Assembly (NCBI GenBank): GCA_965205215.1
Contig: OZ242041.1
Span: 1,600,001 to 1,664,000 of the forward strand
Direction: 5' to 3'
DNA length: 64,000 nucleotides
DNA from: Nitrosopumilus sp.
GTDB taxonomy: Archaea > Thermoproteota > Nitrososphaeria > Nitrososphaerales > Nitrosopumilaceae
Shown here: piece by piece, positions 1 to 64,000 of the stretch
Numbering within the stretch: position 1 is the first letter of the stretch
How the letters are laid out: the number at the start of each line of letters is the position of its first letter
Program-made: the position numbers and the translations under genes
The notes under the pieces: model-generated
The model's input: only the letters and a program-made list of their open reading frames with translations
Told to the model about the DNA's origin: nothing
Databases searched by the model: none

Positions 1-399
1 AACGCCGCATATCTTGGAGATCGTCAAAGATGATCACGGCGTTGGGCGGTGGCATCGGCGGCGGACGGGCTTCGCGCACCGCGATCGCATGAGGGAGGGC
101 GAGGGCGAACAGCATTAAGGTGCAGCCGGCGGCGGTGGCGGCGCCCGCGTACAGGGTGGCGCGCGGCAGAAGAGAGCCGGCAAGGACCTGCCCGGCGGTA
201 CGGGCCGCCTCCACGGCGCTGTCCAGTTTGGATTTTTTTGCCCCAGATCTGTGCTCGTTTTGATGCGTTCGTGCGCGTGGATGTGTCGAAATTTTCGCAG
301 ATCCGAGGGGCCGGCGGGGGGAAGACCCGGATTTTACGCGGCGGCCGTCGGTTTGTGCGCAGCATACGCTGGGCGTGGCCCGTCTGCGGGCCGAATGGA

Positions 400-1380
400 C
401 TATGCGACGAGGTTGTAGCAGATGCACCTGAGCACGAGCTGCAGCTCGCGCATGGCAAACGTCTTTGCGCGCGCGACCGCGCCGAACCTCTCCTTGATGA
501 CTGAGAACGCCGTCTCGACCAGGCTGCGCCGGTGGTATGCCTTGCCAAACCCCTCCGGGTCGTCGCGGCGCCACTTGAGCATCATACCCATGGCATGGAA
601 GCCGTTGGTCTTGGAGTTCTTTCTGGGGCATATCACCGGTGTGCGTCCGCTGCGCGCAATCATGTCGCAGTTTGCCCTGGCAAGGTATGCCGCGTCCAGT
701 ATGACGTGGCCATCACCCCGCGGCACCCGCCCGTACATCTCCCTGAATATTGGCGAGTCGTGCGTGCGGCCTGCAGTCACCATGCACGTGACTATCGCCC
801 CGTGCGGCGCCATCAGCACGTGCAGCTTGTCAAACTCGCGCCGGGATATGATGCCGCGCTTGGCGTCCTCCCAGTCCGCGTACTTTATGATGGAGAACCC
901 CGACGAGTCTCCCAGCAGCGTCCCGTGCGCGTCGTCCCCGGACTGGGCGCCCAGCAGCGCGATCACCGCGTCGATCCTGCCTGCAAGGTCCCTTGCCCAG
1001 CCGTGAAGCCCGGACTTTGATGGAACTTTTTTTAAGCCGTACATGTTTACAGAACCTGAGTGTTCGTTCATGTACGCAACGTGAACTCTGTACGAGTGGC
1101 TGTGGGATGTCATGTCCACGAGGCATGCGATCCTTGCAACCCCGTGCTCGTTGGCATCGTGGAAAGTATCGCGGATCAGATTGCGTAATCTCTTGATCCT
1201 GATCCTTTTCACCTTGCCTTCTTCTTTCCGCTTCCTCTCGTACATCTTGTAGTCCCGGCATCCCCTGATCTTCAGTCTGCGCTGCTCTGCCCTGCATGTC
1301 CGCACGTGTGCGTCCTGTCCCTTTCCATCGCTCGTTCTGCGTCTCTTGCCGCTCTTCTTCCTGCTCCTTTTGGAAGTCAT
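400..1380 (-). CDS. IS5-family DDE transposase
   Basis: Motifs GDSSGF, KLHVL, HDS, LDAAY, YHRRSLVETAFSVIK. ATG at 1380 preferred over GTG at 1419 because a TATA-like box lies about 29 nt upstream of 1380. Confidence 0.9.
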   Translation of the reverse strand: MTSKRSRKKSGKRRRTSDGKGQDAHVRTCRAEQRRLKIRGCRDYKMYERKRKEEGKVKRIRIKRLRNLIRDTFHDANEHGVARIACLVDMTSHSHSYRVHVAYMNEHSGSVNMYGLKKVPSKSGLHGWARDLAGRIDAVIALLGAQSGDDAHGTLLGDSSGFSIIKYADWEDAKRGIISRREFDKLHVLMAPHGAIVTCMVTAGRTHDSPIFREMYGRVPRGDGHVILDAAYLARANCDMIARSGRTPVICPRKNSKTNGFHAMGMMLKWRRDDPEGFGKAYHRRSLVETAFSVIKERFGAVARAKTFAMRELQLVLRCICYNLVA

Positions 1381-1396
1381 TGGCGTAGCGGCTACA

Positions 1397-1413
1397 ATAT
1401 GATCAATAAGCTT
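1397..1413 (-). promoter_or_regulatory. Putative BRE/TATA promoter of the IS5 transposase (AAGCTTATTGATCATAT on the coding strand)
   Basis: TTATT about 29 nt before the ATG; 16/17 identical to the motif upstream of the IS66 transposases; related copy at 1432-1445. Confidence 0.6.
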
Positions 1414-1526
1414 TGCCACACGGGCGCGCCGTGATCTTTAAGCTTTTCGTGACTTTGTCAGTAAAAAGTTGGACAGCGCCCGCCTCCACTAAAAGCACAT
1501 AAATCAAAGGCACGTACAGCAGCCTC

Positions 1527-2681
1527 GTGAAGGTTACGGTATCGGCCATAAAGGCCGACGTGGGCGGAGTCGGCGGGCACACGAGGCCCAGCGACGGGCT
1601 GATTGCGGCAGTAAGGGGCGTGGTGCAGTCCTCAAGTGACATGCTCCTTGACCACTACATCGGATACTGCGGCGACGACGTCCACATTGTAATGTCCCAC
1701 ACGCACGGGACCGACAGCGAGGGGATACACAAGCTTGCATGGGACGCGTTCATGGCTGGCACGGAGGTCGCAAGGGCCGAGGGACTCTACGGCGCGGGCC
1801 AGGACCTGCTGAAGGACTCGTTTTCCGGGAACGTAAAAGGCATGGGCCCAGGCGTGGCCGAGATGGAGTTTGAGGAGAGGCCCAACGAGGCGTTTACCAT
1901 ATTTGCGGCGGACAAGACCGAGCCAGGGGCGTTCAACTACCCCATATACAGGATGTTCGTGGACGCGCTCAGCAACACCGGACTCATAGTCAACAAGAGC
2001 CTGGCAAGGGGCGTCGTGATAAACGTGATGGACGTGGAGGGTGGCAGGATTGCCGAGCTTGAGATGTGGCAGGACAAGCCGCTTTTGGAGGCGGCCCTGA
2101 TGTACCCCGGCAGGTACGTGGTGGACTCCGTGTACACAAAGGACGGCGAGCCGATACTATCGGCGTCCACCGACCGGTTGCACAACATAGCCGGCACGTA
2201 TGTCGGCAAGGACGATCCCATCTGCATGGTGAGGACGCAGAAGATGTTCCCCGCCACAGAAGAGGTCGGCAGCGTATTCAACAACCCGCACTACGTGGCC
2301 GGGAACACGCGCGGCAGCCACAACATGCCGCTGATGCCGGTAAGGCTCAACTCGGCGGCCACGATCAACTTTTGCATTCCAATTGTAGAGGCCCTGGTGT
2401 TCAGCATGCACGAAGGGAGGCTGACGGGGCCGTTTGACGGATTCTCCACGCCGGACTGGGATCTTGTCAGGGAGCGCGCCACGGCAAAGGCGCTCGAGAT
2501 GAGGAGCCAGGGCTTTATACACCCGGCCACACTGGTCCCCTCCGAGCTTGAATACGCCGAGGGCTACAAGGCTGTCATCAGCTCGCTGGACGAGAAGATG
2601 GTTCCAATGGACAACGCGTCAACCGGCGCAGCCAAGGCCGACGATGACGGCAGTGGAACCAAGTACGAGGATCCCGACTAG
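1527..2681 (+). CDS. fbp: Bifunctional fructose-1,6-bisphosphate aldolase/phosphatase (class V FBPase)
   Basis: IKADVGGVGGHT, GLYGAGQDLLKDSFSGNVKGMGPG, YVGKDDP, RGSHNMPLMPV motifs. Confidence 0.97.
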   Translation: MKVTVSAIKADVGGVGGHTRPSDGLIAAVRGVVQSSSDMLLDHYIGYCGDDVHIVMSHTHGTDSEGIHKLAWDAFMAGTEVARAEGLYGAGQDLLKDSFSGNVKGMGPGVAEMEFEERPNEAFTIFAADKTEPGAFNYPIYRMFVDALSNTGLIVNKSLARGVVINVMDVEGGRIAELEMWQDKPLLEAALMYPGRYVVDSVYTKDGEPILSASTDRLHNIAGTYVGKDDPICMVRTQKMFPATEEVGSVFNNPHYVAGNTRGSHNMPLMPVRLNSAATINFCIPIVEALVFSMHEGRLTGPFDGFSTPDWDLVRERATAKALEMRSQGFIHPATLVPSELEYAEGYKAVISSLDEKMVPMDNASTGAAKADDDGSGTKYEDPD

Positions 2682-2795
2682 AGGCAGCAGGACAGGCGCG
2701 CGCCACCCGCTTTCGAGCCAAATGCCAGGATTCGGCGGGCAGATCGGCAGAAAATGCGGGAAATAGTTAAATCAAAAAGGCACAAAGGCCATTTG

Positions 2796-3209
2796 ATGAG
2801 CAAGGTCGGCTGGATCTTTGAGTGGAGGACGTACCTTGCTACCGCACTGGCCGTGATCTCATTCTCGAACTTTATGGCGGTGCTGTTCGGACAGACCATA
2901 CCCGGCGTGGTCGTCGACTTTTTCAGGGTGGCAGGCGAGTACGTGGTGCTCGGCGCCGTCTTCGTGTTCGCCATGGCCTGGCTCCTAAAGGCAAAGCCCC
3001 ACAACCGCCCAAAGGCGTACCGCATAGTGGTCTTTGACGTGTACGGCAAGCAGGTGGTCGTCGACGGGATACGCACCGAGTTCAAGACGCACGACGTGGC
3101 ATGGAGCTACATGAAGCAGTACAAGGCGGCGTACCCGCTGCACAACTTTGCGCTCATCTCCGACATGACGCCGGGGCCTAACAAACCCACCATACTCAGG
3201 TACATCTGA
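2796..3209 (+). CDS. Hypothetical membrane protein (2 N-terminal TM helices)
   Basis: Host-like codon usage, two hydrophobic helices, AT-rich promoter upstream; start moved to ATG 2796. Confidence 0.75.
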   Translation: MSKVGWIFEWRTYLATALAVISFSNFMAVLFGQTIPGVVVDFFRVAGEYVVLGAVFVFAMAWLLKAKPHNRPKAYRIVVFDVYGKQVVVDGIRTEFKTHDVAWSYMKQYKAAYPLHNFALISDMTPGPNKPTILRYI

Positions 3210-3242
3210 ACTGTTTTTATTCGGCCCCGCCGCAAAAAGGCA

Positions 3243-5000
3243 GTGGAGTTTTCCGTTCTTGCAGACGCGTTTGAGAAGATGGAATCCACCACAAAGCGTA
3301 ACGAGCTCACCCAGATACTGATAGCGCTGTTCGAGCAGACGCCGCATGACGTGGTGGCAAGGGCCGTGTACCTCCTGCAGGGAAAGATCAGGCCGGACTT
3401 TGAGGGCGTCGAACTCGGGGTGGCAGAGAAGCTTGCCATAAAGGCCCTCTCAAAGTCCTCCGGCGTCCCCACGAAAAGGATAGAGGAACAGTACCGCAAG
3501 GACGGCGACCTGGGCCGCGCGTCAATCGATATAATGGGGCAGAAGACGCAGACCACGTTCTTTGTGCAGGACATTACGGTAGAGAGGGTGTACGATACCC
3601 TCTTCAGGATTGCGAGGCTCGAGGGGGCGCGTTCGCAGGGCATGAAGTCGAGGTACATATCAAGCCTGCTGAACGACGCGCGTCCGGCAGAGGCCGGATA
3701 CATACTGAAGATACTGCTCGGGACGCTGCGGTTTGGCATAGCCGAGAACACGATAATGGACGCGCTGGCCGCCGCGTTCACGGGGGACAAGGCAAACCGC
3801 GGCGCGGTCGAGCGCGCATACAACGTGTCAAGCGACCTCGGGGCCGTCGCCGAAGCCATCGCCGCGGACGGGCTGGAGGGGGCAGGCAGGTTCAAGGCCG
3901 AGCCGTTCCGCCCCATACGGCCCATGCTCGCCGAGCGCGTCAAGAGCGAGGAGGACGCCATATCGAAGATGGGAGCCGGACTCGCCGCAGAATACAAGCT
4001 TGACGGCGAGCGGGTGCAGGTGCACATGTCAGGCAAGAGGGTCGAGATGTTCTCGCGAAGGCTCGAGAACATCACCGCCCACTATCCGGACATCGCAGAG
4101 AGGCTGCCTCAGGACGTGTCCGCGGGAGAAGCCATACTGGAGGCCGAGGCGGTTGCAGTAAACGAGAAGACCGGCGAGTTCCTGCCGTTCCAGGAGCTCA
4201 TGCACCGCAGAAGAAAGCACAAGATCGAAAAGGCCGTGTCCGAATACCCGGTTACGGTCAACTTTTTCGACATACTGTATCTGGACGGCAAGAGCTGCCT
4301 GGAGGTTCCGTATGCAAAGAGGCGCGCCATACTGGAGGACACCATAGCGGAGGGGGAGCGCGTGAGGTGCGTCGCGATGGCCACGATAACCAGCGCGCAG
4401 GAGATGTCGGAGTTTATGGAGAGCGCAATAAACGCAGGGAGCGAAGGCCTGATGCTAAAGATGCCGGACGCCACATACCAGGCGGGGGCGCGCGGAAGCA
4501 ACTGGCTAAAGCTCAAAAAAGAGTACAGGAGCGAGCTCGGCGACAGCCTCGACCTAGTGGTGGTCGGGGGATTTTTTGGCAAGGGCCGGAGGACGGGCAT
4601 ATACGGCACGCTCCTGCTTGCGGCGTACGACGACCAGCTCGACACGTTCCCCAGCGTATGCAAGGTGGGCACCGGATTCACCGACGAGGAGCTTGACAGG
4701 CTCTACCAGATACTGCATCCCAAGGTTACGATAAGGAGAAACCCGCGCATAGACAGCGCGATGGAGGCCGAGGTGTGGTTTGAGCCCGAGCTTGTTATAG
4801 AGACGGTGGCATCGGAGATAACGCTCAGCCCCGTCCACAGGGCCGCGTGGGACGCGGTAAGGAAGGATGCTGGACTCGCGCTCAGGTTTCCAAAGTATAC
4901 GGGCCGCACAAGGGACGAAAAGCACCCGGAGAGCGCGACTACGACGCGCGAGATAGTCTCAATGTACAGGAGCCAGAAAAAGACCCTGCACGTAGAGTGA
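3243..5000 (+). CDS. lig: ATP-dependent DNA ligase
   Basis: EYKLDGER adenylation motif, EGLMLK, WLKLK, LRFP. Confidence 0.98.
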   Translation: MEFSVLADAFEKMESTTKRNELTQILIALFEQTPHDVVARAVYLLQGKIRPDFEGVELGVAEKLAIKALSKSSGVPTKRIEEQYRKDGDLGRASIDIMGQKTQTTFFVQDITVERVYDTLFRIARLEGARSQGMKSRYISSLLNDARPAEAGYILKILLGTLRFGIAENTIMDALAAAFTGDKANRGAVERAYNVSSDLGAVAEAIAADGLEGAGRFKAEPFRPIRPMLAERVKSEEDAISKMGAGLAAEYKLDGERVQVHMSGKRVEMFSRRLENITAHYPDIAERLPQDVSAGEAILEAEAVAVNEKTGEFLPFQELMHRRRKHKIEKAVSEYPVTVNFFDILYLDGKSCLEVPYAKRRAILEDTIAEGERVRCVAMATITSAQEMSEFMESAINAGSEGLMLKMPDATYQAGARGSNWLKLKKEYRSELGDSLDLVVVGGFFGKGRRTGIYGTLLLAAYDDQLDTFPSVCKVGTGFTDEELDRLYQILHPKVTIRRNPRIDSAMEAEVWFEPELVIETVASEITLSPVHRAAWDAVRKDAGLALRFPKYTGRTRDEKHPESATTTREIVSMYRSQKKTLHVE

Positions 5001-5215
5001 CGGGACGGGCGCGCCCCACGACGATTCTCAACAGCCGGGGCGAAGGATCATGCGGGCCGAATGATCCGCGCCGTCGCGCGGCGCACGTGCAAGCAGCTAC
5101 GCCGTCGCCGCCACCCCGACGACGACGGCGGCGCCGCAAACGAGGCTGCCCAGGAAGAGGCTGCGGCCGCAACCATACACAACTTAAATTACAGAATCGC
5201 CTTTTACTCTCTGTT

Positions 5216-5869
5216 ATGTATAGTGGCGAGTTGGAGGTACAGGCAAAGCGCAAGGCGATTGCCGTGCTCCAAGACGAGATTAACCGCATACTCAACGCGT
5301 CAAGAGAACTCGCCACCCTGCCGGACCTGATGATGAAGAGGGACAAGCAGGGAATCAAGTCCGCGCTAGAGCAGATATCGTCCATAGAAGAGGACGTGGA
5401 GAACCTGCGCCGGAAGATAACAAGGGAGGTCGCCGACGTAGGAGGCCTGATAATGAACAGGGAAAACCTGCTCAACACCGCGTACACCATGGACGAGATT
5501 GCAGGATACATCACCGGCATATCGTTCAAGCTCTCAAACGTAAAGCCGACCACCCTGCGAAACGCGAAGATCGACAAGGATATCACGGATCTAATCGACC
5601 TGGTAGTCGACGAGGTGTACAAGCTCAACGAGATAATACGGAGCCTGACCACAAACACGGCAAACGCGATAGAGCTTGCACAGGAGACCCAGACCATAGA
5701 GAGGGAGATCGACATAAAGTACAGACAGGCCACGATGAAGCTGCTAACGGAGATAACCAACACGAAGGAGATGATGCTGATGAAGGACGTGATAGAGGGA
5801 ATAGAGGAGATGGCCGACAAGTGCCAGAGGGTCTCAGACTCGTTCATACTGCTTGCCCTCAGCCTCTGA
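5216..5869 (+). CDS. DUF47/PhoU-like helical phosphate-transport regulator
   Basis: Duplicated helical repeat (IEEDVENLRRKI / IEREIDIKYRQA, IEEMADKC); start set at MYSGELE. Confidence 0.8.
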   Translation: MYSGELEVQAKRKAIAVLQDEINRILNASRELATLPDLMMKRDKQGIKSALEQISSIEEDVENLRRKITREVADVGGLIMNRENLLNTAYTMDEIAGYITGISFKLSNVKPTTLRNAKIDKDITDLIDLVVDEVYKLNEIIRSLTTNTANAIELAQETQTIEREIDIKYRQATMKLLTEITNTKEMMLMKDVIEGIEEMADKCQRVSDSFILLALSL

Positions 5870-5975
5870 GTCCGCGCACGTGTTTTGGGACAGGGCGTGG
5901 CGGCGGGACGGATCATACCGCGTCGGGAAACAGGGAGAGTGCAACCCATATACGCAGGCAGTGCGCACGCCACGC

Positions 5976-6530
5976 ATGGCAAAGAGAAGGGCCATACCCT
6001 GCGAGCTTGTCGAGAACCGCGTGATGGTGTGGGACAGGGACGACGCCAAGACGGTGTTCTCCATGGGATATTATGGCAAGCCCGTAGGCATGCCAAAGCC
6101 GAGGATAGAGGAGATAGACGTGCCGCTCGTGCTGGACCTCATCGAGAGCCTCTACCTGCTTGAAAGCAACGTAATCAAGGTAACGATGTCGCGGCGCCGC
6201 GTGTCGGCGCAGCAGATGGCGCAGATGTGCCGCGGCCAGTACCACGAGTTTGACAAAAAGTACATCGTATACAAAAAGTTCAGGGATCTTGGATATGTCG
6301 TCAGCTCCGGCATAAAGTTCGGGTGCGACTTTGCAGTGTACGAGAACGGGCCCGGGATCGACCACGCGCCATACATGGTGCACGTATACAGCAGGGCGGA
6401 TCCAGTGACGTCCACGGGGGTGGTGCTGGCGGGCCGGCTCGCATCTACCGTCAGAAAGCAGTTCATACTGGCAATACCGAGGAGCAGCAAGAACGTGGAC
6501 TTTGTGTCACTGGACTGGTGGAAGGCATGA
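5976..6530 (+). CDS. endA: tRNA-intron endonuclease, catalytic subunit
   Basis: GIKFGCDFAVY...HAPY...RLASTVRK carrying the Y/H/K triad. Confidence 0.95.
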   Translation: MAKRRAIPCELVENRVMVWDRDDAKTVFSMGYYGKPVGMPKPRIEEIDVPLVLDLIESLYLLESNVIKVTMSRRRVSAQQMAQMCRGQYHEFDKKYIVYKKFRDLGYVVSSGIKFGCDFAVYENGPGIDHAPYMVHVYSRADPVTSTGVVLAGRLASTVRKQFILAIPRSSKNVDFVSLDWWKA

Positions 6531-6917
6531 CTCCCTGACGTGCCCGGCTATGCGGTCGTAGATCTCAAACATGTCACGGCCAATGCCAAACGAAGCCTCG
6601 TCTCTCCACCTCCCGTGTATGCGTATGTTCTCGCCGGTCTGTTCGACGAATATGGCCGCGTCCCATACGGACTGCCCCGCGATCATCTCGTTGAGTTCAG
6701 CATCCTGGTTGAGGCGCGCCAGCAGAGGATGGCTTGGCCCCTCCCAGCTGACCGACTCGACCCTTTTTGCGGCAAAATGCCCGCGGGTCTCAAGCCTTGT
6801 CCTTGCAAAGACGTCGGCACCCTTGTGCGCCCTCTCGTTATAATCCGGTATGCTCACCAGAAAGTGGGCCTGGTACCTGTCGAGCGCCCCCCACGGCGCG
6901 ACGTTTGGATCCTGCAT
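6507..6917 (-). CDS. Hypothetical protein
   Basis: Protein-like 136-aa ORF, convergent overlap with endA. Confidence 0.7.
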   Translation of the reverse strand: MQDPNVAPWGALDRYQAHFLVSIPDYNERAHKGADVFARTRLETRGHFAAKRVESVSWEGPSHPLLARLNQDAELNEMIAGQSVWDAAIFVEQTGENIRIHGRWRDEASFGIGRDMFEIYDRIAGHVRESCLPPVQ

Positions 6918-6972
6918 CCCCGCTCATCGCCTACCCTTCGATATTGCCATCACTCGATAATCACCACAGCCG

Positions 6973-6997
6973 TCATCATCATCATCATCATCATCAT
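6973..6997. repeat. (TCA)8 microsatellite
   Basis: Eight perfect TCA units, intergenic. Confidence 0.9.
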
Positions 6998-7021
6998 TTG
7001 TCACTGCCATTAACTGTCAAG

Positions 7022-7258
7022 TCATCCCTTTTGTACGAGGTGCACCGCGTCTATATTGCACCCCTTCAGCACGGCGCACCCGCGATTCGTCACCATACGC
7101 GGCGTGCTTGCCGCATACCTAGAGTAGTAGTCACCTGACTCCGCAGGTGTGGTGCCCACACCGCAGGCCTCCGCCTCGACGCCGATTCCGGCAAGCATGC
7201 CGGCAAACCTTTCGGGCCAAGTCATCGCCTCAAACGTGTCAGGCTCGTCGTCGTGCAT
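7022..7258 (-). CDS. Small hypothetical protein
   Basis: MHDDEPDTF... start follows TATA-like ATATTTATTT at about 7281-7290. Confidence 0.65.
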   Translation of the reverse strand: MHDDEPDTFEAMTWPERFAGMLAGIGVEAEACGVGTTPAESGDYYSRYAASTPRMVTNRGCAVLKGCNIDAVHLVQKG

Positions 7259-7488
7259 AACGAAGCTGTCGCACTCCCACAAATAAATATTGGCAGCCGG
7301 CGCGCGCCAGGCCCCGGGCAGGCCCGTGTCAGTCCCCGGGAGACCCATCTCACGCGCAACGGCGTGCGCCGCGCCCGGGGCGTCCCGCGGACTGCCTCGT
7401 TCGCGTTCGAGGCGTTCGGCGCGCGACAATGTGGGCAGGCAGCCCTGCCAATCAATCAAAATAAATATCAAAGCGAAACCGAACAGCC

Positions 7489-9321
7489 ATGGGTTTTGCA
7501 GGCAAGACCGCCCTGATCACGGGCAGTGGCACCGGGATAGGCCTTGCAATAGCAAAAAAGTTTGCCAGGCACGGGGCAAACGTGATCATACTGGGAAGGC
7601 GAAAGGAGCCGCTGGAGTCCGCGGCGGCGGAACTCAGGGACATCGCGCGGCAGCAGGGGCACGGGGATGCCAAGGTTACGATATTTCCCGGGGTGGACGT
7701 GGCCGACGAGGCGGGCGTCAGCTCCATGTTCGACAGGCTGGCCGCAGACGGCACGACGGTAGACTACATGATAAACAACGCCGGGGTATCGGGGCCGGTC
7801 ACCTGCTTTGCGAACGCGTCAATAAAGGACTTTGAGAGCACCGTAAACATACACCTGACAGGAACGTTCTGGGGCTCAGTCCAGGCTCTCAGGGTGATGG
7901 GGCGGGGCGGCAAGATAGTCACGATATCGACCTTCTTTACGGAGGAGAGGCCGCTTGAGCAGCGGCCCTACAGGTTCAGGAGCCCGTACACCGCATCCCA
8001 GGGCGCAAAGAACAGGCTCGCGGAGATGATGTCATGGGAGCTTGCCGGGACGGGCATCGCGTCCATTGCAACAAACCCGGGGCCCGTCCACTCGGACAGG
8101 ATATACAAGACCGTATACCCAAAGGCGGCGGCCGAGTTCATGAGGGTGAGCGGGTACGAGTCCATGAGCCCCGCGGAGGTGGAAAGGTACGCGTCTGAGA
8201 GACTGCTGCCGTTGCTAGGCGAGGACGAGGGGACGGTATCGGCCGGAGTCGCGTCGGCCGCAAGGGCAATGTCGCATGAGAAGGGCATGGCGGAGGATGA
8301 GGCCTCCAAGATCCTCACGGGCCTGCTAGAGAAGATACAGTACATTGCAGAGAAGGTGCAGAAGAACACGTCGCGGATGATTGCAAACCAGGAGTTTCTA
8401 TCGCAGGACCAGGTCGCAGAATCGGTGCTGAACCTGTGCGGCGACGAGATGTCGGCAATACTCGACGGCAAGGTCGTGCCAGGCGACAGGGTCTTTTATC
8501 CGGTAAAGCCGCACGTTGCAGGCGCGCTCCCCGCGCCAAAGGCAAGGCAGGACCTGTCGGGCGGAAAAGGCATCATCGTAATCACGGCCGATCCCACAGA
8601 CATGGAAGACGTGCGGCACATAGAGCACATGGCGTCCCACATACAGGACGACTGCGGGGGGGACGTGGTGTGCTTCGTGTCAGAAGCGGCGCCCGCCGAG
8701 GCCGCGGAGCGCATCGCCAAGAAGATGCATTCGCACGTGATAAACCTGGCCGACCCCGAAGAGGTCTCCAGGTGGCTTGGAACCGCCCAGCAGAAGAGGG
8801 GGAAGATACTGGGGGCCGTACACTACACGGGCAGCGTCCCGGCAGTCGAGAAGCTGATCAAGGTTACGCGCAAGGAGTGGGACGGGCTCGTCTCAAAGTT
8901 TGTCATCAGGCCCGCCGTATCGGCGCAGGGCGTGCTGGACGCGTTCGTGCCCGGAGGCGGGGAGGATCCCAGGCGGTTCAAGGATACGGACGGCACGATC
9001 ATGATCGTGGGGCCCCGACTGCCATCCGGCAAAAAGACCACGGGCATACAGAGGGCGCAGGCAGAGGTGTTCAGGGGGGCTCTTCGGCCGTTCGTCACCA
9101 CGGTCAACCAGGAACTCAGCGACGTGCTGGGATCCAGGATCAGGGTGTTCGCGGCCCTGCCAGGCTCCGTGACGGGGGCGGAGCCCGACCCGCAGAGGAT
9201 TGCAGACGTGTTTGATACGGTAATCTCGCCGGCAGATGCCGACGGCGGCAAGGGGGCAGAAGGGGGCTCGCCGGCAACATCCCTGTCCACGGTCATATTC
9301 TGCACAGACGAGGCGCGCTGA
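7489..9321 (+). CDS. Large two-domain SDR oxidoreductase, malonyl-CoA reductase-like
   Basis: TGSGTGIG, NNAG, PY..R.PY motif, PGPVHSDRI; degenerate second Rossmann domain. Confidence 0.85.
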   Translation: MGFAGKTALITGSGTGIGLAIAKKFARHGANVIILGRRKEPLESAAAELRDIARQQGHGDAKVTIFPGVDVADEAGVSSMFDRLAADGTTVDYMINNAGVSGPVTCFANASIKDFESTVNIHLTGTFWGSVQALRVMGRGGKIVTISTFFTEERPLEQRPYRFRSPYTASQGAKNRLAEMMSWELAGTGIASIATNPGPVHSDRIYKTVYPKAAAEFMRVSGYESMSPAEVERYASERLLPLLGEDEGTVSAGVASAARAMSHEKGMAEDEASKILTGLLEKIQYIAEKVQKNTSRMIANQEFLSQDQVAESVLNLCGDEMSAILDGKVVPGDRVFYPVKPHVAGALPAPKARQDLSGGKGIIVITADPTDMEDVRHIEHMASHIQDDCGGDVVCFVSEAAPAEAAERIAKKMHSHVINLADPEEVSRWLGTAQQKRGKILGAVHYTGSVPAVEKLIKVTRKEWDGLVSKFVIRPAVSAQGVLDAFVPGGGEDPRRFKDTDGTIMIVGPRLPSGKKTTGIQRAQAEVFRGALRPFVTTVNQELSDVLGSRIRVFAALPGSVTGAEPDPQRIADVFDTVISPADADGGKGAEGGSPATSLSTVIFCTDEAR

Positions 9322-9369
9322 CCGGACATGCAACCCACTGTCACCACCACCACCAGCCGCGGATAGAAA

Positions 9370-9870
9370 ATGAAGAGATTCGACGAGTTTAGCACGGGCG
9401 ACAGGCTGCAGTCCGAGTTTACCATCTCCGAGAAAGAGCTTGACATGTACATGGAGTTTGCACGCGTAAAGAACGCGTTTTTGGAGGAGGGCCGGGGAGC
9501 CGGCGGGCGCCTCATACCCGGCAGGGCGCTCCTCTCCAGAATCGAGGGCGAGTTCTCAAGGCTCGAGGAGGTATACGGCAACCACATCATACTGGCCGGC
9601 TACGACGGTGATCCGGACTGGGACGGCCGCGGCACGAGGTTCCTCGCACCGGTTTACACGGGGGACACGCTGAGGGCGACCTATGTCATATCTGGCGTGG
9701 AGGACGTAAGCGACGAGTACGGCAGGATCTCAGTGGACTACGAGGCGGCGGGCGAGGGGGGAAGACTCGTGCTGCTCTCAAGGCGCAACATCTACAGGGT
9801 GAGGAAGAGCCCGCCGCCGGCAGCGGGTCACGGCACGACCGGCTCGGGGGTCTCGAGCGTCGAGTCATAG
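9370..9870 (+). CDS. MaoC-like hotdog-fold dehydratase
   Basis: F..F..GD start, RFLAPVYTGDTL motif. Confidence 0.75.
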   Translation: MKRFDEFSTGDRLQSEFTISEKELDMYMEFARVKNAFLEEGRGAGGRLIPGRALLSRIEGEFSRLEEVYGNHIILAGYDGDPDWDGRGTRFLAPVYTGDTLRATYVISGVEDVSDEYGRISVDYEAAGEGGRLVLLSRRNIYRVRKSPPPAAGHGTTGSGVSSVES

Positions 9871-10634
9871 AACATCTTTGCAGACGCCGCAAGAATCACG
9901 CCGAATGTCAGCAGGCGGAGGTTGTGCTCCTTTGCCTCTATCGACAGCCGCGCCCCGGTTATTCCCCCGGCAAAGGCGCCAATCGCCATAAACGAGGCCT
10001 GCAGGAGATCGGGATTGCCCAGGAACCCGTGCACCGTAATGCCGGAGAGTGACGCGAACAGCAGTATCATCTGCGACGTCGGGGCGGCCCTCTTTATCGA
10101 CATTCCAAGGCCCGCGACCATCAGAGGGACGAATATTATGCCCCCGCCTATGCCAAAAAAGGACGAGGTCATGCCAGCAAAAAAGCTCACCCCGGCCAGG
10201 AACACGATCATCAGCCCCGGAAACGAGTACAGCGGGTTCTTGCCGCCGGGCGTACTCTCCCCCGAGTTTTTCGTAAGCCTCGGCTTTAGCAGTAGGTACG
10301 CGGCCGATACGACGAGCACCAGCCCGAACAGGAACTGAAAGTTGTGGTGCGCCACGTCTGACGTCACCCATGCCCCCACCACCGTGCCCGGAAGCGACAG
10401 CAGCCCGAGCTTGAGTCCCAGAGTGTACTCGATGCGCTTCTGCCTGGAGTATGAGATGGTCGAGGCGACCGCGTTGCTGAACGTGGCAAGCAGGCTGTTG
10501 CTGGCCGCCAGCGTGTGCGGGAATCCGAGGAACACCATCACCGGTACCGTAATTATCCCGCCGCCCAGCCCGGTCATAGAGCCAAGCAGTCCCGATGCAA
10601 ACCCGAGCGGGATGAGCCAGAGGTGCTCGATCAT
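9828..10634 (-). CDS. TauE/SafE (DUF81) sulfite exporter family membrane protein
   Basis: Duplicated GLGGGII.VP / GIGGGIIFVP, about 8 TM helices. Confidence 0.92.
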   Translation of the reverse strand: MIEHLWLIPLGFASGLLGSMTGLGGGIITVPVMVFLGFPHTLAASNSLLATFSNAVASTISYSRQKRIEYTLGLKLGLLSLPGTVVGAWVTSDVAHHNFQFLFGLVLVVSAAYLLLKPRLTKNSGESTPGGKNPLYSFPGLMIVFLAGVSFFAGMTSSFFGIGGGIIFVPLMVAGLGMSIKRAAPTSQMILLFASLSGITVHGFLGNPDLLQASFMAIGAFAGGITGARLSIEAKEHNLRLLTFGVILAASAKMFYDSTLETPEPVVP

Positions 10635-11051
10635 GCCGTGCCAAGACGGCCAACTGTTATTAGTTTTGTCTGGTGCGGTTACGCGGCTGCGTCCCCTTTT
10701 GCACTCCCACTCACCGCCCACTCTAATCGTCCCGGCCCAAGGCCGAGTGTTCGCGCATGCGCGCTATAGCCGCGCGCGGACGCGGCATCAGGGCCGTCCA
10801 GATTGACAGACGGGCGCTCCCGCCGGGTTCCTCACAACGCTGCCCGAAGGGCCGCAACGCATTTTTCAGTAACGGGACCCTGCGCGTCCAGAAGCCAGAT
10901 GCCGCGCCCGGTTTGCGCGCAGTGCAGCATCATCGGGAGCTGGCCTCCAGAGTCACGCCGGCCGCCACCAAGCTGCCAGAGGCCGGGTCAGTTGGCGCGA
11001 AACCAAAAAAGGATCCATAACGTATAATTGAATGGCGTCCGTAGCACGCCC

Positions 11052-11402
11052 ATGGCGGAACTCAGGCTGTTTGGCTCCGGCGGCAGCATAGTCGCGGACC
11101 TGACTGAGGAGCAGGCAAAGGCGGCGGACCTGGGCGTCGGCAAGCTGTTTCTAGCGCCAATCGGAAAGATAGAGCGGTCCAAGATGTCAGGGCATGCGTG
11201 CAACGACTGCAAGAAAGAGTTTGACGGGCCGCCCAAGATAAGCCCTGAGAGCGGCAGCGAGGGGCCCGAGCAGGTCTCCGAGAACCTCCTGCTCGTCGAG
11301 CGGGGGCAGTACCAGTGCGGGGGATGCGGCTCAGTAATCGGCGAATACAGGGTGTTTGAAAAGAAGGACGATGACGCCGGGCTTGCAGTGCCGTCGGCCT
11401 GA
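11052..11402 (+). CDS. Hypothetical zinc-ribbon protein
   Basis: CNDC...CGGC cysteine pairs; TATA-like TATAATT upstream. Confidence 0.75.
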   Translation: MAELRLFGSGGSIVADLTEEQAKAADLGVGKLFLAPIGKIERSKMSGHACNDCKKEFDGPPKISPESGSEGPEQVSENLLLVERGQYQCGGCGSVIGEYRVFEKKDDDAGLAVPSA

Positions 11403-11443
11403 CGTACAGGCAGAGGGACGATGAGGAGGGGGGAGACGGCAGG

Positions 11444-11959
11444 ATGCCAAAGACCTCGGAGCAGATGAAGCAGCTGGTGGAGGAATACATCAAGATAACA
11501 AAGGTAAAGTACGAGGATCAGACCCAGGTCGTCAGGTCCAAAACCCAGACCATCGATTGGCAGTTCTATGTGGGCGACAACATCATAGTAAGCAAGAATA
11601 CAAACAGGGAAGACCGCATACACATCAACGTGAATATGAGGTTCACGCCACAGGACACAAAGCTGCTGGTGCCAAGCAATCCCGCGTTTGCAAAGGCGGC
11701 AATCGAGATAAGCGGCATATGCACCGCCTGCGGCGTGGGACACCAGTGGGTTAACGCCGGGGGCGAGGTGGTGGGACTTGCGATATTCTCGCACGTCGAC
11801 GAGCAGGTTCTTGACAGGGTGACGTTCCACAACGCGTGGGACAACGTGGCCAGGGTGTCAGGACACATGCAGAAGATACTTCGCGCCAACCTAGGCAACC
11901 TCGCAAAGGGGACGGCGGCTCCAAGCGGCGGACCCACAGAGTCGTCGATATACGGGTGA
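11444..11959 (+). CDS. Hypothetical protein
   Basis: 171-aa ORF with host-like codon bias. Confidence 0.75.
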   Translation: MPKTSEQMKQLVEEYIKITKVKYEDQTQVVRSKTQTIDWQFYVGDNIIVSKNTNREDRIHINVNMRFTPQDTKLLVPSNPAFAKAAIEISGICTACGVGHQWVNAGGEVVGLAIFSHVDEQVLDRVTFHNAWDNVARVSGHMQKILRANLGNLAKGTAAPSGGPTESSIYG

Positions 11960-12001
11960 GCAGAGGCGCGTCGCAACAGGGGGCGCGTGGCGGCGCGCAT
12001 G

Positions 12002-14083
12002 CTACATCACGTCTGGCGCCGAGATCCCCACAAGGCCCAGGGCCCTCGTGACGGCGAGCCGGAACGAGCGGACCAGGTACAGGCGCGCGTCCTCCAAGCC
12101 AGGATCGCCTAGCCCCAGCACCCGGCTGCGCTCGTAAAACGCGTTGAACGACACGGCCAAGTCATGGCAGTACCTTGCAACGACCTTGGGCGAGAGGTTT
12201 CTTGCCGCGTCCTCTACTGCCATCTCAAAGGAGCCAATCGCCCTGATCAGTGCAATCTCGGCATCCTCCCCCCCAAGCAGCCCAAAGTCAATTTTGTCGG
12301 GAGGCTCCCGCCCCGCCTTCTCAAGGATCCTCGATGCCCTTGCTCCCGCGTACTGTATGTAGGATGCCGTGTCCCCCTCCAGGCTCAGTGATCGCTCCAT
12401 GTCAAACGTGATTATCTTGTCCAGATCCTGCTTTATCATCTCATACCTTATTGTTCCAACGGAGATGTCGCGGGATATGCGCGCGACGTCCGAGTCGTCC
12501 ATGTCAGGGTGGCGCTTGAGCGTCTCGGCTGCCGCCTTTTTGCGCAGCTCCTCGTACACGGAATCCGCGTCCACATAGAGCCCGCGTCGGCCGGACATGT
12601 GGGCCTGCCGCTTGTCCGTCTCCATCCCGAGTGTCCTTGCCGTGTCAGAGCTCAGCGTGACTGACTCGTAGGCCAGGTGCACGTACGCGGACCCGCTTGA
12701 CTTGAAGCGCCCCATCAGATCCGAGACAATTCTCTGCAGCCCCGACTGCCGCGAGTCGATTACCGTAATTACGCGCTCCCCGGCAAAGTTCATCGCGTTA
12801 TCCGATCGGCCAAGGGCAGTCTGCCACAGGGTGGTGCCCCCGGGCTGCTCGACGTCGTACCTTACGTATCCGAACGGATCGTCGACCAGCCCCAGCTTCC
12901 ACGCCGCGTACGGAATGTCCTTTGCTATGTACGTGGCAGTCCCGTTGCTTCTCACGATGACCTTGTCACGGTTCTCCTCAGGCGGGCCCTCCTTTTTGGC
13001 GGCGCGCGCGCTGCTGCTGTCGCCGCTGTCGCCGTCGCCGCCACTGTCGCTGCTGCCATCACTGGTACCGACGCCCTCGCCCCGGCCAGCCCCGGCCCCG
13101 TGCGCGTCCCGTATCACCCAGCACCCGTCGTTCTTGCCCCCGCTACGGTCAAGGTCCACAAGGTTCATGGCCTTGAGCTTGTCAAACACCGCACCCCACA
13201 TGCCAGACCGTATTATGTGCGACTCAAAATTGAGGCAGTCGTAGTATACGGAGAGGCGCCAGCACGTCTGCAGCTGGTCGGCAAGCACGCGGCGCGTTAT
13301 CACGCCTGCAAGCTTGGCGGCCTCAGTCGAGCCGTCCTCAATCTCCTTCAGGGTGTCGTGCCTCAGCCCCTCAAGGGACGGATCCGAATCGTATCTCTGC
13401 GTGGTTTTCACGTAGACCTCGTCGCCGCAGTACTGTGCAAACGTCTTTCCCGGCGGCGGATCCATTGGGAACCCGAGGTGCCTGAACCCCACGACCACGT
13501 CGGCCACCTGCAGCCCCGAGTCGTCCACATAGTTGAGCACCTTGACCGCGTGCCCCGACTTTCTGAGTATCCGGGACACGGTGTCCCCGATTATGATGTT
13601 GCGGACGTGTCCTATGTGCAGGGCCTTGTTGGGGTTCACGCTGGTATGCTCTACCGTAACGGGTGTGCCGCCCCCAATCTCCGAGTCCCCGAACGTGTCT
13701 AGCCCGGCGCCAGACAGGATGATCTCAGAGAGCTGCGCCCAGTCGGCCTCAAAGTTGACGTGCCCGGACGGGTGCGGTACAGAGCGCACCACAAGCCCCC
13801 CGGGCGGGTTGCGCTCGTTGTACTTGGCAGATATGGCGCGCGCGATATCGGGGGGGCTCATCTTGAGCCGTCCGGCAAGCAGAAAGGCGGCGTTTGAGCT
13901 TGCGTCGCCAAATCCGGGCCTTGAAAGCGAGACGTCAAAGGGCAGGGTGCGGGCATGATGGCCGCCGTCACTGGCCCCGTCAAGTTCGGCGCATGCGTCC
14001 TGTATAACGTCGTGCAGTAGGCGCTGCCGTATCTCCTCAAGCAGTGCTTTCATAGACGCGGGTGTCATGATAGTGCCAATCAC
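12002..14083 (-). CDS. argS: Arginine--tRNA ligase
   Basis: EHTSVNPNKALHIGH, MSGRRG, GDTASYIQY, DALR domain; exact start uncertain. Confidence 0.97.
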   Translation of the reverse strand: MIGTIMTPASMKALLEEIRQRLLHDVIQDACAELDGASDGGHHARTLPFDVSLSRPGFGDASSNAAFLLAGRLKMSPPDIARAISAKYNERNPPGGLVVRSVPHPSGHVNFEADWAQLSEIILSGAGLDTFGDSEIGGGTPVTVEHTSVNPNKALHIGHVRNIIIGDTVSRILRKSGHAVKVLNYVDDSGLQVADVVVGFRHLGFPMDPPPGKTFAQYCGDEVYVKTTQRYDSDPSLEGLRHDTLKEIEDGSTEAAKLAGVITRRVLADQLQTCWRLSVYYDCLNFESHIIRSGMWGAVFDKLKAMNLVDLDRSGGKNDGCWVIRDAHGAGAGRGEGVGTSDGSSDSGGDGDSGDSSSARAAKKEGPPEENRDKVIVRSNGTATYIAKDIPYAAWKLGLVDDPFGYVRYDVEQPGGTTLWQTALGRSDNAMNFAGERVITVIDSRQSGLQRIVSDLMGRFKSSGSAYVHLAYESVTLSSDTARTLGMETDKRQAHMSGRRGLYVDADSVYEELRKKAAAETLKRHPDMDDSDVARISRDISVGTIRYEMIKQDLDKIITFDMERSLSLEGDTASYIQYAGARASRILEKAGREPPDKIDFGLLGGEDAEIALIRAIGSFEMAVEDAARNLSPKVVARYCHDLAVSFNAFYERSRVLGLGDPGLEDARLYLVRSFRLAVTRALGLVGISAPDVM

Positions 14084-14811
14084 CGCCGCCTTCCCGTCAC
14101 CGAGAGTATCTCGGGGGCCAATTTATCCAGGGCCTCTAGCACCCCGTCGCCGGCGCCCGACATCGTGGTCATTGTGGCCTTATCTTTTACGCTGTCAGAC
14201 GCGTTTGCAAGCGCTATGCTCGTGCCGGCCTCCCCGAACAGCGGGACGTCGGTGGCGCTGTCCCCTATGGCAATTACGTCGTCCCTTGACACGGACAGCA
14301 TCTCCGCCACGCGCCTGAACCCAGTCCCCTTGTCGACCCCCGGCGAGTTGATGTGGTACGCGTACTGGCTGTCAGAAAGCTTCGCGCTCATGCCGCGACG
14401 CTCAAGCACTCTTGCCGCCCTGTCCACCTCAAACGTGCGCTCCAGCACCACCTCCGTCATGCGTGGGAATACCGGCTTTCGGTGCGCGCTCGGAATCTCT
14501 TGCCGGATGGCATCAAAGGCCGCCTCGCACTCGGCCCTGTCGCCTATCAGTATGTGGCTGTCGGGCCCGTCCGTTATGCAGCCGCCGTTCTCCCCCACGG
14601 CAATGTTGGTGGTGCCCCCAAAGACCGACAGTACGAACCCCTCCACCGACGAGCGGCCGGTCACGAATATCACGGTGTGCCCGCACTCCTCCAGGCGCCT
14701 CAGGGCCGACATGGCGCCCAGGTGTATGCGCCCGCCTCCATTCTCGGTTATGGTGCCGTCAATGTCCACCGCAAACACCTTACGGCCCCGTGCGGCCTCC
14801 TTTTTGCCCAT
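14080..14811 (-). CDS. Phosphoglycolate phosphatase (HAD, SPP-like)
   Basis: DIDGT, TGR, DKG, GDSATD motifs. Confidence 0.9.
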   Translation of the reverse strand: MGKKEAARGRKVFAVDIDGTITENGGGRIHLGAMSALRRLEECGHTVIFVTGRSSVEGFVLSVFGGTTNIAVGENGGCITDGPDSHILIGDRAECEAAFDAIRQEIPSAHRKPVFPRMTEVVLERTFEVDRAARVLERRGMSAKLSDSQYAYHINSPGVDKGTGFRRVAEMLSVSRDDVIAIGDSATDVPLFGEAGTSIALANASDSVKDKATMTTMSGAGDGVLEALDKLAPEILSVTGRRR

Positions 14812-15059
14812 TTAACCAGGCCGTCGCGGCGCGCAAATAAGATGTTTGCCCGCGGCAGGACGGCAGGAAGCAAAAACCGCGCCACCGGAAAACTTCAGGA
14901 GCGTCCGCGTCGACGCCAGCGGCTACAGGAGGGCGGCACGCACGCGCTGCCGCGTCACGGGATCAGAGACGCGTCAAGAAGGCCGAGAGGCCGCGGGGCG
15001 TCCGCCAGCCCTCCAGCGAATCCAATAGTTTTATTTTAACAGGGTGGGACGGCGCCCTC

Positions 15060-16181
15060 ATGGGCATTCCCGAAAAGATAAAGGCCATACAGGATGAGAT
15101 GGCAAGGACGCAGATCAACAAGGCCACGGAGCACCACATAGGCCTGTTAAAGGCCAAGATTGCAAAGCTAAAGCGAGAGCAGGAAGAGAACACGATAAAA
15201 AAGTCGGGCGCAAAGTCGGACGGCTTTGACGTCAGGCGTACGGGAGACGCGACCGTGGTGTTCATAGGACTTCCAAGCGTCGGGAAATCCACGCTGCTAA
15301 ACAAGCTGACGGATGCAAAGTCAACCGTCGGCGCGTTCCAGTTTACCACGCTGACGGTTGTGCCGGGCATGATGGAGTACAGGGGCGCAAGGATCCAAGT
15401 GCTCGATCTTCCCGGAATCATAAAGGGGGCATCGTCCGGCAAGGGCCTTGGGAAGAGAATACTCTCAGTCGCAAGGACCGCGGACCTCGTGCTGCTCATC
15501 CTTGACGTCTTCCAGCCGCACCACGAGGACGTCCTGATAAACGAGCTTGGAAACATAGGCATACGGCTCAACCAGCTCCCACCAAACATAACAATAGAGA
15601 AAGCGTCGATGGGCGGCATCGCGGTTGCGCAGCAGGTCAAGCTCACCAAGATCACCGAGGGGCACCTCAAGGACATACTGCACCTGTACGGGGTGGTTAG
15701 CGCTAGGGTTGTTACACGCGAGGACGTGACGTCCGAGCAGCTAGCGGACCACATGGCAGGCAACGTGTCGTACTCCAAGGCAATTACGGTGCTCAACAAG
15801 ATTGACCTGGTGGACTCGGAGTTCCTGCAGGACCTGCGCCAGAGGAGGGCAAGCGAGTCGAGGACGCCGGCCGTCGAGGTTTCTGCAAACGCCGAGGTCA
15901 ACATAGACGCCCTCAAGCAGCAGATATACGAGAAACTGAGGTTCATCAGAATATACATGCGCCCGAAGGGCGGGCCCACGGACTACGACGAACCGCTTAT
16001 CGCGAGGGAGGGGGACAGCGTCGAGGACGTCTGCAACAAGATCCACCGCAGGATGCGCAGGGAATTCAGGTACGGGATGATCTGGGGAAAGAGTGTCAAG
16101 TTCGGGGGCCAGAGGGTCGGACTCGGGCACATACTGCAGGACGAAGACGTACTGACGATAATAAAGGCAAGGGGCGCATAG
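15060..16181 (+). CDS. DRG/OBG-family GTPase with TGS domain
   Basis: GLPSVGKS, FTTL, DLPG, NKID, HILQDED. Confidence 0.95.
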   Translation: MGIPEKIKAIQDEMARTQINKATEHHIGLLKAKIAKLKREQEENTIKKSGAKSDGFDVRRTGDATVVFIGLPSVGKSTLLNKLTDAKSTVGAFQFTTLTVVPGMMEYRGARIQVLDLPGIIKGASSGKGLGKRILSVARTADLVLLILDVFQPHHEDVLINELGNIGIRLNQLPPNITIEKASMGGIAVAQQVKLTKITEGHLKDILHLYGVVSARVVTREDVTSEQLADHMAGNVSYSKAITVLNKIDLVDSEFLQDLRQRRASESRTPAVEVSANAEVNIDALKQQIYEKLRFIRIYMRPKGGPTDYDEPLIAREGDSVEDVCNKIHRRMRREFRYGMIWGKSVKFGGQRVGLGHILQDEDVLTIIKARGA

Positions 16182-16709
16182 CAAATTGTGTGCGCGCCGC
16201 CGCACCGCCGCGCGCGCAAGCAGAACCACACAACGCCGGCCGGCCCTGAAATACAGGCGAATCATGCGCCGCGCGCACATGAAAGGGATGAGTCGGATCC
16301 GCGGGTGAAAATCCACCGCGGTTGCAAAAAACCCAAAAACGTCCCAAAACAGCAGTTTTTGCAACAAAATAATTTCATAGAAAGGATCGCACATAACCGC
16401 GCATACAGTATGCCATGCAATGTCATTGCACAATGGCGCGCTGCAAGTCACGCACAGGCTAAGATCGCAAAAATGCGAAGGCGCAAAAAAGCGCGGTGGC
16501 AGAATGGCACAGAGTCATGCGGGCGGGCGCACCTCCAAAAATACGCCCGCTTATTCGTAGAATTGGCACAAATATGGCCAGGGGCGGATATTACAGGGGA
16601 CGCGTGACACGGTACAGGCCCGGTCCGCACCGCGCGTGCAAGAAACACGATCGTATTTGGATAAAGCCGTTGTATTTTGGAAAATACCCATCCGCGTGCA
16701 TGGGTTTTG

Positions 16710-16761
16710 CGATCGTAAAAAACGTAGTTTCTACAAAAAACAGCTCTATTTTTTACGATCG
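16710..16761. promoter_or_regulatory. 13-bp perfect inverted repeat upstream of an AT-rich promoter
   Basis: CGATCGTAAAAAA (16710-16722) / TTTTTTACGATCG (16749-16761), 26-bp spacer. Confidence 0.6.
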
Positions 16762-16819
16762 ATTTGTATAATTTTTTTAATATTAACCATTGAAAAATAG
16801 CCATAATTTCGATAAAAGC

Positions 16820-17452
16820 ATGGCAAGACCAAAAGCTACAAAGCGCAAGCCGGGCAGACCAGCCAAGAAGGCGACCGTTGCAAAGCGCAAGCCGGGCAGA
16901 CCAGCCAAGAAGGCTACTGCTGCAAAGAAGGCGACCGTTGCAAAGCGCAAGCCGGGCAGACCAGCCAAGAAGGCTACTGCTGCAAAGAAGGCGACCGTTG
17001 CAAAGCGCAAGCCGGGCAGACCAGCCAAGAAGGCTACTGCTGCAAAGAAGGCGACCGTTGCAAAGCGCAAGCCGGGCAGACCAGCCAAGAAGGCTACTGC
17101 TGCAAAGAAGGCGACCGTTGCAAAGCGCAAGCCGGGCAGACCAGCCAAGAAGGCTACTGCTGCAAAGAAGGCGACCGTTGCAAAGCGCAAGCCGGGCAGA
17201 CCAGCCAAGAAGGCTACTGCTGCAAAGAAGGCGACCGTTGCAAAGCGCAAGCCGGGCAGACCAGCCAAGAAGGCTACTGCTGCAAAGAAGGCGACCGTTG
17301 CAAAGCGCAAGCCGGGCAGACCAGCCAAGAAGGCTACTGCTGCAAAGAAGGCGACCGTTGCAAAGCGCAAGCCGGGCAGACCAGCCAAGAAGGCGACCGT
17401 TGCAAAGCGCAAGCCGGGCAGACCACCAGCAAAGGCCAAGAGCAAGAAGTAA
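16820..17452 (+). CDS. Highly basic H1/HMGA-like repeat protein with 11 AT-hook-like KRKPGRP motifs
   Basis: ATG after strongly AT-rich promoter, downstream terminator, K/A/R/P/T-dominated composition. Confidence 0.85.
   Translation: MARPKATKRKPGRPAKKATVAKRKPGRPAKKATAAKKATVAKRKPGRPAKKATAAKKATVAKRKPGRPAKKATAAKKATVAKRKPGRPAKKATAAKKATVAKRKPGRPAKKATAAKKATVAKRKPGRPAKKATAAKKATVAKRKPGRPAKKATAAKKATVAKRKPGRPAKKATAAKKATVAKRKPGRPAKKATVAKRKPGRPPAKAKSKK
16865..17394. repeat. Perfect 60-bp tandem repeat, about 8.8 copies
   Basis: Consecutive 60-nt lines are identical; encodes KKATVAKRKPGRPAKKATAA. Confidence 0.97.
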
Positions 17453-17477
17453 TACGAAACAGTGGCAGACCCACAAC

Positions 17478-17508
17478 CGTCGCTTTGGCGACGTGTTTTT
17501 CTTATTTT
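17478..17508 (+). terminator. Hairpin plus T-tract terminator
   Basis: CGTCGC-TTTG-GCGACG followed by TGTTTTTCTTATTTT. Confidence 0.6.
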
Positions 17509-17817
17509 AGTATCAGACAATGAAGTTTGGATGTGAAGCGGTTTTTCAACTGGAAGTAGGAGCAAGTCATGGCCGTTACCTTGGTTTCAATCAGATAGCG
17601 TTATGAATTCAATCAGGGCGGCACGCACCTGTACTGCATTCATCACATCACCGCCTGTGCATGACATAGGATGCACCAGCACAATCCACATCACAGCAGA
17701 GTGGCAAGGAGGCAAACAGGGTAAGAAAGGGCATGTCCAGACGACGCGCGGCAAAACAGCGGCACGGCCGGTCCCACCGGTCCAGAAGGCGGACAGTGCC
17801 GCAAGTAGTATCGCGGC

Positions 17818-19770
17818 CTAGTATAGATAGCTCATGAGCTTGATCTGCTCCTCGGTGTTTATGACTCCCTTGTTGGTGAGAATCTCCAGCAGATCCTTGA
17901 ATAGCGCCTTTTGTTCCGCAGACATTCCACCCGACGGTCCCTTCTCCCCGGGTAGCCCCGGTGGCCCGCGCGAGCCCTGCGGTCCCATGGGGCCCTGGGG
18001 GCCTTGGGGGCCCTGCTCACCGTCAGGGCCTGGCTGTCCCTTCGGACCGCGCTCGCCCTGTAGTCCCTGAATGCCCTGGGGGCCTTGGGGGCCCTTGTCT
18101 CCGGGCGGTCCTGGCGGGCCTCGCTCACCTTGCGAGCCCTGTGGGCCTTGGGGGCCCTTCTCCCCTGTAGGCCCCTGAGTACCGGTCTCTCCCTTGTCGC
18201 CCTGCGGGCCTACTGGGCCCTTGTCACCCTTGTCGCCCTGCGGTCCAGGCACTCCGGTAAGCCCCTTTGCACCGGCAGGGCCCTGTGGTCCCTGGGGGCC
18301 CTTTTCTCCTACAGGCCCCTGAGTACCGGTCTCTCCCTTGTCGCCCTGCGGGCCTACTGGGCCCTTGTCACCCTTGTCGCCCTGCGGTCCAGGCACTCCG
18401 GTAAGCCCCTTTGCACCGGCAGGGCCCTGTGGTCCCTGGGGGCCCTTGTCGCCGGTAGAGCCGGCCTGTCCTGGCGGGCCTGGCTCTCCGATCGGGCCCG
18501 GGGGTCCCTGAGAGCCCTTTTCACCCGGGATGCCTACTGGACCAGTCGCTCCTTTTTCACCCGGGGGGCCTATGGTTCCTGTGATGCCCTTGTCTCCGGG
18601 CGGGCCAGAGGGGCCCTTCTCGCCCTTGTCTCCGACAGAACCGCGCGGTCCCACGGGGCCCTTGTCTCCGGGCGGGCCCGTAATGCCGCGCTCTCCCTTG
18701 TCTCCGACGGGGCCCTTGAGGCCCACGGGGCCCTTGTCTCCGGGCGGGCCCGTAATGCCCTTGTCGCCCTTGTCTCCGGGCGGGCCCGTAATGCCCTTGT
18801 CGCCCTTGTCGCCCTTGTCGCCAGCTACGCCCTTGTCGCCCATAACGCCCCTTTCGCCCGTGGGGCCCTTGTCGCCCTTGTCGCCCTGCGGGCCTGCGGG
18901 GCCCTTGTCGCCCTTGGATCCCTTATCACCGGTAATGCCCTTGTCGCCGACGGGTCCCTTGTCCCCCGCAGGGCCCTTGTCGCCGACGGGTCCCTTGTCC
19001 CCCGCAGGGCCCTTGTCGCCGACGGGTCCCTTGTCCCCCGCAGGGCCCGTGGGCCCAGTGGCGCCGCGTCTTCCAACAGGACCAGGCATGCCGGCCGGAC
19101 CCTGAGGCCCCGAAGGACCCATGCGCCCGGCAGACGCAGCTGCGGCAGAATCAGGGATAGTGGAAGGGCGAGTGGTGCCGGCAGTCGCGCGGGTTGGAGA
19201 GTCCCAAGACGGCGGGGCGGGCTGAGGTGGCTGCGGGGGGCGGACGGGGCGCGGCCCGGATTGCGCGCCGGAAGGATCCCTTTCCTGTTTTCCAAGGGTG
19301 CCTTGCAAGTCTGCGGAGGAGTCAGCGGCCCCCCTCTGGGCGCCGTCTGCCGTTGTTCTTGTCGACCCCGGGGCAGGAGGGGGCGGAACCGGCCTCTTTT
19401 TGGCGGGAGTGCCAGCTGCCGCCTTCTTCTTCTGTGTGTCTTTGTCCGCCTTTGCAGCTTTCTGGGAAGACTCCAGCGGCACGTCAAATACGGAGTTTGC
19501 CGAGGAGAATATGTCAGATACTACAATCCACACCGTCGTGGAATTCTTGAGTGAGTCCGGAATCGGGTTTCCCTCCGAACCCAGCGTCTCTGAAAACTTG
19601 CCGTCCTCTACGCGCAGGTGAAAATGGTCGCTCCACAGGCTGTCAAACTTGTTGCGCCTGACGTCCTCTTCGGAAGGCTTTGATTTTGATATGGATATCT
19701 TGACCTCGTACACGCCAGGCTTCACAAACGGAGCCTTGCCGCTAACCTTGAGGCCGGGCTTTAGTGACAC
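17818..19770 (-). CDS. Collagen-like protein (about 134 Gly-X-Y triplets)
   Basis: Gly-X-Y run spanning 17923-19128, globular N-domain, short helical C-domain. Confidence 0.92.
18169..18447. repeat. 135-bp direct repeat (period 144) within the collagen gene
   Basis: 18169-18303 matches 18313-18447. Confidence 0.8.
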
Positions 19771-20026
19771 AAGAGTCGTATGCGCAGCAAGTATTTTAGA
19801 TTAACCGATCGGGTTTGCAATAGCATTGGGCACGGCCGGCAAGGCATGTCAGCCAGGATGCCGCCGGCGCGGCACGCATGCGTGCGAAAAGTGCAGGCAC
19901 GGTGTGCGGTGTAGTCGCGCGCTCCATCCTTCTTATGCTGTTGTCACCGCTGCCACTCCTTCTTCCCTCTCCACCCGCCCGCGACGCGGGGGATGGTTTT
20001 TAACTAGAAATAACCCATACGGTGCG

Positions 20027-21232
20027 ATGAAGAGCCAGTTTCGGAGAGGCGGGGGACAGAAAAAATCAGAAGGCCACGACGAGTCCGTAACAGAGGGCGG
20101 CAACGACGCCAAAGGTGACGACCCCAAGCGCGGCGGCGCAGACATCGAGCTTGCAGAAGAGCAGTCCGGGATCCCCAAGGAGAGGAGCCTGGTAGACGTA
20201 GACTACAACCGCAAAAAGCTCTACAAAAAGGGCATCAACCTGATGGCCGACCAGAAGCTCGAGGATGCGGTAATGACCTTCGAGCAGGCGCTCAGGATAG
20301 ATCCGAGCAGCGTCGAGACGATGCTAAAGCTCGGGTACGCAAAGTTCCACCTGGACGAGCACAGCGAGGCGCTTGCAGTATATGACAAGATACTTGACAT
20401 CGACGTTACGAACCCGGAGGCCTGGAACCTCAAGGGGCTGGTGCACTACGAGCAGAAGAATTACGCAAAGGCGCTCGACTCGGTCGAAAAAGCCATCGAG
20501 TCGGATCCCACGTACGGCATGGCGTGGTACAACAAGGGGTGCTACCTCTCGCTCCTCAACCAGGTTCCGGAGTCGCTTGAGGCCCTCAAGCGCTCAATCG
20601 AGATCGACGTCAAGAATGCGAGAAAATCCGTCAGGGATAAGGACTTTGTCAACGTAAGGATAGAGGAGGGGTTCAAGCGCATACAGGAGGTCGTCGTACT
20701 AGAGTCCATAAAGCAGGGATACCATACGATCGGGGCCATCGTGTGGACCACGTTCCTTGACAAGGCCGACGCGGAGACGGCGCTCAGAAAGCTCCTCGAA
20801 AAGGGGCTCATACTGCAGAACGAAAAGCGCGAGGGGCTCAGCCGCATACCAATCTACGACCTTGCCCCCAGCGTGGCCGAGAAGATAGGCAAGGAGAAGC
20901 GCGGCCTGTTCGGCATAACCAGAAGGACGCTACCGCAGCCCATCAAGAACATGAAGGAGCTGATACAGGCCATACGGTCCGCAAAGGAGACCATATCGGA
21001 GGGCGATGCCGAAAAGTCCATCGCGGTGTTTGACAAGTTCACCGACCCCGACAAGTTCGGGGTGCAGATGATAGAGAGCTTCTTTGACGAGCACAGGGAG
21101 ATCAGGCTGTGGAAGATCCGGCTCAAGGACAGGGGCGACGACTACATCTCAGAGAACAGGCAGAGGATGCTGGACCTGTTTGACAACATAGAGGCCGCCC
21201 TGACAAAGAGAATACGCCGCGAGCTGGCGTGA
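20027..21232 (+). CDS. TPR-repeat protein with possible winged-helix C-terminal region
   Basis: TPR consensus (EAWNLKGLVHY, AWYNKGCYL); ALRKLLEKGLI helix. Confidence 0.88.
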   Translation: MKSQFRRGGGQKKSEGHDESVTEGGNDAKGDDPKRGGADIELAEEQSGIPKERSLVDVDYNRKKLYKKGINLMADQKLEDAVMTFEQALRIDPSSVETMLKLGYAKFHLDEHSEALAVYDKILDIDVTNPEAWNLKGLVHYEQKNYAKALDSVEKAIESDPTYGMAWYNKGCYLSLLNQVPESLEALKRSIEIDVKNARKSVRDKDFVNVRIEEGFKRIQEVVVLESIKQGYHTIGAIVWTTFLDKADAETALRKLLEKGLILQNEKREGLSRIPIYDLAPSVAEKIGKEKRGLFGITRRTLPQPIKNMKELIQAIRSAKETISEGDAEKSIAVFDKFTDPDKFGVQMIESFFDEHREIRLWKIRLKDRGDDYISENRQRMLDLFDNIEAALTKRIRRELA

Positions 21233-21273
21233 GTGCCAGGCAGCACGCAGCAATGGTGGCGGCGGCCGTCCGG

Positions 21274-22098
21274 TCACTCGGCGGACAGATCCCAGTAGTT
21301 TGCATCGGCCTGGGTGGCGGTGGGCTTTTGGAGGCTCTTCCACTCCTTGAACGACCTCACATACAGCCGGATGTTAGAGAGTCCCGCAGACTTCATGGCA
21401 TAGTATGCAAGCCCCGAGAGCGTCCCCACGCTTCCACAGTACGTGATGATCTCAGAATCGTCGCCGATTCCGCGGTTTGCAAGCAGGCGCCTCATGTCCT
21501 CGCGCCCCCGGAGTATGCGGTCGGGGCCGGCAAGCGTCCTGTAAGGCAGGCTGACGGCGCCAGGTATGTGCTGCTCCAAAAAGTTCAGCCTCTCCCTGTT
21601 GTCGACCAGGACCACGTCGTCGTCGCCGCGATCCGCGACGGCCTTCTCCAGGTACTCGTGGGTCGCAAGTATTCCGGGTTCGGGGGCCGCCGAGTGCTTC
21701 CGCGGCGTGACTGACGGCGCCGCGTCGTCAGTCTCCATCCCCATAGAAAGCCACTGTGCATACGTGGTGTCAAGCAGCGTGACGTCGGCGTGCCCGATGT
21801 ACTCCAGCGTCCACGCAATCCTCGACGCAAGGGCCCCGAACGAGTCGTCATATACGACGACCCGCGTCTCGTCGCCAATTCCAAGCGAGCCGGCGATCTT
21901 GGCGACCCTGTCGGGGCCGTCGTCGGACAAGAGATCTGCAAGCGGCAGGTTTACCGCGGTCGGAATGTGGGAGCGCCTGTAGTCCTCCGGCCTGCGGGCG
22001 TCTATCGCAACGGCGCTCCGATCCCTGATCTCGCCGCGCAGCACGTCCGCGTCCGTCGTGACTGCAGGCGCAGGGCCGGCGCCGTCGCTACCGCTCAA
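21274..22098 (-). CDS. Rhodanese / thiosulfate sulfurtransferase
   Basis: HIPTA/HIPGA tandem domains, YCGSVG active loop; TTG start overlaps the sir stop. Confidence 0.92.
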   Translation of the reverse strand: MSGSDGAGPAPAVTTDADVLRGEIRDRSAVAIDARRPEDYRRSHIPTAVNLPLADLLSDDGPDRVAKIAGSLGIGDETRVVVYDDSFGALASRIAWTLEYIGHADVTLLDTTYAQWLSMGMETDDAAPSVTPRKHSAAPEPGILATHEYLEKAVADRGDDDVVLVDNRERLNFLEQHIPGAVSLPYRTLAGPDRILRGREDMRRLLANRGIGDDSEIITYCGSVGTLSGLAYYAMKSAGLSNIRLYVRSFKEWKSLQKPTATQADANYWDLSAE

Positions 22099-23996
22099 GC
22101 CGCACACTCGCCCTTGCCGGTCTTTGTGTGGTAGCTGGTGTCGCTGCCATAGTCAAGGTAAAAGTCGGAATCGTCGTCCTTTGCAGGCGGGACCAGCAGC
22201 GGCTGCAGCTCCGCCTTGATGTCCTTTATCGACGACACGCCCGAGTCCTCCGCGTCGGACACCACCCTGTGTATCCAGGACTTGAGGGTGTCACCGGGCC
22301 TGCGGTTTGCCCTGAACATCTCGATTATCCTCAGTATCACGGGAATGACCCTCTTTGCAGGCACCCGGGTGCAGGTCTGGCCCAGCATGGTCAGTCCGTC
22401 AGAGCGCCCGCCAAGCAGCATCTGGTAGTTGGCGTACATGTCCTTGCCTACACGCGCGCCGCCGCCAAAGAACCCTATCGTGGCAATTCCGTGCTGCCCG
22501 CAGGAGTTGGGGCATCCGCTTATCTTTATCGTAGAGTCTGCAAGGTCGGGATCCTTGTCAAGTCCCAGCTCGAGGAACTTCCTCTGGATCTCCTTTGCAA
22601 GCCTGTGCGAATTGGTCAGGGCCAGGTTGCACGACGTCGTACCGGAGCATCCGATCGGGGCGGCCATCGTAAGGGCCCCGGACTTTGCAAGCCCCGCCCC
22701 CAAGAGCCCCGCATACAGGGCACCCAGGTCGTCAGAATGCACGAACCGCAGAGCCACGTTCTGCACAAACCCTATCCGGGCCACGCCCTCGCACGAATAC
22801 TTGCGCACCAGCTCCGCAAGCGAGTTGAGCTGGCCCGCCGTAATGTCGCCGGCCTCCAGCGTCACAAAGACCGTGTGGTACGGATCCTGCTTCTGCCTTA
22901 TCGTGTTTGTCGCAAGCCACCTCGAATAGCCGTCCTGGGCCGCCGCGCCGGGGCCCGACTCGTCGGATATCCTCAGTGGGCGCCGTATCTCCGCGGGGGC
23001 AAAGTCCGGCTTTAGGCGCGTGACCACCGACTGCGTGGCGCGGACAATTGATCTCTCCATCAGTATCAGGCTCTGGAACTTTTCCCATCCCATCTCGTCG
23101 ACCAAATAGCGCATGCGGTTCCTTGCCATGTTCTTGCGGTCCCCAAGCCTGTCAAATATCCGGATTGTGGCAATGGACGTGTACAGCAGATCGTCCTCAG
23201 GGGTGAACTCCTCAAGCTGGTGCCCCACAAAGGATCTGTTTCCGAGGCCCCCGCCCAGGAACACCTTAAAGCCGCGCTGCTCGCGCTGCCCGTTCCCGTC
23301 GGCGTCCGGGATTGTGCGGGTCTGCGGGATCAGCCCCACGTCGACCATGCGGGCCATCCCGTGCTCCTCGCAGCAGGTAAAGTTGAACTTGAACTTGCGC
23401 GGCAGGTTCTGGCACAGGGGGTTGCGCAGGAAGAACCGGGCGACGGCGACCGCATAGGGGGTGGAGTCAAACGATTCTGACGGGCAGACGCCGGCAAGCG
23501 GGCTGCACATCACGTTGCGGACGGTGTTCCCGCAGGCCTCGCGCGACGTGAGTCCCACCCGGGCCAGTCCCCTGAATATCTCCGAGACGTCCTCCAGCAC
23601 CACCCAGTGCAGCTGTATGTTTTCCCGGGTCGATATGTGCGCGCTGCCAATGGAGAACTGCTCGCTGAGCCGGGATATGGCCTCCAGCTGGTGCGGATAC
23701 GCCACGCCGGCGGGAATCTTTATGCGCACCATTGCATAGTCCCCGGTCATCCGGGTCCCGTATGCGCCGTGCTGCAGCCTGAAGCGCCTAAAGCTGTCCG
23801 CGTCGTACCTTCCCTGCCGGTACAGCTTTACGGTGTCGGCAAAATGGTCCGCCTCGGAGCGCCTGGCCCAGTTCTCGCGCGGCTTGCGCTCCTCGGGCCG
23901 CGCCGACTCCAGCCGCGGCTTTTGGCCGGACGCGGATAGAGATGCAGAATCATGCCCGGAGGCACGCGGCGTTTGAGACACGTAATAGTTTTGCAA
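22095..23996 (-). CDS. sir: Ferredoxin-dependent siroheme sulfite/nitrite reductase
   Basis: TRENIQ, NLPRKFK, CSGTTSC and SGCPNSCGQH siroheme/[4Fe-4S] ligands; start uncertain. Confidence 0.92.
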   Translation of the reverse strand: MQNYYVSQTPRASGHDSASLSASGQKPRLESARPEERKPRENWARRSEADHFADTVKLYRQGRYDADSFRRFRLQHGAYGTRMTGDYAMVRIKIPAGVAYPHQLEAISRLSEQFSIGSAHISTRENIQLHWVVLEDVSEIFRGLARVGLTSREACGNTVRNVMCSPLAGVCPSESFDSTPYAVAVARFFLRNPLCQNLPRKFKFNFTCCEEHGMARMVDVGLIPQTRTIPDADGNGQREQRGFKVFLGGGLGNRSFVGHQLEEFTPEDDLLYTSIATIRIFDRLGDRKNMARNRMRYLVDEMGWEKFQSLILMERSIVRATQSVVTRLKPDFAPAEIRRPLRISDESGPGAAAQDGYSRWLATNTIRQKQDPYHTVFVTLEAGDITAGQLNSLAELVRKYSCEGVARIGFVQNVALRFVHSDDLGALYAGLLGAGLAKSGALTMAAPIGCSGTTSCNLALTNSHRLAKEIQRKFLELGLDKDPDLADSTIKISGCPNSCGQHGIATIGFFGGGARVGKDMYANYQMLLGGRSDGLTMLGQTCTRVPAKRVIPVILRIIEMFRANRRPGDTLKSWIHRVVSDAEDSGVSSIKDIKAELQPLLVPPAKDDDSDFYLDYGSDTSYHTKTGKGECAA

Positions 23997-24163
23997 GGGC
24001 GGATTATAAATTTGGTGAGGTTCTCGGACTCCAGGTTCCGGGACAGCCGGGCGCGAGCGGCGGGTCGCAGCTCGCCTTCAGGCGCCACGGGCAGAAGCGC
24101 GCTAATAATTCTGCCCAGATACTTTTGGCAAGGTATTAATTGTAAAGCCGGGGCAGCACACGC

Positions 24164-24985
24164 ATGCAGGAGGCCGCCGTCGTTGCAGAGGTGCAGCCCA
24201 AGATCTTCGCGGACGTAAGCGAGGTCGAGATCACAAGGGCCATCGCAAACGAGTTCCACGATGTCCTGATAGACAGGGCCGACTCGGACGTCATTATAAT
24301 AGGGGCGGGGCCCTCGGGGCTGACGGCCGGCAGGGACCTCTCAAACATGGGGTTCAAGGTTTTGATAATAGAGCAGAACAACTATCTTGGAGGCGGGTAC
24401 TGGCTGGGGGGCTACATGATGAACCCCGTTACGGTCAGGGAGCCGGCCCAGAAGATATGGGACGAGCTCGGAGTCCCGTACAAAAAAGCAGGGGAGGGCC
24501 TGTACATAACACCGGGCCCACACGCGGTCTCAAAGCTGATAGCGGGTGCCTGCGACGCGGGCGTCAAGTTCCTCAATCTGACAAAGTTTGACGACCTCGT
24601 AATGAAGAACGGGAGGGTCTCCGGCATCGTCGTAAACTGGATGCCCGTCTCGGCGCTGCCGCGCAACATAACGTGCGTCGACCCGGTCGCGTTCGAGGCG
24701 AGAATGATAATCGACGCGTCAGGGCACGACTCTGTGGCGGTAAAGAGACTGGTCGACAGGGGCCTCGTCACATGGAAGGGCATGAATCCGATGTACGTCA
24801 ACGAGGGCGAGGAGAGCGTCGTTGAAAAGACGGGGGAGGTCTATCCGGGACTGGTCGCCGCCGGCATGTCTGTGACCGAAACGCACGGGCTCCCGCGCAT
24901 GGGGCCCACCTTTGGTTCCATGCTGTTTTCAGGAAAGAGGGCGGCGGAGATTACGGCCGCAAAGATAAAGGAGCTGGAAAGATAG
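24164..24985 (+). CDS. thi4: Thiazole synthase Thi4
   Basis: GAGPSGL, LGGG.WLGG, TCVDP, GHD, PRMGPTFGSML.SG. Confidence 0.96.
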   Translation: MQEAAVVAEVQPKIFADVSEVEITRAIANEFHDVLIDRADSDVIIIGAGPSGLTAGRDLSNMGFKVLIIEQNNYLGGGYWLGGYMMNPVTVREPAQKIWDELGVPYKKAGEGLYITPGPHAVSKLIAGACDAGVKFLNLTKFDDLVMKNGRVSGIVVNWMPVSALPRNITCVDPVAFEARMIIDASGHDSVAVKRLVDRGLVTWKGMNPMYVNEGEESVVEKTGEVYPGLVAAGMSVTETHGLPRMGPTFGSMLFSGKRAAEITAAKIKELER

Positions 24986-25047
24986 CAGGATGCCGGGGGC
25001 GGGAGGCAGATCCCGCGGCGCCGGTTTGAGGAATCGGCGGGGTGTAG

Positions 25048-25872
25048 ATGACAATGAGGGCGTCAAGGATTGCAATCAGCTGCGAGCCTCAGATATCAGC
25101 AGAGATCAACGCGCGGGGGCTGCCAGAGTTCGTACGGGGCATGTTTCCGGCGGTGCGGGTGGAACTGAGGCGGGACTGGTCATTTGCGGAGGGCGACAGG
25201 GCCAAGGCTCTGATATGTGGTACGGAGGGGGGGCGCCGCGCAGGACATGTGGCGGGAGGGCCAGTCGCGACTGCAGGCGACGGTGACAATGGTGGCAGGG
25301 GCGGCGACGGCCCGGACGGCGGTTCCTCGGCCATGTACGACGGGTTTGCCCTGTGCGATGCCGCGTCCAAGACGATCGGGGCGGGGCCCGGGCCGACACG
25401 CACGGATCCCGCCACGCTGCATGTCGTATTCACTGGAGTTCTTGCGTGCACGTTTGACGAGGGGGACCAAAGGTACCATGCAAGGACGCTTGTCGGGGCC
25501 AATCCGTTCCTGGTGTCACTGCAGGGGGTTGTCGAGGGCCCTGCAAGGCCCAAGGGGTACTATACGGAGCGCCTTGCGGGGCTGTACGCCGCGGCCATGG
25601 CCGGCGGCCGTGCGCGGGACGCAGGCGACGTGCCGGCCAAGGATGCCAGAAAATATGATTATGTGACACGCGGCGACCGCCGCATGCCGGACATTGCAAG
25701 AGGGTACCTGTTGCAGGCAGTCGCGTACTTTGAGACGGGGGAGGCGTTCTGCCAGGACGACGCGTGCCGCATGTATAACGCACACTGGCAGAGCGAGCTG
25801 ATACGCACTCAGGTGTCAAGCCCGCGGCTATGCGCCAGGCACCGGGGAATGGTCGACGAGATGAAGGCGTGA
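25048..25872 (+). CDS. Putative metallopeptidase-like protein (DUF6775-like)
   Basis: C-terminal FC.D..CRMYNAHWQ.EL...LC..H, resembling the archaemetzincin Cys cluster. Confidence 0.7.
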   Translation: MTMRASRIAISCEPQISAEINARGLPEFVRGMFPAVRVELRRDWSFAEGDRAKALICGTEGGRRAGHVAGGPVATAGDGDNGGRGGDGPDGGSSAMYDGFALCDAASKTIGAGPGPTRTDPATLHVVFTGVLACTFDEGDQRYHARTLVGANPFLVSLQGVVEGPARPKGYYTERLAGLYAAAMAGGRARDAGDVPAKDARKYDYVTRGDRRMPDIARGYLLQAVAYFETGEAFCQDDACRMYNAHWQSELIRTQVSSPRLCARHRGMVDEMKA

Positions 25873-26073
25873 CTGGGCGTACGGTTGCCGCTGCCGCTGC
25901 CGCTGCCGCTGCCCCCCATGAATCTATACGCGCGGATGTTTTTGAGGCCTGCCACATCCGGTACCAAAAACCAGCCATCCGGGCCTACTTTTGGGCAGGC
26001 ATGCAGTGAAAAAAAAAGACACGGAGGGTCTTTCTTGCAGCCAGTGCCAGGCACTGCTCTTGTCCCTTCGACG

Positions 26074-26463
26074 TCAGTCGGGGCGCCTGCCCATGCCCTT
26101 TGCGTCAAGGGCGGTGTACACGTCGGGCATCGAATACACATAGCCCACGTGTATGCAGTCCGCCGCATCGCAAAGGAAGCAGTGCAGCTCGCCCTTTTGA
26201 AGCACTATCTCCACTATGCGGTTCTTCAGGTTGTCCTTGAGGATGACGCGGTCGTCCTCAACTGAGATGCTCTCGATCTTTGGCGCATACCGGGCAAAAG
26301 TCTCGTCGCGGTTCATGGCCTCCTCTAGCATGTACGAGACGTAGCCGGAGAGGCTCCTGACGCCCTTCGTGGCCAGAGTCTCCTTGTTGCCGTTGTAGAC
26401 TTCCTGGAACCGGTCGTAGATATAGTCAGAGACGGTTATCGACTTGAATCCTTCTTTTGGCAT
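26074..26463 (-). CDS. Putative RHH-type DNA-binding protein with a C-terminal Zn site
   Basis: FKSITVSD strand plus helices; CFLCDAADCIH. Confidence 0.75.
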   Translation of the reverse strand: MPKEGFKSITVSDYIYDRFQEVYNGNKETLATKGVRSLSGYVSYMLEEAMNRDETFARYAPKIESISVEDDRVILKDNLKNRIVEIVLQKGELHCFLCDAADCIHVGYVYSMPDVYTALDAKGMGRRPD

Positions 26464-26495
26464 TGTACCTTCCTTAACGGTACAATTAGGTACAA
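26462..26495. promoter_or_regulatory. Putative operator: three GGTACAA boxes between TATA and ATG
   Basis: ATTGTACC (26462-26469), GGTACAAT (26479-26486), GGTACAA (26489-26495). Confidence 0.6.
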
Positions 26496-26685
26496 ATATA
26501 AAAATATGCCGATCTAGCATGTATTCAAACGTATTATTACGGTTTGGATGCCCGCCTGGCGGCGCCCATCCTTTAGGCGGAGCAGAAGCCGCGCGGCGCG
26601 CGGCATCCGGCGCGCCCGCGGCAGGTCGGCTTGCGGAGGCCGCGCCAGCATTGGCTTTAAATTTGTCATGGCTCGGGTTGCATTC

Positions 26686-27732
26686 ATGATGGCGGAGGCA
26701 GAAGCTGCTGCAGAGTCGCAAGCCAGTGGCTCCGATGACGGCGCGGGCGGAGCAGGAAGAAAGCCAGATGCCGATGCAGGCCCTGCCAAGGACAAGACAT
26801 CGTACGATGTGATTATAATCGGAGGAGGCCCTGCCGGGTACACGGCCGGGATATACTGCTCCCGTGGCGGCTATGACACGCTCCTGCTCTCAGGCATACT
26901 GCCGGGAGGCCAGCTCGTGAACACCACGGACGTGGAGAACTATCCCGGGTTCAAGTCTGGCGTGATGGGCCCCGACCTGATGATCGACATGCGCGAGCAG
27001 TGTGCCAAGATGGGAACCACCATACTGGACCACGAGGTCACAAACGTGGACTTTAGGGGCAACCCACTCAGGGTACTGACGGGCAGCGCCGAATACGAGG
27101 CGCGGGCCATAATCATAGCGACGGGCGCGACCCCGAAAAAATTGGGGCTCGAGGGCGAGCAGACATTCGGAGGGCGCGGGGTCTCGTACTGCGCCACGTG
27201 CGACGGTCCGTTCTTCAGGGGGCAGCCCATTGTGGTAGTGGGGGGCGGAGACACGGCCATGGAGGAGGCGACGTTCCTGACAAAGTTTGGAACGGAGGTG
27301 CACCTGATACACAGGAGGGACGAGCTGCGCGCAAGCAAGGCCATGCAGGCAAGAGCCTTTGCAAACAAGAAGATGGTGTTTCATTGGGACTCGGTGGTGA
27401 CCGACATAAGGGGTGACGAGAACAAGGTAAAGCAGATCGTGCTAAGAAACACCAAGACCGGCGCCGAGGACACGCTCGATGTGGGGGCCCTCTTCGTCGC
27501 AATAGGGCACAAGCCGAACACGGACCTATTCGAGGGGCAGGTCGATCTCGACGCCAAAAAATACGTGACGTTAAAGGGTAGCGGACAGGGCACCAGCGCC
27601 AAGGGCGTCTTTGCCGCCGGGGACGTCCACGATGCAACTTACAGACAGGCCGTCACGGCGGCGGGGTTTGGCTGCATGGCGGCGCTAGACGTAGACGAGT
27701 ATCTCAGCAGCGGTGGCGGGGACGGCGCATGA
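26686..27732 (+). CDS. trxB: Thioredoxin reductase
   Basis: GGGPAG, VSYCATCDG, GGGDTA.EEA, FAAGDV...YRQA. Confidence 0.97.
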   Translation: MMAEAEAAAESQASGSDDGAGGAGRKPDADAGPAKDKTSYDVIIIGGGPAGYTAGIYCSRGGYDTLLLSGILPGGQLVNTTDVENYPGFKSGVMGPDLMIDMREQCAKMGTTILDHEVTNVDFRGNPLRVLTGSAEYEARAIIIATGATPKKLGLEGEQTFGGRGVSYCATCDGPFFRGQPIVVVGGGDTAMEEATFLTKFGTEVHLIHRRDELRASKAMQARAFANKKMVFHWDSVVTDIRGDENKVKQIVLRNTKTGAEDTLDVGALFVAIGHKPNTDLFEGQVDLDAKKYVTLKGSGQGTSAKGVFAAGDVHDATYRQAVTAAGFGCMAALDVDEYLSSGGGDGA

Positions 27733-27815
27733 CGCGCCGCGGGCACGCATAGGAACGCACCGGATCAAGCCCCGGCGCCAGCATCAGTAAAATAGAGCGC
27801 GTACGTTTGGCATGC

Positions 27816-28001
27816 ATGGGGGCAAAGACGCCGGCAGTGAGGCTCCGCACGTGCCCCAGAAGCTGCACGCAGCACCGCACCAAGTCAGGCAGGCTGGCAG
27901 AAAGGAACACGTTTGACGGGACGAGGTGCCGCAACTGCGGATTCGCGCTCGACAGGGACGACACGGACGTAAAGTTCGAAAGGGCGTCGGACTTTTTGTG
28001 A
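27816..28001 (+). CDS. Small putative zinc-binding protein
   Basis: CPRSC...CRNC; TAAAATA about 28 nt upstream. Confidence 0.5.
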   Translation: MGAKTPAVRLRTCPRSCTQHRTKSGRLAERNTFDGTRCRNCGFALDRDDTDVKFERASDFL

Positions 28002-28099
28002 ACAGGGCACACACACCAAAGGGCGGAGATGCCGCGCACAGCGCAGGACCGCCGCGCCGTCTTTGCCCGTCACGGCATACGCCGCGAGGGGGATCTGTT

Positions 28100-29750
28100 G
28101 TATAGACTCAGGTCGCCACGTCTCATGATTCGAGCATATGTGAAGGACCGTCTCAGCATGTGGCGGCGACAGAGGGCACCGCCGTTGTAGCCTGTACCAG
28201 CCGTTCGACGCGCTCCGGGCAGTCGGGCGGTTTGAATATGCGCCAGTCAGGATCCTCGATCATGCGCTCCACCGCCATACGCGGGAACACACCCATCTTC
28301 TGGCACGTGCGCGCGACGGACACCAGCACGGAGAACACGTGGCGCCCGTCGGGTTCTGACAGCTGGTGGCGCACGTTGCGGTGCAGCACGACGGTATCGC
28401 GTATTTCCAGCTCGGCGGCGTTGTTATGGGGCGGCATGCCCGGACATCTGAGGAACGTGAACAGGTGCGGGGCGGCGTTCTCCAGCGTCTCGCGGAACCC
28501 GTGACCCTTTTTGTAGCCCGACGCTATGCGCAGCACGGCCCTCTCCAGGTTTAGGCACTCGGCGCCGTCCGCCGACTCGCGGCTTTTGATCCTCCGGTAC
28601 ATGGAGAGCAGCCTGCGGTAGCACGACAGGTCGTCCCCGCCGTTTCTCACGGCGTATTTCTCGGCCTCGCGCAGTATGTGGGCCCAGCAGCGCTGCCTGA
28701 CCGGGAGCATGCCGTACGCGACATATCCGTCCGTGACGGCCGGCATGCCCAGCAGGCCGCCAAAGTGCAGCTCCAGTACGGCCGCGGCCCTGCTCGGGGC
28801 CGCCACGATATACGTGGCGTCCCCTGTAGTCGCCAGCCATACGTACCCCCTCTTGCCGTTCATCCTGATAACCGACTCGTCGAACTGGACGAACGCGGCG
28901 CGCGAGATCCTCTCTAGGATGCCGTCGTACGCGGCCCCGAGCAGGTTCCTTATCGCCCTGCGCGCGTTCCAGACCGCGTTTGCGGACACCGAAAAGCCGT
29001 AGAGCGCCCGGAAATAGTACGATATGGTCGAGTCAGTCGACCTCTTGGCGTAGTATTCGAGTATGAACCCTAGGGCCCTCGGGCCGAACGACGTGCCGGG
29101 CGGCAGGGGAGCCGGGGCGGTGCTGACCGCGCTGCACCTCCTGCAGAATCCGCGCTCGAGCACGTACGCGACCGTCTCGATGCACCTGCTGCTTTCATCC
29201 GGAAAGTCGTTTACGATTCTCGTGACGGGGGCCGCGTACGCGAGGTGGCCACGCCCACAGTTCCGGCACCGGTACAGGCGCATGCGCTCCCTCCTCGAGG
29301 GCCTGTTACCGTGGGACGCGCCCTCGTGCCCCTCCGGAGGCCCGCTGCGCCTGCCCGCCGCGCTTTCTTTCGGTTCAGGTCCGCCCCCGTCCCCCTCCTC
29401 TTCTGCCAGCCTCTTCCGGAACGCGTCGCGCTCCGCGTTGTATATGGAACCCGTGGAGGACGGCGCGTTCGGGCTCTCGTATTTGGCCAGCCTCCTGTCC
29501 TGCTCTGCAATAGTCTCCATAAGCAGGTCTATCTGCTCCTCAAGGCCGGCCCTTATCCTGTCACGCTCGGCCTCCACCCGGGCGACTGCATCCTGCAGCC
29601 TCTTGATCTCCGCCATCATCTTGGCCATCTCCCGACGCAGCAGTGCCGTCTCGGAATCGCCCATGGACAATTTGCAGAATATATGATCTATAAGCTTGTC
29701 GGCCTGCCAGAGTTGCCAACAGGGTCACAGGCATGGACGTGAGTCCATAC
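28100..29750 (-). mobile_element. IS66-family (single-ORF, ISBst12-like) element, copy 1, 1651 bp
   Basis: Inverted termini GTATAGACTCAGGTC vs GTATGGACTCACGTC (13/15); 8-bp TSD GATCTGTT at 28092-28099 and 29751-29758. Confidence 0.95.
28153..29664 (-). CDS. IS66-family transposase (TnpC-like)
   Basis: Coiled coil, Zn finger, FDES, TDGY, QRCWAHILR, NNAAE.EIR; ATG 29664 preferred over TTG 29670. Confidence 0.93.
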   Translation of the reverse strand: MGDSETALLRREMAKMMAEIKRLQDAVARVEAERDRIRAGLEEQIDLLMETIAEQDRRLAKYESPNAPSSTGSIYNAERDAFRKRLAEEEGDGGGPEPKESAAGRRSGPPEGHEGASHGNRPSRRERMRLYRCRNCGRGHLAYAAPVTRIVNDFPDESSRCIETVAYVLERGFCRRCSAVSTAPAPLPPGTSFGPRALGFILEYYAKRSTDSTISYYFRALYGFSVSANAVWNARRAIRNLLGAAYDGILERISRAAFVQFDESVIRMNGKRGYVWLATTGDATYIVAAPSRAAAVLELHFGGLLGMPAVTDGYVAYGMLPVRQRCWAHILREAEKYAVRNGGDDLSCYRRLLSMYRRIKSRESADGAECLNLERAVLRIASGYKKGHGFRETLENAAPHLFTFLRCPGMPPHNNAAELEIRDTVVLHRNVRHQLSEPDGRHVFSVLVSVARTCQKMGVFPRMAVERMIEDPDWRIFKPPDCPERVERLVQATTAVPSVAATC

Positions 29751-29806
29751 GATCTGTTCGGCTCATACTTTATATAATTAGCAACTTTGCTCAGGCCAGA
29801 AGCCAA

Positions 29807-30487
29807 TTGCTGGTAATTTTTGACGTGGAAGGAGTGCTGTATGACGAGGAGTACCTGCCCATTTTGGCAGAAAAGATAAACAAGGAGAAAGAGATCTGGG
29901 AGATTACAAAAAAGGGAATCCAGGGCAAGATAGACTGGGAGCAGGGCCTCAGGACCAGAATTGACGCCCTGAGGGGAATAGACGAGCGCACGTGCAGGGA
30001 ACTTGCAGAGTCGCTTCCCATTATGACGGGGGCGAGAGAGGCGTGCAGGGCACTCAAGGCGGCAGGCTGGAGGCTCATGGCCGTGTCAGGCGGATTTACG
30101 ATAATGATGGACAGGCTCCAGAAGGAGCTGGGCCTCGACTACATATTCTCAAACGAGCTCGTGTTCTCAGACGGCAAGCTGGACGGTGTCAGGGTGAACG
30201 TGGATGCGGACAAGTCAAAGTCGGCCAGAATCAAGATTGCAGAATGGGGCGAGCGCAAGGAGGACATCGTGTGCGTGGTGGACGGTGCAAACGACATAAA
30301 GCTCTTTGACATATGCGGGCTCGGCATAGCATACAGGGCCCACGACATGGTAAAGGACAGGGCCACGGCCACGCTCGAGGTGAAGGATCTGAGGGGAATA
30401 CTGGACATCATAAAGCAGCACTACAGGATAAAGGAATTTCCAGAGCAGAATGTCAAGGCGCACAAGCCGGTCATGCGTCAAAAGTGA
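29807..30487 (+). CDS. serB: Phosphoserine phosphatase
   Basis: FDVEGVL, VSGGF, DGANDI; TTG start after TTTATATA. Confidence 0.88.
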   Translation: MLVIFDVEGVLYDEEYLPILAEKINKEKEIWEITKKGIQGKIDWEQGLRTRIDALRGIDERTCRELAESLPIMTGAREACRALKAAGWRLMAVSGGFTIMMDRLQKELGLDYIFSNELVFSDGKLDGVRVNVDADKSKSARIKIAEWGERKEDIVCVVDGANDIKLFDICGLGIAYRAHDMVKDRATATLEVKDLRGILDIIKQHYRIKEFPEQNVKAHKPVMRQK

Positions 30488-30541
30488 GTGCGGCTCAGGG
30501 GCGCATGCGGGCGGCGAGGGAAGGAAGCGCCGGCAGCAACA

Positions 30542-31456
30542 TTACAGCGCCTTGTAGAACATGGTGCCAAGGTTCCGCTGCTTCATGAACTGCGGGTCGA
30601 GCCCCTCAAAGTTAACCTTGTGCGATATGCGCCTCATTGCACAGACGCACAGCCTGTATATCAGCCCCCACATGGGGTTGTTCTGGTCAAGGTCGTACAT
30701 CCTGAGCAGCAGGCGCAGGAACCACTTTGCGTGCGGATAGTGCTCGGACATGTACTCGGTGACGTATTCGCGCGAGTTGTTCAATTTGTACCGCAGGTGG
30801 TCAAGCGTCTCGTCTCGCATCGCGTATCCGGCCTGGCATATCTGCGTACGGCCCCGCTTTAGCGCGTGCAGTATGTCGTCAAGCGCGTTCTCAGAGTCGA
30901 TTATGTTTACGCACCTTCCAAGAGTCGAGAGTACGTGCGAGTCGCTGCCGGCCACTGACACCATGTTATTCTCGGCCGCAAACTGTGCAGCCCTCGCATT
31001 TGACAGGACGTCGACGTTGTTGCTGTTGAACACCTCGACCATGTCACAACGTGCCGCGTCGTCCCGTAGCGCGTCAAGCAGGCTGAACGGGTGCGGGGCC
31101 GACGAGACGCCGCCCTGCTCCCTTACGGATTCGACTATCTCCTCAAGGGGGATTCCGGGGGGTATGGCCTCATGTATGCCGTACGCAAGGACGTGGGCGC
31201 CCCTGTCAGTGGTCACCTCCTCGGCAGGATGAATCCGTATGCCCGCAAACTTCTCATGGTCGTTCCTGTACTGGAGCATCTGCTCGTACCCGTCAAGCGT
31301 GTTGTGGTTTGTGACAAACATGGCGTCAAGCCCGAGCGCTCGCGCGCGTTCAAGCTGGTCGCGTATGGACACGTCGCAGTCGTACGGGGGCTCGTCCGAA
31401 CCCAAGTGAAAGTTGGAAAAAGAGTTGTGACAGTGGAGTTCAGCCTTGAGTGACAT
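30542..31456 (-). CDS. PHP-domain metal-dependent phosphoesterase
   Basis: ELHCH, TNHN, PHP, GSDSH. Confidence 0.9.
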   Translation of the reverse strand: MSLKAELHCHNSFSNFHLGSDEPPYDCDVSIRDQLERARALGLDAMFVTNHNTLDGYEQMLQYRNDHEKFAGIRIHPAEEVTTDRGAHVLAYGIHEAIPPGIPLEEIVESVREQGGVSSAPHPFSLLDALRDDAARCDMVEVFNSNNVDVLSNARAAQFAAENNMVSVAGSDSHVLSTLGRCVNIIDSENALDDILHALKRGRTQICQAGYAMRDETLDHLRYKLNNSREYVTEYMSEHYPHAKWFLRLLLRMYDLDQNNPMWGLIYRLCVCAMRRISHKVNFEGLDPQFMKQRNLGTMFYKAL

Positions 31457-31659
31457 GATGAGAGGAGGTGCGCCGCGTCGGATTATAATCCTATTGAAGG
31501 CGCGGGGCGGCGCGTGCGCGAGATGCGGGGCGTCAGACGGCGGGAAGTAGCGCGAGGGAGTATGCCGCATGACGTGGGGCGAGGAGCGTGTAGGTGATGG
31601 CTACAATGCCGGTTGCAACGGAGACGATAACGTGTACGACAACGCCCGGCATGCGGAAG

Positions 31660-32424
31660 TCATGAAAAGAGATCGTCTGAGCTCGGCCTCTGCAGCAGTG
31701 CGGCCCCGCCCCGTTCCGCGTCGTACCCGTCGCGGCCAGCCTCCGCGCGCATCACATGCGACGGGTCACACCCCCGCACAATGGCGGCGGGGCACTGGGC
31801 GGCCTTTTGCATTACAAGTTCGGCGGCGGCTGCAATCTCATCGGCAGTCGCAATCTCGGTGACGCGCAGGGTCCTGCCAAACACATCGTGCCGCCCGGCA
31901 TAGCTGGTGAGCGGTAGCAATCCCGCAACCCCTATGGCGCAGTCAGTCTGCCCCATGCGCAGCGGGCGGCCAAACGTGTCGGACAGTATCACGCATACGC
32001 GCTTTGAGGAGGCGGCTCGTATTTCAGATTGCAGTTTTCGAGCAGACTTGTCGGGGTCGACAGGCAGCAGCGTTGCATGCCCCAGCCGTACGTTGCTCTC
32101 GTCGATGCCGGCATTTGCGCATACCAGTCCGGAATGCGTCCGGACAATAATAATGCCGTCGCGCATGCGCACTATACCGGACGACTCGGAGAGTATCAGT
32201 TCCACAAGGCGCGGATCCTTGCGGTACTGGGACGCGATTCCCTCCGCAAGCAGGGAGGGCTTGACGTCAGAGAGGCGCACGATGCGCCCCTCCCTCTTTG
32301 AGGCAGCCTTTTGCGCAACCACCACGACGTCCCCGTCGCATATATCGGCAGAGCGCGCTATGATCCCCCCGAGGTTGTCGGATGTCGTTATCTCCGCGTC
32401 CACAAAGACAGGTATCACCTCCAT
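31660..32424 (-). CDS. cofE: Coenzyme F420:L-glutamate ligase
   Basis: K..SK.EGR, CANAGIDESN, DTFGRPLRMG, ADE.A.AA.LVM. Confidence 0.93.
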   Translation of the reverse strand: MEVIPVFVDAEITTSDNLGGIIARSADICDGDVVVVAQKAASKREGRIVRLSDVKPSLLAEGIASQYRKDPRLVELILSESSGIVRMRDGIIIVRTHSGLVCANAGIDESNVRLGHATLLPVDPDKSARKLQSEIRAASSKRVCVILSDTFGRPLRMGQTDCAIGVAGLLPLTSYAGRHDVFGRTLRVTEIATADEIAAAAELVMQKAAQCPAAIVRGCDPSHVMRAEAGRDGYDAERGGAALLQRPSSDDLFS

Positions 32425-32636
32425 GGCTCCACGTGGGACGCGCAGGTAAAATAGTATGTCGCCGCCCCGCGCTCGGGCGGCAGAAGGGTCGGCAACCAAG
32501 AAGCGTCGGAGAAGTGTAGAGAAAACAAAAAATGTGCGGCACGGCCCAACCCCCGGATTGTACAGACAACAGCCCGGCGCGTCTGCGGCGGCAAGTCTAG
32601 GTTCCGTTGCAAATTCGTGGCACGTCGGTCATCACA

Positions 32637-33257
32637 ATGAATAATAGTTCTAACGTCCCACCGCCGGCAATGCGTTACGTGATGGTTGCCGTGGCTGCAT
32701 CAGTACTCCTAGTGGGTACCGGTGGCGCGGCGGCTGCCGACGCAGAGATACCAGACTGGGTGCGGATCGTGGCAGAGTTCTGGTCTCAGGGACTCATATC
32801 CGACGATCAATACGCGTCCACGCTATCGTATCTGATCGAGCAGAACATAATTGTGGTGGGGATAGAGGCGAACAAAATGCCGGAACCAACCCTCGGTTTG
32901 ACACCTGATGCAGTGAGCGGCACCATAACCAGAGTTATAGACGGCAATACGGTTGAAATCGACAACGTGCGAATCCGACTGCCGCTCCTCGATGTCGAGG
33001 ACAGCGGCAACGGTACCATGCCGCACGCGGCACTGGCCCGCGAGGTGTGCCCCGTGGGAACTGCCGCGCACTACGACGTGGACGACGGCCAGTCGGAAGA
33101 CAAGTACGGACGCACCATAGCAATGGTGTGGTGTGATGGTGTCTCACTGGATCGCACACTGGCGGACTCCGGACTTGGGTGGGTCAACATATACTATTGT
33201 GAACGATCCGAGTTTTCGCATTTGTGGCGTGAGTGTATGTGCCATGTTGGCGGCTGA
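32637..33257 (+). CDS. Secreted thermonuclease (SNase)-like protein with thaumarchaeal IPxW...W...YLI domain
   Basis: Signal peptide; RVIDGNT, RIRL..LD, DKYGRT.A; start could be 32637 or 32669-region. Confidence 0.8.
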   Translation: MNNSSNVPPPAMRYVMVAVAASVLLVGTGGAAAADAEIPDWVRIVAEFWSQGLISDDQYASTLSYLIEQNIIVVGIEANKMPEPTLGLTPDAVSGTITRVIDGNTVEIDNVRIRLPLLDVEDSGNGTMPHAALAREVCPVGTAAHYDVDDGQSEDKYGRTIAMVWCDGVSLDRTLADSGLGWVNIYYCERSEFSHLWRECMCHVGG

Positions 33258-33335
33258 TCTGCCCGAGTAGGCCACGAATCTACAACAGTACTCAAGCCCA
33301 CAGCTTTTATTATGACGCCCTGCCACTGCCGCTGT

Positions 33336-33572
33336 ATGTCAGACGCCGCCGAGAAAGTGATCGATGCAGTCGGGCTCTACTGCCCGGAGCCGGTCTTTCA
33401 AGTCAAGATAGGGATGGAGCAGATGCAAGTCGGGCAGATCCTGCAGATCTCCGCCGACGATCCAGCGGCAGAGGACGACATTACCAGGTGGGCATCCAGA
33501 AACGGGCACGAACTGCTTGGCGTTTCAAAGGACGGAAGCACGGTCACGATCAGGATAAAAAAGACAAAGTGA
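33336..33572 (+). CDS. TusA/SirA-family sulfur carrier
   Basis: DAVGLYCPEP, DDPAA..DI..W. Confidence 0.92.
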   Translation: MSDAAEKVIDAVGLYCPEPVFQVKIGMEQMQVGQILQISADDPAAEDDITRWASRNGHELLGVSKDGSTVTIRIKKTK

Positions 33573-33655
33573 ACAGACATGGCAATTGCCGAGAGTACAG
33601 CAGCATCGAGAGGTCCAGAGTTAGCGTTAAATGATGGGCTTGGAGGCGTTGCGGC

Positions 33656-33955
33656 ATGAACGAGCTTGACCACAAGTACGAGGTGGACATAATACTGAAC
33701 GACGAAAGGCAGAGGCTCAGCAAGGAGACAAAGGCAGAGCTGATGGAGTCCGGAATGATGGATGAAAAGGGCAAGCTGAAGATAAAGGGCGTCAGCCCCA
33801 AGATGCTAAAGAGAATGAAGCAGGAGTACGTCGTATGCCCCGTCATGGAAAAGGAGGTGCAGTTCATCCAGTGCTTCGTGTGCGACAATTTCCAGAGCAG
33901 GGTGACCGGTCAGGTGCTCTGCAAGGGCGACCCGCTTACGAAAAACGGATCATAA
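33656..33955 (+). CDS. Hypothetical Cys-containing protein
   Basis: CP...FIQCFVC...C; host-like codon bias. Confidence 0.75.
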   Translation: MNELDHKYEVDIILNDERQRLSKETKAELMESGMMDEKGKLKIKGVSPKMLKRMKQEYVVCPVMEKEVQFIQCFVCDNFQSRVTGQVLCKGDPLTKNGS

Positions 33956-34445
33956 ACAGTTGCATACAAGCGCATCCGGCGACGGAATAATTCTTATCAC
34001 GCGTATCGTCCCACTGCCGCTGCAAAAACCGGGGGCGGCGCCTGCGTCGGCGCCATGGCGACAAGAAGGGCGCAATCCAGTGTATGTGAGGGCGGCATCC
34101 GGTGCGCGGGATTGCCTTGCGGTTGCAGGCAGCTCTTACCAAAAATGGAAGCTAGGATGCGGACGCGCACCAAGCCTTCTGCTCTAATGCGCGGACGGGA
34201 AATGCGCGGGGCAAGAGATATGCAGCAAGGTAGCGCCGCAAGCCGCCCCTCAAGGGCGCCGGGGCCGGCAGACGCAGCCCGTGACGGACATGGTCAGGAG
34301 CCGAATCGCACAAACCGATAAAACGCGGGCAGGCGGCCGGAATCACCATACCCTTCATCCCAGAATGGACGCAGAGGGGACACAGACGATGCCCAGATCA
34401 TCCCGATGCGAAGGCTAATTAGTTTATCAGCGTCACCCGTCACAA

Positions 34446-35909
34446 TTGGAGAAGCAGACAGTGGAGATCGGCATCACGGCATCAAAGGAGACGGACTTTA
34501 GCGAGTGGTACATACAGACGGTCCAAAAGGCCGAGCTTGCAGACTATGCCCCCGTCAAGGGGCTCATCGTGCTCAGGCCCGACGGGTACGCCATATGGGA
34601 GTCGCTTCAGGAGACGTTCAACCGCAGGTTTGCAAGGGAGGGGGTCAGAAACGGGTTCCTTCCCGTGCTGATACCCGAGTCGCTCCTGGGGCGTGAAAAG
34701 GAGCATTTTGCAGGGTTCAACCCAGAGGTGTTCTGGGTCACCCATTCCGGAAACAACGAGCTTGGCGACAGGCTGGCCCTGCGGCCCACGTCTGAGACCC
34801 TGGCATATACGATGTATTCCAAGTGGGTGCAGAGCTGGAGGGACCTCCCGCTAAAGATCAACTTTTGGAACACCGCGCTACGCTCCGAGATCAAGGCCAC
34901 AAAGCCGTTCCTGAGAACGTCCGAGTTTCTGTGGCAGGAGGGGCACACGGTGCACGCCACAAAGGAGGAGGCAGAGAGGCAGGTGCACACCATGCTCGAC
35001 ATCTACAGGGAGACCGTCGAGCAGGAGCTTGCAATTCCGGTCATATCGGGAGCCAAGAGCGAGCGCGAAAAGTTCGTGGGGGCGGGATACACCATGGCAA
35101 TCGAGTCCATAATGCCGGACGGCAAGGCGCTGCAGATGGGCACGTCGCACTTCTTGGCACAGAACTTTTCGAAGCCGTTTGACGTAAAGTTTGCAGACAG
35201 GGACAACGTGGAGCACTATGCGTGGCAGACGTCGTGGGGGGTGTCGTGGAGGCTCATAGGCGCCATGATAATGACGCACGGAGACGACAGGGGCATGTCG
35301 ATGCCGCCCAGGGTCGCCCCCGTGCAGGCCGTCATAGTTCCCATATACCGCAACGACAAAAGGCAGAGGGACGGCGTCATGAGCGCGGCATCAGAGGTAC
35401 GCGAAGCGCTCGAGTCGGAGGGCGTCCGGGTACACGTGGACGACAGGGACGACGCGACGCCGGGCTTCAAGTTCAACGACTGGGAGCTAAAGGGCGTGCC
35501 GCTCAGAATAGAGATAGGGCCCAGGGACGTGGAGAGCAGGAGCGTGGTGGCAGTCAGGCGCCACGACGGCCGCAAGGAGTCCATGGGCGTAAAGGATCTC
35601 GGGCCCGCCATACGCGGCGTGCTTGAGGAGATACAGGAAACAATGCTGCAGAAGGCAAGGGAGAAGGCGGCGGGGATGACGTTTGACGTGTCGGAGTATG
35701 CAGAGTTCAAGGAGAGGTGTGGAACGGGATTTGTGCGCGCAACATGGTGCGGAGATGAGAAGTGCGAGGAGTCCATAAAGGAGGAGACCGGCGCCGAGAT
35801 CAGAGTCATACCGCTTGGAGAAGAAGAGGAGAATGGCGTGCAGGGTTCGATCTGCATAAGATGCGGGGGCCAAGGTTTATCAACGCCGATCTTTGCCAAG
35901 GGATATTGA
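34446..35909 (+). CDS. proS: Proline--tRNA ligase (archaeal/eukaryotic type)
   Basis: LRPTSE, FLRTSEFLWQEGHT, TSWGVSWR, C-terminal FAKGY. Confidence 0.97.
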   Translation: MEKQTVEIGITASKETDFSEWYIQTVQKAELADYAPVKGLIVLRPDGYAIWESLQETFNRRFAREGVRNGFLPVLIPESLLGREKEHFAGFNPEVFWVTHSGNNELGDRLALRPTSETLAYTMYSKWVQSWRDLPLKINFWNTALRSEIKATKPFLRTSEFLWQEGHTVHATKEEAERQVHTMLDIYRETVEQELAIPVISGAKSEREKFVGAGYTMAIESIMPDGKALQMGTSHFLAQNFSKPFDVKFADRDNVEHYAWQTSWGVSWRLIGAMIMTHGDDRGMSMPPRVAPVQAVIVPIYRNDKRQRDGVMSAASEVREALESEGVRVHVDDRDDATPGFKFNDWELKGVPLRIEIGPRDVESRSVVAVRRHDGRKESMGVKDLGPAIRGVLEEIQETMLQKAREKAAGMTFDVSEYAEFKERCGTGFVRATWCGDEKCEESIKEETGAEIRVIPLGEEEENGVQGSICIRCGGQGLSTPIFAKGY

Positions 35910-37351
35910 GCGGCGGCAGCGATAGCGGGGATAGCAGCGGCGCGGCCGTCACGGAAGAGCCGAAGGCCGTCTCAGAGTCGCACAGGCTGATCACCCTGTT
36001 CAGGGAGACAAGATCCAGGACGCGGAACATGGTAAGCACCCTGGAGCCGGACGACTTTACGGTCCAGACGGCGTTCTTTACAAGCCCGGCGAAATGGCAC
36101 GTCGGACACGTCAGCTGGATATACGAGGCCGTAATGGGCAAGATCGACGAAGAGTACGGGTTCGAGGAAGGCGAGATATCGGCATACCTCAATTCGTACT
36201 ACCAGCAGTTCGGGGCCCCGCACGACAAGGGGCGCAGGGGGGCCGTATCGAGGCCCACGACAAGGCAGATGTTCGAGTACTTTGAGGGGGTAAGCAGCAA
36301 GGTCGAGAGGTTTGTCGCGAAGCACAGGGATGCCATAGACGGGGCAGCAGGCGGAGACAGAGCCAGCAGTGGCAGCGGCGGCATAGTGTCCGACACGGCG
36401 CGCCTCCTAGAGATGGGGATGCACCACGAGTGCCAGCACCAGGAACTGATGGTGTACGACCTGCAGCACATGCTTGCAGACAGGTACGTCCCCGCGCCGG
36501 CAATGAAGAAGCCGGTGCCGCAGCTGGACGGCCCGCGTGCACGCGATGCAGAAAGGCAGGCACTCATAGAGGGGGGCCTGTACGCCATGGGGTACGGGGG
36601 CAGCGGCTACTGTTACGACATAGAGCTTCCAGAGCACAAGACCTACCTTGAGCCCTACCTGATCGACGTATACCCCACAACCAACGGACAGTACATGGAG
36701 TTTGTGGAGGACGGGGGGTACGACACGTACAGGTACTGGCTCTCCGACGGCTGGGAGAAGGTGAGGGAGAACGGATGGGAGGCCCCCATGTACTGGGAGA
36801 GGGGCGAGAACGGCAAGTGGCACACGCGCGACTTTGCGGGATACCGACAGATGGACCCCATGGAACCCGTCTGTCACGTGAGCTACTACGAGGCCGACGC
36901 GTACGCCAAATGGGCCGGAAAGAGGCTGCCAACGGAGGCCGAGTGGGAGATGGCCGCATGCTGGGACCGCGACGCGCGGAGAAAGAACGCCTACCCGTGG
37001 GGAGACGACGCGCCGACGCCGGACAGGTGCAACCTGCTGGAGTCGGGGGTGTGGAAGTGCTCCAGAATAGGCTCGTATCCCGGGGGAGCCAGCAGCTGCG
37101 GCTGTCAGCAGATGATAGGCGACGCGTGGGAATGGACGTCGTCGGAGTTTGTCGGCTATCCGGGGTTCAAGTCCGGCTTTGACGAGTACAACGACAAGTG
37201 GTTTGCGAACCAAAAGGTGCTCAGGGGCGGCTCCTTTGGCACGCCGGCCGCGTCCATCAGGTCAAGCTACCGCAACTTTTTCAGACTCGACGAGCGCTGG
37301 ATGATTGCAGGATTCAGGTGCGCACAGGACGCAGGACGCAGCGGCAGCTGA
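35906..37351 (+). CDS. egtB: Ergothioneine sulfoxide synthase
   Basis: SPAKWHVGH, HHECQHQE iron site, FGE-like domain RLPTEAEWE, YRNFF; TTG start overlaps the proS stop. Confidence 0.9.
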   Translation: MSGGSDSGDSSGAAVTEEPKAVSESHRLITLFRETRSRTRNMVSTLEPDDFTVQTAFFTSPAKWHVGHVSWIYEAVMGKIDEEYGFEEGEISAYLNSYYQQFGAPHDKGRRGAVSRPTTRQMFEYFEGVSSKVERFVAKHRDAIDGAAGGDRASSGSGGIVSDTARLLEMGMHHECQHQELMVYDLQHMLADRYVPAPAMKKPVPQLDGPRARDAERQALIEGGLYAMGYGGSGYCYDIELPEHKTYLEPYLIDVYPTTNGQYMEFVEDGGYDTYRYWLSDGWEKVRENGWEAPMYWERGENGKWHTRDFAGYRQMDPMEPVCHVSYYEADAYAKWAGKRLPTEAEWEMAACWDRDARRKNAYPWGDDAPTPDRCNLLESGVWKCSRIGSYPGGASSCGCQQMIGDAWEWTSSEFVGYPGFKSGFDEYNDKWFANQKVLRGGSFGTPAASIRSSYRNFFRLDERWMIAGFRCAQDAGRSGS

Positions 37352-37356
37352 CGCCG

Positions 37357-38502
37357 TCACGACGCGGGCGCCTCGGCAAGCACCAGCATAAAGTAGCCGT
37401 CCGAGTCGGTCCACTGACTCACCGTTCTGAATCCGGCGGAGTCAAGCATGCTGCGGACCTGTCCGGGCTCGTACTTGTACGAGTTTTCAGTGTGGATGAG
37501 CTCGCCGTGCCCGAGGCGCAGCTCAAGTCCGGGCTTTGAGACCGTCACCGTCTGCTCACACAGCGACTCCAGGTGCATCTCCACGCGCTGCTCTGACGAG
37601 TTATAGTGTGCCCGGTGGGCAAAGTTGCCAAGGTCAAAGTCCGCGTCAAGCTCCGAGTTGATTCGAGACAGTACGTTGAGGTTGAACCTGGACGTCACGC
37701 CCGCAGAGTCGTTGTATGCGGATTCCAGCACCCCGCGATCCTTTGCCATGTCGACGCCCATGAGAAAGAGGTCGCCGGGCTTCATGGCAGAGCGCACGCG
37801 GCCCAGGAACGTCGCCCCGTCCCCGGGCGCCAGGTTTCCATAGCTGGAGCCTAGGAACATTATCAGGCTTCTCCCGCCACCGTACTCCTTTAGGAACTCA
37901 AGCCCGCCCTCGTAGGTGTCTATTATCCCCGTTATCCTGAGCTTTGGATAGTCCGCGAGCAGCTGCTCGGAGCTCTGGGTCAGGATGTCTGATATGTCGA
38001 TTGGAAAGTACTCCGTGTCGCTCTGGACGCGGTGCAGTGCGTCAAGTATTATCCGGGTCTTTACGGAGGAGCCGCTGCCCAGCTCCACCAGCCTGAGGCG
38101 TCCGCTGCTTTTGCCACCACCACCACCACCACCGCCACCGGCACCGGCCCGGGGTGCGTCGTCGGCGGCACCCGTGGCAGCGCCGCCGTCATGATCAGCG
38201 CCGTCGCGGCGGATGCCCAGCTCGTCCGCGGCAACCAAGGCGCCAATCTCGTCTGCGATCCTCTCCAGGAGCGCTATCTCAGTACGGGTCAGATAATATT
38301 CGGGGACGGAGCATATCTCCTCGAAGAGCGCAGAGCCAACCTCGTCGTAAAAGAACTTCGGATCTATGAACTTGGAGCCGCTTCCTCTGTCAAGGCTGCC
38401 AGATATCTCCTCGGCAAACGTCCTCTCGACTTTTGACGCGTGCGGCTTGAAGTACCTCAGACGAGAGTCAACCTCAAACATCTTGTACTGCGGGCGGAGC
38501 AT
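37357..38502 (-). CDS. egtD: L-histidine N-alpha-methyltransferase
   Basis: PKFFYD..GS.LFEEI...PEYYLTRTE, ELGSGSS.KT, AYNDSAGVT, HTENSYKY; start uncertain. Confidence 0.93.
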   Translation of the reverse strand: MLRPQYKMFEVDSRLRYFKPHASKVERTFAEEISGSLDRGSGSKFIDPKFFYDEVGSALFEEICSVPEYYLTRTEIALLERIADEIGALVAADELGIRRDGADHDGGAATGAADDAPRAGAGGGGGGGGGKSSGRLRLVELGSGSSVKTRIILDALHRVQSDTEYFPIDISDILTQSSEQLLADYPKLRITGIIDTYEGGLEFLKEYGGGRSLIMFLGSSYGNLAPGDGATFLGRVRSAMKPGDLFLMGVDMAKDRGVLESAYNDSAGVTSRFNLNVLSRINSELDADFDLGNFAHRAHYNSSEQRVEMHLESLCEQTVTVSKPGLELRLGHGELIHTENSYKYEPGQVRSMLDSAGFRTVSQWTDSDGYFMLVLAEAPAS

Positions 38503-38727
38503 GTGGAAGCTGTAGTGGTCCGCCTCCTCTTGCCGGGTTTTTGCCAATTTTAGACGAGGTCGTACGTTCTCATAAATGCCTTTTGAGGTGTAACGGCTCC
38601 GGCGGGCCCCGTACCGATTGGGCCGGCGCAGCATGTGTTCTGTTTTCAAAGGCAGATGTACCGTAACCGGGCCGGCCGCTTGTACCGGAGCGCGCCTCTT
38701 CATATAGCGCGATATGCCACCTGCGCC

Positions 38728-39807
38728 GTGGACGAGATACTGAGGGTGGAGGGCCTCAAAAAGCACTTTGCCGCAAAAAAGGGGCTGCTCGGACGCCGCC
38801 CGTCCGGCCCGTCAGTCACAAGGGCGGCAGACGGGGTGTCGTTCTCACTCGGGCGGGGCGAGACGTTCGTCCTTGCAGGCGAGTCGGGGTCAGGCAAGTC
38901 CACTATTGCAAAGATCATACTGGGGTCGGTGCAGCCCGACTCGGGACGGATATTCTTCGAGGGAGAGGAGGCCGCATACGGCCAGAAGAGCATGAACGCA
39001 GTCAGGGCGGGCTGCCAGATGATACAGCAGGATCCGTACGATTCCATAAATCCGCGCATGAGGGTGTCAGATGTAGTGGCAGAGCCGCTTGAGATACTGG
39101 GGGGCACGTACGGCAGCGGGGCGAAGCGGGCGGCCCGCGTAGCGGAGGTGCTCAGGGAGGTCAGGCTCGAACCGGCCGGCGAGATTGCATCAAAGTACCC
39201 CCACATGCTCTCGGGCGGCCAGAGGCAGCGCGTGGTGCTTGCAAGGGCCCTTTCCACGAGCCCCAGGGTCATAATCGCAGACGAGCCTGTATCCATGCTC
39301 GACGTGTCGATCAGGGCGGAGATGCTCGAGCTTATGCGCGAGGTGCAGTCAAGGCACGACATATCCTTCATATACATAACCCACGACCTGGCCACGGCCA
39401 GGAATTTTGGGCACAGGATCGGCATACTGTACCAGGGGGCGATCGTGGAGATGGGCGACATAGACGAGGTGCTGCTGTCACCGCGCCACCCATACACGCA
39501 GGCGCTGACCGACGCGATATCAGAGCCCGATCCCAGAAATCTCCACAAGAGAAAGTCCATCAGGATCGTGACAGAGTCGCACGACGGGCGGCAGGCGGCA
39601 GGCGGCAGGGACGGCTGCATCGGCCCCTCGGAGCTCAACATCAGCATAAGCGCCGGGTGCAGGTTCGCGCAGAGGTGCCCGTACGTGGCAGACGTATGCA
39701 GGTCAGAGCCCGCACTCGAGGAAAAAAGGCCCGGGCAGTGGGCCGCATGCCACGTCGAGCTCGACGGTGGCGACAGCGGCAGCGGCAGCGATAACAGCCC
39801 CAGATAA
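38728..39807 (+). CDS. Oligopeptide/dipeptide ABC transporter ATPase
   Basis: GESGSGKS, LSGGQRQ, ADEP, HPYT, GCRF..RCP. Confidence 0.93.
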   Translation: MDEILRVEGLKKHFAAKKGLLGRRPSGPSVTRAADGVSFSLGRGETFVLAGESGSGKSTIAKIILGSVQPDSGRIFFEGEEAAYGQKSMNAVRAGCQMIQQDPYDSINPRMRVSDVVAEPLEILGGTYGSGAKRAARVAEVLREVRLEPAGEIASKYPHMLSGGQRQRVVLARALSTSPRVIIADEPVSMLDVSIRAEMLELMREVQSRHDISFIYITHDLATARNFGHRIGILYQGAIVEMGDIDEVLLSPRHPYTQALTDAISEPDPRNLHKRKSIRIVTESHDGRQAAGGRDGCIGPSELNISISAGCRFAQRCPYVADVCRSEPALEEKRPGQWAACHVELDGGDSGSGSDNSPR

Positions 39808-39865
39808 AGCCGAACGGGGCGCCAGGATCGGATGCGCCTGCAGGCCGTGCATGGCGGCGGCGTCT

Positions 39866-42800
39866 TTACCGCTTCGGCTTTATCACAGGCGACATAAAGC
39901 GACGGTCCTTGTACGTTACGACGTTTGAGACGCCACCCTTGGGAAACACCCCGTACACGAGTCCCGCCTTTTCGACCACGGAGTCCTTTAGCGACACCAC
40001 CACGAACTGACTGTCGCGTGAGCGCTCGGCAAGTATGTTCGAGAGCTTCTCGGCGTTGGATGCGTCTAGGTGCGCATCGACCTCGTCAAACAGGTAGAAG
40101 GGCGCCGGCTGGAGCTTTTGCAGCCCCAGTACAAACACGACGGCGGCCAGGGTCTTCTCGCCTCCGCTGATGGACGTGGACTCGCGGGGCTGCTTGTCTG
40201 GAAACTGCACCATGTATGATATTCCAGAGCTGAAGATGTCATCCTCGTCCTGGAGTTCAAGCCAGGCGCCGCCCCCGGTCATCTTCTTGAAGACCCTGCG
40301 TATCTCTCCGTCCACTACCTCAAACGCGTCAAGGAACGTCTGCCGCTTTTCACGCTCGATCTTGTTTATGAACCGGACTATGGAGTTGCGCTCCGACTCC
40401 AGCGAGTTCTTGCGCACCGACTGCATCTTGTAACCCTGCGTGATCTCGGCATACTTTGACGGGGCGCCCGCGTCAAACTCCGCAACCGACTCGAGTTCGG
40501 CCTCAAGTTCGCTTATTATTTGCCCCACGTCGAACGTGCTGCCGCCGCCATATACGGGGGCACCGTTGCCGCCGCGCGCGGACGCCGCATGTGCAAGGGA
40601 TCTCTCCTCCTCCCCCGTCCAGGCCTCGGCTACCTGCCGCAGCTGTCCGGCCTTCATCACCAGGGCGGAGAGGTCGGACTCTAGCTTGTCTGCCTTTCTC
40701 TCAAGGCCGTTGATCTGCGTGGAGTGGGATCTCTCTTCTTTGCGCAATCCGCTTAGCTTGTCGTCATGCTCCTTTATCACGTCCATCGAGGAGCCGGAAT
40801 TCATTATCATCTCCTGCTCCTTCTGCCTGAGCTTGGTAAGATCCTCAGAGAGCGGGCCCTCCACCGCGGACGTCTCCTCTATCGTCCTCTCAAGCGAGTC
40901 CATCTCCGAACCGAGGGACTCGGCCTCCGCGCGGAGCCCGTCGTCCTGCGATGCGAGGCTGCCGGCAGTGGAGCGGGACTCTGAAAGCTCCGAGTGTATC
41001 CGGCTGTACGCGGTGGTGGCCTCGGTCCGGCGCGCCTCCAGCTCGGCCTTTTTGGAGTTTGCGGCAGTCAGGAGGCCAGCGATCTGCATCTGCTCGCTGG
41101 ACATGTGCTTGGCGCTTGCAAGGTTTATCTCGTTTTGTATGCTCTCTATCCGGGAGAGCAGGGAGGTAATCTCGGCGTCCGCCGCGTCGGACTCGGCCCG
41201 CAGTTTGTCAAGCCTGCCCGGCAGGCGCTCGGCCGCCTCCTTTGCGGAACCCAGCCTCGACTCCACATACTGAAGGCTCTGCCCCGCCGAGTCTACGCGC
41301 CCTGCGACACCTTGAGGCGCTCGGCGTGTGCGGACATGGACTCGGCCGTCTTTTTTTCAACCTGTTTTTTTCTGCGTATGTAGCGCTTGACTACCGATAT
41401 CAGCTTGAACAGCCCGTCCACGTCACTGCTCATCGAGATAAGCTTTGTTATGCGCGATATCTTGGAGCCGGTGTCAACTGTAACCGTTCCGCTGCGGGGC
41501 TCAAAGTACTCGCCGGACATGGTAACCGCCCTGTGCCCCGACCTGGAGACCGATATGGCAGAGTTCCGGTCGCGTACCAGCACCACGCCCCCGAACAGGA
41601 ACTCCCTGAGGGGCTCGTGCTCCGGGCGGCACCGCACGTGGCCTGCAAGCGTCCCAAGCGTCCTTACGCCGTCGACGGCGCGCGGGGGGCGGGCGTCGTC
41701 AGGTCCCAGGCTCGAGAGGGCCTCTAATGGGAGGATCCTGAACTTTGGCAGTTTCTGCACGCGCGCCGACTCGGATATCGCAAAGAGCGTGGCAAAGTCG
41801 TCCACCACGACGGCCTTTATCCAGTCCGTACTGGCCGCCATTATGGGCCTCTCGTACTCCGGATCCCACGACATCATCTCGTACACGAGCCCCCTTATGC
41901 CCAGTTGGCCGGCGTTCTCCAGCAGCTTTGCAGTCGAGTAGTCCTCGTGCATGAACCCCTTTACGGTCTTTATCTTTGACGCGTACTTTGTCGCCGCGCT
42001 GCTCGACCTCTCAAGCACGAACTCTAGGTCCTCCCTGTCGGATATGGCCTTCTCCCTCTTCTCCCCGAGCTCCCGCATGCGCGACTCGAGCTTGGATACC
42101 GTGTCGCGGCTGTTGTCCATTATGCGCTTCAGGTGCAGGGACTGGTCCTGCAGCCTGCCCACCAGCTCCCGCATCTCGGTCAGCTGCCTGCCGTACTGCT
42201 CCATCTTTTCAAGGCACGAGTCGCGCCTGTGCTCCAGCCCCATCTTTTCATAGACCAAACCCTCCTTCTCGGTCCCGAGTCGCTTTATCTTGTCGTCAAG
42301 CTCGCTGCGCCGGGCGGCGGCATCGGACTGCCTCTGGAGTATGCCGCGTATCTCCGCGTCGGTCCGTTCGAGTTCCTTGCGGACGGCCTCGCGCTCCGAT
42401 TCGGCCTCGGCAAGCTGCCCCTCCGCCTCCCTCACCTGCATGTCGGTGTAGTTTCGCGACTTGGAGATGTTGTCCGACTCGACCTTGATCTCCCCCAGGC
42501 GCCGCCCTATCTGGGCCTGCCGGTTCTCTGCAATCGACCTCTTGCTCTTGGCCTCCTCGTATGCCCGCAGCGAGGAGCTTATCTGGGACTCGAGGCGCGC
42601 CTTTTCCGTCCGGTAGGCATTCTCGGCCTCCATTATCTCGGAGCGCTCTTCCTCGACTGACCCAATTTCAGACAGGAGTCCGTCGCGTAGCTCCGAGAGC
42701 GCCGCGATGCCGGCCTTCGCCTCGTTCAGCTCCAAGAGCATCGAGGCGCGCTGGCCCTCGACAAGCTCGAGTTTTGCGGCGGCGTCGACTGCGCGGTACC

Positions 42801-43503
42801 TTGTCAGGTCGGCCTGTATTATGTCGCAGCGCATCTTGAGGTTGCGGTCCACCTCCAGCTCGTCTATGCGCTTCTTGACCTCGTTCATGCGGGCAAGCGA
42901 GACCTCCAGCGTGCGGTCGGCCTTGTCAAGCTCGTCCCGCGCGTTGGCCGCCTTCTCATCAAACGACGATATGCCGATCAGATCCTCGATTATGTTGCGC
43001 TTTTCAGTCGGGGTGTACTCGGATATGCGCGTTACGGTGCCCTGCTGCACCACGTTGAGCTGCTTGGGCCCCGAGCCCGCCCTGGCCACGTCTAGGATGT
43101 CCGTGATGTGAGCGCGGCTGTCCTTTTTGTTGTTGAGATAGTAGGTTTGCTCGCCGCCCTCGTCAAGCTCCCTTGTGACGACCACCGAGTCTGACGCGAC
43201 TGGTATGATCCGGTCGGAGTTGTCAAAGTGGAGCGCCACGCGGGCCATGCGCGTGCCACGCCGGGGGCCGCGGCCTCCGCTGCTGCTGCCGTCCACGTCG
43301 TGGAGCAGCTGCTGCATCTTTGGCACCCTCATCATGGTAGGGCGCGTCTCGCCCGTGGCAAATATTATGGCGTCCAGTATGTTGCTCTTGCCTGAGCCGT
43401 TGGGGCCGGAGATCGAGACCAGGCCGGGGTCGAGGTTGACCACGGTATTCCTGAATCCGAACGACTTGAAGCCAAATATCTCCACCTTTTTTATATGAAC
43501 CAT
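39866..43503 (-). pseudogene. smc: Chromosome segregation protein SMC, split by one frameshift near 41295-41358 (possible sequencing error)
   Basis: N-part has GPNGSGKS, QQG and hinge (stop at 41293); C-part, in the -1 frame, has ISGGEK and LFDEVDAHLD. Confidence 0.85.
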
Positions 43504-43621
43504 ATGATGTACTGCTGACGGCACCTGAATAAATAACATAACGATGGATTTGCTTGACAAATTTGCACACTTTTTTTGTCCAAATGGGCTCGTTTTTAAC
43601 ACGCCACATCCGGGGGGCAGC

Positions 43622-44383
43622 ATGGCCAAGCTTGGAGTAATCCAGACCGTGCCGTACGGGAGCGACGACCAGGCGATCGCCGAGGCGTCGCGGCTGCTCG
43701 CGGAGGCGGGCAGTCAGGAGGCAGACATCGTGTGCCTGCCCGAGCAGTGGCTCTCAGACAACGTCGTAGACGACTTTGGTGCCAAGTTCGCAGAGTTTGG
43801 CCGCATCGCCAAGGAGTACTCGATGTGCGTGATTCCGGGCGCCTTTTACCACAGGACGCGTGCAGGCGCGGAGGGGGCGCGCAGGACCGCAATAGTGGCG
43901 CCCGTCATATCAGCAGACGGGGGGATTGCAGGGATGCAGGAGAAGATACACCCGTTCTCATACGAGCGCGACACCGTCAGCCCCGGGTCGGCGGCCCTCG
44001 TATTTGAGGCAAAGGGCGTCAGGTTCGGCATAATCGTGTGCCACGACATGGTCTTTGCCCCCGTCGCACGCACGCTTGCCAGAAAGGGGGCGCATGTCAT
44101 ATGCTCCCCCTCAAGGATAGTCTCCAGAGGCGTGGCGCCGTGGAGCATGTACGTGCAGGTCAGGGCGCTGGAGAACAGGATTCCCATAGTGGCTGCCAAC
44201 GTGTCCGGCGGCAGGTTCGGCGGCGGCAGCATGGCAGTGGACCTCGAGGTGGGCGACGACGTTGTAAACACCCGCGTGACGCGGCTGTCAGACGGCCAGT
44301 CGTATGCAGTCATGCAGGTGGAGCCGGGGGCATACGAGCGGCAGAGGGCGGCAAGGTATGCCGACGAGAACCCGTTTCAGTAA
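43622..44383 (+). CDS. Carbon-nitrogen hydrolase (nitrilase family)
   Basis: LPE, KIH, VCHD triad; RALEN. Confidence 0.92.
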   Translation: MAKLGVIQTVPYGSDDQAIAEASRLLAEAGSQEADIVCLPEQWLSDNVVDDFGAKFAEFGRIAKEYSMCVIPGAFYHRTRAGAEGARRTAIVAPVISADGGIAGMQEKIHPFSYERDTVSPGSAALVFEAKGVRFGIIVCHDMVFAPVARTLARKGAHVICSPSRIVSRGVAPWSMYVQVRALENRIPIVAANVSGGRFGGGSMAVDLEVGDDVVNTRVTRLSDGQSYAVMQVEPGAYERQRAARYADENPFQ

Positions 44384-44430
44384 ACAACGCGGCAGACCCC
44401 CGGGGGGCCGGTCCCGGTACCGCGGGCCGG

Positions 44431-45525
44431 TCAGCCTTGGGATACGAACGCCTCGCATTCGGCCTTTGCGTTGACGTCGGACATCTGCCGTATCGGGTGC
44501 TTCATCAGATACGCGCTTGCGGGTATTATTGGACCCCCCACGCCGCGGTCAAGTGCGATGCGCGCCAGCCGTATCGCGTCTATCACTATGCCGGCCGAGT
44601 TGGCCTTGTCGTCCACCTCGAGCCGGACCTCCATGTTGTACGGTATGTTGGCCCACTGCCTCCCCTCTATCCTCATGAACATCAGCTTTGTGTTGCCCAG
44701 AAACGGTATGAAGTCAGACGGCCCCACGTAGATCTGGTCGTCGTCCAGGCGCCTGTCAAGCTGGCTCTGGACGCTCTCAGTCTTTGATATCCTCTTTGAG
44801 ACCAGCCGCTCCTGCTCTTTCATGTTGAGAAAGTCGGTGTTTCCGCCCACGTTGATCTGGTACGTCTTCTCTATCTTCGTGCCGCGATCGTTGCACAGTT
44901 TTGCAAGTGTCCTGTGGACGATGGTCGCGCCCACCTGGCCCTTGATGTCGTCGCCTATGCACGGTATCCCCTTCTCCTCGAACCTCTTGGCCCACTTGGC
45001 GTCGGACGCGATGAATGAGGGTATGCAGTTTACAAACGCGACGCCGGCATCGAGGCACACCTGGGCCCAGAACTCGGTGGCCTTGTCCGAGCCGACGGGC
45101 AGGTACGACACTATTATCTCCGCGCCGGTCTCCTTTATGATGTCCTTTATCTCCGACTCCAGCTGCTCGGCGGTCTTTGCAGACTTTACGGGCTTGACGC
45201 GGTTCTCGACCCAGAGTCCCACGCCGTCAAGCGCCGGGCTCTCGTAGACCATGGCGTCCGTGTCCGGCATCTGTCCCCTCGGAACCCAGTCCACCATGTT
45301 GGGGTACTCGTATATGGCCTCGTTGATCGTCTTGCCGACCTTGTTCTCGCCCACGTCAAATCCGCACACAAAGTCTATGTCGTGTATGCCGTATCCGGCC
45401 AGCTTGTCGTGTATTATGCCTATGACCTCCTGCGACGGGTTCTGCGAATAGTACTCTATGCCCTGGAGCAGCCCCGAAAAGCAGTTGCCTATGCCTACCA
45501 GTCCCACCCTGATGCGCCCCGCCAT
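44431..45525 (-). CDS. ino1: myo-inositol-1-phosphate synthase
   Basis: GIGNC, YLPVGS, GDDIK.QVGAT, GGNTDFLNM, SKRISKT. Confidence 0.96.
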   Translation of the reverse strand: MAGRIRVGLVGIGNCFSGLLQGIEYYSQNPSQEVIGIIHDKLAGYGIHDIDFVCGFDVGENKVGKTINEAIYEYPNMVDWVPRGQMPDTDAMVYESPALDGVGLWVENRVKPVKSAKTAEQLESEIKDIIKETGAEIIVSYLPVGSDKATEFWAQVCLDAGVAFVNCIPSFIASDAKWAKRFEEKGIPCIGDDIKGQVGATIVHRTLAKLCNDRGTKIEKTYQINVGGNTDFLNMKEQERLVSKRISKTESVQSQLDRRLDDDQIYVGPSDFIPFLGNTKLMFMRIEGRQWANIPYNMEVRLEVDDKANSAGIVIDAIRLARIALDRGVGGPIIPASAYLMKHPIRQMSDVNAKAECEAFVSQG

Positions 45526-45613
45526 CTGTGGATGGTGGCGGATCAGGCTTGTTTAAAGTCTTGGCATGGGGCTGCGAAGAATCATTTATAGTCACGCAGT
45601 GCACGTGGCAGTC

Positions 45614-46555
45614 ATGGCAGAGCTAGGTGGGCCGGTCAGAGACATTGCGATAGACGGCGACACCACCATAGAGGGGGTGTTTGCAGAGATGGCCCAGTCC
45701 GGGGGGTTTGAGGCAAAGAACATGCACGACGGGCTGGAGATCATGTCAGAGATGATATCGAATGGCGAATGCCTGAGGTTCTGCTCGTTTGTGGGGGCCG
45801 TAGTATCCACGGGGCTACGCGGCATAATCAAAGACATGGCAAGAAACGGCTGGTTTGACGTGATGATGACCACATGCGGCGCGCTGGACCACGACATTGC
45901 AAAGCACTTTGCAGAATACAGGGAGGGGTCGTTTACCATGGACGACTCGGAGCTTGCGCGCGAGGACATGCACAGACTCGGAAGCGTGATCGTGCCGCTT
46001 GAGAGTTACGGGCCGCTCATCGAGGAGAAGATGCAGGAGTTCCTGGCAGAGGAGTACGACAGCGGCCGGAAAACCATGACCACGTCGGACATATGCAGGA
46101 TGATAGGGCGGCACCTGGGCGAGGACTCGTTTCTTTACTGGGCCGCCAAGAACGGGACCGACGTGGTGGTTCCCGGCATAATGGACGGCGCGGTGGGCAG
46201 CCAGATCTGGATGTTTGCGCAGAGCCATCCGGACTTTAGGCTCGACGTAATAGGCGACTCGGTCCGACTCTCAGATCACATATTCAAGGCCAAAAAGTCG
46301 GGCGCCCTCATGATAGGGGGCGGGATCTCAAAGCACCACACGATGTGGTGGAATCAGTATAGGGACGGGCTGGACTATGCGCTGTACATCACCACGGCCC
46401 AGGAGTTTGACGGAAGCCTGAGCGGCGCGCTGGTCAGAGAGGCCATATCGTGGGGAAAGGTGACCCAGAACGCAAGACAGGCCACGCTCCATGCAGAGGC
46501 CACGACCGTCATGCCGTTTCTTTACGCGGCCCTGCTTGCAAGGCTGAAAAGGTAG
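45614..46555 (+). CDS. dys: Deoxyhypusine synthase
   Basis: STGLR, GGGISKH, DGSLSGA...EAISWGK. Confidence 0.95.
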   Translation: MAELGGPVRDIAIDGDTTIEGVFAEMAQSGGFEAKNMHDGLEIMSEMISNGECLRFCSFVGAVVSTGLRGIIKDMARNGWFDVMMTTCGALDHDIAKHFAEYREGSFTMDDSELAREDMHRLGSVIVPLESYGPLIEEKMQEFLAEEYDSGRKTMTTSDICRMIGRHLGEDSFLYWAAKNGTDVVVPGIMDGAVGSQIWMFAQSHPDFRLDVIGDSVRLSDHIFKAKKSGALMIGGGISKHHTMWWNQYRDGLDYALYITTAQEFDGSLSGALVREAISWGKVTQNARQATLHAEATTVMPFLYAALLARLKR

Positions 46556-46651
46556 GAACCCGCAAGCCGCGTGCGGGTGGCGCGCCCTCGCAATTGCAGG
46601 GCACGAGTTTTTGCAGGATGCCGTACATCGCACGCCGTATGCCCCCGCGCA

Positions 46652-46894
46652 TCACCCACAGTCAATAATCTCAACTGCCGGACTGCACATGTCGTTGAAC
46701 CTGTATATGTCGCTTAAAAGATCGAGACAGAATTCCGGATCCAAGGTTTCATGATACGTATCAAGCCCCCGAAGAATCTCCATATGGGACAACCCACACG
46801 AATCGACGGAAAATGCAAGTGCTACAACAACGGATGCGACAAGCACTGCAACCAGTAAGACAGCATGCCGGGCACTAACGCTTGGAAATGTCAA
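46652..46894 (-). CDS. Small hypothetical membrane-anchored protein
   Basis: N-terminal hydrophobic helix, 4 Cys; overlaps the end of the Alba gene. Confidence 0.6.
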
Positions 46895-48188
46895 TTTCCA
46901 TTGTGGAAACGTTGCGATGCTTGCCGTCGTTTGATATGAGCGAGTCAGAAGATATCCTCACGTCGCTTATCGTATACCCCACAGTGTCCATTCGCTTGAT
47001 AATCATCTGCGAGACGTCCACTGCGTTGGTGATCTTCTTGCCCCTTGCCTTTATTGTCACCGTGTCCTGGTTTGCAAGCTGAGTAAGTGTGGCAGAGACA
47101 TATGTCATTATGGGCTTGCTGCCCACAAATATGACATCCCTCATTGAAGAGGATTCGGAGCTAGCAGCGGTCTCAGGCGATGGTTCTGGCGCGGTGGCGG
47201 TCTCAGGTGATGGTTCTGGCGATGGTTCAGGCGCGGGCTCTGGCGATGGTTCAGGCGCGGGCTCTGGCGATGGTTCAGGCGCGGGCTCTGGCGATGGTTC
47301 AGGCGCGGGCTCTGGCGATGGTTCAGGCGCGGGCTCTGGCGATGGTTCAGGCGCGGGCTCTGGCGATGGTTCAGGCGCGGGCTCTGGCGATGGTTCAGGC
47401 GCGGGCTCTGGCGATGGTTCAGGCGCGGGCTCTGGCGATGGTTCAGGCGCGGGCTCTGGCGATGGTTCAGGCGCGGGCTCTGGCGATGGTTCAGGCGCGG
47501 GCTCTGGCGATGGTTCAGGCGCGGGCTCTGGCGATGGTTCAGGCGCGGGCTCTGGCGATGGTTCAGGCGCGGGCTCTGGCGATGGTTCAGGCGCGGGCTC
47601 TGGCGATGGTTCAGGCGCGGGCTCTGGCGATGGTTCAGGCGCGGTGGCGGTCTCAGGCGATGGTTCAGGCGATGGTTCAGGCGATGGTTCTGGCGCGGTG
47701 GCGGTCTCAGGCGATGGTTCTGGCGCGGGCTCTGGCGCGGTGGCGGTCTCAGGCGATGGTTCTGGCGCGGTGGCGGTCTCAGGCGATGGTTCTGGCGATG
47801 GTTCTGGCGATGGTTCTGGCGCGGTGGCGGTCTCAGGCGATGGTTCTGGCGCGGGCTCTGGCGATGGTTCTGGCGCGGTGGCGGTCTCAGGCGATGGTTC
47901 TGGCGCGGGCTCTGGCGATGGTTCTGGCGCGGTGGCGGTCTCAGGCGCGGGTTCAGGCGATGGTTCTGGCGCGGTGGCGGTCTCAGTGTCATCGCGGTAC
48001 ACGGATGAAGCGTCGTCAGGGGTACAAGCACACCCAGAGTCGTGTCCGGCATGTGGCACATCTTCTGCAGACCCAATTCCAGAAGGTTCGTCAGGTGTGC
48101 TCGTATTGGTAGATATCTCAGACTGTGTTTTAGAGGTAAATTCGGACAATATCTCTTCGGCATCGGTTGACTTCTTCTCGCCGTACAT
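46875..48188 (-). CDS. Alba-domain protein with a long acidic Pro/Glu-rich N-terminal extension
   Basis: C-terminal [12 protein letters not shown]...IKARG..I..AVDV...RNVSTMEI Alba signature. Confidence 0.9.
47167..47985. repeat. Tandem repeat region; core of 17.8 perfect 24-bp units (47218-47644) plus mixed 12/15-bp modules
   Basis: (GGCGATGGTTCAGGCGCGGGCTCT)n, encoding PEPAPEPS on the minus strand. Confidence 0.95.
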
Positions 48189-48231
48189 ATTCTGCCCCCA
48201 TAATGCTCACTATTAACTTTTATTTAACAAT

Positions 48232-48471
48232 TTAGCCTTTTCCAGCCAGATAATCGTCAAAGAGGGCCTCCAATTCTCCATCATCAGAACACCTGGAGAT
48301 CTTCTCAACAAGGTCACGATCCTCTATCTCATAACAGTTCAGCACATCCTGAGAGTCCTTAAAGACCAGCATGGCCTTACCTTTAAAGATGCAGTGATAG
48401 AGCCGTTCCGGCTTCATCTCTTCAGGTCGGAATTTTATTCCAGCCTCACTGGCATAGACGGGAGATGTCAT
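48232..48471 (-). CDS. Small hypothetical protein
   Basis: Globular-looking 79-aa ORF; TTATA about 39 nt upstream. Confidence 0.7.
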   Translation of the reverse strand: MTSPVYASEAGIKFRPEEMKPERLYHCIFKGKAMLVFKDSQDVLNCYEIEDRDLVEKISRCSDDGELEALFDDYLAGKG

Positions 48472-48591
48472 GTGGCGTATGAAACCTCTGCAAATTTGAA
48501 TCTCGCGGTATAACTGCATCCACATAAGCCTCACAGGAGAGACGTAACGGGCATACATACCTCCATCATCATCATCACTCGGGAGTACGAT

Positions 48592-48801
48592 ATGAATGTG
48601 AACGTTTCCAAGAAGGCCGCGACGTCATGGGAGGCCATCAGAAACGCCGCTATGAGAGTCAGACACGACTCAATCGACTGCCAGCCTGCAATGCAGGGAG
48701 TAATGTTTGGACACAATGGTCACCCAGCATGCAGAAAAATAATAACAGGCACGACATCACAGCGCCATGGCAGGCCGAATAGTCATGCATGTGGACTTTG
48801 A
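48592..48801 (+). CDS. Possible small protein upstream of dinB
   Basis: MNVNVSKKAATSWEAIRN... fills an otherwise empty gap; the 3' end is doubtful. Confidence 0.35.
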   Translation: MNVNVSKKAATSWEAIRNAAMRVRHDSIDCQPAMQGVMFGHNGHPACRKIITGTTSQRHGRPNSHACGL

Positions 48802-49873
48802 CTACTTTTACGCCCAGTGCGAAGAAATACGAAACCCCATCATGAAGACGAGGCCTGTTTGCGTCTGCGTTTATTCTGACAGAGGAGGTGACAGCGGGGC
48901 TATCGCAACTGCAAACTACATTGCAAGAAAACACGGGGTAAAGTCAGGAATGCCCATATCCTTTGCAAAGAGAAAGCTTGCAGACGCGGACGGCGCAGAG
49001 TTCATCCCGGTCGATTTCAAGTACTACTCCCAGGTCTCCGAGGAATCCATGGAGGAGATTGCCAAGTTTGCAGACGTCTTCGAGTATGTCGGCCGCGACG
49101 AGGCATATCTTGACGTAGGCGCGAGGACGGAATTCAGCTTTGACGCAGCCGCAAGGCTGGGCCAGCAGATCAAAAATGCAGTAAGGACGAAGTCCAAGAT
49201 AGTGTGCTCCATAGGCATATCGCCGAACCGCATGATCTCAAAGATTGCGTCGGACTACAAAAAACCCGACGGCCTCACCATAGTGAGGCCCGACAGTGTG
49301 AACGCGTTCCTAGAGCCGCTTGAGATCGTGAAGATACCGGGAATCGGAAAAAAGACAGAGCAGAGGCTTTCCAGAATGGGCCTCAAAACCATAAGGGACC
49401 TGAAAAACGCCGATCTGTTCCTGCTAACAAAGGAGTTTGGCAGGAAGAGCGGCACGTACATCTACAATGCAGCAAGGGGCGTCGACGAGGAACCGGTAAA
49501 GGAGAGGGCGCCCCGCATACAGTACAGCCGCATAGTCACACTGAGTGAGGACTCCGGAAGATACGAGTTTCTAAAGGAGAACCTGGCGAGGATCTGCTCG
49601 GACGTGCACGGTACAGTAATGGAAAACAGGCAGATGTTCAAAGTGGTGGGAGTCCAGTTTGTCAAGTCCGACCTCAGCGTCATGTCAAGGTCAAGGACCC
49701 TCAAGAGTCCCACTGCAAGCGCGTACGAGCTGCAGAAAAATGCAGAGCACCTACTTGCAGAGGCGCTGAAATCCCAGGGTGCGAACATGTCGGTGCGCAG
49801 GCTCGGGGTCATGGTAACAGAGCTCTCAGACGCGCGCGGGCAGAGCGACATCACCAGCTTCTTCAAGCCGTGA
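48767..49873 (+). CDS. dinB: DNA polymerase IV (Y-family)
   Basis: HVDFDYFYAQ, NY.AR..GVKSGMP, DEAYLD, KIASD.KKPDG. Confidence 0.96.
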   Translation: MAGRIVMHVDFDYFYAQCEEIRNPIMKTRPVCVCVYSDRGGDSGAIATANYIARKHGVKSGMPISFAKRKLADADGAEFIPVDFKYYSQVSEESMEEIAKFADVFEYVGRDEAYLDVGARTEFSFDAAARLGQQIKNAVRTKSKIVCSIGISPNRMISKIASDYKKPDGLTIVRPDSVNAFLEPLEIVKIPGIGKKTEQRLSRMGLKTIRDLKNADLFLLTKEFGRKSGTYIYNAARGVDEEPVKERAPRIQYSRIVTLSEDSGRYEFLKENLARICSDVHGTVMENRQMFKVVGVQFVKSDLSVMSRSRTLKSPTASAYELQKNAEHLLAEALKSQGANMSVRRLGVMVTELSDARGQSDITSFFKP

Positions 49874-49995
49874 TGGCAAGATGGCGGCCTGGACAGAGCT
49901 AGTTGCGCACGACATCAGCCGGTGACAGTGACAGTGCGGAGGACGCGCGACGTGCGGCGGGCAGCATGCGTTGTCTGTGGCAGATTATGCGGCCG

Positions 49996-50979
49996 CTAGT
50001 CCCCTCCGACGCCGCCCCCGCCTCCGACGCCGCGGCCCGAGGAGGTAGCCCTAGACTCGGCCGCCTCCTGCCTCCTGAGCCGCCGCGACTCTATTGCAAT
50101 CACCACAAGTATGAACCCAAAGAGCCAAGGCAGGAACATTATCTCGCCGGCAATCTTGTGGTACTCTTCCCATGCCACCGGATCAGCCGTGACCTTGAGC
50201 GCGTACCACGACAGGGAGAATATGCGTATCATGTTCACCACAATGGTGCCAGCAATGCCAATCCCAAAGTATGCCAGCTTGCGGCCCCGCGGAATGTTCA
50301 TTTTCAGCATGAACGCGCCGATTACAAGTGAGAATATGACTACACTATGCACCCCTGCCGACGGCCAGAACACGCGGAGCGCGATCGAGCCGTGGTCACC
50401 CCTCAGAAGCATCAGGTTGTCGCGTGCAATCGCGGTGCCGAGATCGAGCGCCTCGACAAGCCAGACGTTTGCTTGGACCAGATACGGCACGACGTACTGC
50501 AGCGGTCCCAGCGTGTCATACGGAAAGAACGCGTCAAGCGACAGTATTATCGCGGTGCCGGTCAGGAATATCGGGCCCGCCGGCGCGATTCTAAACCACC
50601 TCCTGCCAAATATCACATGCAGCGCGGCCACCATAAAGACGGCCATTATCACAAAGTCCCACATCCACGTCCACGAGTATACGAGCTGGACGTCAAACTG
50701 GGACGAGGCCTCGGTTATCTGATCCCGCAGTCCGTTTTCCAACAGATACAGGTATGCAATTGTTGCGGCCGCGAGAGGGGCGGCTGCGGCTAGCCGCCTT
50801 TCAGAAACTGCAAGCTTGAGGCCCGCCAACTCAGCCACCACGAATATCAGCCCGAATAGGTATCCGCCCCGCCCCTCGTTCCAGCTCCACGTTATGGATT
50901 CAGGGTATGCAACGACTGCAAAGAGTATCGGCCCCGACACGATCAATATCGCGGCCGCAAGCTTCAGATTCCAAGCCAT
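49996..50979 (-). CDS. artG: Thaumarchaeosortase (archaeosortase/exosortase family)
   Basis: Multi-TM protein; V.WPSAG, N.IRI and YH at the triad positions. Confidence 0.8.
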   Translation of the reverse strand: MAWNLKLAAAILIVSGPILFAVVAYPESITWSWNEGRGGYLFGLIFVVAELAGLKLAVSERRLAAAAPLAAATIAYLYLLENGLRDQITEASSQFDVQLVYSWTWMWDFVIMAVFMVAALHVIFGRRWFRIAPAGPIFLTGTAIILSLDAFFPYDTLGPLQYVVPYLVQANVWLVEALDLGTAIARDNLMLLRGDHGSIALRVFWPSAGVHSVVIFSLVIGAFMLKMNIPRGRKLAYFGIGIAGTIVVNMIRIFSLSWYALKVTADPVAWEEYHKIAGEIMFLPWLFGFILVVIAIESRRLRRQEAAESRATSSGRGVGGGGGVGGD

Positions 50980-51260
50980 GTGGAATCGTCCCGTGCGGTC
51001 ACATAAATAGATCAAAAACGGGCACGTCGAGCCGGCGCCCTGCGCGTCCATGCCGACGGCAAGAGGCACACGCAGGAATATGAGCAGCTATTCCGACTCT
51101 TCTGCCGCAGATTCCTCTGACCCGTCATAGTCGGGAGCCCGGCGCCCGGGCCTGATAGGAACATAGAGATGTGTCACAACGTATCGTGCACGCAGCTACA
51201 AGATATGCATCGTGATTAGAAAAAGTTGTCAATTTGATCAAAATATAGTCACGCGGCGGG

Positions 51261-51725
51261 CTAGAGCCGGCACTCGGCCGAGAACGACCGGTGTGTGGTT
51301 ACAAGGGTCAGGGCCAGAATGCAGGCGGAGGCGATCCGAAGTGGCAGCTCGTACTCTGTAAGGAACGCCGTGGCAGTTGCTCCCACCGTCCCAAAGGTGG
51401 AGATTACGGCAAATCCTACCGGTCCGCAGCTGCAGGCTCCCGCGGCCGTGCCCAGCACGGAGCCGGCGATTCCGCCACCCATCTTCCGCCCCGGGCTGCT
51501 CAGCATGACGACGCGGTACACGTTTGCAGGGATTGCCACCGCGGACATTGCGGCAATGAGTATTATCAGCGCCAGCCCCAGCTCGCTGTCCCTTGGAACG
51601 TGCCCAACAAGATATGGCTCCAGAAAAATATACTCGGACATGAACAGCAGGGCGAATGCCAGAACGGCAAATACCGCGGCCGCCATTGCAGAAAACCTTG
51701 CGTCAGAAAACACCATGCGCAGCAT
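51261..51725 (-). CDS. Membrane protein with CSCGP motif, coupled to the DsbA-like gene
   Basis: About 4 TM helices, GACSCGP. Confidence 0.75.
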   Translation of the reverse strand: MLRMVFSDARFSAMAAAVFAVLAFALLFMSEYIFLEPYLVGHVPRDSELGLALIILIAAMSAVAIPANVYRVVMLSSPGRKMGGGIAGSVLGTAAGACSCGPVGFAVISTFGTVGATATAFLTEYELPLRIASACILALTLVTTHRSFSAECRL

Positions 51726-51734
51726 GACGGGTCA

Positions 51735-52442
51735 TCAGCTCAGCGAGTTGATCACCTGAATGAAGGTGCCGTACGGCTGCGCCCCGGGGATCATCACCGA
51801 GCCCCCGCTACTACCCACTATAAAGAATGCCGGGGTCGCATCCACGCCGTGCCCGGCCCCCGTCCGGGTGTTAAAGGAGACGCGTTCGGCGTATTTTTTA
51901 GACGACATGCACTCGTTGAAGGTGTCAATGTCAAGTCCCACCTGCACTGCAAAGCCCCTCAGGTTCGCAGGCGATGCCCATCCCCCGTCTATCCTGCTCT
52001 GCTGCGACTCGTACAGCATGTCGTGGTATTCCCAGTACATGCCCTGATCGCCGGCGCAATGAGAGGCCTGCGCCGCGCCAGGAGAGTCCTGTCCTAGAAA
52101 CGCAAAGTCCACAAACACCAGCTTGGCCTTGCCTGTCGATATGAAGTCATCCACCAGGGGCGGCAGGGTCTGGCTGTGCCATATCTCGCAAAAGTGGCAT
52201 TGGTAGTCCCCAAACTCCACTATCGTGACCGGCGCAGACGGGTCGCCCAGAATCGGCGAGCCGTTACTTGTATCGATGCCACCGTATATCCTGTCCGGAT
52301 AGGGCGCCGGGGCGTCGTCTCCTGCCATGTCCGCGGCGGGTGCCGTGTCGGATCCCATCATTGCAGAGGCGACGGCGGCAACTATCGCGACGGCAACTAT
52401 CGCGACGGCAATCACAGGAGCTTTCTTTCTTGCCACGCGCAT
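51735..52442 (-). CDS. DsbA/thioredoxin-like disulfide oxidoreductase
   Basis: N-terminal anchor, EFGDYQCHFC, GVDATP, GAQPY. Confidence 0.93.
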   Translation of the reverse strand: MRVARKKAPVIAVAIVAVAIVAAVASAMMGSDTAPAADMAGDDAPAPYPDRIYGGIDTSNGSPILGDPSAPVTIVEFGDYQCHFCEIWHSQTLPPLVDDFISTGKAKLVFVDFAFLGQDSPGAAQASHCAGDQGMYWEYHDMLYESQQSRIDGGWASPANLRGFAVQVGLDIDTFNECMSSKKYAERVSFNTRTGAGHGVDATPAFFIVGSSGGSVMIPGAQPYGTFIQVINSLS

Positions 52443-53094
52443 GACGCCCGCGCGTTCTTATAAAAAGACTTGCCACAAACAGTTGCAACCGCTCAGCCCT
52501 CTCCACGTCAAGTCCCAGCATGCAGCCCGCAAACCAGCCATGCGCCAGCGCACCCAGCTGCCGCAAGGGGCGCCGCCACGGGAACAAACGGCCAAAGACA
52601 GCTAAAGAAACGCCCTTTAAACAGATCAATGGCGTCATTGGGGGACGAGTCAAATCATATCGCCGTCTTGGATGGAGGCGCATCAGACATTGCCGCGGCG
52701 CAGGTGAGTCTTCTGCCCGCCGCGCCCCTCCAGCGTATTTTTTGCAGACATGGCAGTGACCGATATGAAAAAAGGGATGCAGGCAATTCTTCGGAGAGTT
52801 ACATTGTGCATTGGAAGGACCAGGCATAAAAAATACGAGCAATATGTGACATGCCATACAACCCGCCCACCCCGTCCCATTCCCCCCCCCCAATGGCGGA
52901 TCCTTTTTCATACAAACCGAACACAGGGCGCGGTTTTTACGAGTCCGGCAGGCAGGCAGAAATAATGAGGGCCGCAGGCATTACGCGCGCACTACAGTCC
53001 CGGGCCGCCCACGGCAAGACAGACATGATTCGGCCTGCCAGATTTCACAGCGTGGTGCGCGTACGGCCATGGCAAAATCGGATGCTCAGAATCC

Positions 53095-53319
53095 CTATCT
53101 ACGCCTGAAGAGTCCCAAAAGCTTTGAGATAGCGGTGTCAAGCGGGCAGGAATCGCAAGAGATGTCGCCCGTACCCGCGTCACTGCGGCTTTTGCCGCAG
53201 CGGCCTGACGTGTACGACGAGCCTCCAAAGTGCATCTCATACTGCTTGCGCGAATCAAAGACCCGATCGCATGACTCGCAGTATACCTTGGATGTCCCCC
53301 TGTTCTCCGACTCGGGCAT
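53095..53319 (-). CDS. Small zinc-finger protein
   Basis: CESCDRVF......H and CDSCPLD; TTTTATAAA about 25 nt upstream. Confidence 0.7.
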   Translation of the reverse strand: MPESENRGTSKVYCESCDRVFDSRKQYEMHFGGSSYTSGRCGKSRSDAGTGDISCDSCPLDTAISKLLGLFRRR

Positions 53320-53507
53320 GTATGATATGAGGCAGCGTCGTTTATAAAAGTCAGGCCTCCGCAGCGGCGGCGGGGACGGTGGCAGGGCGGAGCGCAACCC
53401 GGGCGCCTGCGCGGGCCAGCGCAGCCGGCTCCTGGCACCGGAGATATGCCGGATGGTCGCCGCGCAGGCCGTACCGATGCCGGCGGCGCGCCAGACCCGC
53501 GCGCGGA

Positions 53508-53891
53508 CTAAAAGTAGTGGATGCGCATATGTACGTTCAGCTCCGTCTCGTACCGCGTGACGAACCCGCAGTGGCTGCAGTTGAACATCTCCTGCGGGGA
53601 CGGGGACGCATCACGATCTATCGGCCTCCCGGTCACGGACGCGATCGTAATTACGTCGTTGTTTGCGATTACTGCAAAGTTACGGCCCTCGCCAATCGAG
53701 TCAAGAAACTCCCTGATCGAGTCGACCACCGTGCCGGCGTCGATCCTAGAGCCGCCGTCCTCGTCCTCGTCAAGCGTCGAGAGGGTGAACTGGTTGTTCT
53801 GCAGGGTCGGTATGGCGGCCACCTGATCGGAGACGTACACCAGCAGCTCGTTTCGTATGGGCAGCACGTCCTTGCAGTCAACCACGAGCAT
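53508..53891 (-). CDS. C2H2 zinc-finger protein
   Basis: C-terminal CSHCGF.T.Y..EL..HMRIH. Confidence 0.8.
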   Translation of the reverse strand: MLVVDCKDVLPIRNELLVYVSDQVAAIPTLQNNQFTLSTLDEDEDGGSRIDAGTVVDSIREFLDSIGEGRNFAVIANNDVITIASVTGRPIDRDASPSPQEMFNCSHCGFVTRYETELNVHMRIHYF

Positions 53892-54070
53892 TGCGCCGCA
53901 TGCCACACAATGCAATTTTAGTCTTGGCGCAGTTGCTGCTACGGCCCCGGGCGGCCCAAACGGCGGGCCGGCACAACCGGCAATTCACGAACCGGTGCGG
54001 CGCCAAGCAGGTCATGTGCACCGGCACGCCGGAAAGGAATCAATATTACGGCCGCATTCAAATCGACTGC

Positions 54071-54457
54071 ATGAAGGACTCGGAGACGTTTGGCGTTGAG
54101 GAGGGAAGCGGCAGGGAGGTAGTCGACTGGCTCAATGGGCAGGCGGATGCCAGAAAGATCAAGCTCGAGGCCAGGTTGTACGGGTACAGCGTCGAGACGA
54201 AAAATTTTGGCAGGTTTGAGATGTTCTCGTGGATAGGCGACGTGCAGACGGCAAGAAGGATGATCATAAAAGCAAGCAAGCGCTTCAAGGTGAAGGTGAT
54301 CGAGGGCGGATACAAGCCGAGGGAGAGGGTGCTGAGAATGGAGCGGTTTGACTATGCAAAGGTCAGGAGGGGCGACAGGGTCATAGGACAGATAGAGTTT
54401 GTCGCGTCAAGGTTCGGCAGGGGCCAGTGGACAGTAAGGGACGAGGAGAGAAGGTGA
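54071..54457 (+). CDS. Hypothetical protein
   Basis: 128-aa ORF with host-like codon bias. Confidence 0.72.
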   Translation: MKDSETFGVEEGSGREVVDWLNGQADARKIKLEARLYGYSVETKNFGRFEMFSWIGDVQTARRMIIKASKRFKVKVIEGGYKPRERVLRMERFDYAKVRRGDRVIGQIEFVASRFGRGQWTVRDEERR

Positions 54458-54477
54458 CGCCTGTGGCAGACGGGAAG

Positions 54478-55425
54478 ATGCGGGGGGAGAAGGAGGCAGG
54501 GGCGCCCGGCACCAACCCCGCAAGGCCGCGCATCGGAATAGTCGGCACGGGCATGCTCGGAAGCGCCGTCGCAGTCAGGCTCGCAGAATCTGGCGCGTAC
54601 GCGGTGTCCGCATACAACAGGACCGCCCAAAACGCTGAAGTGGCCGGGGCCGCGGGGGCCAGGGTTCTGGGGTCGCCTGCGGCGGTCGCCAAGGAGTCCG
54701 ACGTTGTAGTTACAATCGTAAAGGACGCGGACGCTGTCAGGGACGTCTCGTTCGGCCCCGGCGGGATCGTCGAAGGCTGCCACGGGGGCCTGACAGTGGC
54801 AGACATGAGCACGATCGATCCGGCAGGCTCAAAGGAGATCACCGCAGAGTGCGCGCGGTACGGCATAGGCAGGGTAGACTCCCCCGTAATGGGAGGCCCC
54901 GACGCGGCCGCGGCCGGAAGTCTGGTCGTGATGGCATCCGGCAGCCGCGTCGCGTTTGACGCGTGCAGCCAGGTCTTTGACTACATGGCAGAGAGCGTAT
55001 TCTATCTCGGCGACAGGCCCGGCACGGCCCACACCATCAAGCTTGCAATGAACATGCAGATAACCATGCTTGCACTCTCGCTTGCGGAGGGAATCACGCT
55101 GGTGGACAGGTCCGGGGCCGATCCCAAGGCATTCCTTGACGTGCTGAACTCCACCTATTTCTCCACGGGGATGAGCCGCAAAAAGGCCTACAACATGATA
55201 AGCGGCCGGCAGAACCCGACGTTTACGCTTGCAAACCTGAGAAAGGACATAGGCATAATGACGTCCGCGGCAGGCCTGCTAGGCGTGGATCTGCCTATGA
55301 CAAAGGCGGCAGAAAAAGTATACGACGAGGCGCTCAGTGAAGGGCACGGGGAGCTCGACTATACGTGCATAATCAGGCACATAAGGGAGCGGCACGACAA
55401 AGAGCAGCAGCAGCAGGCGCAGTGA
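54478..55425 (+). CDS. NAD(P)-dependent beta-hydroxyacid dehydrogenase (3-hydroxyisobutyrate DH family)
   Basis: GTGMLG, DMSTI, DSPVMGG, KLAMN, KD; start uncertain. Confidence 0.92.
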   Translation: MRGEKEAGAPGTNPARPRIGIVGTGMLGSAVAVRLAESGAYAVSAYNRTAQNAEVAGAAGARVLGSPAAVAKESDVVVTIVKDADAVRDVSFGPGGIVEGCHGGLTVADMSTIDPAGSKEITAECARYGIGRVDSPVMGGPDAAAAGSLVVMASGSRVAFDACSQVFDYMAESVFYLGDRPGTAHTIKLAMNMQITMLALSLAEGITLVDRSGADPKAFLDVLNSTYFSTGMSRKKAYNMISGRQNPTFTLANLRKDIGIMTSAAGLLGVDLPMTKAAEKVYDEALSEGHGELDYTCIIRHIRERHDKEQQQQAQ

Positions 55426-55726
55426 CGCGGCACGCCGCACGCAGCCAGGATGCAGGCAGGCACCAGTCACGCAGGTGCAATCCCCTTGCGGCTCCGTCCG
55501 GCATACGCCTTGTAGCACAGCGCGGACACGACCAGCACCATTCCCGTGATTGCCGACCACAGCACAAAGGAGAGCGCCTGCGCATCTTCCATGAACCGCG
55601 CTGCGCGGGGCAACTAATACGTCTGCCGTTAAATCACGGGCCACGGCAGGGCCGACCAGGCCACGGCCCGAGGTTTCAAGGCCCGGGGCGCCCGGTCAGA
55701 TCCGGAGCCGGCCCGAGGATGCACGA

Positions 55727-57377
55727 GTATAGACTCAGGTCGCCACGTCTCATGATTCGAGCATATGTGAAGGACCGTCTCAGCATGTGGCGGCGACAGA
55801 GGGCACCGCCGTTGTAGCCTGTACCAGCCGTTCGACGCGCTCCGGGCAGTCGGGCGGTTTGAATATGCGCCAGTCAGGATCCTCGATCATGCGCTCCACC
55901 GCCATACGCGGGAACACACCCATCTTCTGGCACGTGCGCGCGACGGACACCAGCACGGAGAACACGTGGCGCCCGTCGGGTTCTGACAGCTGGTGGCGCA
56001 CGTTGCGGTGCAGCACGACGGTATCGCGTATTTCCAGCTCGGCGGCGTTGTTATGGGGCGGCATGCCCGGACATCTGAGGAACGTGAACAGGTGCGGGGC
56101 GGCGTTCTCCAGCGTCTCGCGGAACCCGTGACCCTTTTTGTAGCCCGACGCTATGCGCAGCACGGCCCTCTCCAGGTTTAGGCACTCGGCGCCGTCCGCC
56201 GACTCGCGGCTTTTGATCCTCCGGTACATGGAGAGCAGCCTGCGGTAGCACGACAGGTCGTCCCCGCCGTTTCTCACGGCGTATTTCTCGGCCTCGCGCA
56301 GTATGTGGGCCCAGCAGCGCTGCCTGACCGGGAGCATGCCGTACGCGACATATCCGTCCGTGACGGCCGGCATGCCCAGCAGGCCGCCAAAGTGCAGCTC
56401 CAGTACGGCCGCGGCCCTGCTCGGGGCCGCCACGATATACGTGGCGTCCCCTGTAGTCGCCAGCCATACGTACCCCCTCTTGCCGTTCATCCTGATAACC
56501 GACTCGTCGAACTGGACGAACGCGGCGCGCGAGATCCTCTCTAGGATGCCGTCGTACGCGGCCCCGAGCAGGTTCCTTATCGCCCTGCGCGCGTTCCAGA
56601 CCGCGTTTGCGGACACCGAAAAGCCGTAGAGCGCCCGGAAATAGTACGATATGGTCGAGTCAGTCGACCTCTTGGCGTAGTATTCGAGTATGAACCCTAG
56701 GGCCCTCGGGCCGAACGACGTGCCGGGCGGCAGGGGAGCCGGGGCGGTGCTGACCGCGCTGCACCTCCTGCAGAATCCGCGCTCGAGCACGTACGCGACC
56801 GTCTCGATGCACCTGCTGCTTTCATCCGGAAAGTCGTTTACGATTCTCGTGACGGGGGCCGCGTACGCGAGGTGGCCACGCCCACAGTTCCGGCACCGGT
56901 ACAGGCGCATGCGCTCCCTCCTCGAGGGCCTGTTACCGTGGGACGCGCCCTCGTGCCCCTCCGGAGGCCCGCTGCGCCTGCCCGCCGCGCTTTCTTTCGG
57001 TTCAGGTCCGCCCCCGTCCCCCTCCTCTTCTGCCAGCCTCTTCCGGAACGCGTCGCGCTCCGCGTTGTATATGGAACCCGTGGAGGACGGCGCGTTCGGG
57101 CTCTCGTATTTGGCCAGCCTCCTGTCCTGCTCTGCAATAGTCTCCATAAGCAGGTCTATCTGCTCCTCAAGGCCGGCCCTTATCCTGTCACGCTCGGCCT
57201 CCACCCGGGCGACTGCATCCTGCAGCCTCTTGATCTCCGCCATCATCTTGGCCATCTCCCGACGCAGCAGTGCCGTCTCGGAATCGCCCATGGACAATTT
57301 GCAGAATATATGATCTATAAGCTTGTCGGCCTGCCAGAGTTGCCAACAGGGTCACAGGCATGGACGTGAGTCCATAC
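55727..57377 (-). mobile_element. IS66-family element, copy 2 (apparently identical to copy 1)
   Basis: Same termini; 8-bp TSD ATGCACGA at 55719-55726 and 57378-57385; constant offset of 27627 from copy 1. Confidence 0.95.
55780..57291 (-). CDS. IS66-family transposase
   Basis: Translation identical to copy 1. Confidence 0.93.
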   Translation of the reverse strand: MGDSETALLRREMAKMMAEIKRLQDAVARVEAERDRIRAGLEEQIDLLMETIAEQDRRLAKYESPNAPSSTGSIYNAERDAFRKRLAEEEGDGGGPEPKESAAGRRSGPPEGHEGASHGNRPSRRERMRLYRCRNCGRGHLAYAAPVTRIVNDFPDESSRCIETVAYVLERGFCRRCSAVSTAPAPLPPGTSFGPRALGFILEYYAKRSTDSTISYYFRALYGFSVSANAVWNARRAIRNLLGAAYDGILERISRAAFVQFDESVIRMNGKRGYVWLATTGDATYIVAAPSRAAAVLELHFGGLLGMPAVTDGYVAYGMLPVRQRCWAHILREAEKYAVRNGGDDLSCYRRLLSMYRRIKSRESADGAECLNLERAVLRIASGYKKGHGFRETLENAAPHLFTFLRCPGMPPHNNAAELEIRDTVVLHRNVRHQLSEPDGRHVFSVLVSVARTCQKMGVFPRMAVERMIEDPDWRIFKPPDCPERVERLVQATTAVPSVAATC

Positions 57378-57424
57378 ATGCACGACCGTGAAACATCTAA
57401 ATAGATTCGGCGCAGACTCAGTGC

Positions 57425-57634
57425 ATGCCGGAACTGGTGTGCACCGACTGCGGCAAGCGCCTGTACCACGACAACGAGACCACGCTAAAGATACAGGAGA
57501 CCATCCACTCAAAGTTTTGCCGCAAGGAGATGGGCAAGACGCACAGCTACATGCACAGGAACGAGGCGCACATGGAAACCTTTGACGTCGAAAGGGAGAA
57601 CGACACTGCGGGCAACCCCGTCCTCAAAAAGTAG
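57425..57634 (+). CDS. Small putative zinc-finger protein
   Basis: CTDC......H..FC; TATA-like TCTAAATA about 29 nt upstream. Confidence 0.7.
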   Translation: MPELVCTDCGKRLYHDNETTLKIQETIHSKFCRKEMGKTHSYMHRNEAHMETFDVERENDTAGNPVLKK

Positions 57635-57715
57635 GCGCCAGTCGTGGCGCGCAAGCGTATCGCGCATGTTTAGAATATAACGGGGCCGCGCCCACGCGCC
57701 ATATTGCCTGCAGGC

Positions 57716-58951
57716 ATGTCAGATGACAGCGGCCGGAATCAGGGCCGGACAGACGTGATAGTGGTGGGGGGCGGCCCTGCCGGCTCGTCCGCGGCGTACG
57801 CGGCGGCGTCGGGAGGGGCCAGCGTCGTGCTGTTTGAAAAGGAAGATTCTATTGCGCAGACGGTCAGGACAAGCGGCGTCACCTGGATAGACGAGGTCAG
57901 GGAGTTTGGCATCCCGCAGGAATGCTACAACCCAGTCAGCGGGTTTTCATTCTGCTCCCCGAACAACACGGTCAGCATCGGGGGCGGGGACGAGCCCACG
58001 GCGGCCGTCCTCGACGTGAGGGCCACGTACAGGTGGCTCGCGTCACAGGCGGACAGGGCGGGCGCCCGCATCGTCACGGGCGCTGCAGTAACCGGCGTCA
58101 CGAGGGATTCGAGCGGCAGGATCAGCGGCGTGACGGTGGCAAGGGACGGGCAAAACACCGTGCACAAGGCGGACGTCATCATCGATGCAAGCGGCTTTGC
58201 CTCCATAGTATCCAGGTCCGCAGGCATGCAGTGGCAGTGGGACAGATTCGGGGCCGGAGCAGAATACGAGGCAGAGGCAGAGAACGTGGATCCCGACACG
58301 TGGTGGCTCATGGTCGGACAAAAGTACTCGCCCGCCGGATACGCGTGGATATTCCCAGTCGGCGGCAAGACCGTCAGGATCGGGGTGGGGGTGGGCAAGC
58401 CCGAGAGTGGCGCGGACCCGACCCACATACTAAAACGGCTTGTCGCAGACAGGGAGGGTCCGATAGCGGACCTGGGGGACATCAAGGTCACGGAGTTCCA
58501 CTATGGACTGATTCCAAACGACGGCCTCGCGCGAAGGACGATATACGACGGCCTGATGCTTGTCGGCGACTCGGCAGGGCAGGCAAACCCGCTGGTGCTG
58601 GAGGGCATCAGGTACGCGATCCGATTTGGGCGGCTGGCCGGCTCCACCGCCGCATCGGCGGTCCTAGCGGGTGACACGTCGTCCAGAATGCTGCTCCCGT
58701 ACGAGAAGGGATGGCGAAGCGCAATCGAGTCGCGCGTCAGGTCGGCGGGCAGGGTACAGGACAGGTGGCTCGGGCTCTCAGACGAGCAGTGGGACAGGGA
58801 GCTTGACATCATAAGGGGCATGACCCCCGACGAGTTCGTCTCGTTTGTAAAGGCGGAGTTTGGGGTGCTCGACATGGCAAGAATGGCCGCGCGCAGGCCC
58901 GGTACGGCGGCAAGGCACCTGTTCAGGCTTGTCGGGGACAGGCTGAGGTAG
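57716..58951 (+). CDS. Geranylgeranyl reductase family FAD oxidoreductase
   Basis: GGGPAG, PAGYAWIFP, VGDSAG..NPL..EGI. Confidence 0.9.
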   Translation: MSDDSGRNQGRTDVIVVGGGPAGSSAAYAAASGGASVVLFEKEDSIAQTVRTSGVTWIDEVREFGIPQECYNPVSGFSFCSPNNTVSIGGGDEPTAAVLDVRATYRWLASQADRAGARIVTGAAVTGVTRDSSGRISGVTVARDGQNTVHKADVIIDASGFASIVSRSAGMQWQWDRFGAGAEYEAEAENVDPDTWWLMVGQKYSPAGYAWIFPVGGKTVRIGVGVGKPESGADPTHILKRLVADREGPIADLGDIKVTEFHYGLIPNDGLARRTIYDGLMLVGDSAGQANPLVLEGIRYAIRFGRLAGSTAASAVLAGDTSSRMLLPYEKGWRSAIESRVRSAGRVQDRWLGLSDEQWDRELDIIRGMTPDEFVSFVKAEFGVLDMARMAARRPGTAARHLFRLVGDRLR

Positions 58952-59213
58952 CCGCGGCGCGCTGCAGCAGCGCGCGTCGGCTCGCAGAAAGAGGCGGTGC
59001 CGGAGAACATCAAGCCGCTGCCGGACTTAAGATCGGCCAAGGCGCAGGGCAGGGCCGCGGGCACGACTCTGGGACGCGGCAGACCCGCCTGCCCTCTGAG
59101 GCGCCTGCCGCGCGCGGGTGCAGTCAGGGCGGCCTCCGGCCCACCATCCAGAAGGATGCATAAGATGATTTTGAACTATATATGGCATGCCGCAACGCGC
59201 CGGTGATCACAGC

Positions 59214-59855
59214 ATGCCTGACGCGACAGCGCAAAAGTTCGACTCGTGGGCCCTCAACGGCAAGGCCGAAGACATGCAGAGGGGCCACTACAAGAGCGTG
59301 TCTGCAATGCTAAGATCCGCAAAATTCGGAGGCGAGTTTACGTTTCTTGACATCGGGTGCGGAAACGGGTGGGTCGTCAGGTTGGTGACGTCCAGGCATC
59401 CCGGCTGCAGGCTCAGCGTGGGGATAGACAAGAGCGCCAACATGATCAGCCGCGCGGAATCAGATCCGGGCAACACGGGAAGGGAGAGGTACCTTTGCGC
59501 CGACATAGAGGAGTGGAAGTACAGGGGCCGGAAATTCGACTATGTGTTTGCAATGGAGTCGATATATTATGCGGATTCCGTTAGTGCCGCCCTTGCAAAG
59601 ATATACAAGCTCCTAAGGCCGGGGGGCGTCTTTTTGTGCGGGACGGACTTTTACGCGGAGAACACATCCACAAAGAGGTGGGCGGCGGCCATGGGGATTA
59701 CGATGCACCTGCACACCGAGGGCGAGTGGAAGGACATGCTGGCCAGGGCGGGGTTCGAGGTGAGGGCCAGGCGCCTCAAGGACCCGGCCGCCAAGGACGC
59801 ATGGAAGAGGAATACCGGAACGCTGTTTCTGAGGGGAAGAAAGCCCGCAGGGTGA
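59214..59855 (+). CDS. Class I SAM-dependent methyltransferase
   Basis: FLDIGCGNG, FDYVF, LLRPGG. Confidence 0.9.
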   Translation: MPDATAQKFDSWALNGKAEDMQRGHYKSVSAMLRSAKFGGEFTFLDIGCGNGWVVRLVTSRHPGCRLSVGIDKSANMISRAESDPGNTGRERYLCADIEEWKYRGRKFDYVFAMESIYYADSVSAALAKIYKLLRPGGVFLCGTDFYAENTSTKRWAAAMGITMHLHTEGEWKDMLARAGFEVRARRLKDPAAKDAWKRNTGTLFLRGRKPAG

Positions 59856-60007
59856 CATGCTGGCCGGAGCAGCCATCCGGGCGCGGGGCAGGGCTCTGCG
59901 GCACCGCATGGCTGCCATAGCAGCGGCGGCAGCGGCGGCAGCCATCTCCGCCACCGCCAAAAAGATCCAGCGAAACACAGATTATAGGCCCATGCGCCGG
60001 ACACACC

Positions 60008-60288
60008 GTGTGAGCTGAAGCGCGAACGCTGCCACGGCAGAGGAAACTCCTCCCTCCATACAGGGGTGCGATCCGGAGATGGATAGTCGGAGACGGCTGG
60101 CAACGGAGCAGAAAATGATCCAACATGGGGCACTGTGATGGCAGACCCTGAGGTTCCCATGAACGGAATGAAAGAAGCCGACCCGCACGGAGAAAGGCCA
60201 AACAGAGCTGCAGGACCTGTACCAGGCTCAGGTGGGCCGCAAAGCGAAATGTCGCGAGAACAGAAGGAGGGTTACTCTCAGCACACAC
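60008..60288 (+). ncRNA. rnpB: Archaeal RNase P RNA
   Basis: CR-I GAGGAAACTCC (60040-60050), CR-V AACAGAAGGAGGGTTA (60259-60274), CAGAAA, complementary P1 ends. Confidence 0.9.
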
Positions 60289-60394
60289 CAACAAGACGTC
60301 CGCCAGGCGCCGTCGCTGCCAAACCCGCGCCCCAAGCGGCGGCGAAAAAGGCCGGCTTTGTACACAACCGCGGGGCAACAGGCCGGCCGCAGTA

Positions 60395-61771
60395 TCATCT
60401 CATGCTCTCGGACATCTCTTTGCAGAGAACGGCACCGCACGGGCACGTGTGGTCGCAGATGCACGAGTCCTGCATCTGGCAGTCGCACTCGGAGCTCATC
60501 TCGACTGACGCGGCGCATCCGCACGTGGCATCCTCCGCCGCTATCGCGGGGGGTGCCGAGCTGGGCTCACTCTGCTGCTGCTGCTGCGGCTGTTCCTGCT
60601 CGTAATGGCTGCGCGTCATTTGATAGTCCACGTCACCCTTTAGCTGGGCCTCGCCCCTGTTTGTCTGGTATCCCCCGGACGCCGAGCTGGTCTGGTATCC
60701 CACGAGATGGGTAGGGTCTATCCCCTGCTGGCCCTGCTTTTCGTTCTTTAGTGCGCGATTACTGACAAAAAAGAACGCAATGCCCGCGACGGCGGCCATT
60801 CCGGCCATGCCATATATGATCATTATTGGAAAGTCGCCCGTGGCCGTAGTGCTAGGTGCAGTAGACGTCACGCCTGCAATTTCAACTCCTTCAAGGATGT
60901 CAATGACACCGTACCCGATTATGTTCAGGTTGCCCTGGTCGGGGGACTGTATGCTCTTTACCACATATTCTTGATCAACCATTATGATCTCTTCCTCGAT
61001 TCGTTCGACCTGCCTTCCCTGCTGAAGGTTGCTCTCGCCCATGGTCCAGCTCGACTTTACAAAGCCCGATATCTCATCGCCTAGTCCGAAGGTTCCAGCG
61101 TCGACGTTGATTCCAGTCGGGTCGAACAGAAAGTGCCAGTTCTCAAGCGGCTGTTCCAAGACAAAGTCGGCATTAATCAGATACTCGTCGAATATGCGCT
61201 CGCCGGCGGTTCCGGATATCGTGTCCCGCGTCACTGGCAGGTTGTCCGCTACAAACGTAAACGGATCGTTGATCTCCTGGCCGTCAATCATGACGCTGCC
61301 GTCGACTGAGAGCCCCCTCCAGCCCAGATCAACGAGTGTCTTCTGGGAGTCCTGCGTAATTACATAGTTCACAAGCTCCCCAACCAGAATAATCTTGTAG
61401 TCTAACGACGCGCGCTCATCACCGCCGTAGAGTGCGAACGTATAGTCCACCTCCATGTCGGATATGCTGACCTGGCTGCCGCTCTGAAGTATGGCCGTGT
61501 TGAGCCTATCGATTAGAGACTGCACATCAGGATGGCTGGAATCATACTGGCCCGATATGGTAATGTCGTTTCCTCGCAGCTCGTCGACCAGCACTCCGCC
61601 ATCCTCGTACCATATGTGAATGGTTTTCAGATAGCTCATCTTAAAGGGCGAGGTATCTGCAGTCGGGATTATGGTAGCGTCAAGTTGGGCGGCCCACGAG
61701 TCGGAGGCGCCTCCTCCAAGAGCGAGCAGGCCGGCGGCGGCAAGACCCGCCACAAGAAATACTCTATTCAT
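60395..61771 (-). CDS. Type I membrane protein: signal peptide, acidic extracellular domain, TM helix, Cys-rich tail
   Basis: Signal peptide, TM IMIIYGMAG...FFFV, C-terminal CGC..CDC..CIC...CPC....C. Confidence 0.85.
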   Translation of the reverse strand: MNRVFLVAGLAAAGLLALGGGASDSWAAQLDATIIPTADTSPFKMSYLKTIHIWYEDGGVLVDELRGNDITISGQYDSSHPDVQSLIDRLNTAILQSGSQVSISDMEVDYTFALYGGDERASLDYKIILVGELVNYVITQDSQKTLVDLGWRGLSVDGSVMIDGQEINDPFTFVADNLPVTRDTISGTAGERIFDEYLINADFVLEQPLENWHFLFDPTGINVDAGTFGLGDEISGFVKSSWTMGESNLQQGRQVERIEEEIIMVDQEYVVKSIQSPDQGNLNIIGYGVIDILEGVEIAGVTSTAPSTTATGDFPIMIIYGMAGMAAVAGIAFFFVSNRALKNEKQGQQGIDPTHLVGYQTSSASGGYQTNRGEAQLKGDVDYQMTRSHYEQEQPQQQQQSEPSSAPPAIAAEDATCGCAASVEMSSECDCQMQDSCICDHTCPCGAVLCKEMSESMR

Positions 61772-62778
61772 ATGATACGATTGGCATAAATAGAGTAATA
61801 AATCTATCTTGCAAAATAAAGCCCGGGCTCAGGCCCCTTGAAAATTCGTGCCTGCCGGCTTCCGTCTTATTCAGATTTCACGGGGTGGGTGCGCGGGCCC
61901 ATACAAGGCAAAGACGACGGTATCGTCCCGCAGTTTCGACGAGCAGGCATCCAACGAGACAGGCGGGATCCCACCGCGCGAGATGGATTTGCCGACAGGT
62001 TTTGGATTTACGCGAGTCGGACAGGCAGGCAGCCCCGCCAAGCACCCTCCGAGACGGCCGGTGCGTGACGGCCCCGCATAGATGCGGGGGACACATTATC
62101 TCGCCGCGACGCCGCATGTCAGGAATGTGGAGAGTCCGGCTGCGGCAGGGATCCGCGAACGGCCGCGGCCAAGCCGGCTTCCAGAAAACGGCGGGGGTGT
62201 TTTGGACGGGCCGGAGTATGGTGCGAGGTCCGCGGCCCATGCCCGCCAAGCTGCCGGCGGACCGGGGAACCTGAAGGGAGAGGGAGCGAATATCGGCAGG
62301 CGGCCAACATGAAAAGGAGGGGAGCGCGGTCGCGCAAGGCCGGCCAAGGCGGGCGCGCGCCGCGGCAAAGAAACGTCTGTCGCCGGCCGCGCAAACTCAA
62401 TCCTGCAGCACGCTGTCAGGCTTTGCGAATTGCAGCCCCTCCGTGTCCGGTCCCCGGGCCAGACGCGACATGAGGTAGTGTGTTTTTTGTCCCGCTGTTT
62501 TTCGCGCGCACGCGCGAAAATGGAGGGAGTCGCGGCACGTACGTCGACTTGATCCTCCCACGTCTTTTGCGTTCTTTGCTGCGTCTCTTTTGGAGATGTG
62601 TTGGCGCAACGGCCCACACGATCAAGGCGGCTTGCAATCATGACGCGTCGTGATCTTTAAACCTCCACGACATCGGAAAGGCGACGGGCGGCTCCGTTCT
62701 TGCGCGTGTCTTGTGCATGCAATTTCCAAAACTAAATATGGAGCAGAGCCGACGTAGCCTGCATAGTTTTGGAGGAAG

Positions 62779-63708
62779 ATGGCTGACGTGATAACGGTAC
62801 TTGCGGGCGGTACGGGCTCTGTGAAGATGGTCAGGGGGCTGGCAGCTCAGGAATCCAAGGTCAACGTGATAAGTAACGTCGGCGACAACTACTGGTTGTA
62901 CGGGCTGTATGTCTGCCCCGACATTGACACCATAATGTACGGCCTGGCAGACCTGCTCGACCAAGAGAAGGGATGGGGGGTCAAAAAGGACACGTTTAAC
63001 TTTCTGCGACAGATGGAGGTGTTCGGCGAGGAGACGTGGTTTAGGATGGGCGACAGGGACGCGGCAACCCATCTGATCAGAACCAACATGCTCAAGAACG
63101 GAAAGAACCTAACGGACATTACAAAGTGGATGTGCGAAAGGTTTGCAGTGGGCGTCAACATAATTCCCGTCACGGACAACACCATAGAGACCAGGATAAG
63201 TACGAGCAAGGGCGAGATGCACCTCCAGGAATACTGGGTCAAGTACAGGGGGCGCGACGAGGTCGAGGGCATACAGTATATCGGCGCAGAAAAGGCGCGT
63301 CCAAACCCAGAGGCAGTCAACGCGATACAGAATTCAAAGCTCGTGATACTCGCCCCCGGAAACCCGCTCACGTCAATAGGCCCCATGTTGCAGATAAAGG
63401 GGATAAAAAAGGAGCTCGCAAGGGCAAAGAAAAAGGTGGTCGCCATAAGCCCGCTGATTGGCGACAGCTCCATAACCGGACCGGCCGCAAAGTACATGAA
63501 GGCGGCAGGAATCGAGTCCAACGCGTACGGGCTTGCAAAGATGTACTCGGACGTATGCTCCAACATTGTAATAGACACAAAGGACAGGGCGCTTGCAAAA
63601 AAGATACGCAGCCTGGACATGAGCGTATACGAGACGAAGATCACCATGAAGAACAAGGCCGCAGAGGAGGCGCTAGCCAGCTTTGTCACAAAGCAGGTAC
63701 ACGCGTGA
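62779..63708 (+). CDS. cofD: 2-phospho-L-lactate transferase
   Basis: LAGGTG..K, CPDIDT, WFRMGDRD.ATH, HLQEYWV, NPLTSIGP. Confidence 0.96.
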   Translation: MADVITVLAGGTGSVKMVRGLAAQESKVNVISNVGDNYWLYGLYVCPDIDTIMYGLADLLDQEKGWGVKKDTFNFLRQMEVFGEETWFRMGDRDAATHLIRTNMLKNGKNLTDITKWMCERFAVGVNIIPVTDNTIETRISTSKGEMHLQEYWVKYRGRDEVEGIQYIGAEKARPNPEAVNAIQNSKLVILAPGNPLTSIGPMLQIKGIKKELARAKKKVVAISPLIGDSSITGPAAKYMKAAGIESNAYGLAKMYSDVCSNIVIDTKDRALAKKIRSLDMSVYETKITMKNKAAEEALASFVTKQVHA

Positions 63709-63772
63709 CGTCTTGTCGCGGCAAGGCGCGTACGACCCAAGTATAATTACACCAATGCAGTGGTGACCTCAG

Positions 63773-64000
63773 TTGAGGACAGCGGCAATAATACCAGTCA
63801 AGAGATTCGAGGGGGCAAAGACGCGCCTCGGGCTTGGCGCTTCAGAGGTGGCAGAACTGTGCGGGGTGATGCTAAGGGAGATCATAGGCGTTGTATCCAC
63901 ATCCAGCCACATAGACCACACGTTTGTAGTGACCAGGGATCCAGAGGCCGAGAGGATGGTCGCAGAGTTCGGGAGCAGGTCAGGGAAAGGAGGCGGCCCA
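63773..64000 (+). CDS. cofC: 2-phospho-L-lactate guanylyltransferase (5' part, runs off the window)
   Basis: TTG start, translated by hand: AAIIPVKRFEGAKTRLG; follows cofD. Confidence 0.85.
   Translation, partial: MRTAAIIPVKRFEGAKTRLGLGASEVAELCGVMLREIIGVVSTSSHIDHTFVVTRDPEAERMVAEFGSRSGKGGGP

Follow-up and report, generated by a model that had tools for sequence, protein, structure and literature searches.

Why should the transposase genes of unrelated insertion sequences (IS) in one archaeal genome be preceded by the same promoter motif? The question arose from a sequence-only reading of the window, by which we mean the whole 64,000-nucleotide stretch analyzed here (bases 1,600,001–1,664,000 of a Nitrosopumilus genome, a single contig of 2,098,239 bp with 60% G+C). 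That reading had noticed a 17-bp motif ahead of IS5 and IS66 transposases and proposed that these elements had converged on, or captured, one host regulon. The coordinates, the 16/17 identity and the 16-nt distance to the ATG that it gave were all correct in our pattern scan of the window. The features concerned are the following.

215..1480, minus strand: whole IS5-like element, 1266 bp, with inverted ends and a 9-bp target duplication (206–214 / 1481–1489)
400..1380, minus strand: IS5-like transposase gene, 326 aa, Pfam DDE_Tnp_1
1397..1413, minus strand: predicted core promoter motif of the IS5-like element, AAGCTTATTGATCATAT, 17 nt, with AGCT at about −32 and GATC at −24 from the ATG
1432..1445, minus strand: second, upstream motif copy within the IS5-like element, AAGCTTAAAGATCA, 32 nt 5′ of the first copy
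28100..29750, minus strand: IS66-like element copy 1, 1651 bp, with an 8-bp target duplication
28153..29664, minus strand: IS66-like copy 1 transposase gene, 503 aa, Pfam DDE_Tnp_IS66, the only long frame of the element
29681..29697, minus strand: predicted core promoter motif of IS66-like copy 1, AAGCTTATAGATCATAT, 17 nt
55727..57377, minus strand: IS66-like element copy 2, same sequence as copy 1, with an 8-bp target duplication different from that of copy 1
55780..57291, minus strand: IS66-like copy 2 transposase gene, 503 aa
57308..57324, minus strand: predicted core promoter motif of IS66-like copy 2, 17 nt

Searching the window for AAGCTTATWGATCATAT with up to two mismatches returned exactly three matches, all on the minus strand (sites at 1397, 29681, and 57308), while none of 100 shuffles of the window gave any. 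The 17-mer reads AAGCTTATWGATC(ATAT); its W is T at 1397–1413 and A at 29681–29697 and 57308–57324, which accounts for the 16/17 identity, and 16 nt separate each copy from the transposase ATG (1380, 29664, and 57291). The proteins read from these ATGs (326, 503, and 503 aa) are unrelated at the family level, as had been claimed, with Pfam matches to DDE_Tnp_1 for the IS5-like transposase (64.2 bits) and to DDE_Tnp_IS66 for the IS66-like one (76.4 bits). The two IS66-like copies are identical 1651-bp elements and were therefore scored as a single observation. Inverted ends and target duplications were present in all three window copies, the duplications being 9 bp for the IS5-like element and 8 bp, differing by site, for the IS66-like copies, and the motifs lie 54–84 nt inward of the left IS ends, outside the terminal repeats.

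The first element fits the IS5 family by its DDE_Tnp_1 domain, inverted ends, and target duplication; the other two fit the IS66 family by DDE_Tnp_IS66, inverted ends, and an 8-bp target duplication, the length typical of that family. Unlike classical IS66 elements, they lack accessory tnpA and tnpB genes and contain just the 503-aa frame, preceded by 86 nt, and we take them to resemble the single-gene IS66 subgroup. The upstream motif copy of the IS5-like element is retained in relatives and is the sole copy in the most distant ones. Elsewhere in the window we observed several repeat arrays: a low-complexity protein gene (frame 46875–48188) carries ~55 copies of a tandem 12-nt unit (24-nt super-unit, core 92–98% alike, repeats at 47083–47700), and a 60-nt tandem array of 11 copies, some 100% alike, lies in the region of 16742–17527 and 17948–19040, adjoining a minus-strand 650-aa frame full of G/C-rich repeats with a 9-nt period, whose translation would be collagen-like Gly-X-Y.

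Genome-wide, the 17-mer has nine exact matches and its first 13 bases, AAGCTTATWGATC, have twelve. Listing the downstream genes, as had been suggested, placed all 12 exact 13-mer sites in IS copies or IS remnants belonging to three unrelated families:

IS5-like: two copies and one internally deleted remnant
IS66-like: six copies, two of them in tandem
IS630-like: two copies and one remnant

The third element, found outside the window, fits the IS630 family by its DDE_3 transposase and N-terminal helix-turn-helix domains. Among the four 13-mer matches with one mismatch, three are IS-borne (two upstream IS5-like motif copies and one diverged IS630-like copy) and one is unassigned. In all three families the AT-rich box begins at −29 and is preceded by A-rich bases at −34/−33, matching the host pattern, and the motif copies of this genome have AGCT at the junction of the BRE and the TATA box. 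Identity between families ends abruptly at the motif edges. Four other IS types occur in this genome: types B and G, which are related, have GATC 5′ of the box; a TnpB element (type F) has GATC only at −18; and type E, whose start codon is ambiguous, has no recognisable box–GATC site.

Some features of these copies and of the genome around them were recorded as side observations. The tandem IS66-like dimer (genome 870560–873869) consists of identical head-to-tail copies whose spacer is the same eight bases that precede the first copy. In the IS5-like remnant near genome position 114411, an internally deleted copy, the motif is joined straight to the C-terminal part of the transposase. Long segments at ~630–678 kb and 1898–1988 kb are duplicated at 86–98% identity over ~40 kb in total, representing either one large segmental duplication or a pair of related integrated elements.

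To set a baseline, ~1,390 likely genes were called by a crude codon-usage method. AT-rich 8-mers before in-frame host ATGs numbered 373, 445, and 408 at −31 to −29, against a background of ~90–110, and host promoters (n = 554) showed A at a frequency of 0.44–0.49 at −34/−33 and C at 0.57 at −1. Judged by these positional counts, transcripts in this genome appear to be leaderless as a rule, with a BRE/TATA some 30 nt ahead of the ATG, and the motif is predicted to be the BRE/TATA core promoter of leaderless transposase mRNAs. The placement of a BRE/TATA at leaderless spacing in the sequence-only reading was thus sound, with the box at −29 and the host peak at −30/−29. The weight it gave to the identical spacing was not borne out: because host AT-rich boxes peak at −30/−29 genome-wide, the spacing of the IS motifs is uninformative.

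The same comparison separated the ordinary part of the motif from the unusual one. An AGCT that starts at −34 to −30 is present in 11 of the 545 host promoters, within boxes like AAGCTTAWW, and the AAGCTT half of the motif is an ordinary host BRE/TATA junction; with the bases around it, the upstream half AAAGCTT-AT would make a good host-type junction. In its position, AT-rich box, and A-rich BRE, the motif matches the generic archaeal leaderless core promoter (BRE and TATA ~26–30 nt before the start site). Unlike that promoter, the IS box has a G at −24 within GATC: among the 545 host promoters GATC starts at −24 in none, at −25 in one, and at −23 in two, and G at −24 has a frequency of only 0.07. 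The GATC abutting the TATA box at about −24 is the IS-specific part of the motif. The earlier proposal of a conserved 8-bp element beyond the generic promoter therefore stands for its GATC and falls for the full GATCATAT as a conserved unit.

These counts also bear on the possibility that AT-rich promoters simply resemble each other by chance, which could be entertained given that TATA boxes are of low complexity and that the spacing is common to all leaderless promoters. However, no shuffled window gave a match, the 13-mer is expected at 7e-7 per promoter from the product of the host-promoter column frequencies, and the motif is repeated in three families of this genome, its GATC in at least ten genomes. 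Shuffles, expected frequency, and recurrence together exclude chance, to which we assign a practically negligible probability; as far as sequence comparison can tell, the sharing of the motif among unrelated IS is supported as a result of selection.

We then turned to the homologous IS of relatives. The exact 13-mer occurred once in each of five out of 40 related genomes, in AT-rich sequence and with no transposase frame, and we read these single matches as chance; this search says little, because short-read assemblies usually lose IS. A protein-guided scan of the species-genome collection with the IS66-like transposase located 11 loci, of which 10 are full length, distributed over four further Nitrosopumilaceae assemblies. 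In relatives with 89% protein identity the box is TTATAGATCATAT, next to either AAGC or another BRE half; at 57–64% identity the box is TTTATTGATC, ahead of a GTG start; and in one variant the GATC instead lies 5′ of the box. The same four assemblies hold dozens of IS5-like and IS630-like homologues. IS5-like relatives carry AAGCTTAWWGATC at 70–76% identity and AAAGTTTTGGATC or AAGCTTAAAGATC at 46–54%, and the IS630-like box and GATC are kept from 92% down to 36–37% identity, with the remaining upstream region unalignable. A fourth lineage, a distant IS5-like clade (~30% identity), shows an AT-rich box, GATC, four bases, and again GATC. Across homologues with a conserved GATC, protein identities descend to 31–37%, and the convergence claimed for two unrelated IS proved both real and wider, extending to the IS630-like family and to this fourth lineage in relatives. 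In two of the related assemblies (G042 and G043), the IS630-like query by itself matched 136 and 53 times, indicating a massive IS expansion.

To place the GATC, start codons were assigned mechanically, as the in-frame ATG nearest the aligned N-terminus, or else GTG or TTG. Under this rule GATC was located at −25 to −23 in 26 of 31 distinct upstream variants; the five misses comprise the variant with a 5′-side GATC, one lost start codon, one deletion variant, and two cases in which the rule settled on a nearby start codon. When the search was widened to 301 genomes of the order, IS630-like genes turned up in 21 of them. Nine of the 15 further Nitrosopumilaceae IS630-like loci, from six genera, had GATC at −25 to −23, as did none of the three homologues from another family of the order (f15), two of which are broken genes. 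When all searches were pooled with one locus per variant, GATC was found at −26 to −22 in 30 of 36 loci, from four lineages and at least ten Nitrosopumilaceae genomes, a ratio that overstates the independent support because copies within a family are kin and the independent units are the three to four lineages. At least four IS lineages (IS5-like, the distant IS5-like clade, IS66-like, and IS630-like) appear from these alignments to have kept or independently acquired the GATC. One further candidate, an integrase-bearing repeat with an AT-rich box and GATC before a short frame, was dropped as support when its duplicate copy was found to read GAGC.

The 30 GATC-bearing loci give the consensus GAAAAG-YTTWT-N-GATC-A, in which the tetranucleotide GATC is the only invariant part. 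The base before it is T in 13 loci, A in nine, and G in eight, and the base after it is A in 21, G in seven, and T in two; in the BRE, A is the most frequent base, followed by G, at the three positions lying 10 to 8 nt before GATC. A second GATC, 7–8 nt downstream of the first, is often present and recurs in all four lineages. The variable bases beside GATC mean that a 4-bp recognition site fits better than a longer operator.

Such an operator is nevertheless one way to explain the consensus: GAAAAG-YTTWT-N-GATCA might be recognized by a specific pair of TFB and TBP paralogues or by a dedicated DNA-binding regulator, giving a shared, methylation-independent IS programme. The genome carries five TFB and two TBP genes, and the element coincides exactly with the stretch from the BRE through the TATA box to the first downstream bases, where TFB touches the DNA in archaeal initiation. 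The frequent A after GATC (21/30) also speaks for such a site, and the exact 13-mer common to three families in one host would fit tuning to one host factor. The sequence-only reading had supposed a host regulon. A genome scan for an AT-rich 5-mer plus GATC, followed 22–25 nt later by the start codon of a frame of 80 aa or more, gave 43 matches, of which 11 were IS copies, a share that rose to 11 of 15 at exactly 24 nt. The 10 genes annotated among the 32 non-IS matches were heterogeneous with no common theme, including a secreted repeat protein, an OLD-type nuclease, CorA, and an aminotransferase. The host promoters closest to the 13-mer differ from it at three positions (3/545) and none is closer; the motif is not common before ordinary host genes, where a wide occurrence had been named as a possible refutation. 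Among these promoters and annotated genes the single host regulon was not found, and we rejected it. It also counts against a factor that only a 4-bp palindrome is invariant while its neighbours vary. For an oriented protein site, it is odd that GATC lies on the opposite side of the box in one relative of the IS66-like element and in two further IS types of this genome. We consider a dedicated factor rather unlikely.

A second alternative involves no switch at all. The motif could be a deliberately weak TATA box (G at box position 6–7) behind a strong BRE, inherited or swapped between elements as a cassette and kept since low constitutive transposase expression is optimal. G or C in the box is rare among host promoters, as the frequency at −24 illustrates, and the motif is clearly inherited within each family. 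Weak transposase promoters are moreover described as the rule for IS10 and IS50 in the accessible text of PMC4265352. Yet there are many ways to weaken a box, and four lineages share the same tetranucleotide at the same three positions, often with the second GATC 7–8 nt further on. The IS66-like copies of two hosts differ in their BRE half and still keep TTATAGATCATAT. As for cassette exchange, between-family identity stops at the motif edges, with no longer tract marking recent recombination, and in several hosts each family shows a long-established version of its own; a recent exchange of promoters among IS was hence set aside as unlikely. To the weak-box explanation as a whole we attach a low probability.

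A bare conserved tetranucleotide which is also a documented methylation site in Nitrosopumilaceae points more to DNA methylation than to a TFB paralogue or repressor. According to the accessible parts of PMC6329791, a Nitrosoarchaeum genome is methylated at 98.2% of GATC sites (m6A) and 96.0% of AGCT sites (m4C) and has two solitary methyltransferases; the same two motifs are reported for Nitrosomarinus catalina, with the description 'likely evolutionarily conserved'. A review, as far as its accessible text goes, agrees on GATC/AGCT methylation and ties the GATC enzyme to a Nitrosopumilus maritimus gene (PMC11033074). The present genome holds three D12-class and seven N6_N4 methyltransferase genes, among them the following.

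152800..153729 of the genome, minus strand: Dam-family methyltransferase gene (TIGR00571, 269.8 bits against a cut-off of 114.85)

Single orthologues of this Dam-family enzyme, 53–60% identical, were found in 23 of 24 same-genus genomes, and the N6_N4 gene at 97778–98434 is 67–73% identical to a ~264-aa enzyme of same-genus genomes. Judging from this orthology and from the papers on relatives, the enzymes of this genome would methylate GATC and AGCT. Genome-wide, GATC is neither avoided nor enriched (observed/expected 1.02) and AGCT is enriched (1.34). Beside these enzymes, we observed that the Dam-family gene adjoins a frame at 153930–154580 whose N-terminal sequence looks like ammonia monooxygenase C subunit, and that a second D12-class gene overlaps by four bases a 316-aa gene without an NCBIfam match (genome 543863–545598), a pair that may be a restriction-modification pair.

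In archaeal initiation, TFB and TBP grip and bend the DNA at the BRE/TATA positions. Candidate methylation sites thus fall at the grip points of both factors, which leads us to interpret the motif as a core promoter sensitive to methylation and as the archaeal equivalent of the Dam-controlled IS10 and IS50 promoters; this reading, drawn by analogy, is a tentative one that we hold at slightly short of an even chance. GATC would occupy the last base pairs of the TBP site, with a second GATC often between the box and the start site, and its position at the 3′ edge of the TATA box would make the promoter sensitive to the genome-wide GATC adenine methylation of the host. AGCT at the BRE/TATA junction might add sensitivity to cytosine methylation in GC-rich hosts. 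Transposase would then be made mainly from an unmethylated or hemimethylated site, a state expected immediately behind replication or when the element enters a new cell. TBP reads the minor groove, and an effect of N6-methyladenine at a TATA-edge GATC is plausible; we know of no archaeon with a demonstrated effect at such a promoter position. We infer both the methylation of the sites in this organism and its effect on TBP/TFB binding or promoter opening.

Three observations count against a role of methylation. The IS630-like copies of f15 lack GATC despite the D12-class methyltransferases of those genomes, which is mildly against it; not every IS type of this genome has the site; and only nine of the 15 further Nitrosopumilaceae IS630-like loci have GATC in the strict window. 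A D12-class methylase was found in all ten further genomes carrying IS630-like elements, so that a comparison with methylase-free hosts cannot discriminate. Taken at its fullest, the methylation-sensitive promoter would mean that unrelated Nitrosopumilaceae IS converged on an epigenetically gated core promoter, in which m6A at GATC controls TBP/TFB assembly, m4C at AGCT contributes in some hosts, and housekeeping methylases time or silence transposition; for this more specific version we would go only as far as calling it possible, somewhat below even.

The nearest known systems are bacterial. In E. coli, as described in the accessible text of PMC4265352 and PMC5371812, Dam methylation of promoter GATC sites limits transposase transcription of IS10 and IS50, the latter having two GATC, and hemimethylation behind the replication fork relieves this block. 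Like IS10 (Tn10) and IS50 (Tn5) in these accounts, the elements studied here are unrelated IS in which a GATC lies within a core element of the transposase promoter, and as in their host, a solitary genome-wide GATC methylase would be at hand, here a Dam-family gene with a specificity assigned by orthology. The same logic would couple transposase synthesis to replication or to new-host entry. Unlike those systems, the promoter is an archaeal BRE/TATA read by TBP/TFB and not a sigma-70 −10 box; the mRNA is predicted to be leaderless, and AGCT (m4C) may be involved as a second methylation motif. The one terminal repeat in which we saw a GATC is that at the right end of the IS630-like element (genome 997767–998881), where the left repeat has GCTC, an asymmetry that recalls the methylation-sensitive inside end of IS10. 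Our literature search, made by title or abstract and with subscription journals mostly outside its coverage, found nothing on methylation sites in archaeal IS promoters.

If true, the epigenetically gated IS promoter would give DNA methylation its first role at an archaeal BRE/TATA promoter and would mean that the IS10/IS50 strategy had been reinvented independently. Marine ammonia oxidisers have conserved solitary methylases for GATC and AGCT, and promoter sites at a fixed position would provide a testable handle on their role. Some related genomes hold many dozens of copies of these IS, and a gating of transposase would bear on how such expansions start and stop. Whichever mechanism holds, three unrelated IS with 13 identical promoter bases in one host, together with a GATC position common to four lineages across genera, make a clean case of selection on a non-coding element and offer archaeal transcription work a well-defined promoter.

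Follow-up and report, generated by a model that had tools for sequence, protein, structure and literature searches.

Three insertion sequences and their neighbouring genes

The window, which means here the whole stretch of 64,000 nucleotides that was analysed, carries one IS5-type and two IS66-type insertion sequences (IS), each flanked by a target-site duplication (TSD) and each adjoining a predicted BRE/TATA core promoter.

206..214: left copy of TSD CGCCTCCAC of the IS5-type element
215..1480, minus strand: IS5-type insertion sequence, 1266 bp, with terminal inverted repeats and a 9-bp TSD
400-1419, minus strand: transposase ORF of the IS5-type element (Pfam DDE_Tnp_1, PF01609, E 1.9e-17)
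1481..1489: right copy of TSD CGCCTCCAC
1492..1505, plus strand: predicted BRE/TATA core promoter of the fructose-1,6-bisphosphate (FBP) aldolase/phosphatase gene, 11 bp from the IS5-type end
1527..2681, plus strand: fructose-1,6-bisphosphate aldolase/phosphatase gene (Pfam FBPase_3, E 1.3e-148)
28092..28099: left copy of TSD GATCTGTT of IS66-type copy 1
28100..29750, minus strand: IS66-type insertion sequence copy 1, 1651 bp, single transposase ORF at 28153-29670
29751..29758: right copy of TSD GATCTGTT
29765..29778, plus strand: predicted BRE/TATA core promoter of serB, 14 bp from the copy 1 end
29807..30487, plus strand: phosphoserine phosphatase gene serB (TIGR00338, 160.3 bits, cut-off 144.15)
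55719..55726: left copy of TSD ATGCACGA of IS66-type copy 2
55727..57377, minus strand: IS66-type insertion sequence copy 2, 1651 bp, transposase ORF at 55780-57297
57378..57385: right copy of TSD ATGCACGA
57392..57405, plus strand: predicted BRE/TATA core promoter of a small ORF, 14 bp from the copy 2 end
57425..57634, plus strand: 69-aa cysteine-containing ORF, called by the codon model

The transposase of the IS5-type element has its best NCBIfam match in the IS5 family model NF033579 (95.7 bits, cut-off 140), with weaker matches to the IS982, IS1182 and IS4 models, and the inverted repeats begin with GGCGCTGTCCA... at both ends. The TSD is 9 bp long in the window copy and 9-10 bp long in groups F, H and I. 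Beyond the element, CATAAAT is found at 1498, and the promoter matrix described below gives a score of 9.9 bits at offset 11. The FBP aldolase/phosphatase gene begins with a GTG at 1527, which is 35 bp downstream of the motif start. The gene product reaches 516.3 bits with NCBIfam NF041126, against a cut-off of 520. This site is empty in the genomes G112, G070 and G130; the promoter block is identical in three relatives, and the DNA upstream of the block is divergent.

The two IS66-type copies are identical to each other, and copy 1 is identical to four other copies in the genome. Their transposase matches Pfam DDE_Tnp_IS66 (PF03050) over residues 216-434 (E 3.1e-21) and NCBIfam NF033517 (E 3.7e-45; 154.7 bits, below the curated cut-off of 180), and on these profiles the element is best classed as a distant member of the IS66 family. 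Its ends read GTATAGACTCA and GTATGGACTCA, and perfect 8-bp TSDs are present at 4/4 independent IS66-type sites of this genome. In canonical IS66 elements, the transposase gene is preceded by the accessory genes tnpA and tnpB. Neither is present in the 1651-bp element, which is filled by one 505-aa ORF and matches the single-ORF subgroup of the family, presumably the one named the ISBst12 group. The ISBst12 group appears among the IS66 subgroups in a table of PMC8024623 (consulted in part).

Between copy 1 and serB, TTTATATA is found at 29769 (matrix score 12.8 bits, offset 14), and the serB start is the TTG at 29807, the first in-frame start codon past the TATA. The copy 1 site is empty in G070; the serB TATA and the DNA downstream of it are kept in G070, G130 and G112, with a different upstream context in two of them. 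Between copy 2 and the ATG at 57425, TCTAAATA is found at 57396 (12.5 bits, offset 14), and this ATG lies 33 bp past the motif start. The 69-aa ORF matched no Pfam or NCBIfam family, and its promoter block is kept in three relatives. The copy 2 site is empty in G112, G130 and G070, and also in contigs of runs X4 and X5, where the joint skips 1659 bases.

A sequence-only reading of this DNA had described these three junctions, and the coordinates and sequences it gave are all present in the window. The transposase 5' end indeed points toward the host gene in all three copies, the core promoter is left whole beyond each IS end, and the TSDs are unrelated in sequence, all as that reading had it. 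It had also held the intergenic gaps to be long enough for other insertion sites, which agrees with the 375, 367 and 301 bp of uncalled DNA upstream of the three insertion points.

Distance between element ends and core promoters across genomes

The BRE/TATA matrix (AAnnnTTWWWWA) was derived from 339 of 928 upstream regions of this genome only and is independent of the IS elements; the 928 regions have an AT peak at -29 to -23 from the start codons. A match was defined as a matrix score of at least 6 bits at offsets 13-15 from the IS end for IS66-type elements, or 10-12 for IS5-type elements. Both the offset windows and the threshold were set after inspection of G000, and the other genomes served as validation. 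In G000, a match within a three-offset window on either side was obtained in 4.7% of draws of a random intergenic position and 1.5% of random genome positions, and 3.0% of flank positions had a match in G002. Gene calling was crude, with 1501 genes covering 79% of the genome. As 4.7% may underestimate the intergenic background, p0 = 0.10 and 0.30 are also given below.

At all three window copies the matrix predicts a promoter that points outward, 14 bp away from the end of the IS66-type elements and 11 bp away from that of the IS5-type element. Throughout this genome, the motif starts at offsets 14, 14, 14 and 15 in 4/4 independent IS66-type events, and at offset 11 in the IS5-type event. Among IS66-type elements of relatives, the motif is found at offsets 13-15 in 6/7 insertions of group C, 3/4 of group S, and 2/2 of each of groups M and Q; the IS5-type groups have it at offsets 10-12 in 2/2 (F), 3/6 (H) and 5/8 (I) insertions. 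In total, the promoter accompanies 17 of 39 TSD-flanked IS66-type insertions in five genomes, all of them in groups B, C, S, M and Q, and 11 of 17 IS5-type insertions, against a background of about 3-5%; the earlier proposal that two IS families sit at the upstream edge of the core promoter is thereby upheld. The binomial tail for 17/39 is 5e-13 at p0 = 0.047 and 6e-8 at p0 = 0.10, that for 11/17 is 2e-11 and 7e-8, respectively, and that for 13/15 is 9e-6 even at p0 = 0.30, all to be read with the provisos that insertions inside one genome have host and element in common and that every copy counted is a survivor of selection.

The genome-wide spread of distances, which the sequence-only reading had set as its refuting test, turned out not to be broad. 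Over offsets 0 to 45, the IS66-type counts are 9, 14 and 7 at offsets 13, 14 and 15 and at most 5 elsewhere, and the IS5-type counts are 4, 10 and 7 at offsets 10, 11 and 12 and at most 2 elsewhere. The pattern had further been taken as a trait of whole families, and this did not stand: it is a property of certain groups, with 0/20 insertions of the IS66-family groups N, K, P, D and E having a promoter at offsets 13-15. Within the positive groups, a motif of at least 6 bits was missing from the events L031 (4.6 bits) and L107 (4.4 bits) and from 3/6 H and 3/8 I insertions.

The motifs are called promoters on the strength of the matrix, their distance to start codons, and conservation. The start codon of an ORF of at least 45 aa follows 20-45 bp past the motif start in 15/17 IS66-type matches; L106, L157 and L084 have no ORF start within 45 bp, and an ORF starts 52-66 bp past the motif start at L082 (F copy and I copy) and L089. 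Start-codon spacing and conservation in relatives indicate that the motifs beside the IS ends are real promoters. In these hosts, which are sponge-associated ammonia-oxidising archaea, two unrelated kinds of IS appear to insert a fixed number of bases upstream of a core promoter that is left intact, and the fixed-distance targeting of its upstream edge is judged to be real.

In the target-site logos, the only informative positions are 'AA' and 'TTATAT', both on the promoter side, with no information in the IS66-type TSD or in the opposite flank. Relatives and other sequencing runs provide empty sites that are exact to the base, which shows that the promoters predate the insertions. Two independent tandem arrays of the form TSD-IS-TSD-IS-TSD adjoin a promoter, which is the expected outcome of re-insertion at a landmark kept intact by the first insertion. 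In group D of G002 the TSDs are A-rich, and in 3/6 cases they extend into the BRE/TATA motif. The single orientation claimed by the earlier reading proved only partly general. It is true of the three window copies, and the transposase 5' end is beside the promoter at a ratio of 14:3 in IS66-type elements (binomial p = 0.013), but the ratio is 4:7 in IS5-type elements, and the fourth IS66-type event of this genome (406334-407984), located in the 65-bp gap from a queE-like stop to the folE start, has the promoter at the transposase 3' end.

What may guide the insertion

Both elements very probably pick their site by the core promoter of a host gene (BRE 'AA' plus TATA), and not by the sequence that is duplicated. 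The landmark would be read on one side of the target only. The IS66-type element cuts such that 6 bp (sometimes 5 or 7) separate the end of its 8-bp duplication from the BRE 'AA', so that the motif starts 14 bp and the TATA 18-19 bp away from the IS end; the 9-10-bp duplication of the IS5-type element ends 1-2 bp before the 'AA', putting the motif start at 11 bp. The duplication would restore the promoter-proximal flank so that the promoter remains whole, and the element would end in a harmless spot of a gene-dense genome. We infer that the spacing stems from the transposition reaction and not from later selection.

Random insertion followed by survival of the copies that spare genes and promoters could also, in small numbers, leave copies accumulated just upstream of promoters. 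The genome is compact, the event at 406334-407984 had little choice of site within its 65-bp gap, and selection is known to shape the neighbours of intergenic IS in bacteria (PMC2942039, in part). However, such selection predicts a boundary rather than a peak one to three bases wide, and each of the three window cases had 301-375 bp of uncalled DNA upstream. The same selection acts on groups N, K, P, D and E, which reside in the same or sister genomes, yet none of their 20 insertions has the pattern, and selection on the promoter would not produce a spacing specific to the family, 14 versus 11. The insertion position cannot be accounted for by selection within the intergenic DNA that was available, and this account is extremely improbable. 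An account of the kind proposed for E. coli IS1 and IS5 at sites of stress-induced duplex destabilisation (SIDD), in which AT-rich DNA that melts or bends easily is preferred in general and there is no fixed landmark, is very improbable as well. At 54-60% G+C such DNA consists mostly of promoters, TATA boxes are the most AT-rich short elements here, the A-rich TSDs of group D in G002 fit this preference, and E. coli IS1 and IS5 favour destabilised sites upstream of several operons (PMC11043490, in part). Against it, the duplicated targets (for example GATCTGTT, ATGCACGA, CGCCTCCAC and GCCTGCTG) are neither AT-rich nor informative, the AT-rich box invariably adjoins the target on the one side and at a single distance, and a diffuse preference predicts scattered offsets.

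As to how the promoter landmark is recognised, chances are not far short of even that the transpososome reads promoter DNA directly, by sequence or shape, and there is only a very slight chance that another positioned feature, such as phased chromatin, serves as the guide. In a more tentative variant, the transposase may be recruited or positioned by TBP/TFB on the bent promoter and insert at the upstream edge of their footprint. The target signal is as degenerate as the promoter consensus of the genome, consisting of BRE 'AA' and TATA with no extra conserved bases, and two unrelated transposase families use this one landmark at different spacings. The one-sided determinant and the 14:3 orientation bias of IS66-type elements also speak for this variant. 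TBP and Brf1 of yeast are relatives of archaeal TBP and TFB. A precedent is Ty3, whose intasome makes contact with TBP within TFIIIB, and this sets the site of integration (PMC8632968, in part). On the other hand, judged from the spacing and from known footprint data, the cut would fall 0-4 bp away from where TFB is expected to touch the BRE, so that the fit for a host factor is tight and the proteins may clash. The genome has two TBP and five TFB genes and hence no single defined partner, and a minority of matches have no gene start at promoter distance.

If promoter-guided insertion is true, it would account for the ability of IS to gain copies in compact archaeal genomes without destroying genes, and it would supply a naturally occurring case of promoter recognition, or recognition of the promoter-bound TBP/TFB complex, by a simple transposase of one protein. 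Archaeal promoters could be annotated with IS junctions as markers, and the question would arise of whether insertions of this kind separate genes from their upstream regulators. If docking on TBP/TFB is true, the use of the initiation complex as a safe-harbour beacon for mobile DNA would predate eukaryotes or recur outside them.

Comparison with known targeting systems

The transposase domains, inverted repeats and TSD lengths found here are ordinary for the IS66 (single-ORF subgroup) and IS5 families. In the literature searched, no report was found of promoter-edge targeting by the IS66 family, the IS5 family or any archaeal IS, nor of a prokaryotic IS keyed to a core promoter at single-base spacing; the word 'promoter' is absent from a survey of thaumarchaeal mobile elements (PMC6563490). 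Landmark-guided integration into a 'safe harbour' is well known for eukaryotic retroelements and a few bacterial transposons. One of the latter is Tn7, whose TnsD protein acts at attTn7: a landmark is read from one side, and insertion occurs beside it at a fixed distance without disruption of the recognised sequence. The archaeal IS resemble Tn7 in these three respects. Tn7 relies on a selector protein that is dedicated to the task and sequence-specific, and it enters a single chromosomal site in a strict orientation, whereas the archaeal IS have one ORF each, use many different promoters and are at most biased in orientation. A TnsD-like selector with strict orientation was rejected here, given single-ORF elements and orientations of 14:3 and 4:7.

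E. coli IS1 and IS5 at SIDD sites are similar in being prokaryotic IS, including an IS5-family member, that prefer to insert upstream of promoters, and both DNA structure and DNA-binding proteins affect their insertion rate (PMC11043490, in part). These events were found under selection for operon activation, and the elements enter the destabilised region itself; the part of that source used here does not describe a single-base spacing to the core promoter. In contrast, the archaeal target adjoins the AT-rich box at a fixed distance, and the promoter is simply left intact. SIDD-type insertion into an AT-rich stretch was considered and dismissed, as the duplicated targets have no AT bias or information.

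Closer parallels are found in eukaryotes. TRE5-A and DGLT-A of Dictyostelium and the Ty elements of yeast have convergently come to target tRNA genes at fixed distances in compact genomes (PMC6101501 and PMC5006619, in part). There, as here, unrelated elements use a common landmark, in the present case two IS families on BRE/TATA at 14 and 11 bp; those elements are retrotransposons acting on RNA polymerase III genes, whereas the archaeal ones are DNA transposons at promoters of protein genes. Ty3, which is directed by TFIIIB to RNA polymerase III genes of yeast, likewise uses a very narrow window at an initiation landmark that includes the TATA-binding-protein site, and like the IS here it is harmless to the gene and suited to a gene-dense genome (PMC8632968, in part). 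The corresponding windows are the peaks at 13-15 (IS66-type) and 10-12 (IS5-type). Ty3 differs from the IS in being an LTR retroelement, which has a chromodomain and an integrase of the retroviral type, and in integrating on the transcription start side, whereas the archaeal IS lie upstream of the BRE. Contact with TBP has been demonstrated for Ty3; for the archaeal DDE elements, a guiding host factor is at most a candidate. It is a rather doubtful, though not far-fetched, proposition that at least two unrelated archaeal DDE transposase families dock on the TBP/TFB-bound promoter as a convergent prokaryotic counterpart of Ty3-TFIIIB. Targeting of the promoter edge, if true, would itself be a case of convergent evolution with Ty3 and the Dictyostelium elements.

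Window insertions and the neighbouring predicted promoters

The window spans bases 1600001-1664000 of a single contig of 2,098,239 bp (60.3% G+C) and carries three insertion sequences, each beside an AT-rich box and a start codon.

215-1480: IS5-type element with a DDE_Tnp_1 domain; its top NCBIfam model is the IS5 family, under cut-off
1527: start codon of the FBP aldolase/phosphatase gene (fbp), downstream of the box at 1498
28100-29750: IS66-type copy 1, 1651 bp
29807: start codon of serB, which scores over the NCBIfam cut-off, downstream of the box at 29769
55727-57377: IS66-type copy 2, 1651 bp
57425: start codon of a 69-aa ORF, downstream of the box at 57396

The two IS66-type copies are identical to each other, encode one 505-aa ORF apiece with a DDE_Tnp_IS66 domain, and are flanked by 8-bp target-site duplications (TSDs), GATCTGTT for copy 1 and ATGCACGA for copy 2, while the TSD of the IS5-type element is 9 bp long (CGCCTCCAC). 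Both the single-ORF IS66-type and the IS5-type elements are distant members of their families. The sequence-only reading had placed all three insertions 18-19 bp upstream of a TATA-like box, and this is correct: the distances from IS end to box are 18, 19 and 19 bp. The upstream spans free of called genes at these insertions are 375, 367 and 301 bp.

For a promoter model, genes of the window genome were called by a simple codon model, which gave 1501 crude calls covering 79% of the genome. In 928 gene-free upstream regions, A+T content is highest between positions -29 and -23 relative to the start codon and rises again at -34/-33. Expectation-maximisation yielded a motif whose best match begins at -35 to -33, and its refined form (339 sequences) is AA-nnn-TTWWWWA, in which a BRE 'AA' precedes a TATA box. 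Because of this position relative to the start codon, most genes look leaderless or nearly so, and a TATA box about 29 bp ahead of the start codon, as at the three window sites, is the normal architecture of this genome.

The predicted promoters predate the insertions, as judged from comparison with relatives. The IS5-type site is empty in three related genomes (G112, G070 and G130), in which the last target bases through TATA to the start codon are identical and the upstream DNA has diverged. All three genomes also have an empty site for copy 2, as G070 does for copy 1. G130 and G112 differ in the DNA upstream of serB and retain the TATA box and following DNA. In contigs of two other public runs, position 55718 is joined to 57378 with 8 ambiguous bases at the joint, skipping 1659 bases, that is, the IS and one TSD. 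The occupied copy 2 site is bridged by a contig from another public run. Because of the empty sites in relatives and the exact joints in other runs, the insertions can be called recent, precise and polymorphic.

Several other features lie in the same window. An 82-aa frame just upstream of IS66-type copy 1, at 27753-28001 (+), contains a CxxC...CxxC pattern and matches the Cas12f1-like/TnpB zinc-ribbon domain PF07282 weakly (E 0.025, under cut-off); it could be left over from another mobile element. The segment 26548-27732, considered as a TnpB gene, turned out to be thioredoxin reductase. On the minus strand, an open frame at 2-214 enters the IS5-type element; it could begin at a GTG within the TSD and code for a hydrophobic N-terminus. 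Should it be a gene, the element severs it from any promoter shared with fbp; it may be no gene, the frame being poorly preserved in an 89%-identical relative. Three long tandem-repeat tracts occur within large ORFs: 16742-17527 (60-bp units), 17984-18985 (ORF 17818-19770; 9/36-bp units, CCC/GCC-rich and Gly-X-Y-like when read on the minus strand) and 47083-48100 (12/24-bp unit, about 55 copies).

Copies in the window genome and its relatives

Five identical copies of the IS66-type element are present in the window genome. Two of them are arranged head to tail at 870560-873869, which leaves four independent events. Both flanks of each event were scanned outward from the IS ends with the promoter matrix.

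Matrix matches beside insertion sequences of the window genome (score; offset of motif start from IS end)
IS66-type, 870560 pair: 13.6 bits; 14
IS66-type, window copy 1: 12.8 bits; 14
IS66-type, window copy 2: 12.5 bits; 14
IS66-type, 406334 copy: 8.9 bits; 15
IS5-type, window copy: 9.9 bits; 11

At these events an ORF starts 29-45 bp beyond the motif start. The 406334 copy, whose promoter is at the transposase 3' end, sits where 65 bp separate a queE-like stop from the start of folE. It was considered as a second use of the promoter found at L100, a locus in a relative; the downstream genes both encode 186 aa and have no blastp match to each other, and this candidate was rejected.

Relatives of the IS66-type element were grouped by nucleotide similarity ahead of any counting, and their ends were set by inverted repeats and perfect 8-bp TSDs. 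An event was counted as a hit when a predicted promoter of at least 6 bits began at offsets 13-15 on either side (10-12 for IS5-type elements). The offset windows and the threshold were chosen on the window genome, and the other genomes serve as the validation set.

Events with a predicted promoter at the family-specific offsets
B (IS66 family), window genome: 4/4
C, G002, 60% amino-acid identity: 6/7, the remaining one scoring 4.6
S, L100, L101, L106 and L107, found singly or in pairs in three more genomes: 3/4, the miss (L107) having 4.4 bits and an ATG 33 bp farther on
M, L037 and L158, about 55% identity: 2/2
Q, L154 and L157, 39% identity: 2/2
N: 0/1
K, G018: 0/2
P, G141, 37-40% identity, 2.1-kb elements: 0/6
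D, G002, about 25% identity: 0/6
E, G002: 0/5
A, F, H and I (IS5-type): 1/1, 2/2, 3/6 and 5/8

The totals, 17 of 39 IS66-family and 11 of 17 IS5-type events, rest on surviving insertions with few events per group. Transposases of group I are only about 30% identical to that of the window IS5-type element. Groups N, K, P, D and E, which face the same selection in the same genomes or in sister genomes, have nothing at offsets 13-15. Scans of metagenome contigs with the transposase and with a six-protein alignment found no relatives, and thus no extra copies came from there.

Rows with an intact TSD or full element missing were left out: in the window genome, a 77% IS5-type relative (26272-27326) and a 90% IS66-type copy (683384-685035); elsewhere L109 (= L149), L161, L146, L151, L164, L167, L097, L148, L110, the truncated third F copy (L083), the second D copy (L039), a truncated D copy (L042) and group J of G018 (two copies, one lacking a TSD). 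The count for group I excludes a ninth copy, in L048, and L047 (group E) was kept despite its imperfect TSD. L143 and L144 coincide with L100 and L101, so each place entered the count a single time.

At a random position of the window genome, the chance of such a hit in a three-offset window is 1.5% genome-wide and 4.7% in intergenic DNA; in flanks of the G002 loci the background is 3.0% of all positions. The binomial tail is 5e-13 at p0 = 0.047 and 6e-8 at p0 = 0.10 for the IS66 family, and 2e-11 and 7e-8, respectively, for the IS5-type elements. Groups B, C and S together give 13 hits in 15 events (9e-6 even at p0 = 0.30). Across offsets 0-45, IS66-type matches number 9, 14 and 7 events at 13, 14 and 15 and at most 5 elsewhere; IS5-type matches number 4, 10 and 7 at 10, 11 and 12 and at most 2 elsewhere.

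In group D, matrix hits occur at offsets 0-4 in 3 of 6 events. The A-rich TSDs of three D loci in G002 (L043, L044 and L045) and of L096 (group K, G018), e.g., AAAAATTT and CAAAATTC, themselves form the BRE and TATA start of a promoter-like motif. These elements may exploit the landmark in a third manner, in which the duplication rebuilds the promoter.

The excluded 90% IS66-type copy lacks a TSD and is framed exactly by two stretches of host DNA (682008-683390 and 685029-686411) that are perfect inverted repeats of 1383 bp. The whole, G000:C1:682008-686411 in the contig of the window genome, reflects either an inverted duplication centred on the IS or an effect of the assembly. Degraded IS66-type fragments adjoin the tandem pair (874396-874992) and lie near this palindromic copy (692504-692731), so both regions have been struck more than once.

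Target signal, orientation and tandem arrays

Logos of the hit sites reach 0.6 bits only at 'AA' and 'TTATAT' on the promoter side, which occupy positions 14-15 and 19-24 for IS66-type and 11-12 and 16-21 for IS5-type elements. The IS66-type logos contain no information in the TSD or the opposite flank; the IS5-type logo has a weak preference at the TSD centre and an A at position 27. Since the signal is confined to the promoter side, the determinant is one-sided, and it looks like the average promoter of the window genome, no sharper.

The sequence-only reading also gave the insertions the same orientation. This survives as a tendency of the IS66-type elements, whose transposase 5' end adjoins the promoter in 14 of 17 hits (binomial p = 0.013), but not as a rule, the IS5-type figure being 4 of 11 (p = 0.55). 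For group F, a promoter side first judged by end similarity was overturned by the longest-ORF rule and tblastn strands, which put both promoters at the transposase 3' end. A one-base asymmetry separates the two IS66-type orientations: offset 15 in all three 3'-side hits, and offset 14 in 11, 13 in two and 15 in one of the 14 5'-side hits.

Head-to-tail IS66-type pairs occur independently in two different genomes (G000:C1:870560-873869 and L106:743-4052). In both, the same 8 bases precede, separate and follow the two copies, and a promoter abuts the array at offset 14; the copies are identical in the former and differ at 6 of 1651 positions in the latter. Because insertion regenerates the target and spares the landmark, re-insertion at the same spot would yield such an array. 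Unequal exchange between TSD copies would equally yield it, so that the arrays are supportive of re-insertion, not decisive.

Site choice and related systems

A constant spacing that differs by family, a signal on one side only, free room upstream and the groups lacking the pattern together favour a choice of site by the transposition machinery itself, with the core promoter as its reference point. Selection or a diffuse AT preference, taken together, would be an improbable source of the pattern. Direct reading of promoter DNA sequence or shape by the transposase has close to an even chance of being the cause. It is simpler, the cut sites are only 0-4 bp from the expected TFB-BRE contact, and for a few hits no ORF begins at promoter distance. 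Guidance by a host factor, through docking on TBP/TFB, is the other candidate and somewhat less probable: the target signal equals the degenerate promoter consensus, and the landmark is common to two unrelated transposases. In the window genome, TBP is encoded twice (near 176.9 kb and 1149 kb) and TFB by five paralogues, of which two are neighbours (1205.5-1207.0 kb). Docking would also have a precedent in Ty3, described in PMC8632968 as positioned through contact with TBP in TFIIIB.

A full-text search of articles found no paper on promoter-edge targeting by archaeal or IS66/IS5 elements. The word 'promoter' is absent from the text of a thaumarchaeal mobile-element survey (PMC6563490), whose tables could list IS positions relevant to novelty. 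What is new is the choice of target, the elements themselves being ordinary. Tn7 with TnsD and Ty3 with TFIIIB are among the closest known cases. So are the convergent tRNA-gene targeting described for Dictyostelium and yeast retroelements and the insertion of IS1/IS5 reported at SIDD sites (PMC11043490).

Follow-up and report, generated by a model that had tools for sequence, protein, structure and literature searches.

The window analysed here is a 64,000-nucleotide stretch of a Nitrosopumilus sp. genome, which consists of a single 2,098,239-bp contig with a GC content of 60.3%. An archaeal source had been proposed from the sequence alone, and an archaeal RNase P RNA at positions 60010-60286 of the window bears this out. 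The host is a sponge-associated ammonia-oxidising archaeon. The locus described below is what we call the polycation slot, the interval between a gene for a DRG-type GTPase and one for a collagen-like protein. It holds an ORF for a highly basic repeat protein, with a predicted promoter in front of it and a terminator-like element behind it (Table 1).

Table 1. Features of the polycation locus, with positions counted from the first nucleotide of the window.
Feature	Position	Strand	Basis
DRG/Obg-type GTPase gene, upstream synteny anchor (MMR_HSR1 + TGS)	15060..16181	+	Pfam
Conserved AT-rich upstream block (predicted promoter and short 5' leader)	16744..16819	+	Conservation in 38 loci
Motif TTAACCATTGAAAAA inside the upstream block	16783-16797	+	Conserved block
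Coding sequence of the 210-aa polycation	16820..17452	+	ATG at 16820, stop at 17450-17452
Tandem array, 60-bp unit, 9.1 copies, 99% matches	16865..17407	+	Tandem Repeats Finder
Terminator-like element, T-rich run behind the hairpin CGTCGC-TTTG-GCGACG	17478..17508	+	Hairpin at 17478-17493, scan match
Collagen-like protein gene, 650 aa, convergent downstream neighbour	17818..19770	-	Pfam Collagen, E 8e-67

The encoded protein is composed of K (63), A (58), P (24), R (23), T (19), G (11), V (10), M (1) and S (1). It contains neither acidic (D/E) nor aromatic (F/W/Y) residues, K+R account for 41% of the chain, and the net charge is about +86. There are 11 copies of KRKPGRP, joined by linkers of the form AKKAT(AAKKAT)VA; eight of the ten inter-hook linkers are AKKATAAKKATVA and two are AKKATVA. 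The protein units measure 7, 14, 20 (eight times), 14 and 15 residues. Translation and composition thus agree with the preliminary description, which had given 210 residues, 11 KRKPGRP and an absence of acidic and aromatic side chains. The N-terminus reads MARPKATKRK, and there are no hydrophobic stretches anywhere in the protein. A six-frame scan of the open frames of the 2.1-Mb genome returned this ORF as the only one with more than three KRKPGRP-type cores. The AlphaFold single-sequence model has a mean pLDDT of 60.5, a low confidence at which disorder is neither shown nor excluded, and the beta-like stacking in the model was treated as a repeat artefact.

With the DRG gene as synteny anchor, we surveyed the slot in related genomes. 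The DRG gene was located in 58 of the 61 genomes searched of the GTDB genus, which mostly have a GC content of ~32-36%; the names on identical DRG proteins of the genus include Nitrosopumilus and Ca. Nitrosomarinus. Downstream of this gene 50 loci were examined, our own included (G051, G058, G072, G053, G041, G015 and G065, the split G005, and second copies in G045 and G070 were left out). A basic repeat ORF starting with MA-x-K/R is present in 38 of the 50 loci; 27 of these ORFs are complete, with lengths of 30-210 aa and a median of 110, and the other 11 run off the end of a contig. At four further loci (L006, L033, L029 and L010) the basic ORF is cut, gapped, has Val at residue 2 or is fused to another frame. 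Many MAG contigs stop 350-500 bp past the DRG gene, that is, inside the basic-repeat gene, and this is the signature of an assembly-breaking repeat. The orthologues read MATKRKAAPKRKAAKRKTAAKKAAPKRK..., and the repeats of the relatives are of the AAPKRK type and lack Gly. Their unit varies by species and comprises 11, 12, 23 or 27 residues, a pattern that fits repeated amplification and homogenisation of different units. The basic-repeat gene lies 250-640 bp from the DRG gene. A small separate zinc-ribbon ORF sits between the two in low-GC relatives, and collagen-like frames follow beyond the basic-repeat gene in many relatives.

The same arrangement extends across the family, for which we searched 46 genomes from 24 genera and located the DRG gene in 44. 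We examined one locus each for 20 other genera (g28, g68 and g76 were left out), and in 12 of these 20 a promoter of the same type precedes a basic ORF, with compositional flavours of K/A/P, R/T, S/A/P/R or R/A/V. Taking the genus and the other genera together, basic-repeat ORFs range from 24 to 250 aa. The gene can differ in presence within a genus: in g29 it is present in G203 (L094) and absent at the slot in G275. Four high-GC relatives (G002, G018, G047 and G022) lack the basic gene at the slot, and two queries did not find it elsewhere in them.

The signals that flank the gene are conserved as well. About 80 nt before the ATG show >90% column conservation in 38 aligned loci whose local GC ranges from ~0.3 to 0.6. 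An nhmmer profile of this upstream block has its sole match in our own genome at 16744-16822 (E 9e-9), and its core motif TTAACCAYTGAAAAA is likewise unique there. The profile matches 45 of the 50 genus loci, 38 of which were used to build it, so that 7 are independent detections, and 12 of the 20 loci from other genera. The copy in the window is more diverged than the copies in low-GC relatives. An order-wide search with one mismatch allowed in the upstream motif gave noise equal to a reversed control and was discarded, including two matches in G167; among the exact order-wide matches, one of the 30 loci examined (L094) carries the gene. At the 3' end, a homologous hairpin and T-run are found in 26 aligned loci (the window and 25 relatives). 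The 10 pairs of the hairpin are nearly invariant, so the alignment demonstrates conservation and not covariation. That the gene has a promoter and a terminator of its own, as had been proposed, is backed by this conservation in 38 and 26 loci, and both elements are computational rather than experimental predictions.

On this basis we define a DRG-linked polycation family by position, signals and product. The window gene lies directly downstream of the DRG gene, as do its relatives, which are usually placed before the collagen-like gene; it has both the upstream block and the 3' hairpin; and its product consists of repeats only, starts with MA-x-K/R, has at least 33% K+R and almost no acidic residues. 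The product features (MA-x-K/R, at least 33% K+R, few acidic residues) also served as the search filter for orthologues. Constant across the family are the charge, the lack of acidic residues, the position and the signals, and the repeat sequence drifts. The preliminary description had overlooked this family-wide gene, whose conserved property is charge and not the hook.

The two neighbours each suggest a role. A polycation that associates with RNA or the ribosome and is functionally linked to its neighbour, the ribosome-binding DRG GTPase, would agree with the DRG synteny kept across the family, but the gene stands 250-640 bp from DRG between a conserved promoter and terminator of its own, and the zinc-ribbon ORF intervenes in low-GC relatives. 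Moreover, gene order is broadly conserved in the family, so the adjacency carries little weight, and we regard this role as unlikely. The conserved adjacency of the collagen-like gene might instead point to an extracellular or envelope matrix component, in which the Lys/Ala blocks would be cross-linking sites as in elastin; the cross-linking domains of elastin are Lys/Ala-rich blocks, which those of the polycation resemble. Against this, the N-terminus lacks a hydrophobic signal-like segment, and the two genes are convergent, each with its own signals. Lysyl oxidase (PF01186) has no match in the host genome, a weak argument as the same search matched in no control genome either. A matrix role is, in our judgement, very improbable.

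Since all six frames are open across the window array, the reading frame had to be settled from relatives. We used 41 complete orthologues, chosen for an open basic frame, in which other frames contain 36, 234, 43 and 270 stops. One antisense frame, which shares wobble positions with the basic frame, stays open (1 stop); its openness is compositional, and an ATG in frame with it precedes the array in just 1 of the 41 loci. In 12 orthologue pairs, the first, second and third codon positions of the basic frame carry 74, 48 and 129 mismatches, which places 129 of 251 at the third position. All 38 genus loci that carry the ORF have the basic-frame ATG and the MA-x-K/R start, and the basic frame alone provides an ATG ORF of at least 50 aa over the array, both in the window and in L096.

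Searches of protein collections did not recover the gene. None of 17 exact basic-frame products from 17 loci is present in a collection of 15 billion proteins, nor is any of nine alternative-frame ATG ORFs. The DRG proteins encoded next to the gene in the window, in L020 and in L025 are present in the same collection with NCBI accessions, so the polycation gene is apparently left uncalled; current pipelines seem not to call it, though they may do so with another start codon. Word-seeded searches returned six weak low-complexity matches for the window protein, 26 matches for the orthologue L020, all of them basic tails on unrelated bacterial domains, and zero for the antisense frame; thaumarchaeal relatives were found with none of the three queries. 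A metagenome search with the polycation protein gave 593 pattern matches, none of which was confirmed, and one with the exact 30-nt unit gave 0 matches; neither result is evidence of absence. The nearest Atlas clusters, which are bacterial "histone family" and HC2-bearing clusters (scores 0.85-0.86), are leads only. Main texts, supplements aside, on Nitrosopumilus nucleoid and chromatin, archaeal AT-hooks and sponge symbionts yielded no description of the gene.

An array that is non-coding, or coding in another frame or strand, and open in six frames by chance would account for the six open frames in the window and for the absence from protein collections of the 17 basic-frame sequences, the nine alternative ATG ORFs and the antisense 260-aa frame. 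It is at odds with the stops in the other frames, the rarity of an ATG for the open antisense frame, the enrichment of third-position variation, the basic frame as sole ATG ORF of at least 50 aa, and a promoter and terminator oriented for the + strand. We therefore consider it scarcely credible. Together, the comparisons support a real archaeal gene that has separate signals and encodes a protein of hooks and Lys/Ala linkers free of acidic residues.

Shotgun proteomics would miss the polycation even if it were annotated, because its peptides are so short. Complete tryptic digestion of the low-GC orthologues L020 and L096 leaves no peptide longer than 4 residues, and that of the window protein leaves just KPGRPAK (10 copies) and KPGRPPAK.

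The GRP cores set the window protein apart from its orthologues. A survey of orthologues for gain of this motif had been suggested beforehand and gave the predicted answer: GRP occurs in 0 of 37 genus orthologues. Gly makes up 0.1% of the orthologues compared with 5.2% of the window protein, in which every Gly lies inside GRP. As the orthologues lack GRP, the hook is a lineage-specific gain, and the function of the family does not need it. A degenerate scan for KRKPGRPAKK across ~185,000 species genomes recovered 12 loci, four of them thaumarchaeal. The first (L117), from a Nitrosopumilus sp. MAG on a 2.185-Mb contig, encodes 250 aa with 12 GRP and one PDRP unit and is identical to the window at 510/540 upstream and 341/400 downstream positions. 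The second (L121), from a Thaumarchaeota MAG, has at least 4 hooks before a scaffold gap (upstream identity 507/540). The third (L124), on a contig of G062, is cut after 2 hooks (465/536), and the fourth (L125), on a short-read contig, has 41 aa with 2 hooks and an array that may be collapsed (433/537). Within the family, GRP cores are thus confined to a small high-GC clade of this genome and four MAGs.

Two observations bear on how the motif arose and whether it is maintained. Lys amounts to 30% of the window protein and 31% of the orthologues, and Arg to 11% and 16.5%, respectively. Adaptation to high GC is seen in synonymous usage alone, with an AAG:AAA ratio of 62:1 in the window gene. As Lys is unchanged and the GC adaptation is synonymous, GC pressure does not explain the GRP motif; drift towards GC was ruled out as its source also because Arg is lower and the changes from A/P to P/G/R are GC-neutral. 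Neither does high GC alone demand a hook, given that the gene is missing in the four high-GC relatives mentioned above. In all five GRP-clade genomes, the KRKPGRP codons (21 nt) have changed at synonymous sites only (GGC/GGT, AGA/AGG and CCA/CCG), except for one unit with a G>D replacement. This is modest evidence that KRKPGRP is under constraint at the amino-acid level.

The number of hooks has not been stable. At the nucleotide level, eight of the 60-bp units agree in every letter, with 3 deviating positions in the ninth, so the earlier wording of nucleotide-perfect 60-bp repeats is right for eight of nine units and wrong for the ninth. The close relative L117, which shares 94% of the upstream and 85% of the downstream flank with the window gene, has the same 60-nt unit in 8 exact copies but in another arrangement. 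With L for long and S for short units, the order is L3-S2-L7 in L117 and S-L8-S in the window, giving 13 and 11 hooks, respectively. Hook number has thus changed since the two genomes diverged. The notion of a length-tunable repeat is upheld to the extent that repeat number does vary, both between these two and among orthologues of 24-250 aa. The 11 cores all go back to the amplification of a single unit, and their count does not represent 11 independent gains. We also aligned contigs to the locus (contigs alone were used), and none of them crosses the whole array. Repeat-unitig depth relative to the flanks was ~8x in sample X1, 9x in X3, 8x in X7 and 5x in X4; summed contig depth is not copy number, and these values give a weak hint that the copy number of the array differs between the samples. 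Identical 60-bp units would allow hook number to shift through slippage or unequal recombination.

A 2024 review (PMC11354804) describes the AT-hook as a GRP core with K/R, and often P, on its flanks, and the ten KRKPGRPAKK and one KRKPGRPPAK of the window protein agree with this literature definition. The PGRP core offers one insertable Arg where RGRP has two, which makes it half a hook by the HMGA standard (RGRP), comparable to the VGR of Ler, where only the Arg enters the minor groove (PMC4466236). Pfam, including AT_hook (PF02178) and HC2 (PF07382), gave no match to the window protein at E<=10, a result to be read for AT_hook with the caveat that HMMER filters may penalise low complexity; no NCBIfam model matches either. 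As controls for AT_hook, P0003, which has RGRP hooks, was matched (3.6e-11), and P0005, which has KRKPGRP hooks, was not. The profile therefore evidently favours RGRP, and PGRP is a non-canonical core.

Several known systems resemble the protein in part. HMGA1 and HMGA2 are likewise small, basic and disordered, with a GRP core accompanied by K/R and P and an expected binding to the minor groove (PMC11354804). Each has an acidic tail and three hooks built on PRGRP, whereas the window protein has 11 hooks and 0 Asp/Glu. It thus lacks the combination of three hooks and an acidic C-terminal tail that marks HMGA members, and the HMGA part of the earlier label "HMGA/H1-like" is not supported, as the core is PGRP instead of RGRP, there is no acidic tail and Pfam AT_hook is unmatched. 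Synthetic multi-AT-hook (MATH) proteins carry multiple hooks in a largely unstructured chain and are proposed to bind AT-rich DNA multivalently. Drosophila D1 and the window protein are alike in having about ten hooks in one largely unstructured chain, and the proposed action of D1 and its 10 hooks is the multivalent bundling of AT-rich DNA (PMC5957525). D1 is eukaryotic, with RGRP-type hooks and a C-terminal acidic domain, whereas the window protein is archaeal, with PGRP cores, perfectly regular Lys/Ala linkers and no acidic residue; the comparison implies no homology.

Tandem Lys/Ala/Pro repeats, lack of a fold and a repeat number that varies between strains are shared with H1 tails and with Hc2 (HctB) of Chlamydia; Bordetella BpH1 and Pseudomonas AlgP are further bacterial H1-like repeat proteins. 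Proteins of this type lack GRP cores, whereas the window gene is archaeal and has its own conserved promoter and terminator. The Hc2 profile (PF07382) does not match at E<=10, and the likeness is one of composition. With H-NS and Lsr2, the protein would share an x-G-R element expected to enter the AT-rich minor groove, and RGR-type elements are favoured in high-GC genomes (PMC4466236). Some actinobacterial Lsr2-like proteins (P0002, P0004 and P0006) have RPGRPAKKATAKATVAK linkers very like the window repeat. However, H-NS and Lsr2 have one hook in a folded domain plus an oligomerisation domain. The window protein is repeat throughout, with no Pfam or NCBIfam domain, and falls outside H-NS/Lsr2/MvaT/Rok. 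Because it has neither an oligomerisation domain nor a folded DNA-binding domain, the idea of a xenogeneic silencer is a mere analogy without support. The identical decapeptide KRKPGRPAKK also occurs in two Bacteroidota loci (L119 and L122), in arrays of 7 and 10 tandem GRP cores, one of them with AKKAA linkers. These proteins are bacterial and, unlike the repeat-only window protein, have their (K/R)(P/R)GRP arrays joined to a coiled coil or to a globular part at the C-terminus.

A chain with 41% Lys+Arg and no acidic, aromatic or large hydrophobic residues has no hydrophobic core and must associate with polyanions. On balance, we lean towards the view that the gene is the local orthologue of a Nitrosopumilaceae gene for a disordered polycation, which would bind DNA in the manner of H1, Hc2 and D1, and to which GRP would add a preference for the AT minor groove. 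We infer that the polycation is expressed, binds DNA with a preference for AT and has a role in the cell. It would neutralise charge and compact or bridge the nucleoid as H1 tails, Hc2 and protamine-like proteins do. In the high-GC sponge clade, the ancestral AAPKRK-type unit was replaced by the KRKPGRPAKK unit. H1 tails neutralise the charge of the DNA backbone, and the AKKA-type linkers would act in the same way. With 14-20 residues from one core to the next, the eleven cores would bind multivalently, driven by avidity, to clusters of A/T tracts, the supposed targets, which are scarce and punctate in a genome of 60% GC. By our estimate, an extended 13-residue linker would span about one turn of B-DNA, so neighbouring hooks could dock on successive A/T tracts or on two duplexes. 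Such docking on one or two duplexes would amount to the multivalent bundling proposed for D1 (PMC5957525).

A generic polyanion coat, which would bind DNA and/or RNA by charge, with GRP neutral and no AT preference, is a less probable though serious competitor. The family conserves only charge and low complexity and has replaced its unit sequence again and again, all hooks derive from one unit, and Pfam AT_hook remains unmatched; all of this would be expected of such a coat. Less expected are the retention of GRP through changes at three synonymous sites in five genomes with one nonsynonymous unit, the otherwise near exclusion of Gly from the family (0.1%), and the recurrence of KRKPGRPAKK in tandem, DNA-binding-type arrays of unrelated bacteria (L119 and L122). 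As for the ligand, extended AT-hooks have been reported to bind RNA, so that of the polycation could be RNA.

The host genome offers potential targets and may offer room for such a protein. The 50-nt windows with GC<=30% are 0.56% of those in the genome and form 1077 islands, and 149 of 4193 2-kb windows have GC<0.50. We found one histone(-fold) match and three Alba matches in the host genome, and a genome search for Cren7 found none. Histone reportedly makes up <0.06% of the N. maritimus proteome (PMC7613761), and with known chromatin proteins so scarce in this one proteome the role of another abundant DNA-binding protein may be free.

Lying behind strong signals and invisible to both annotation and tryptic proteomics, the polycation gene is an obvious candidate for DNA packaging. 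A bolder and rather doubtful extension sees in the DRG-linked polycation the major chromatin protein so far missing from marine ammonia-oxidising archaea, re-tooled in a sponge-associated lineage on the way from ~34% to 60% GC into an AT-reader with 11-13 hooks. The ammonia oxidisers of the Nitrosopumilaceae are among the most abundant archaea. If the first part is true, the protein would have been overlooked because gene callers appear not to report it (0/17) and its tryptic peptides are too short. If the second is true, the reader would concentrate on the few AT-rich islands left, such as promoters and foreign DNA, as the domain-free equivalent, in archaea, of D1/HMGA or of the silencers, with a hook dosage tunable by slippage. 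In practical terms, the basic-repeat gene breaks short-read assemblies. For the biology of the family, the GRP clade is a natural experiment: one gene can be compared with its AT-hook cores at 60% GC and without them at 34% GC, which bears on whether the hook turns a generic coat of DNA into a reader that selects for AT.

In many relatives, the MAG contig ends 350-500 bp 3′ of the gene for the DRG/Obg-type GTPase (DRG), within or just 5′ of the repeat gene. Contig ends after DRG were found at loci L008, L009, L011, L016, L017, L019, L021, L026, L028-L030, L032, L034, L051, L052 and L098 of the relatives, and the repeat array contains N gaps at L033 and L121. The repeat gene is a systematic assembly breakpoint, and for this reason draft genomes under-represent it. 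Two short alleles encode 46 aa (L039, genome G052) and 30 aa (L012, genome G063). In L039, repeat-like DNA extends past the stop codon; this points either to a frameshift or nonsense mutation within the array or to misassembly.

The spacer that separates DRG from the repeat gene is unusually long (638 bp, window 16182-16819). In low-GC relatives the equivalent spacer contains a 58-aa zinc-ribbon ORF (CxxC...CxxC; MDQE.EHRWCKFC...), for which tblastn returned no match in the source organism's own genome (best E 0.57). Just 5′ of the conserved promoter block is a perfect inverted repeat, a possible operator or, alternatively, a possible 3′ end for an upstream transcript. A single ACGATC is retained in relatives, ~100 nt 5′ of the ATG.

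The N- and C-terminal portions of the neighboring collagen-like protein are non-collagen. Many relatives have collagen-like frames at the corresponding position; in some of the high-GC ones such a frame lies immediately 3′ of DRG.

Features in the window and Lys/Ala-rich open frames elsewhere in the source organism's genome
Feature	Location	Strand	Details
Inverted repeat, CGATCGTAAAAAA / TTTTTTACGATCG	window 16710-16722 / 16749-16761		perfect, 13 nt; 26 nt separating arms
Additional palindrome, ACGATCGT	window 16643-16658		
Collagen-like protein	window 17818-19770	-	650 aa; Pfam Collagen, E 8e-67, 8 stretches
Alba-domain match	window 46947-47135	-	within 443-aa open frame; E 1e-15
Archaeal RNase P RNA	window 60010-60286	+	173 bits
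Lys/Ala-rich open frame	G000:C1 near 2094979	+	outside window
Lys/Ala-rich open frame	G000:C1 near 1782095	+	outside window
Lys/Ala-rich open frame	G000:C1 near 1422281	+	outside window
Lys/Ala-rich open frame	G000:C1 near 207046	-	outside window

None of these other Lys/Ala-rich open frames of the source genome carries a GRP array (tandem AT-hook-like cores); their Lys/Ala-rich stretches include AAKKGAAKAAAKKGAAK repeats. Low-GC relatives (among loci L061 and L063 of genome G048 and L058 of G022) have additional Lys/Ala repeat modules: an 85-aa ORF of KRKPAAKKAAA repeats and a coiled-coil protein that ends in ~10 KRKPAAKKAAA units, as well as a SWIB-like protein whose N-terminal tail is of the KKKVAPKKK kind. 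This family appears to reuse basic repeats as a module.
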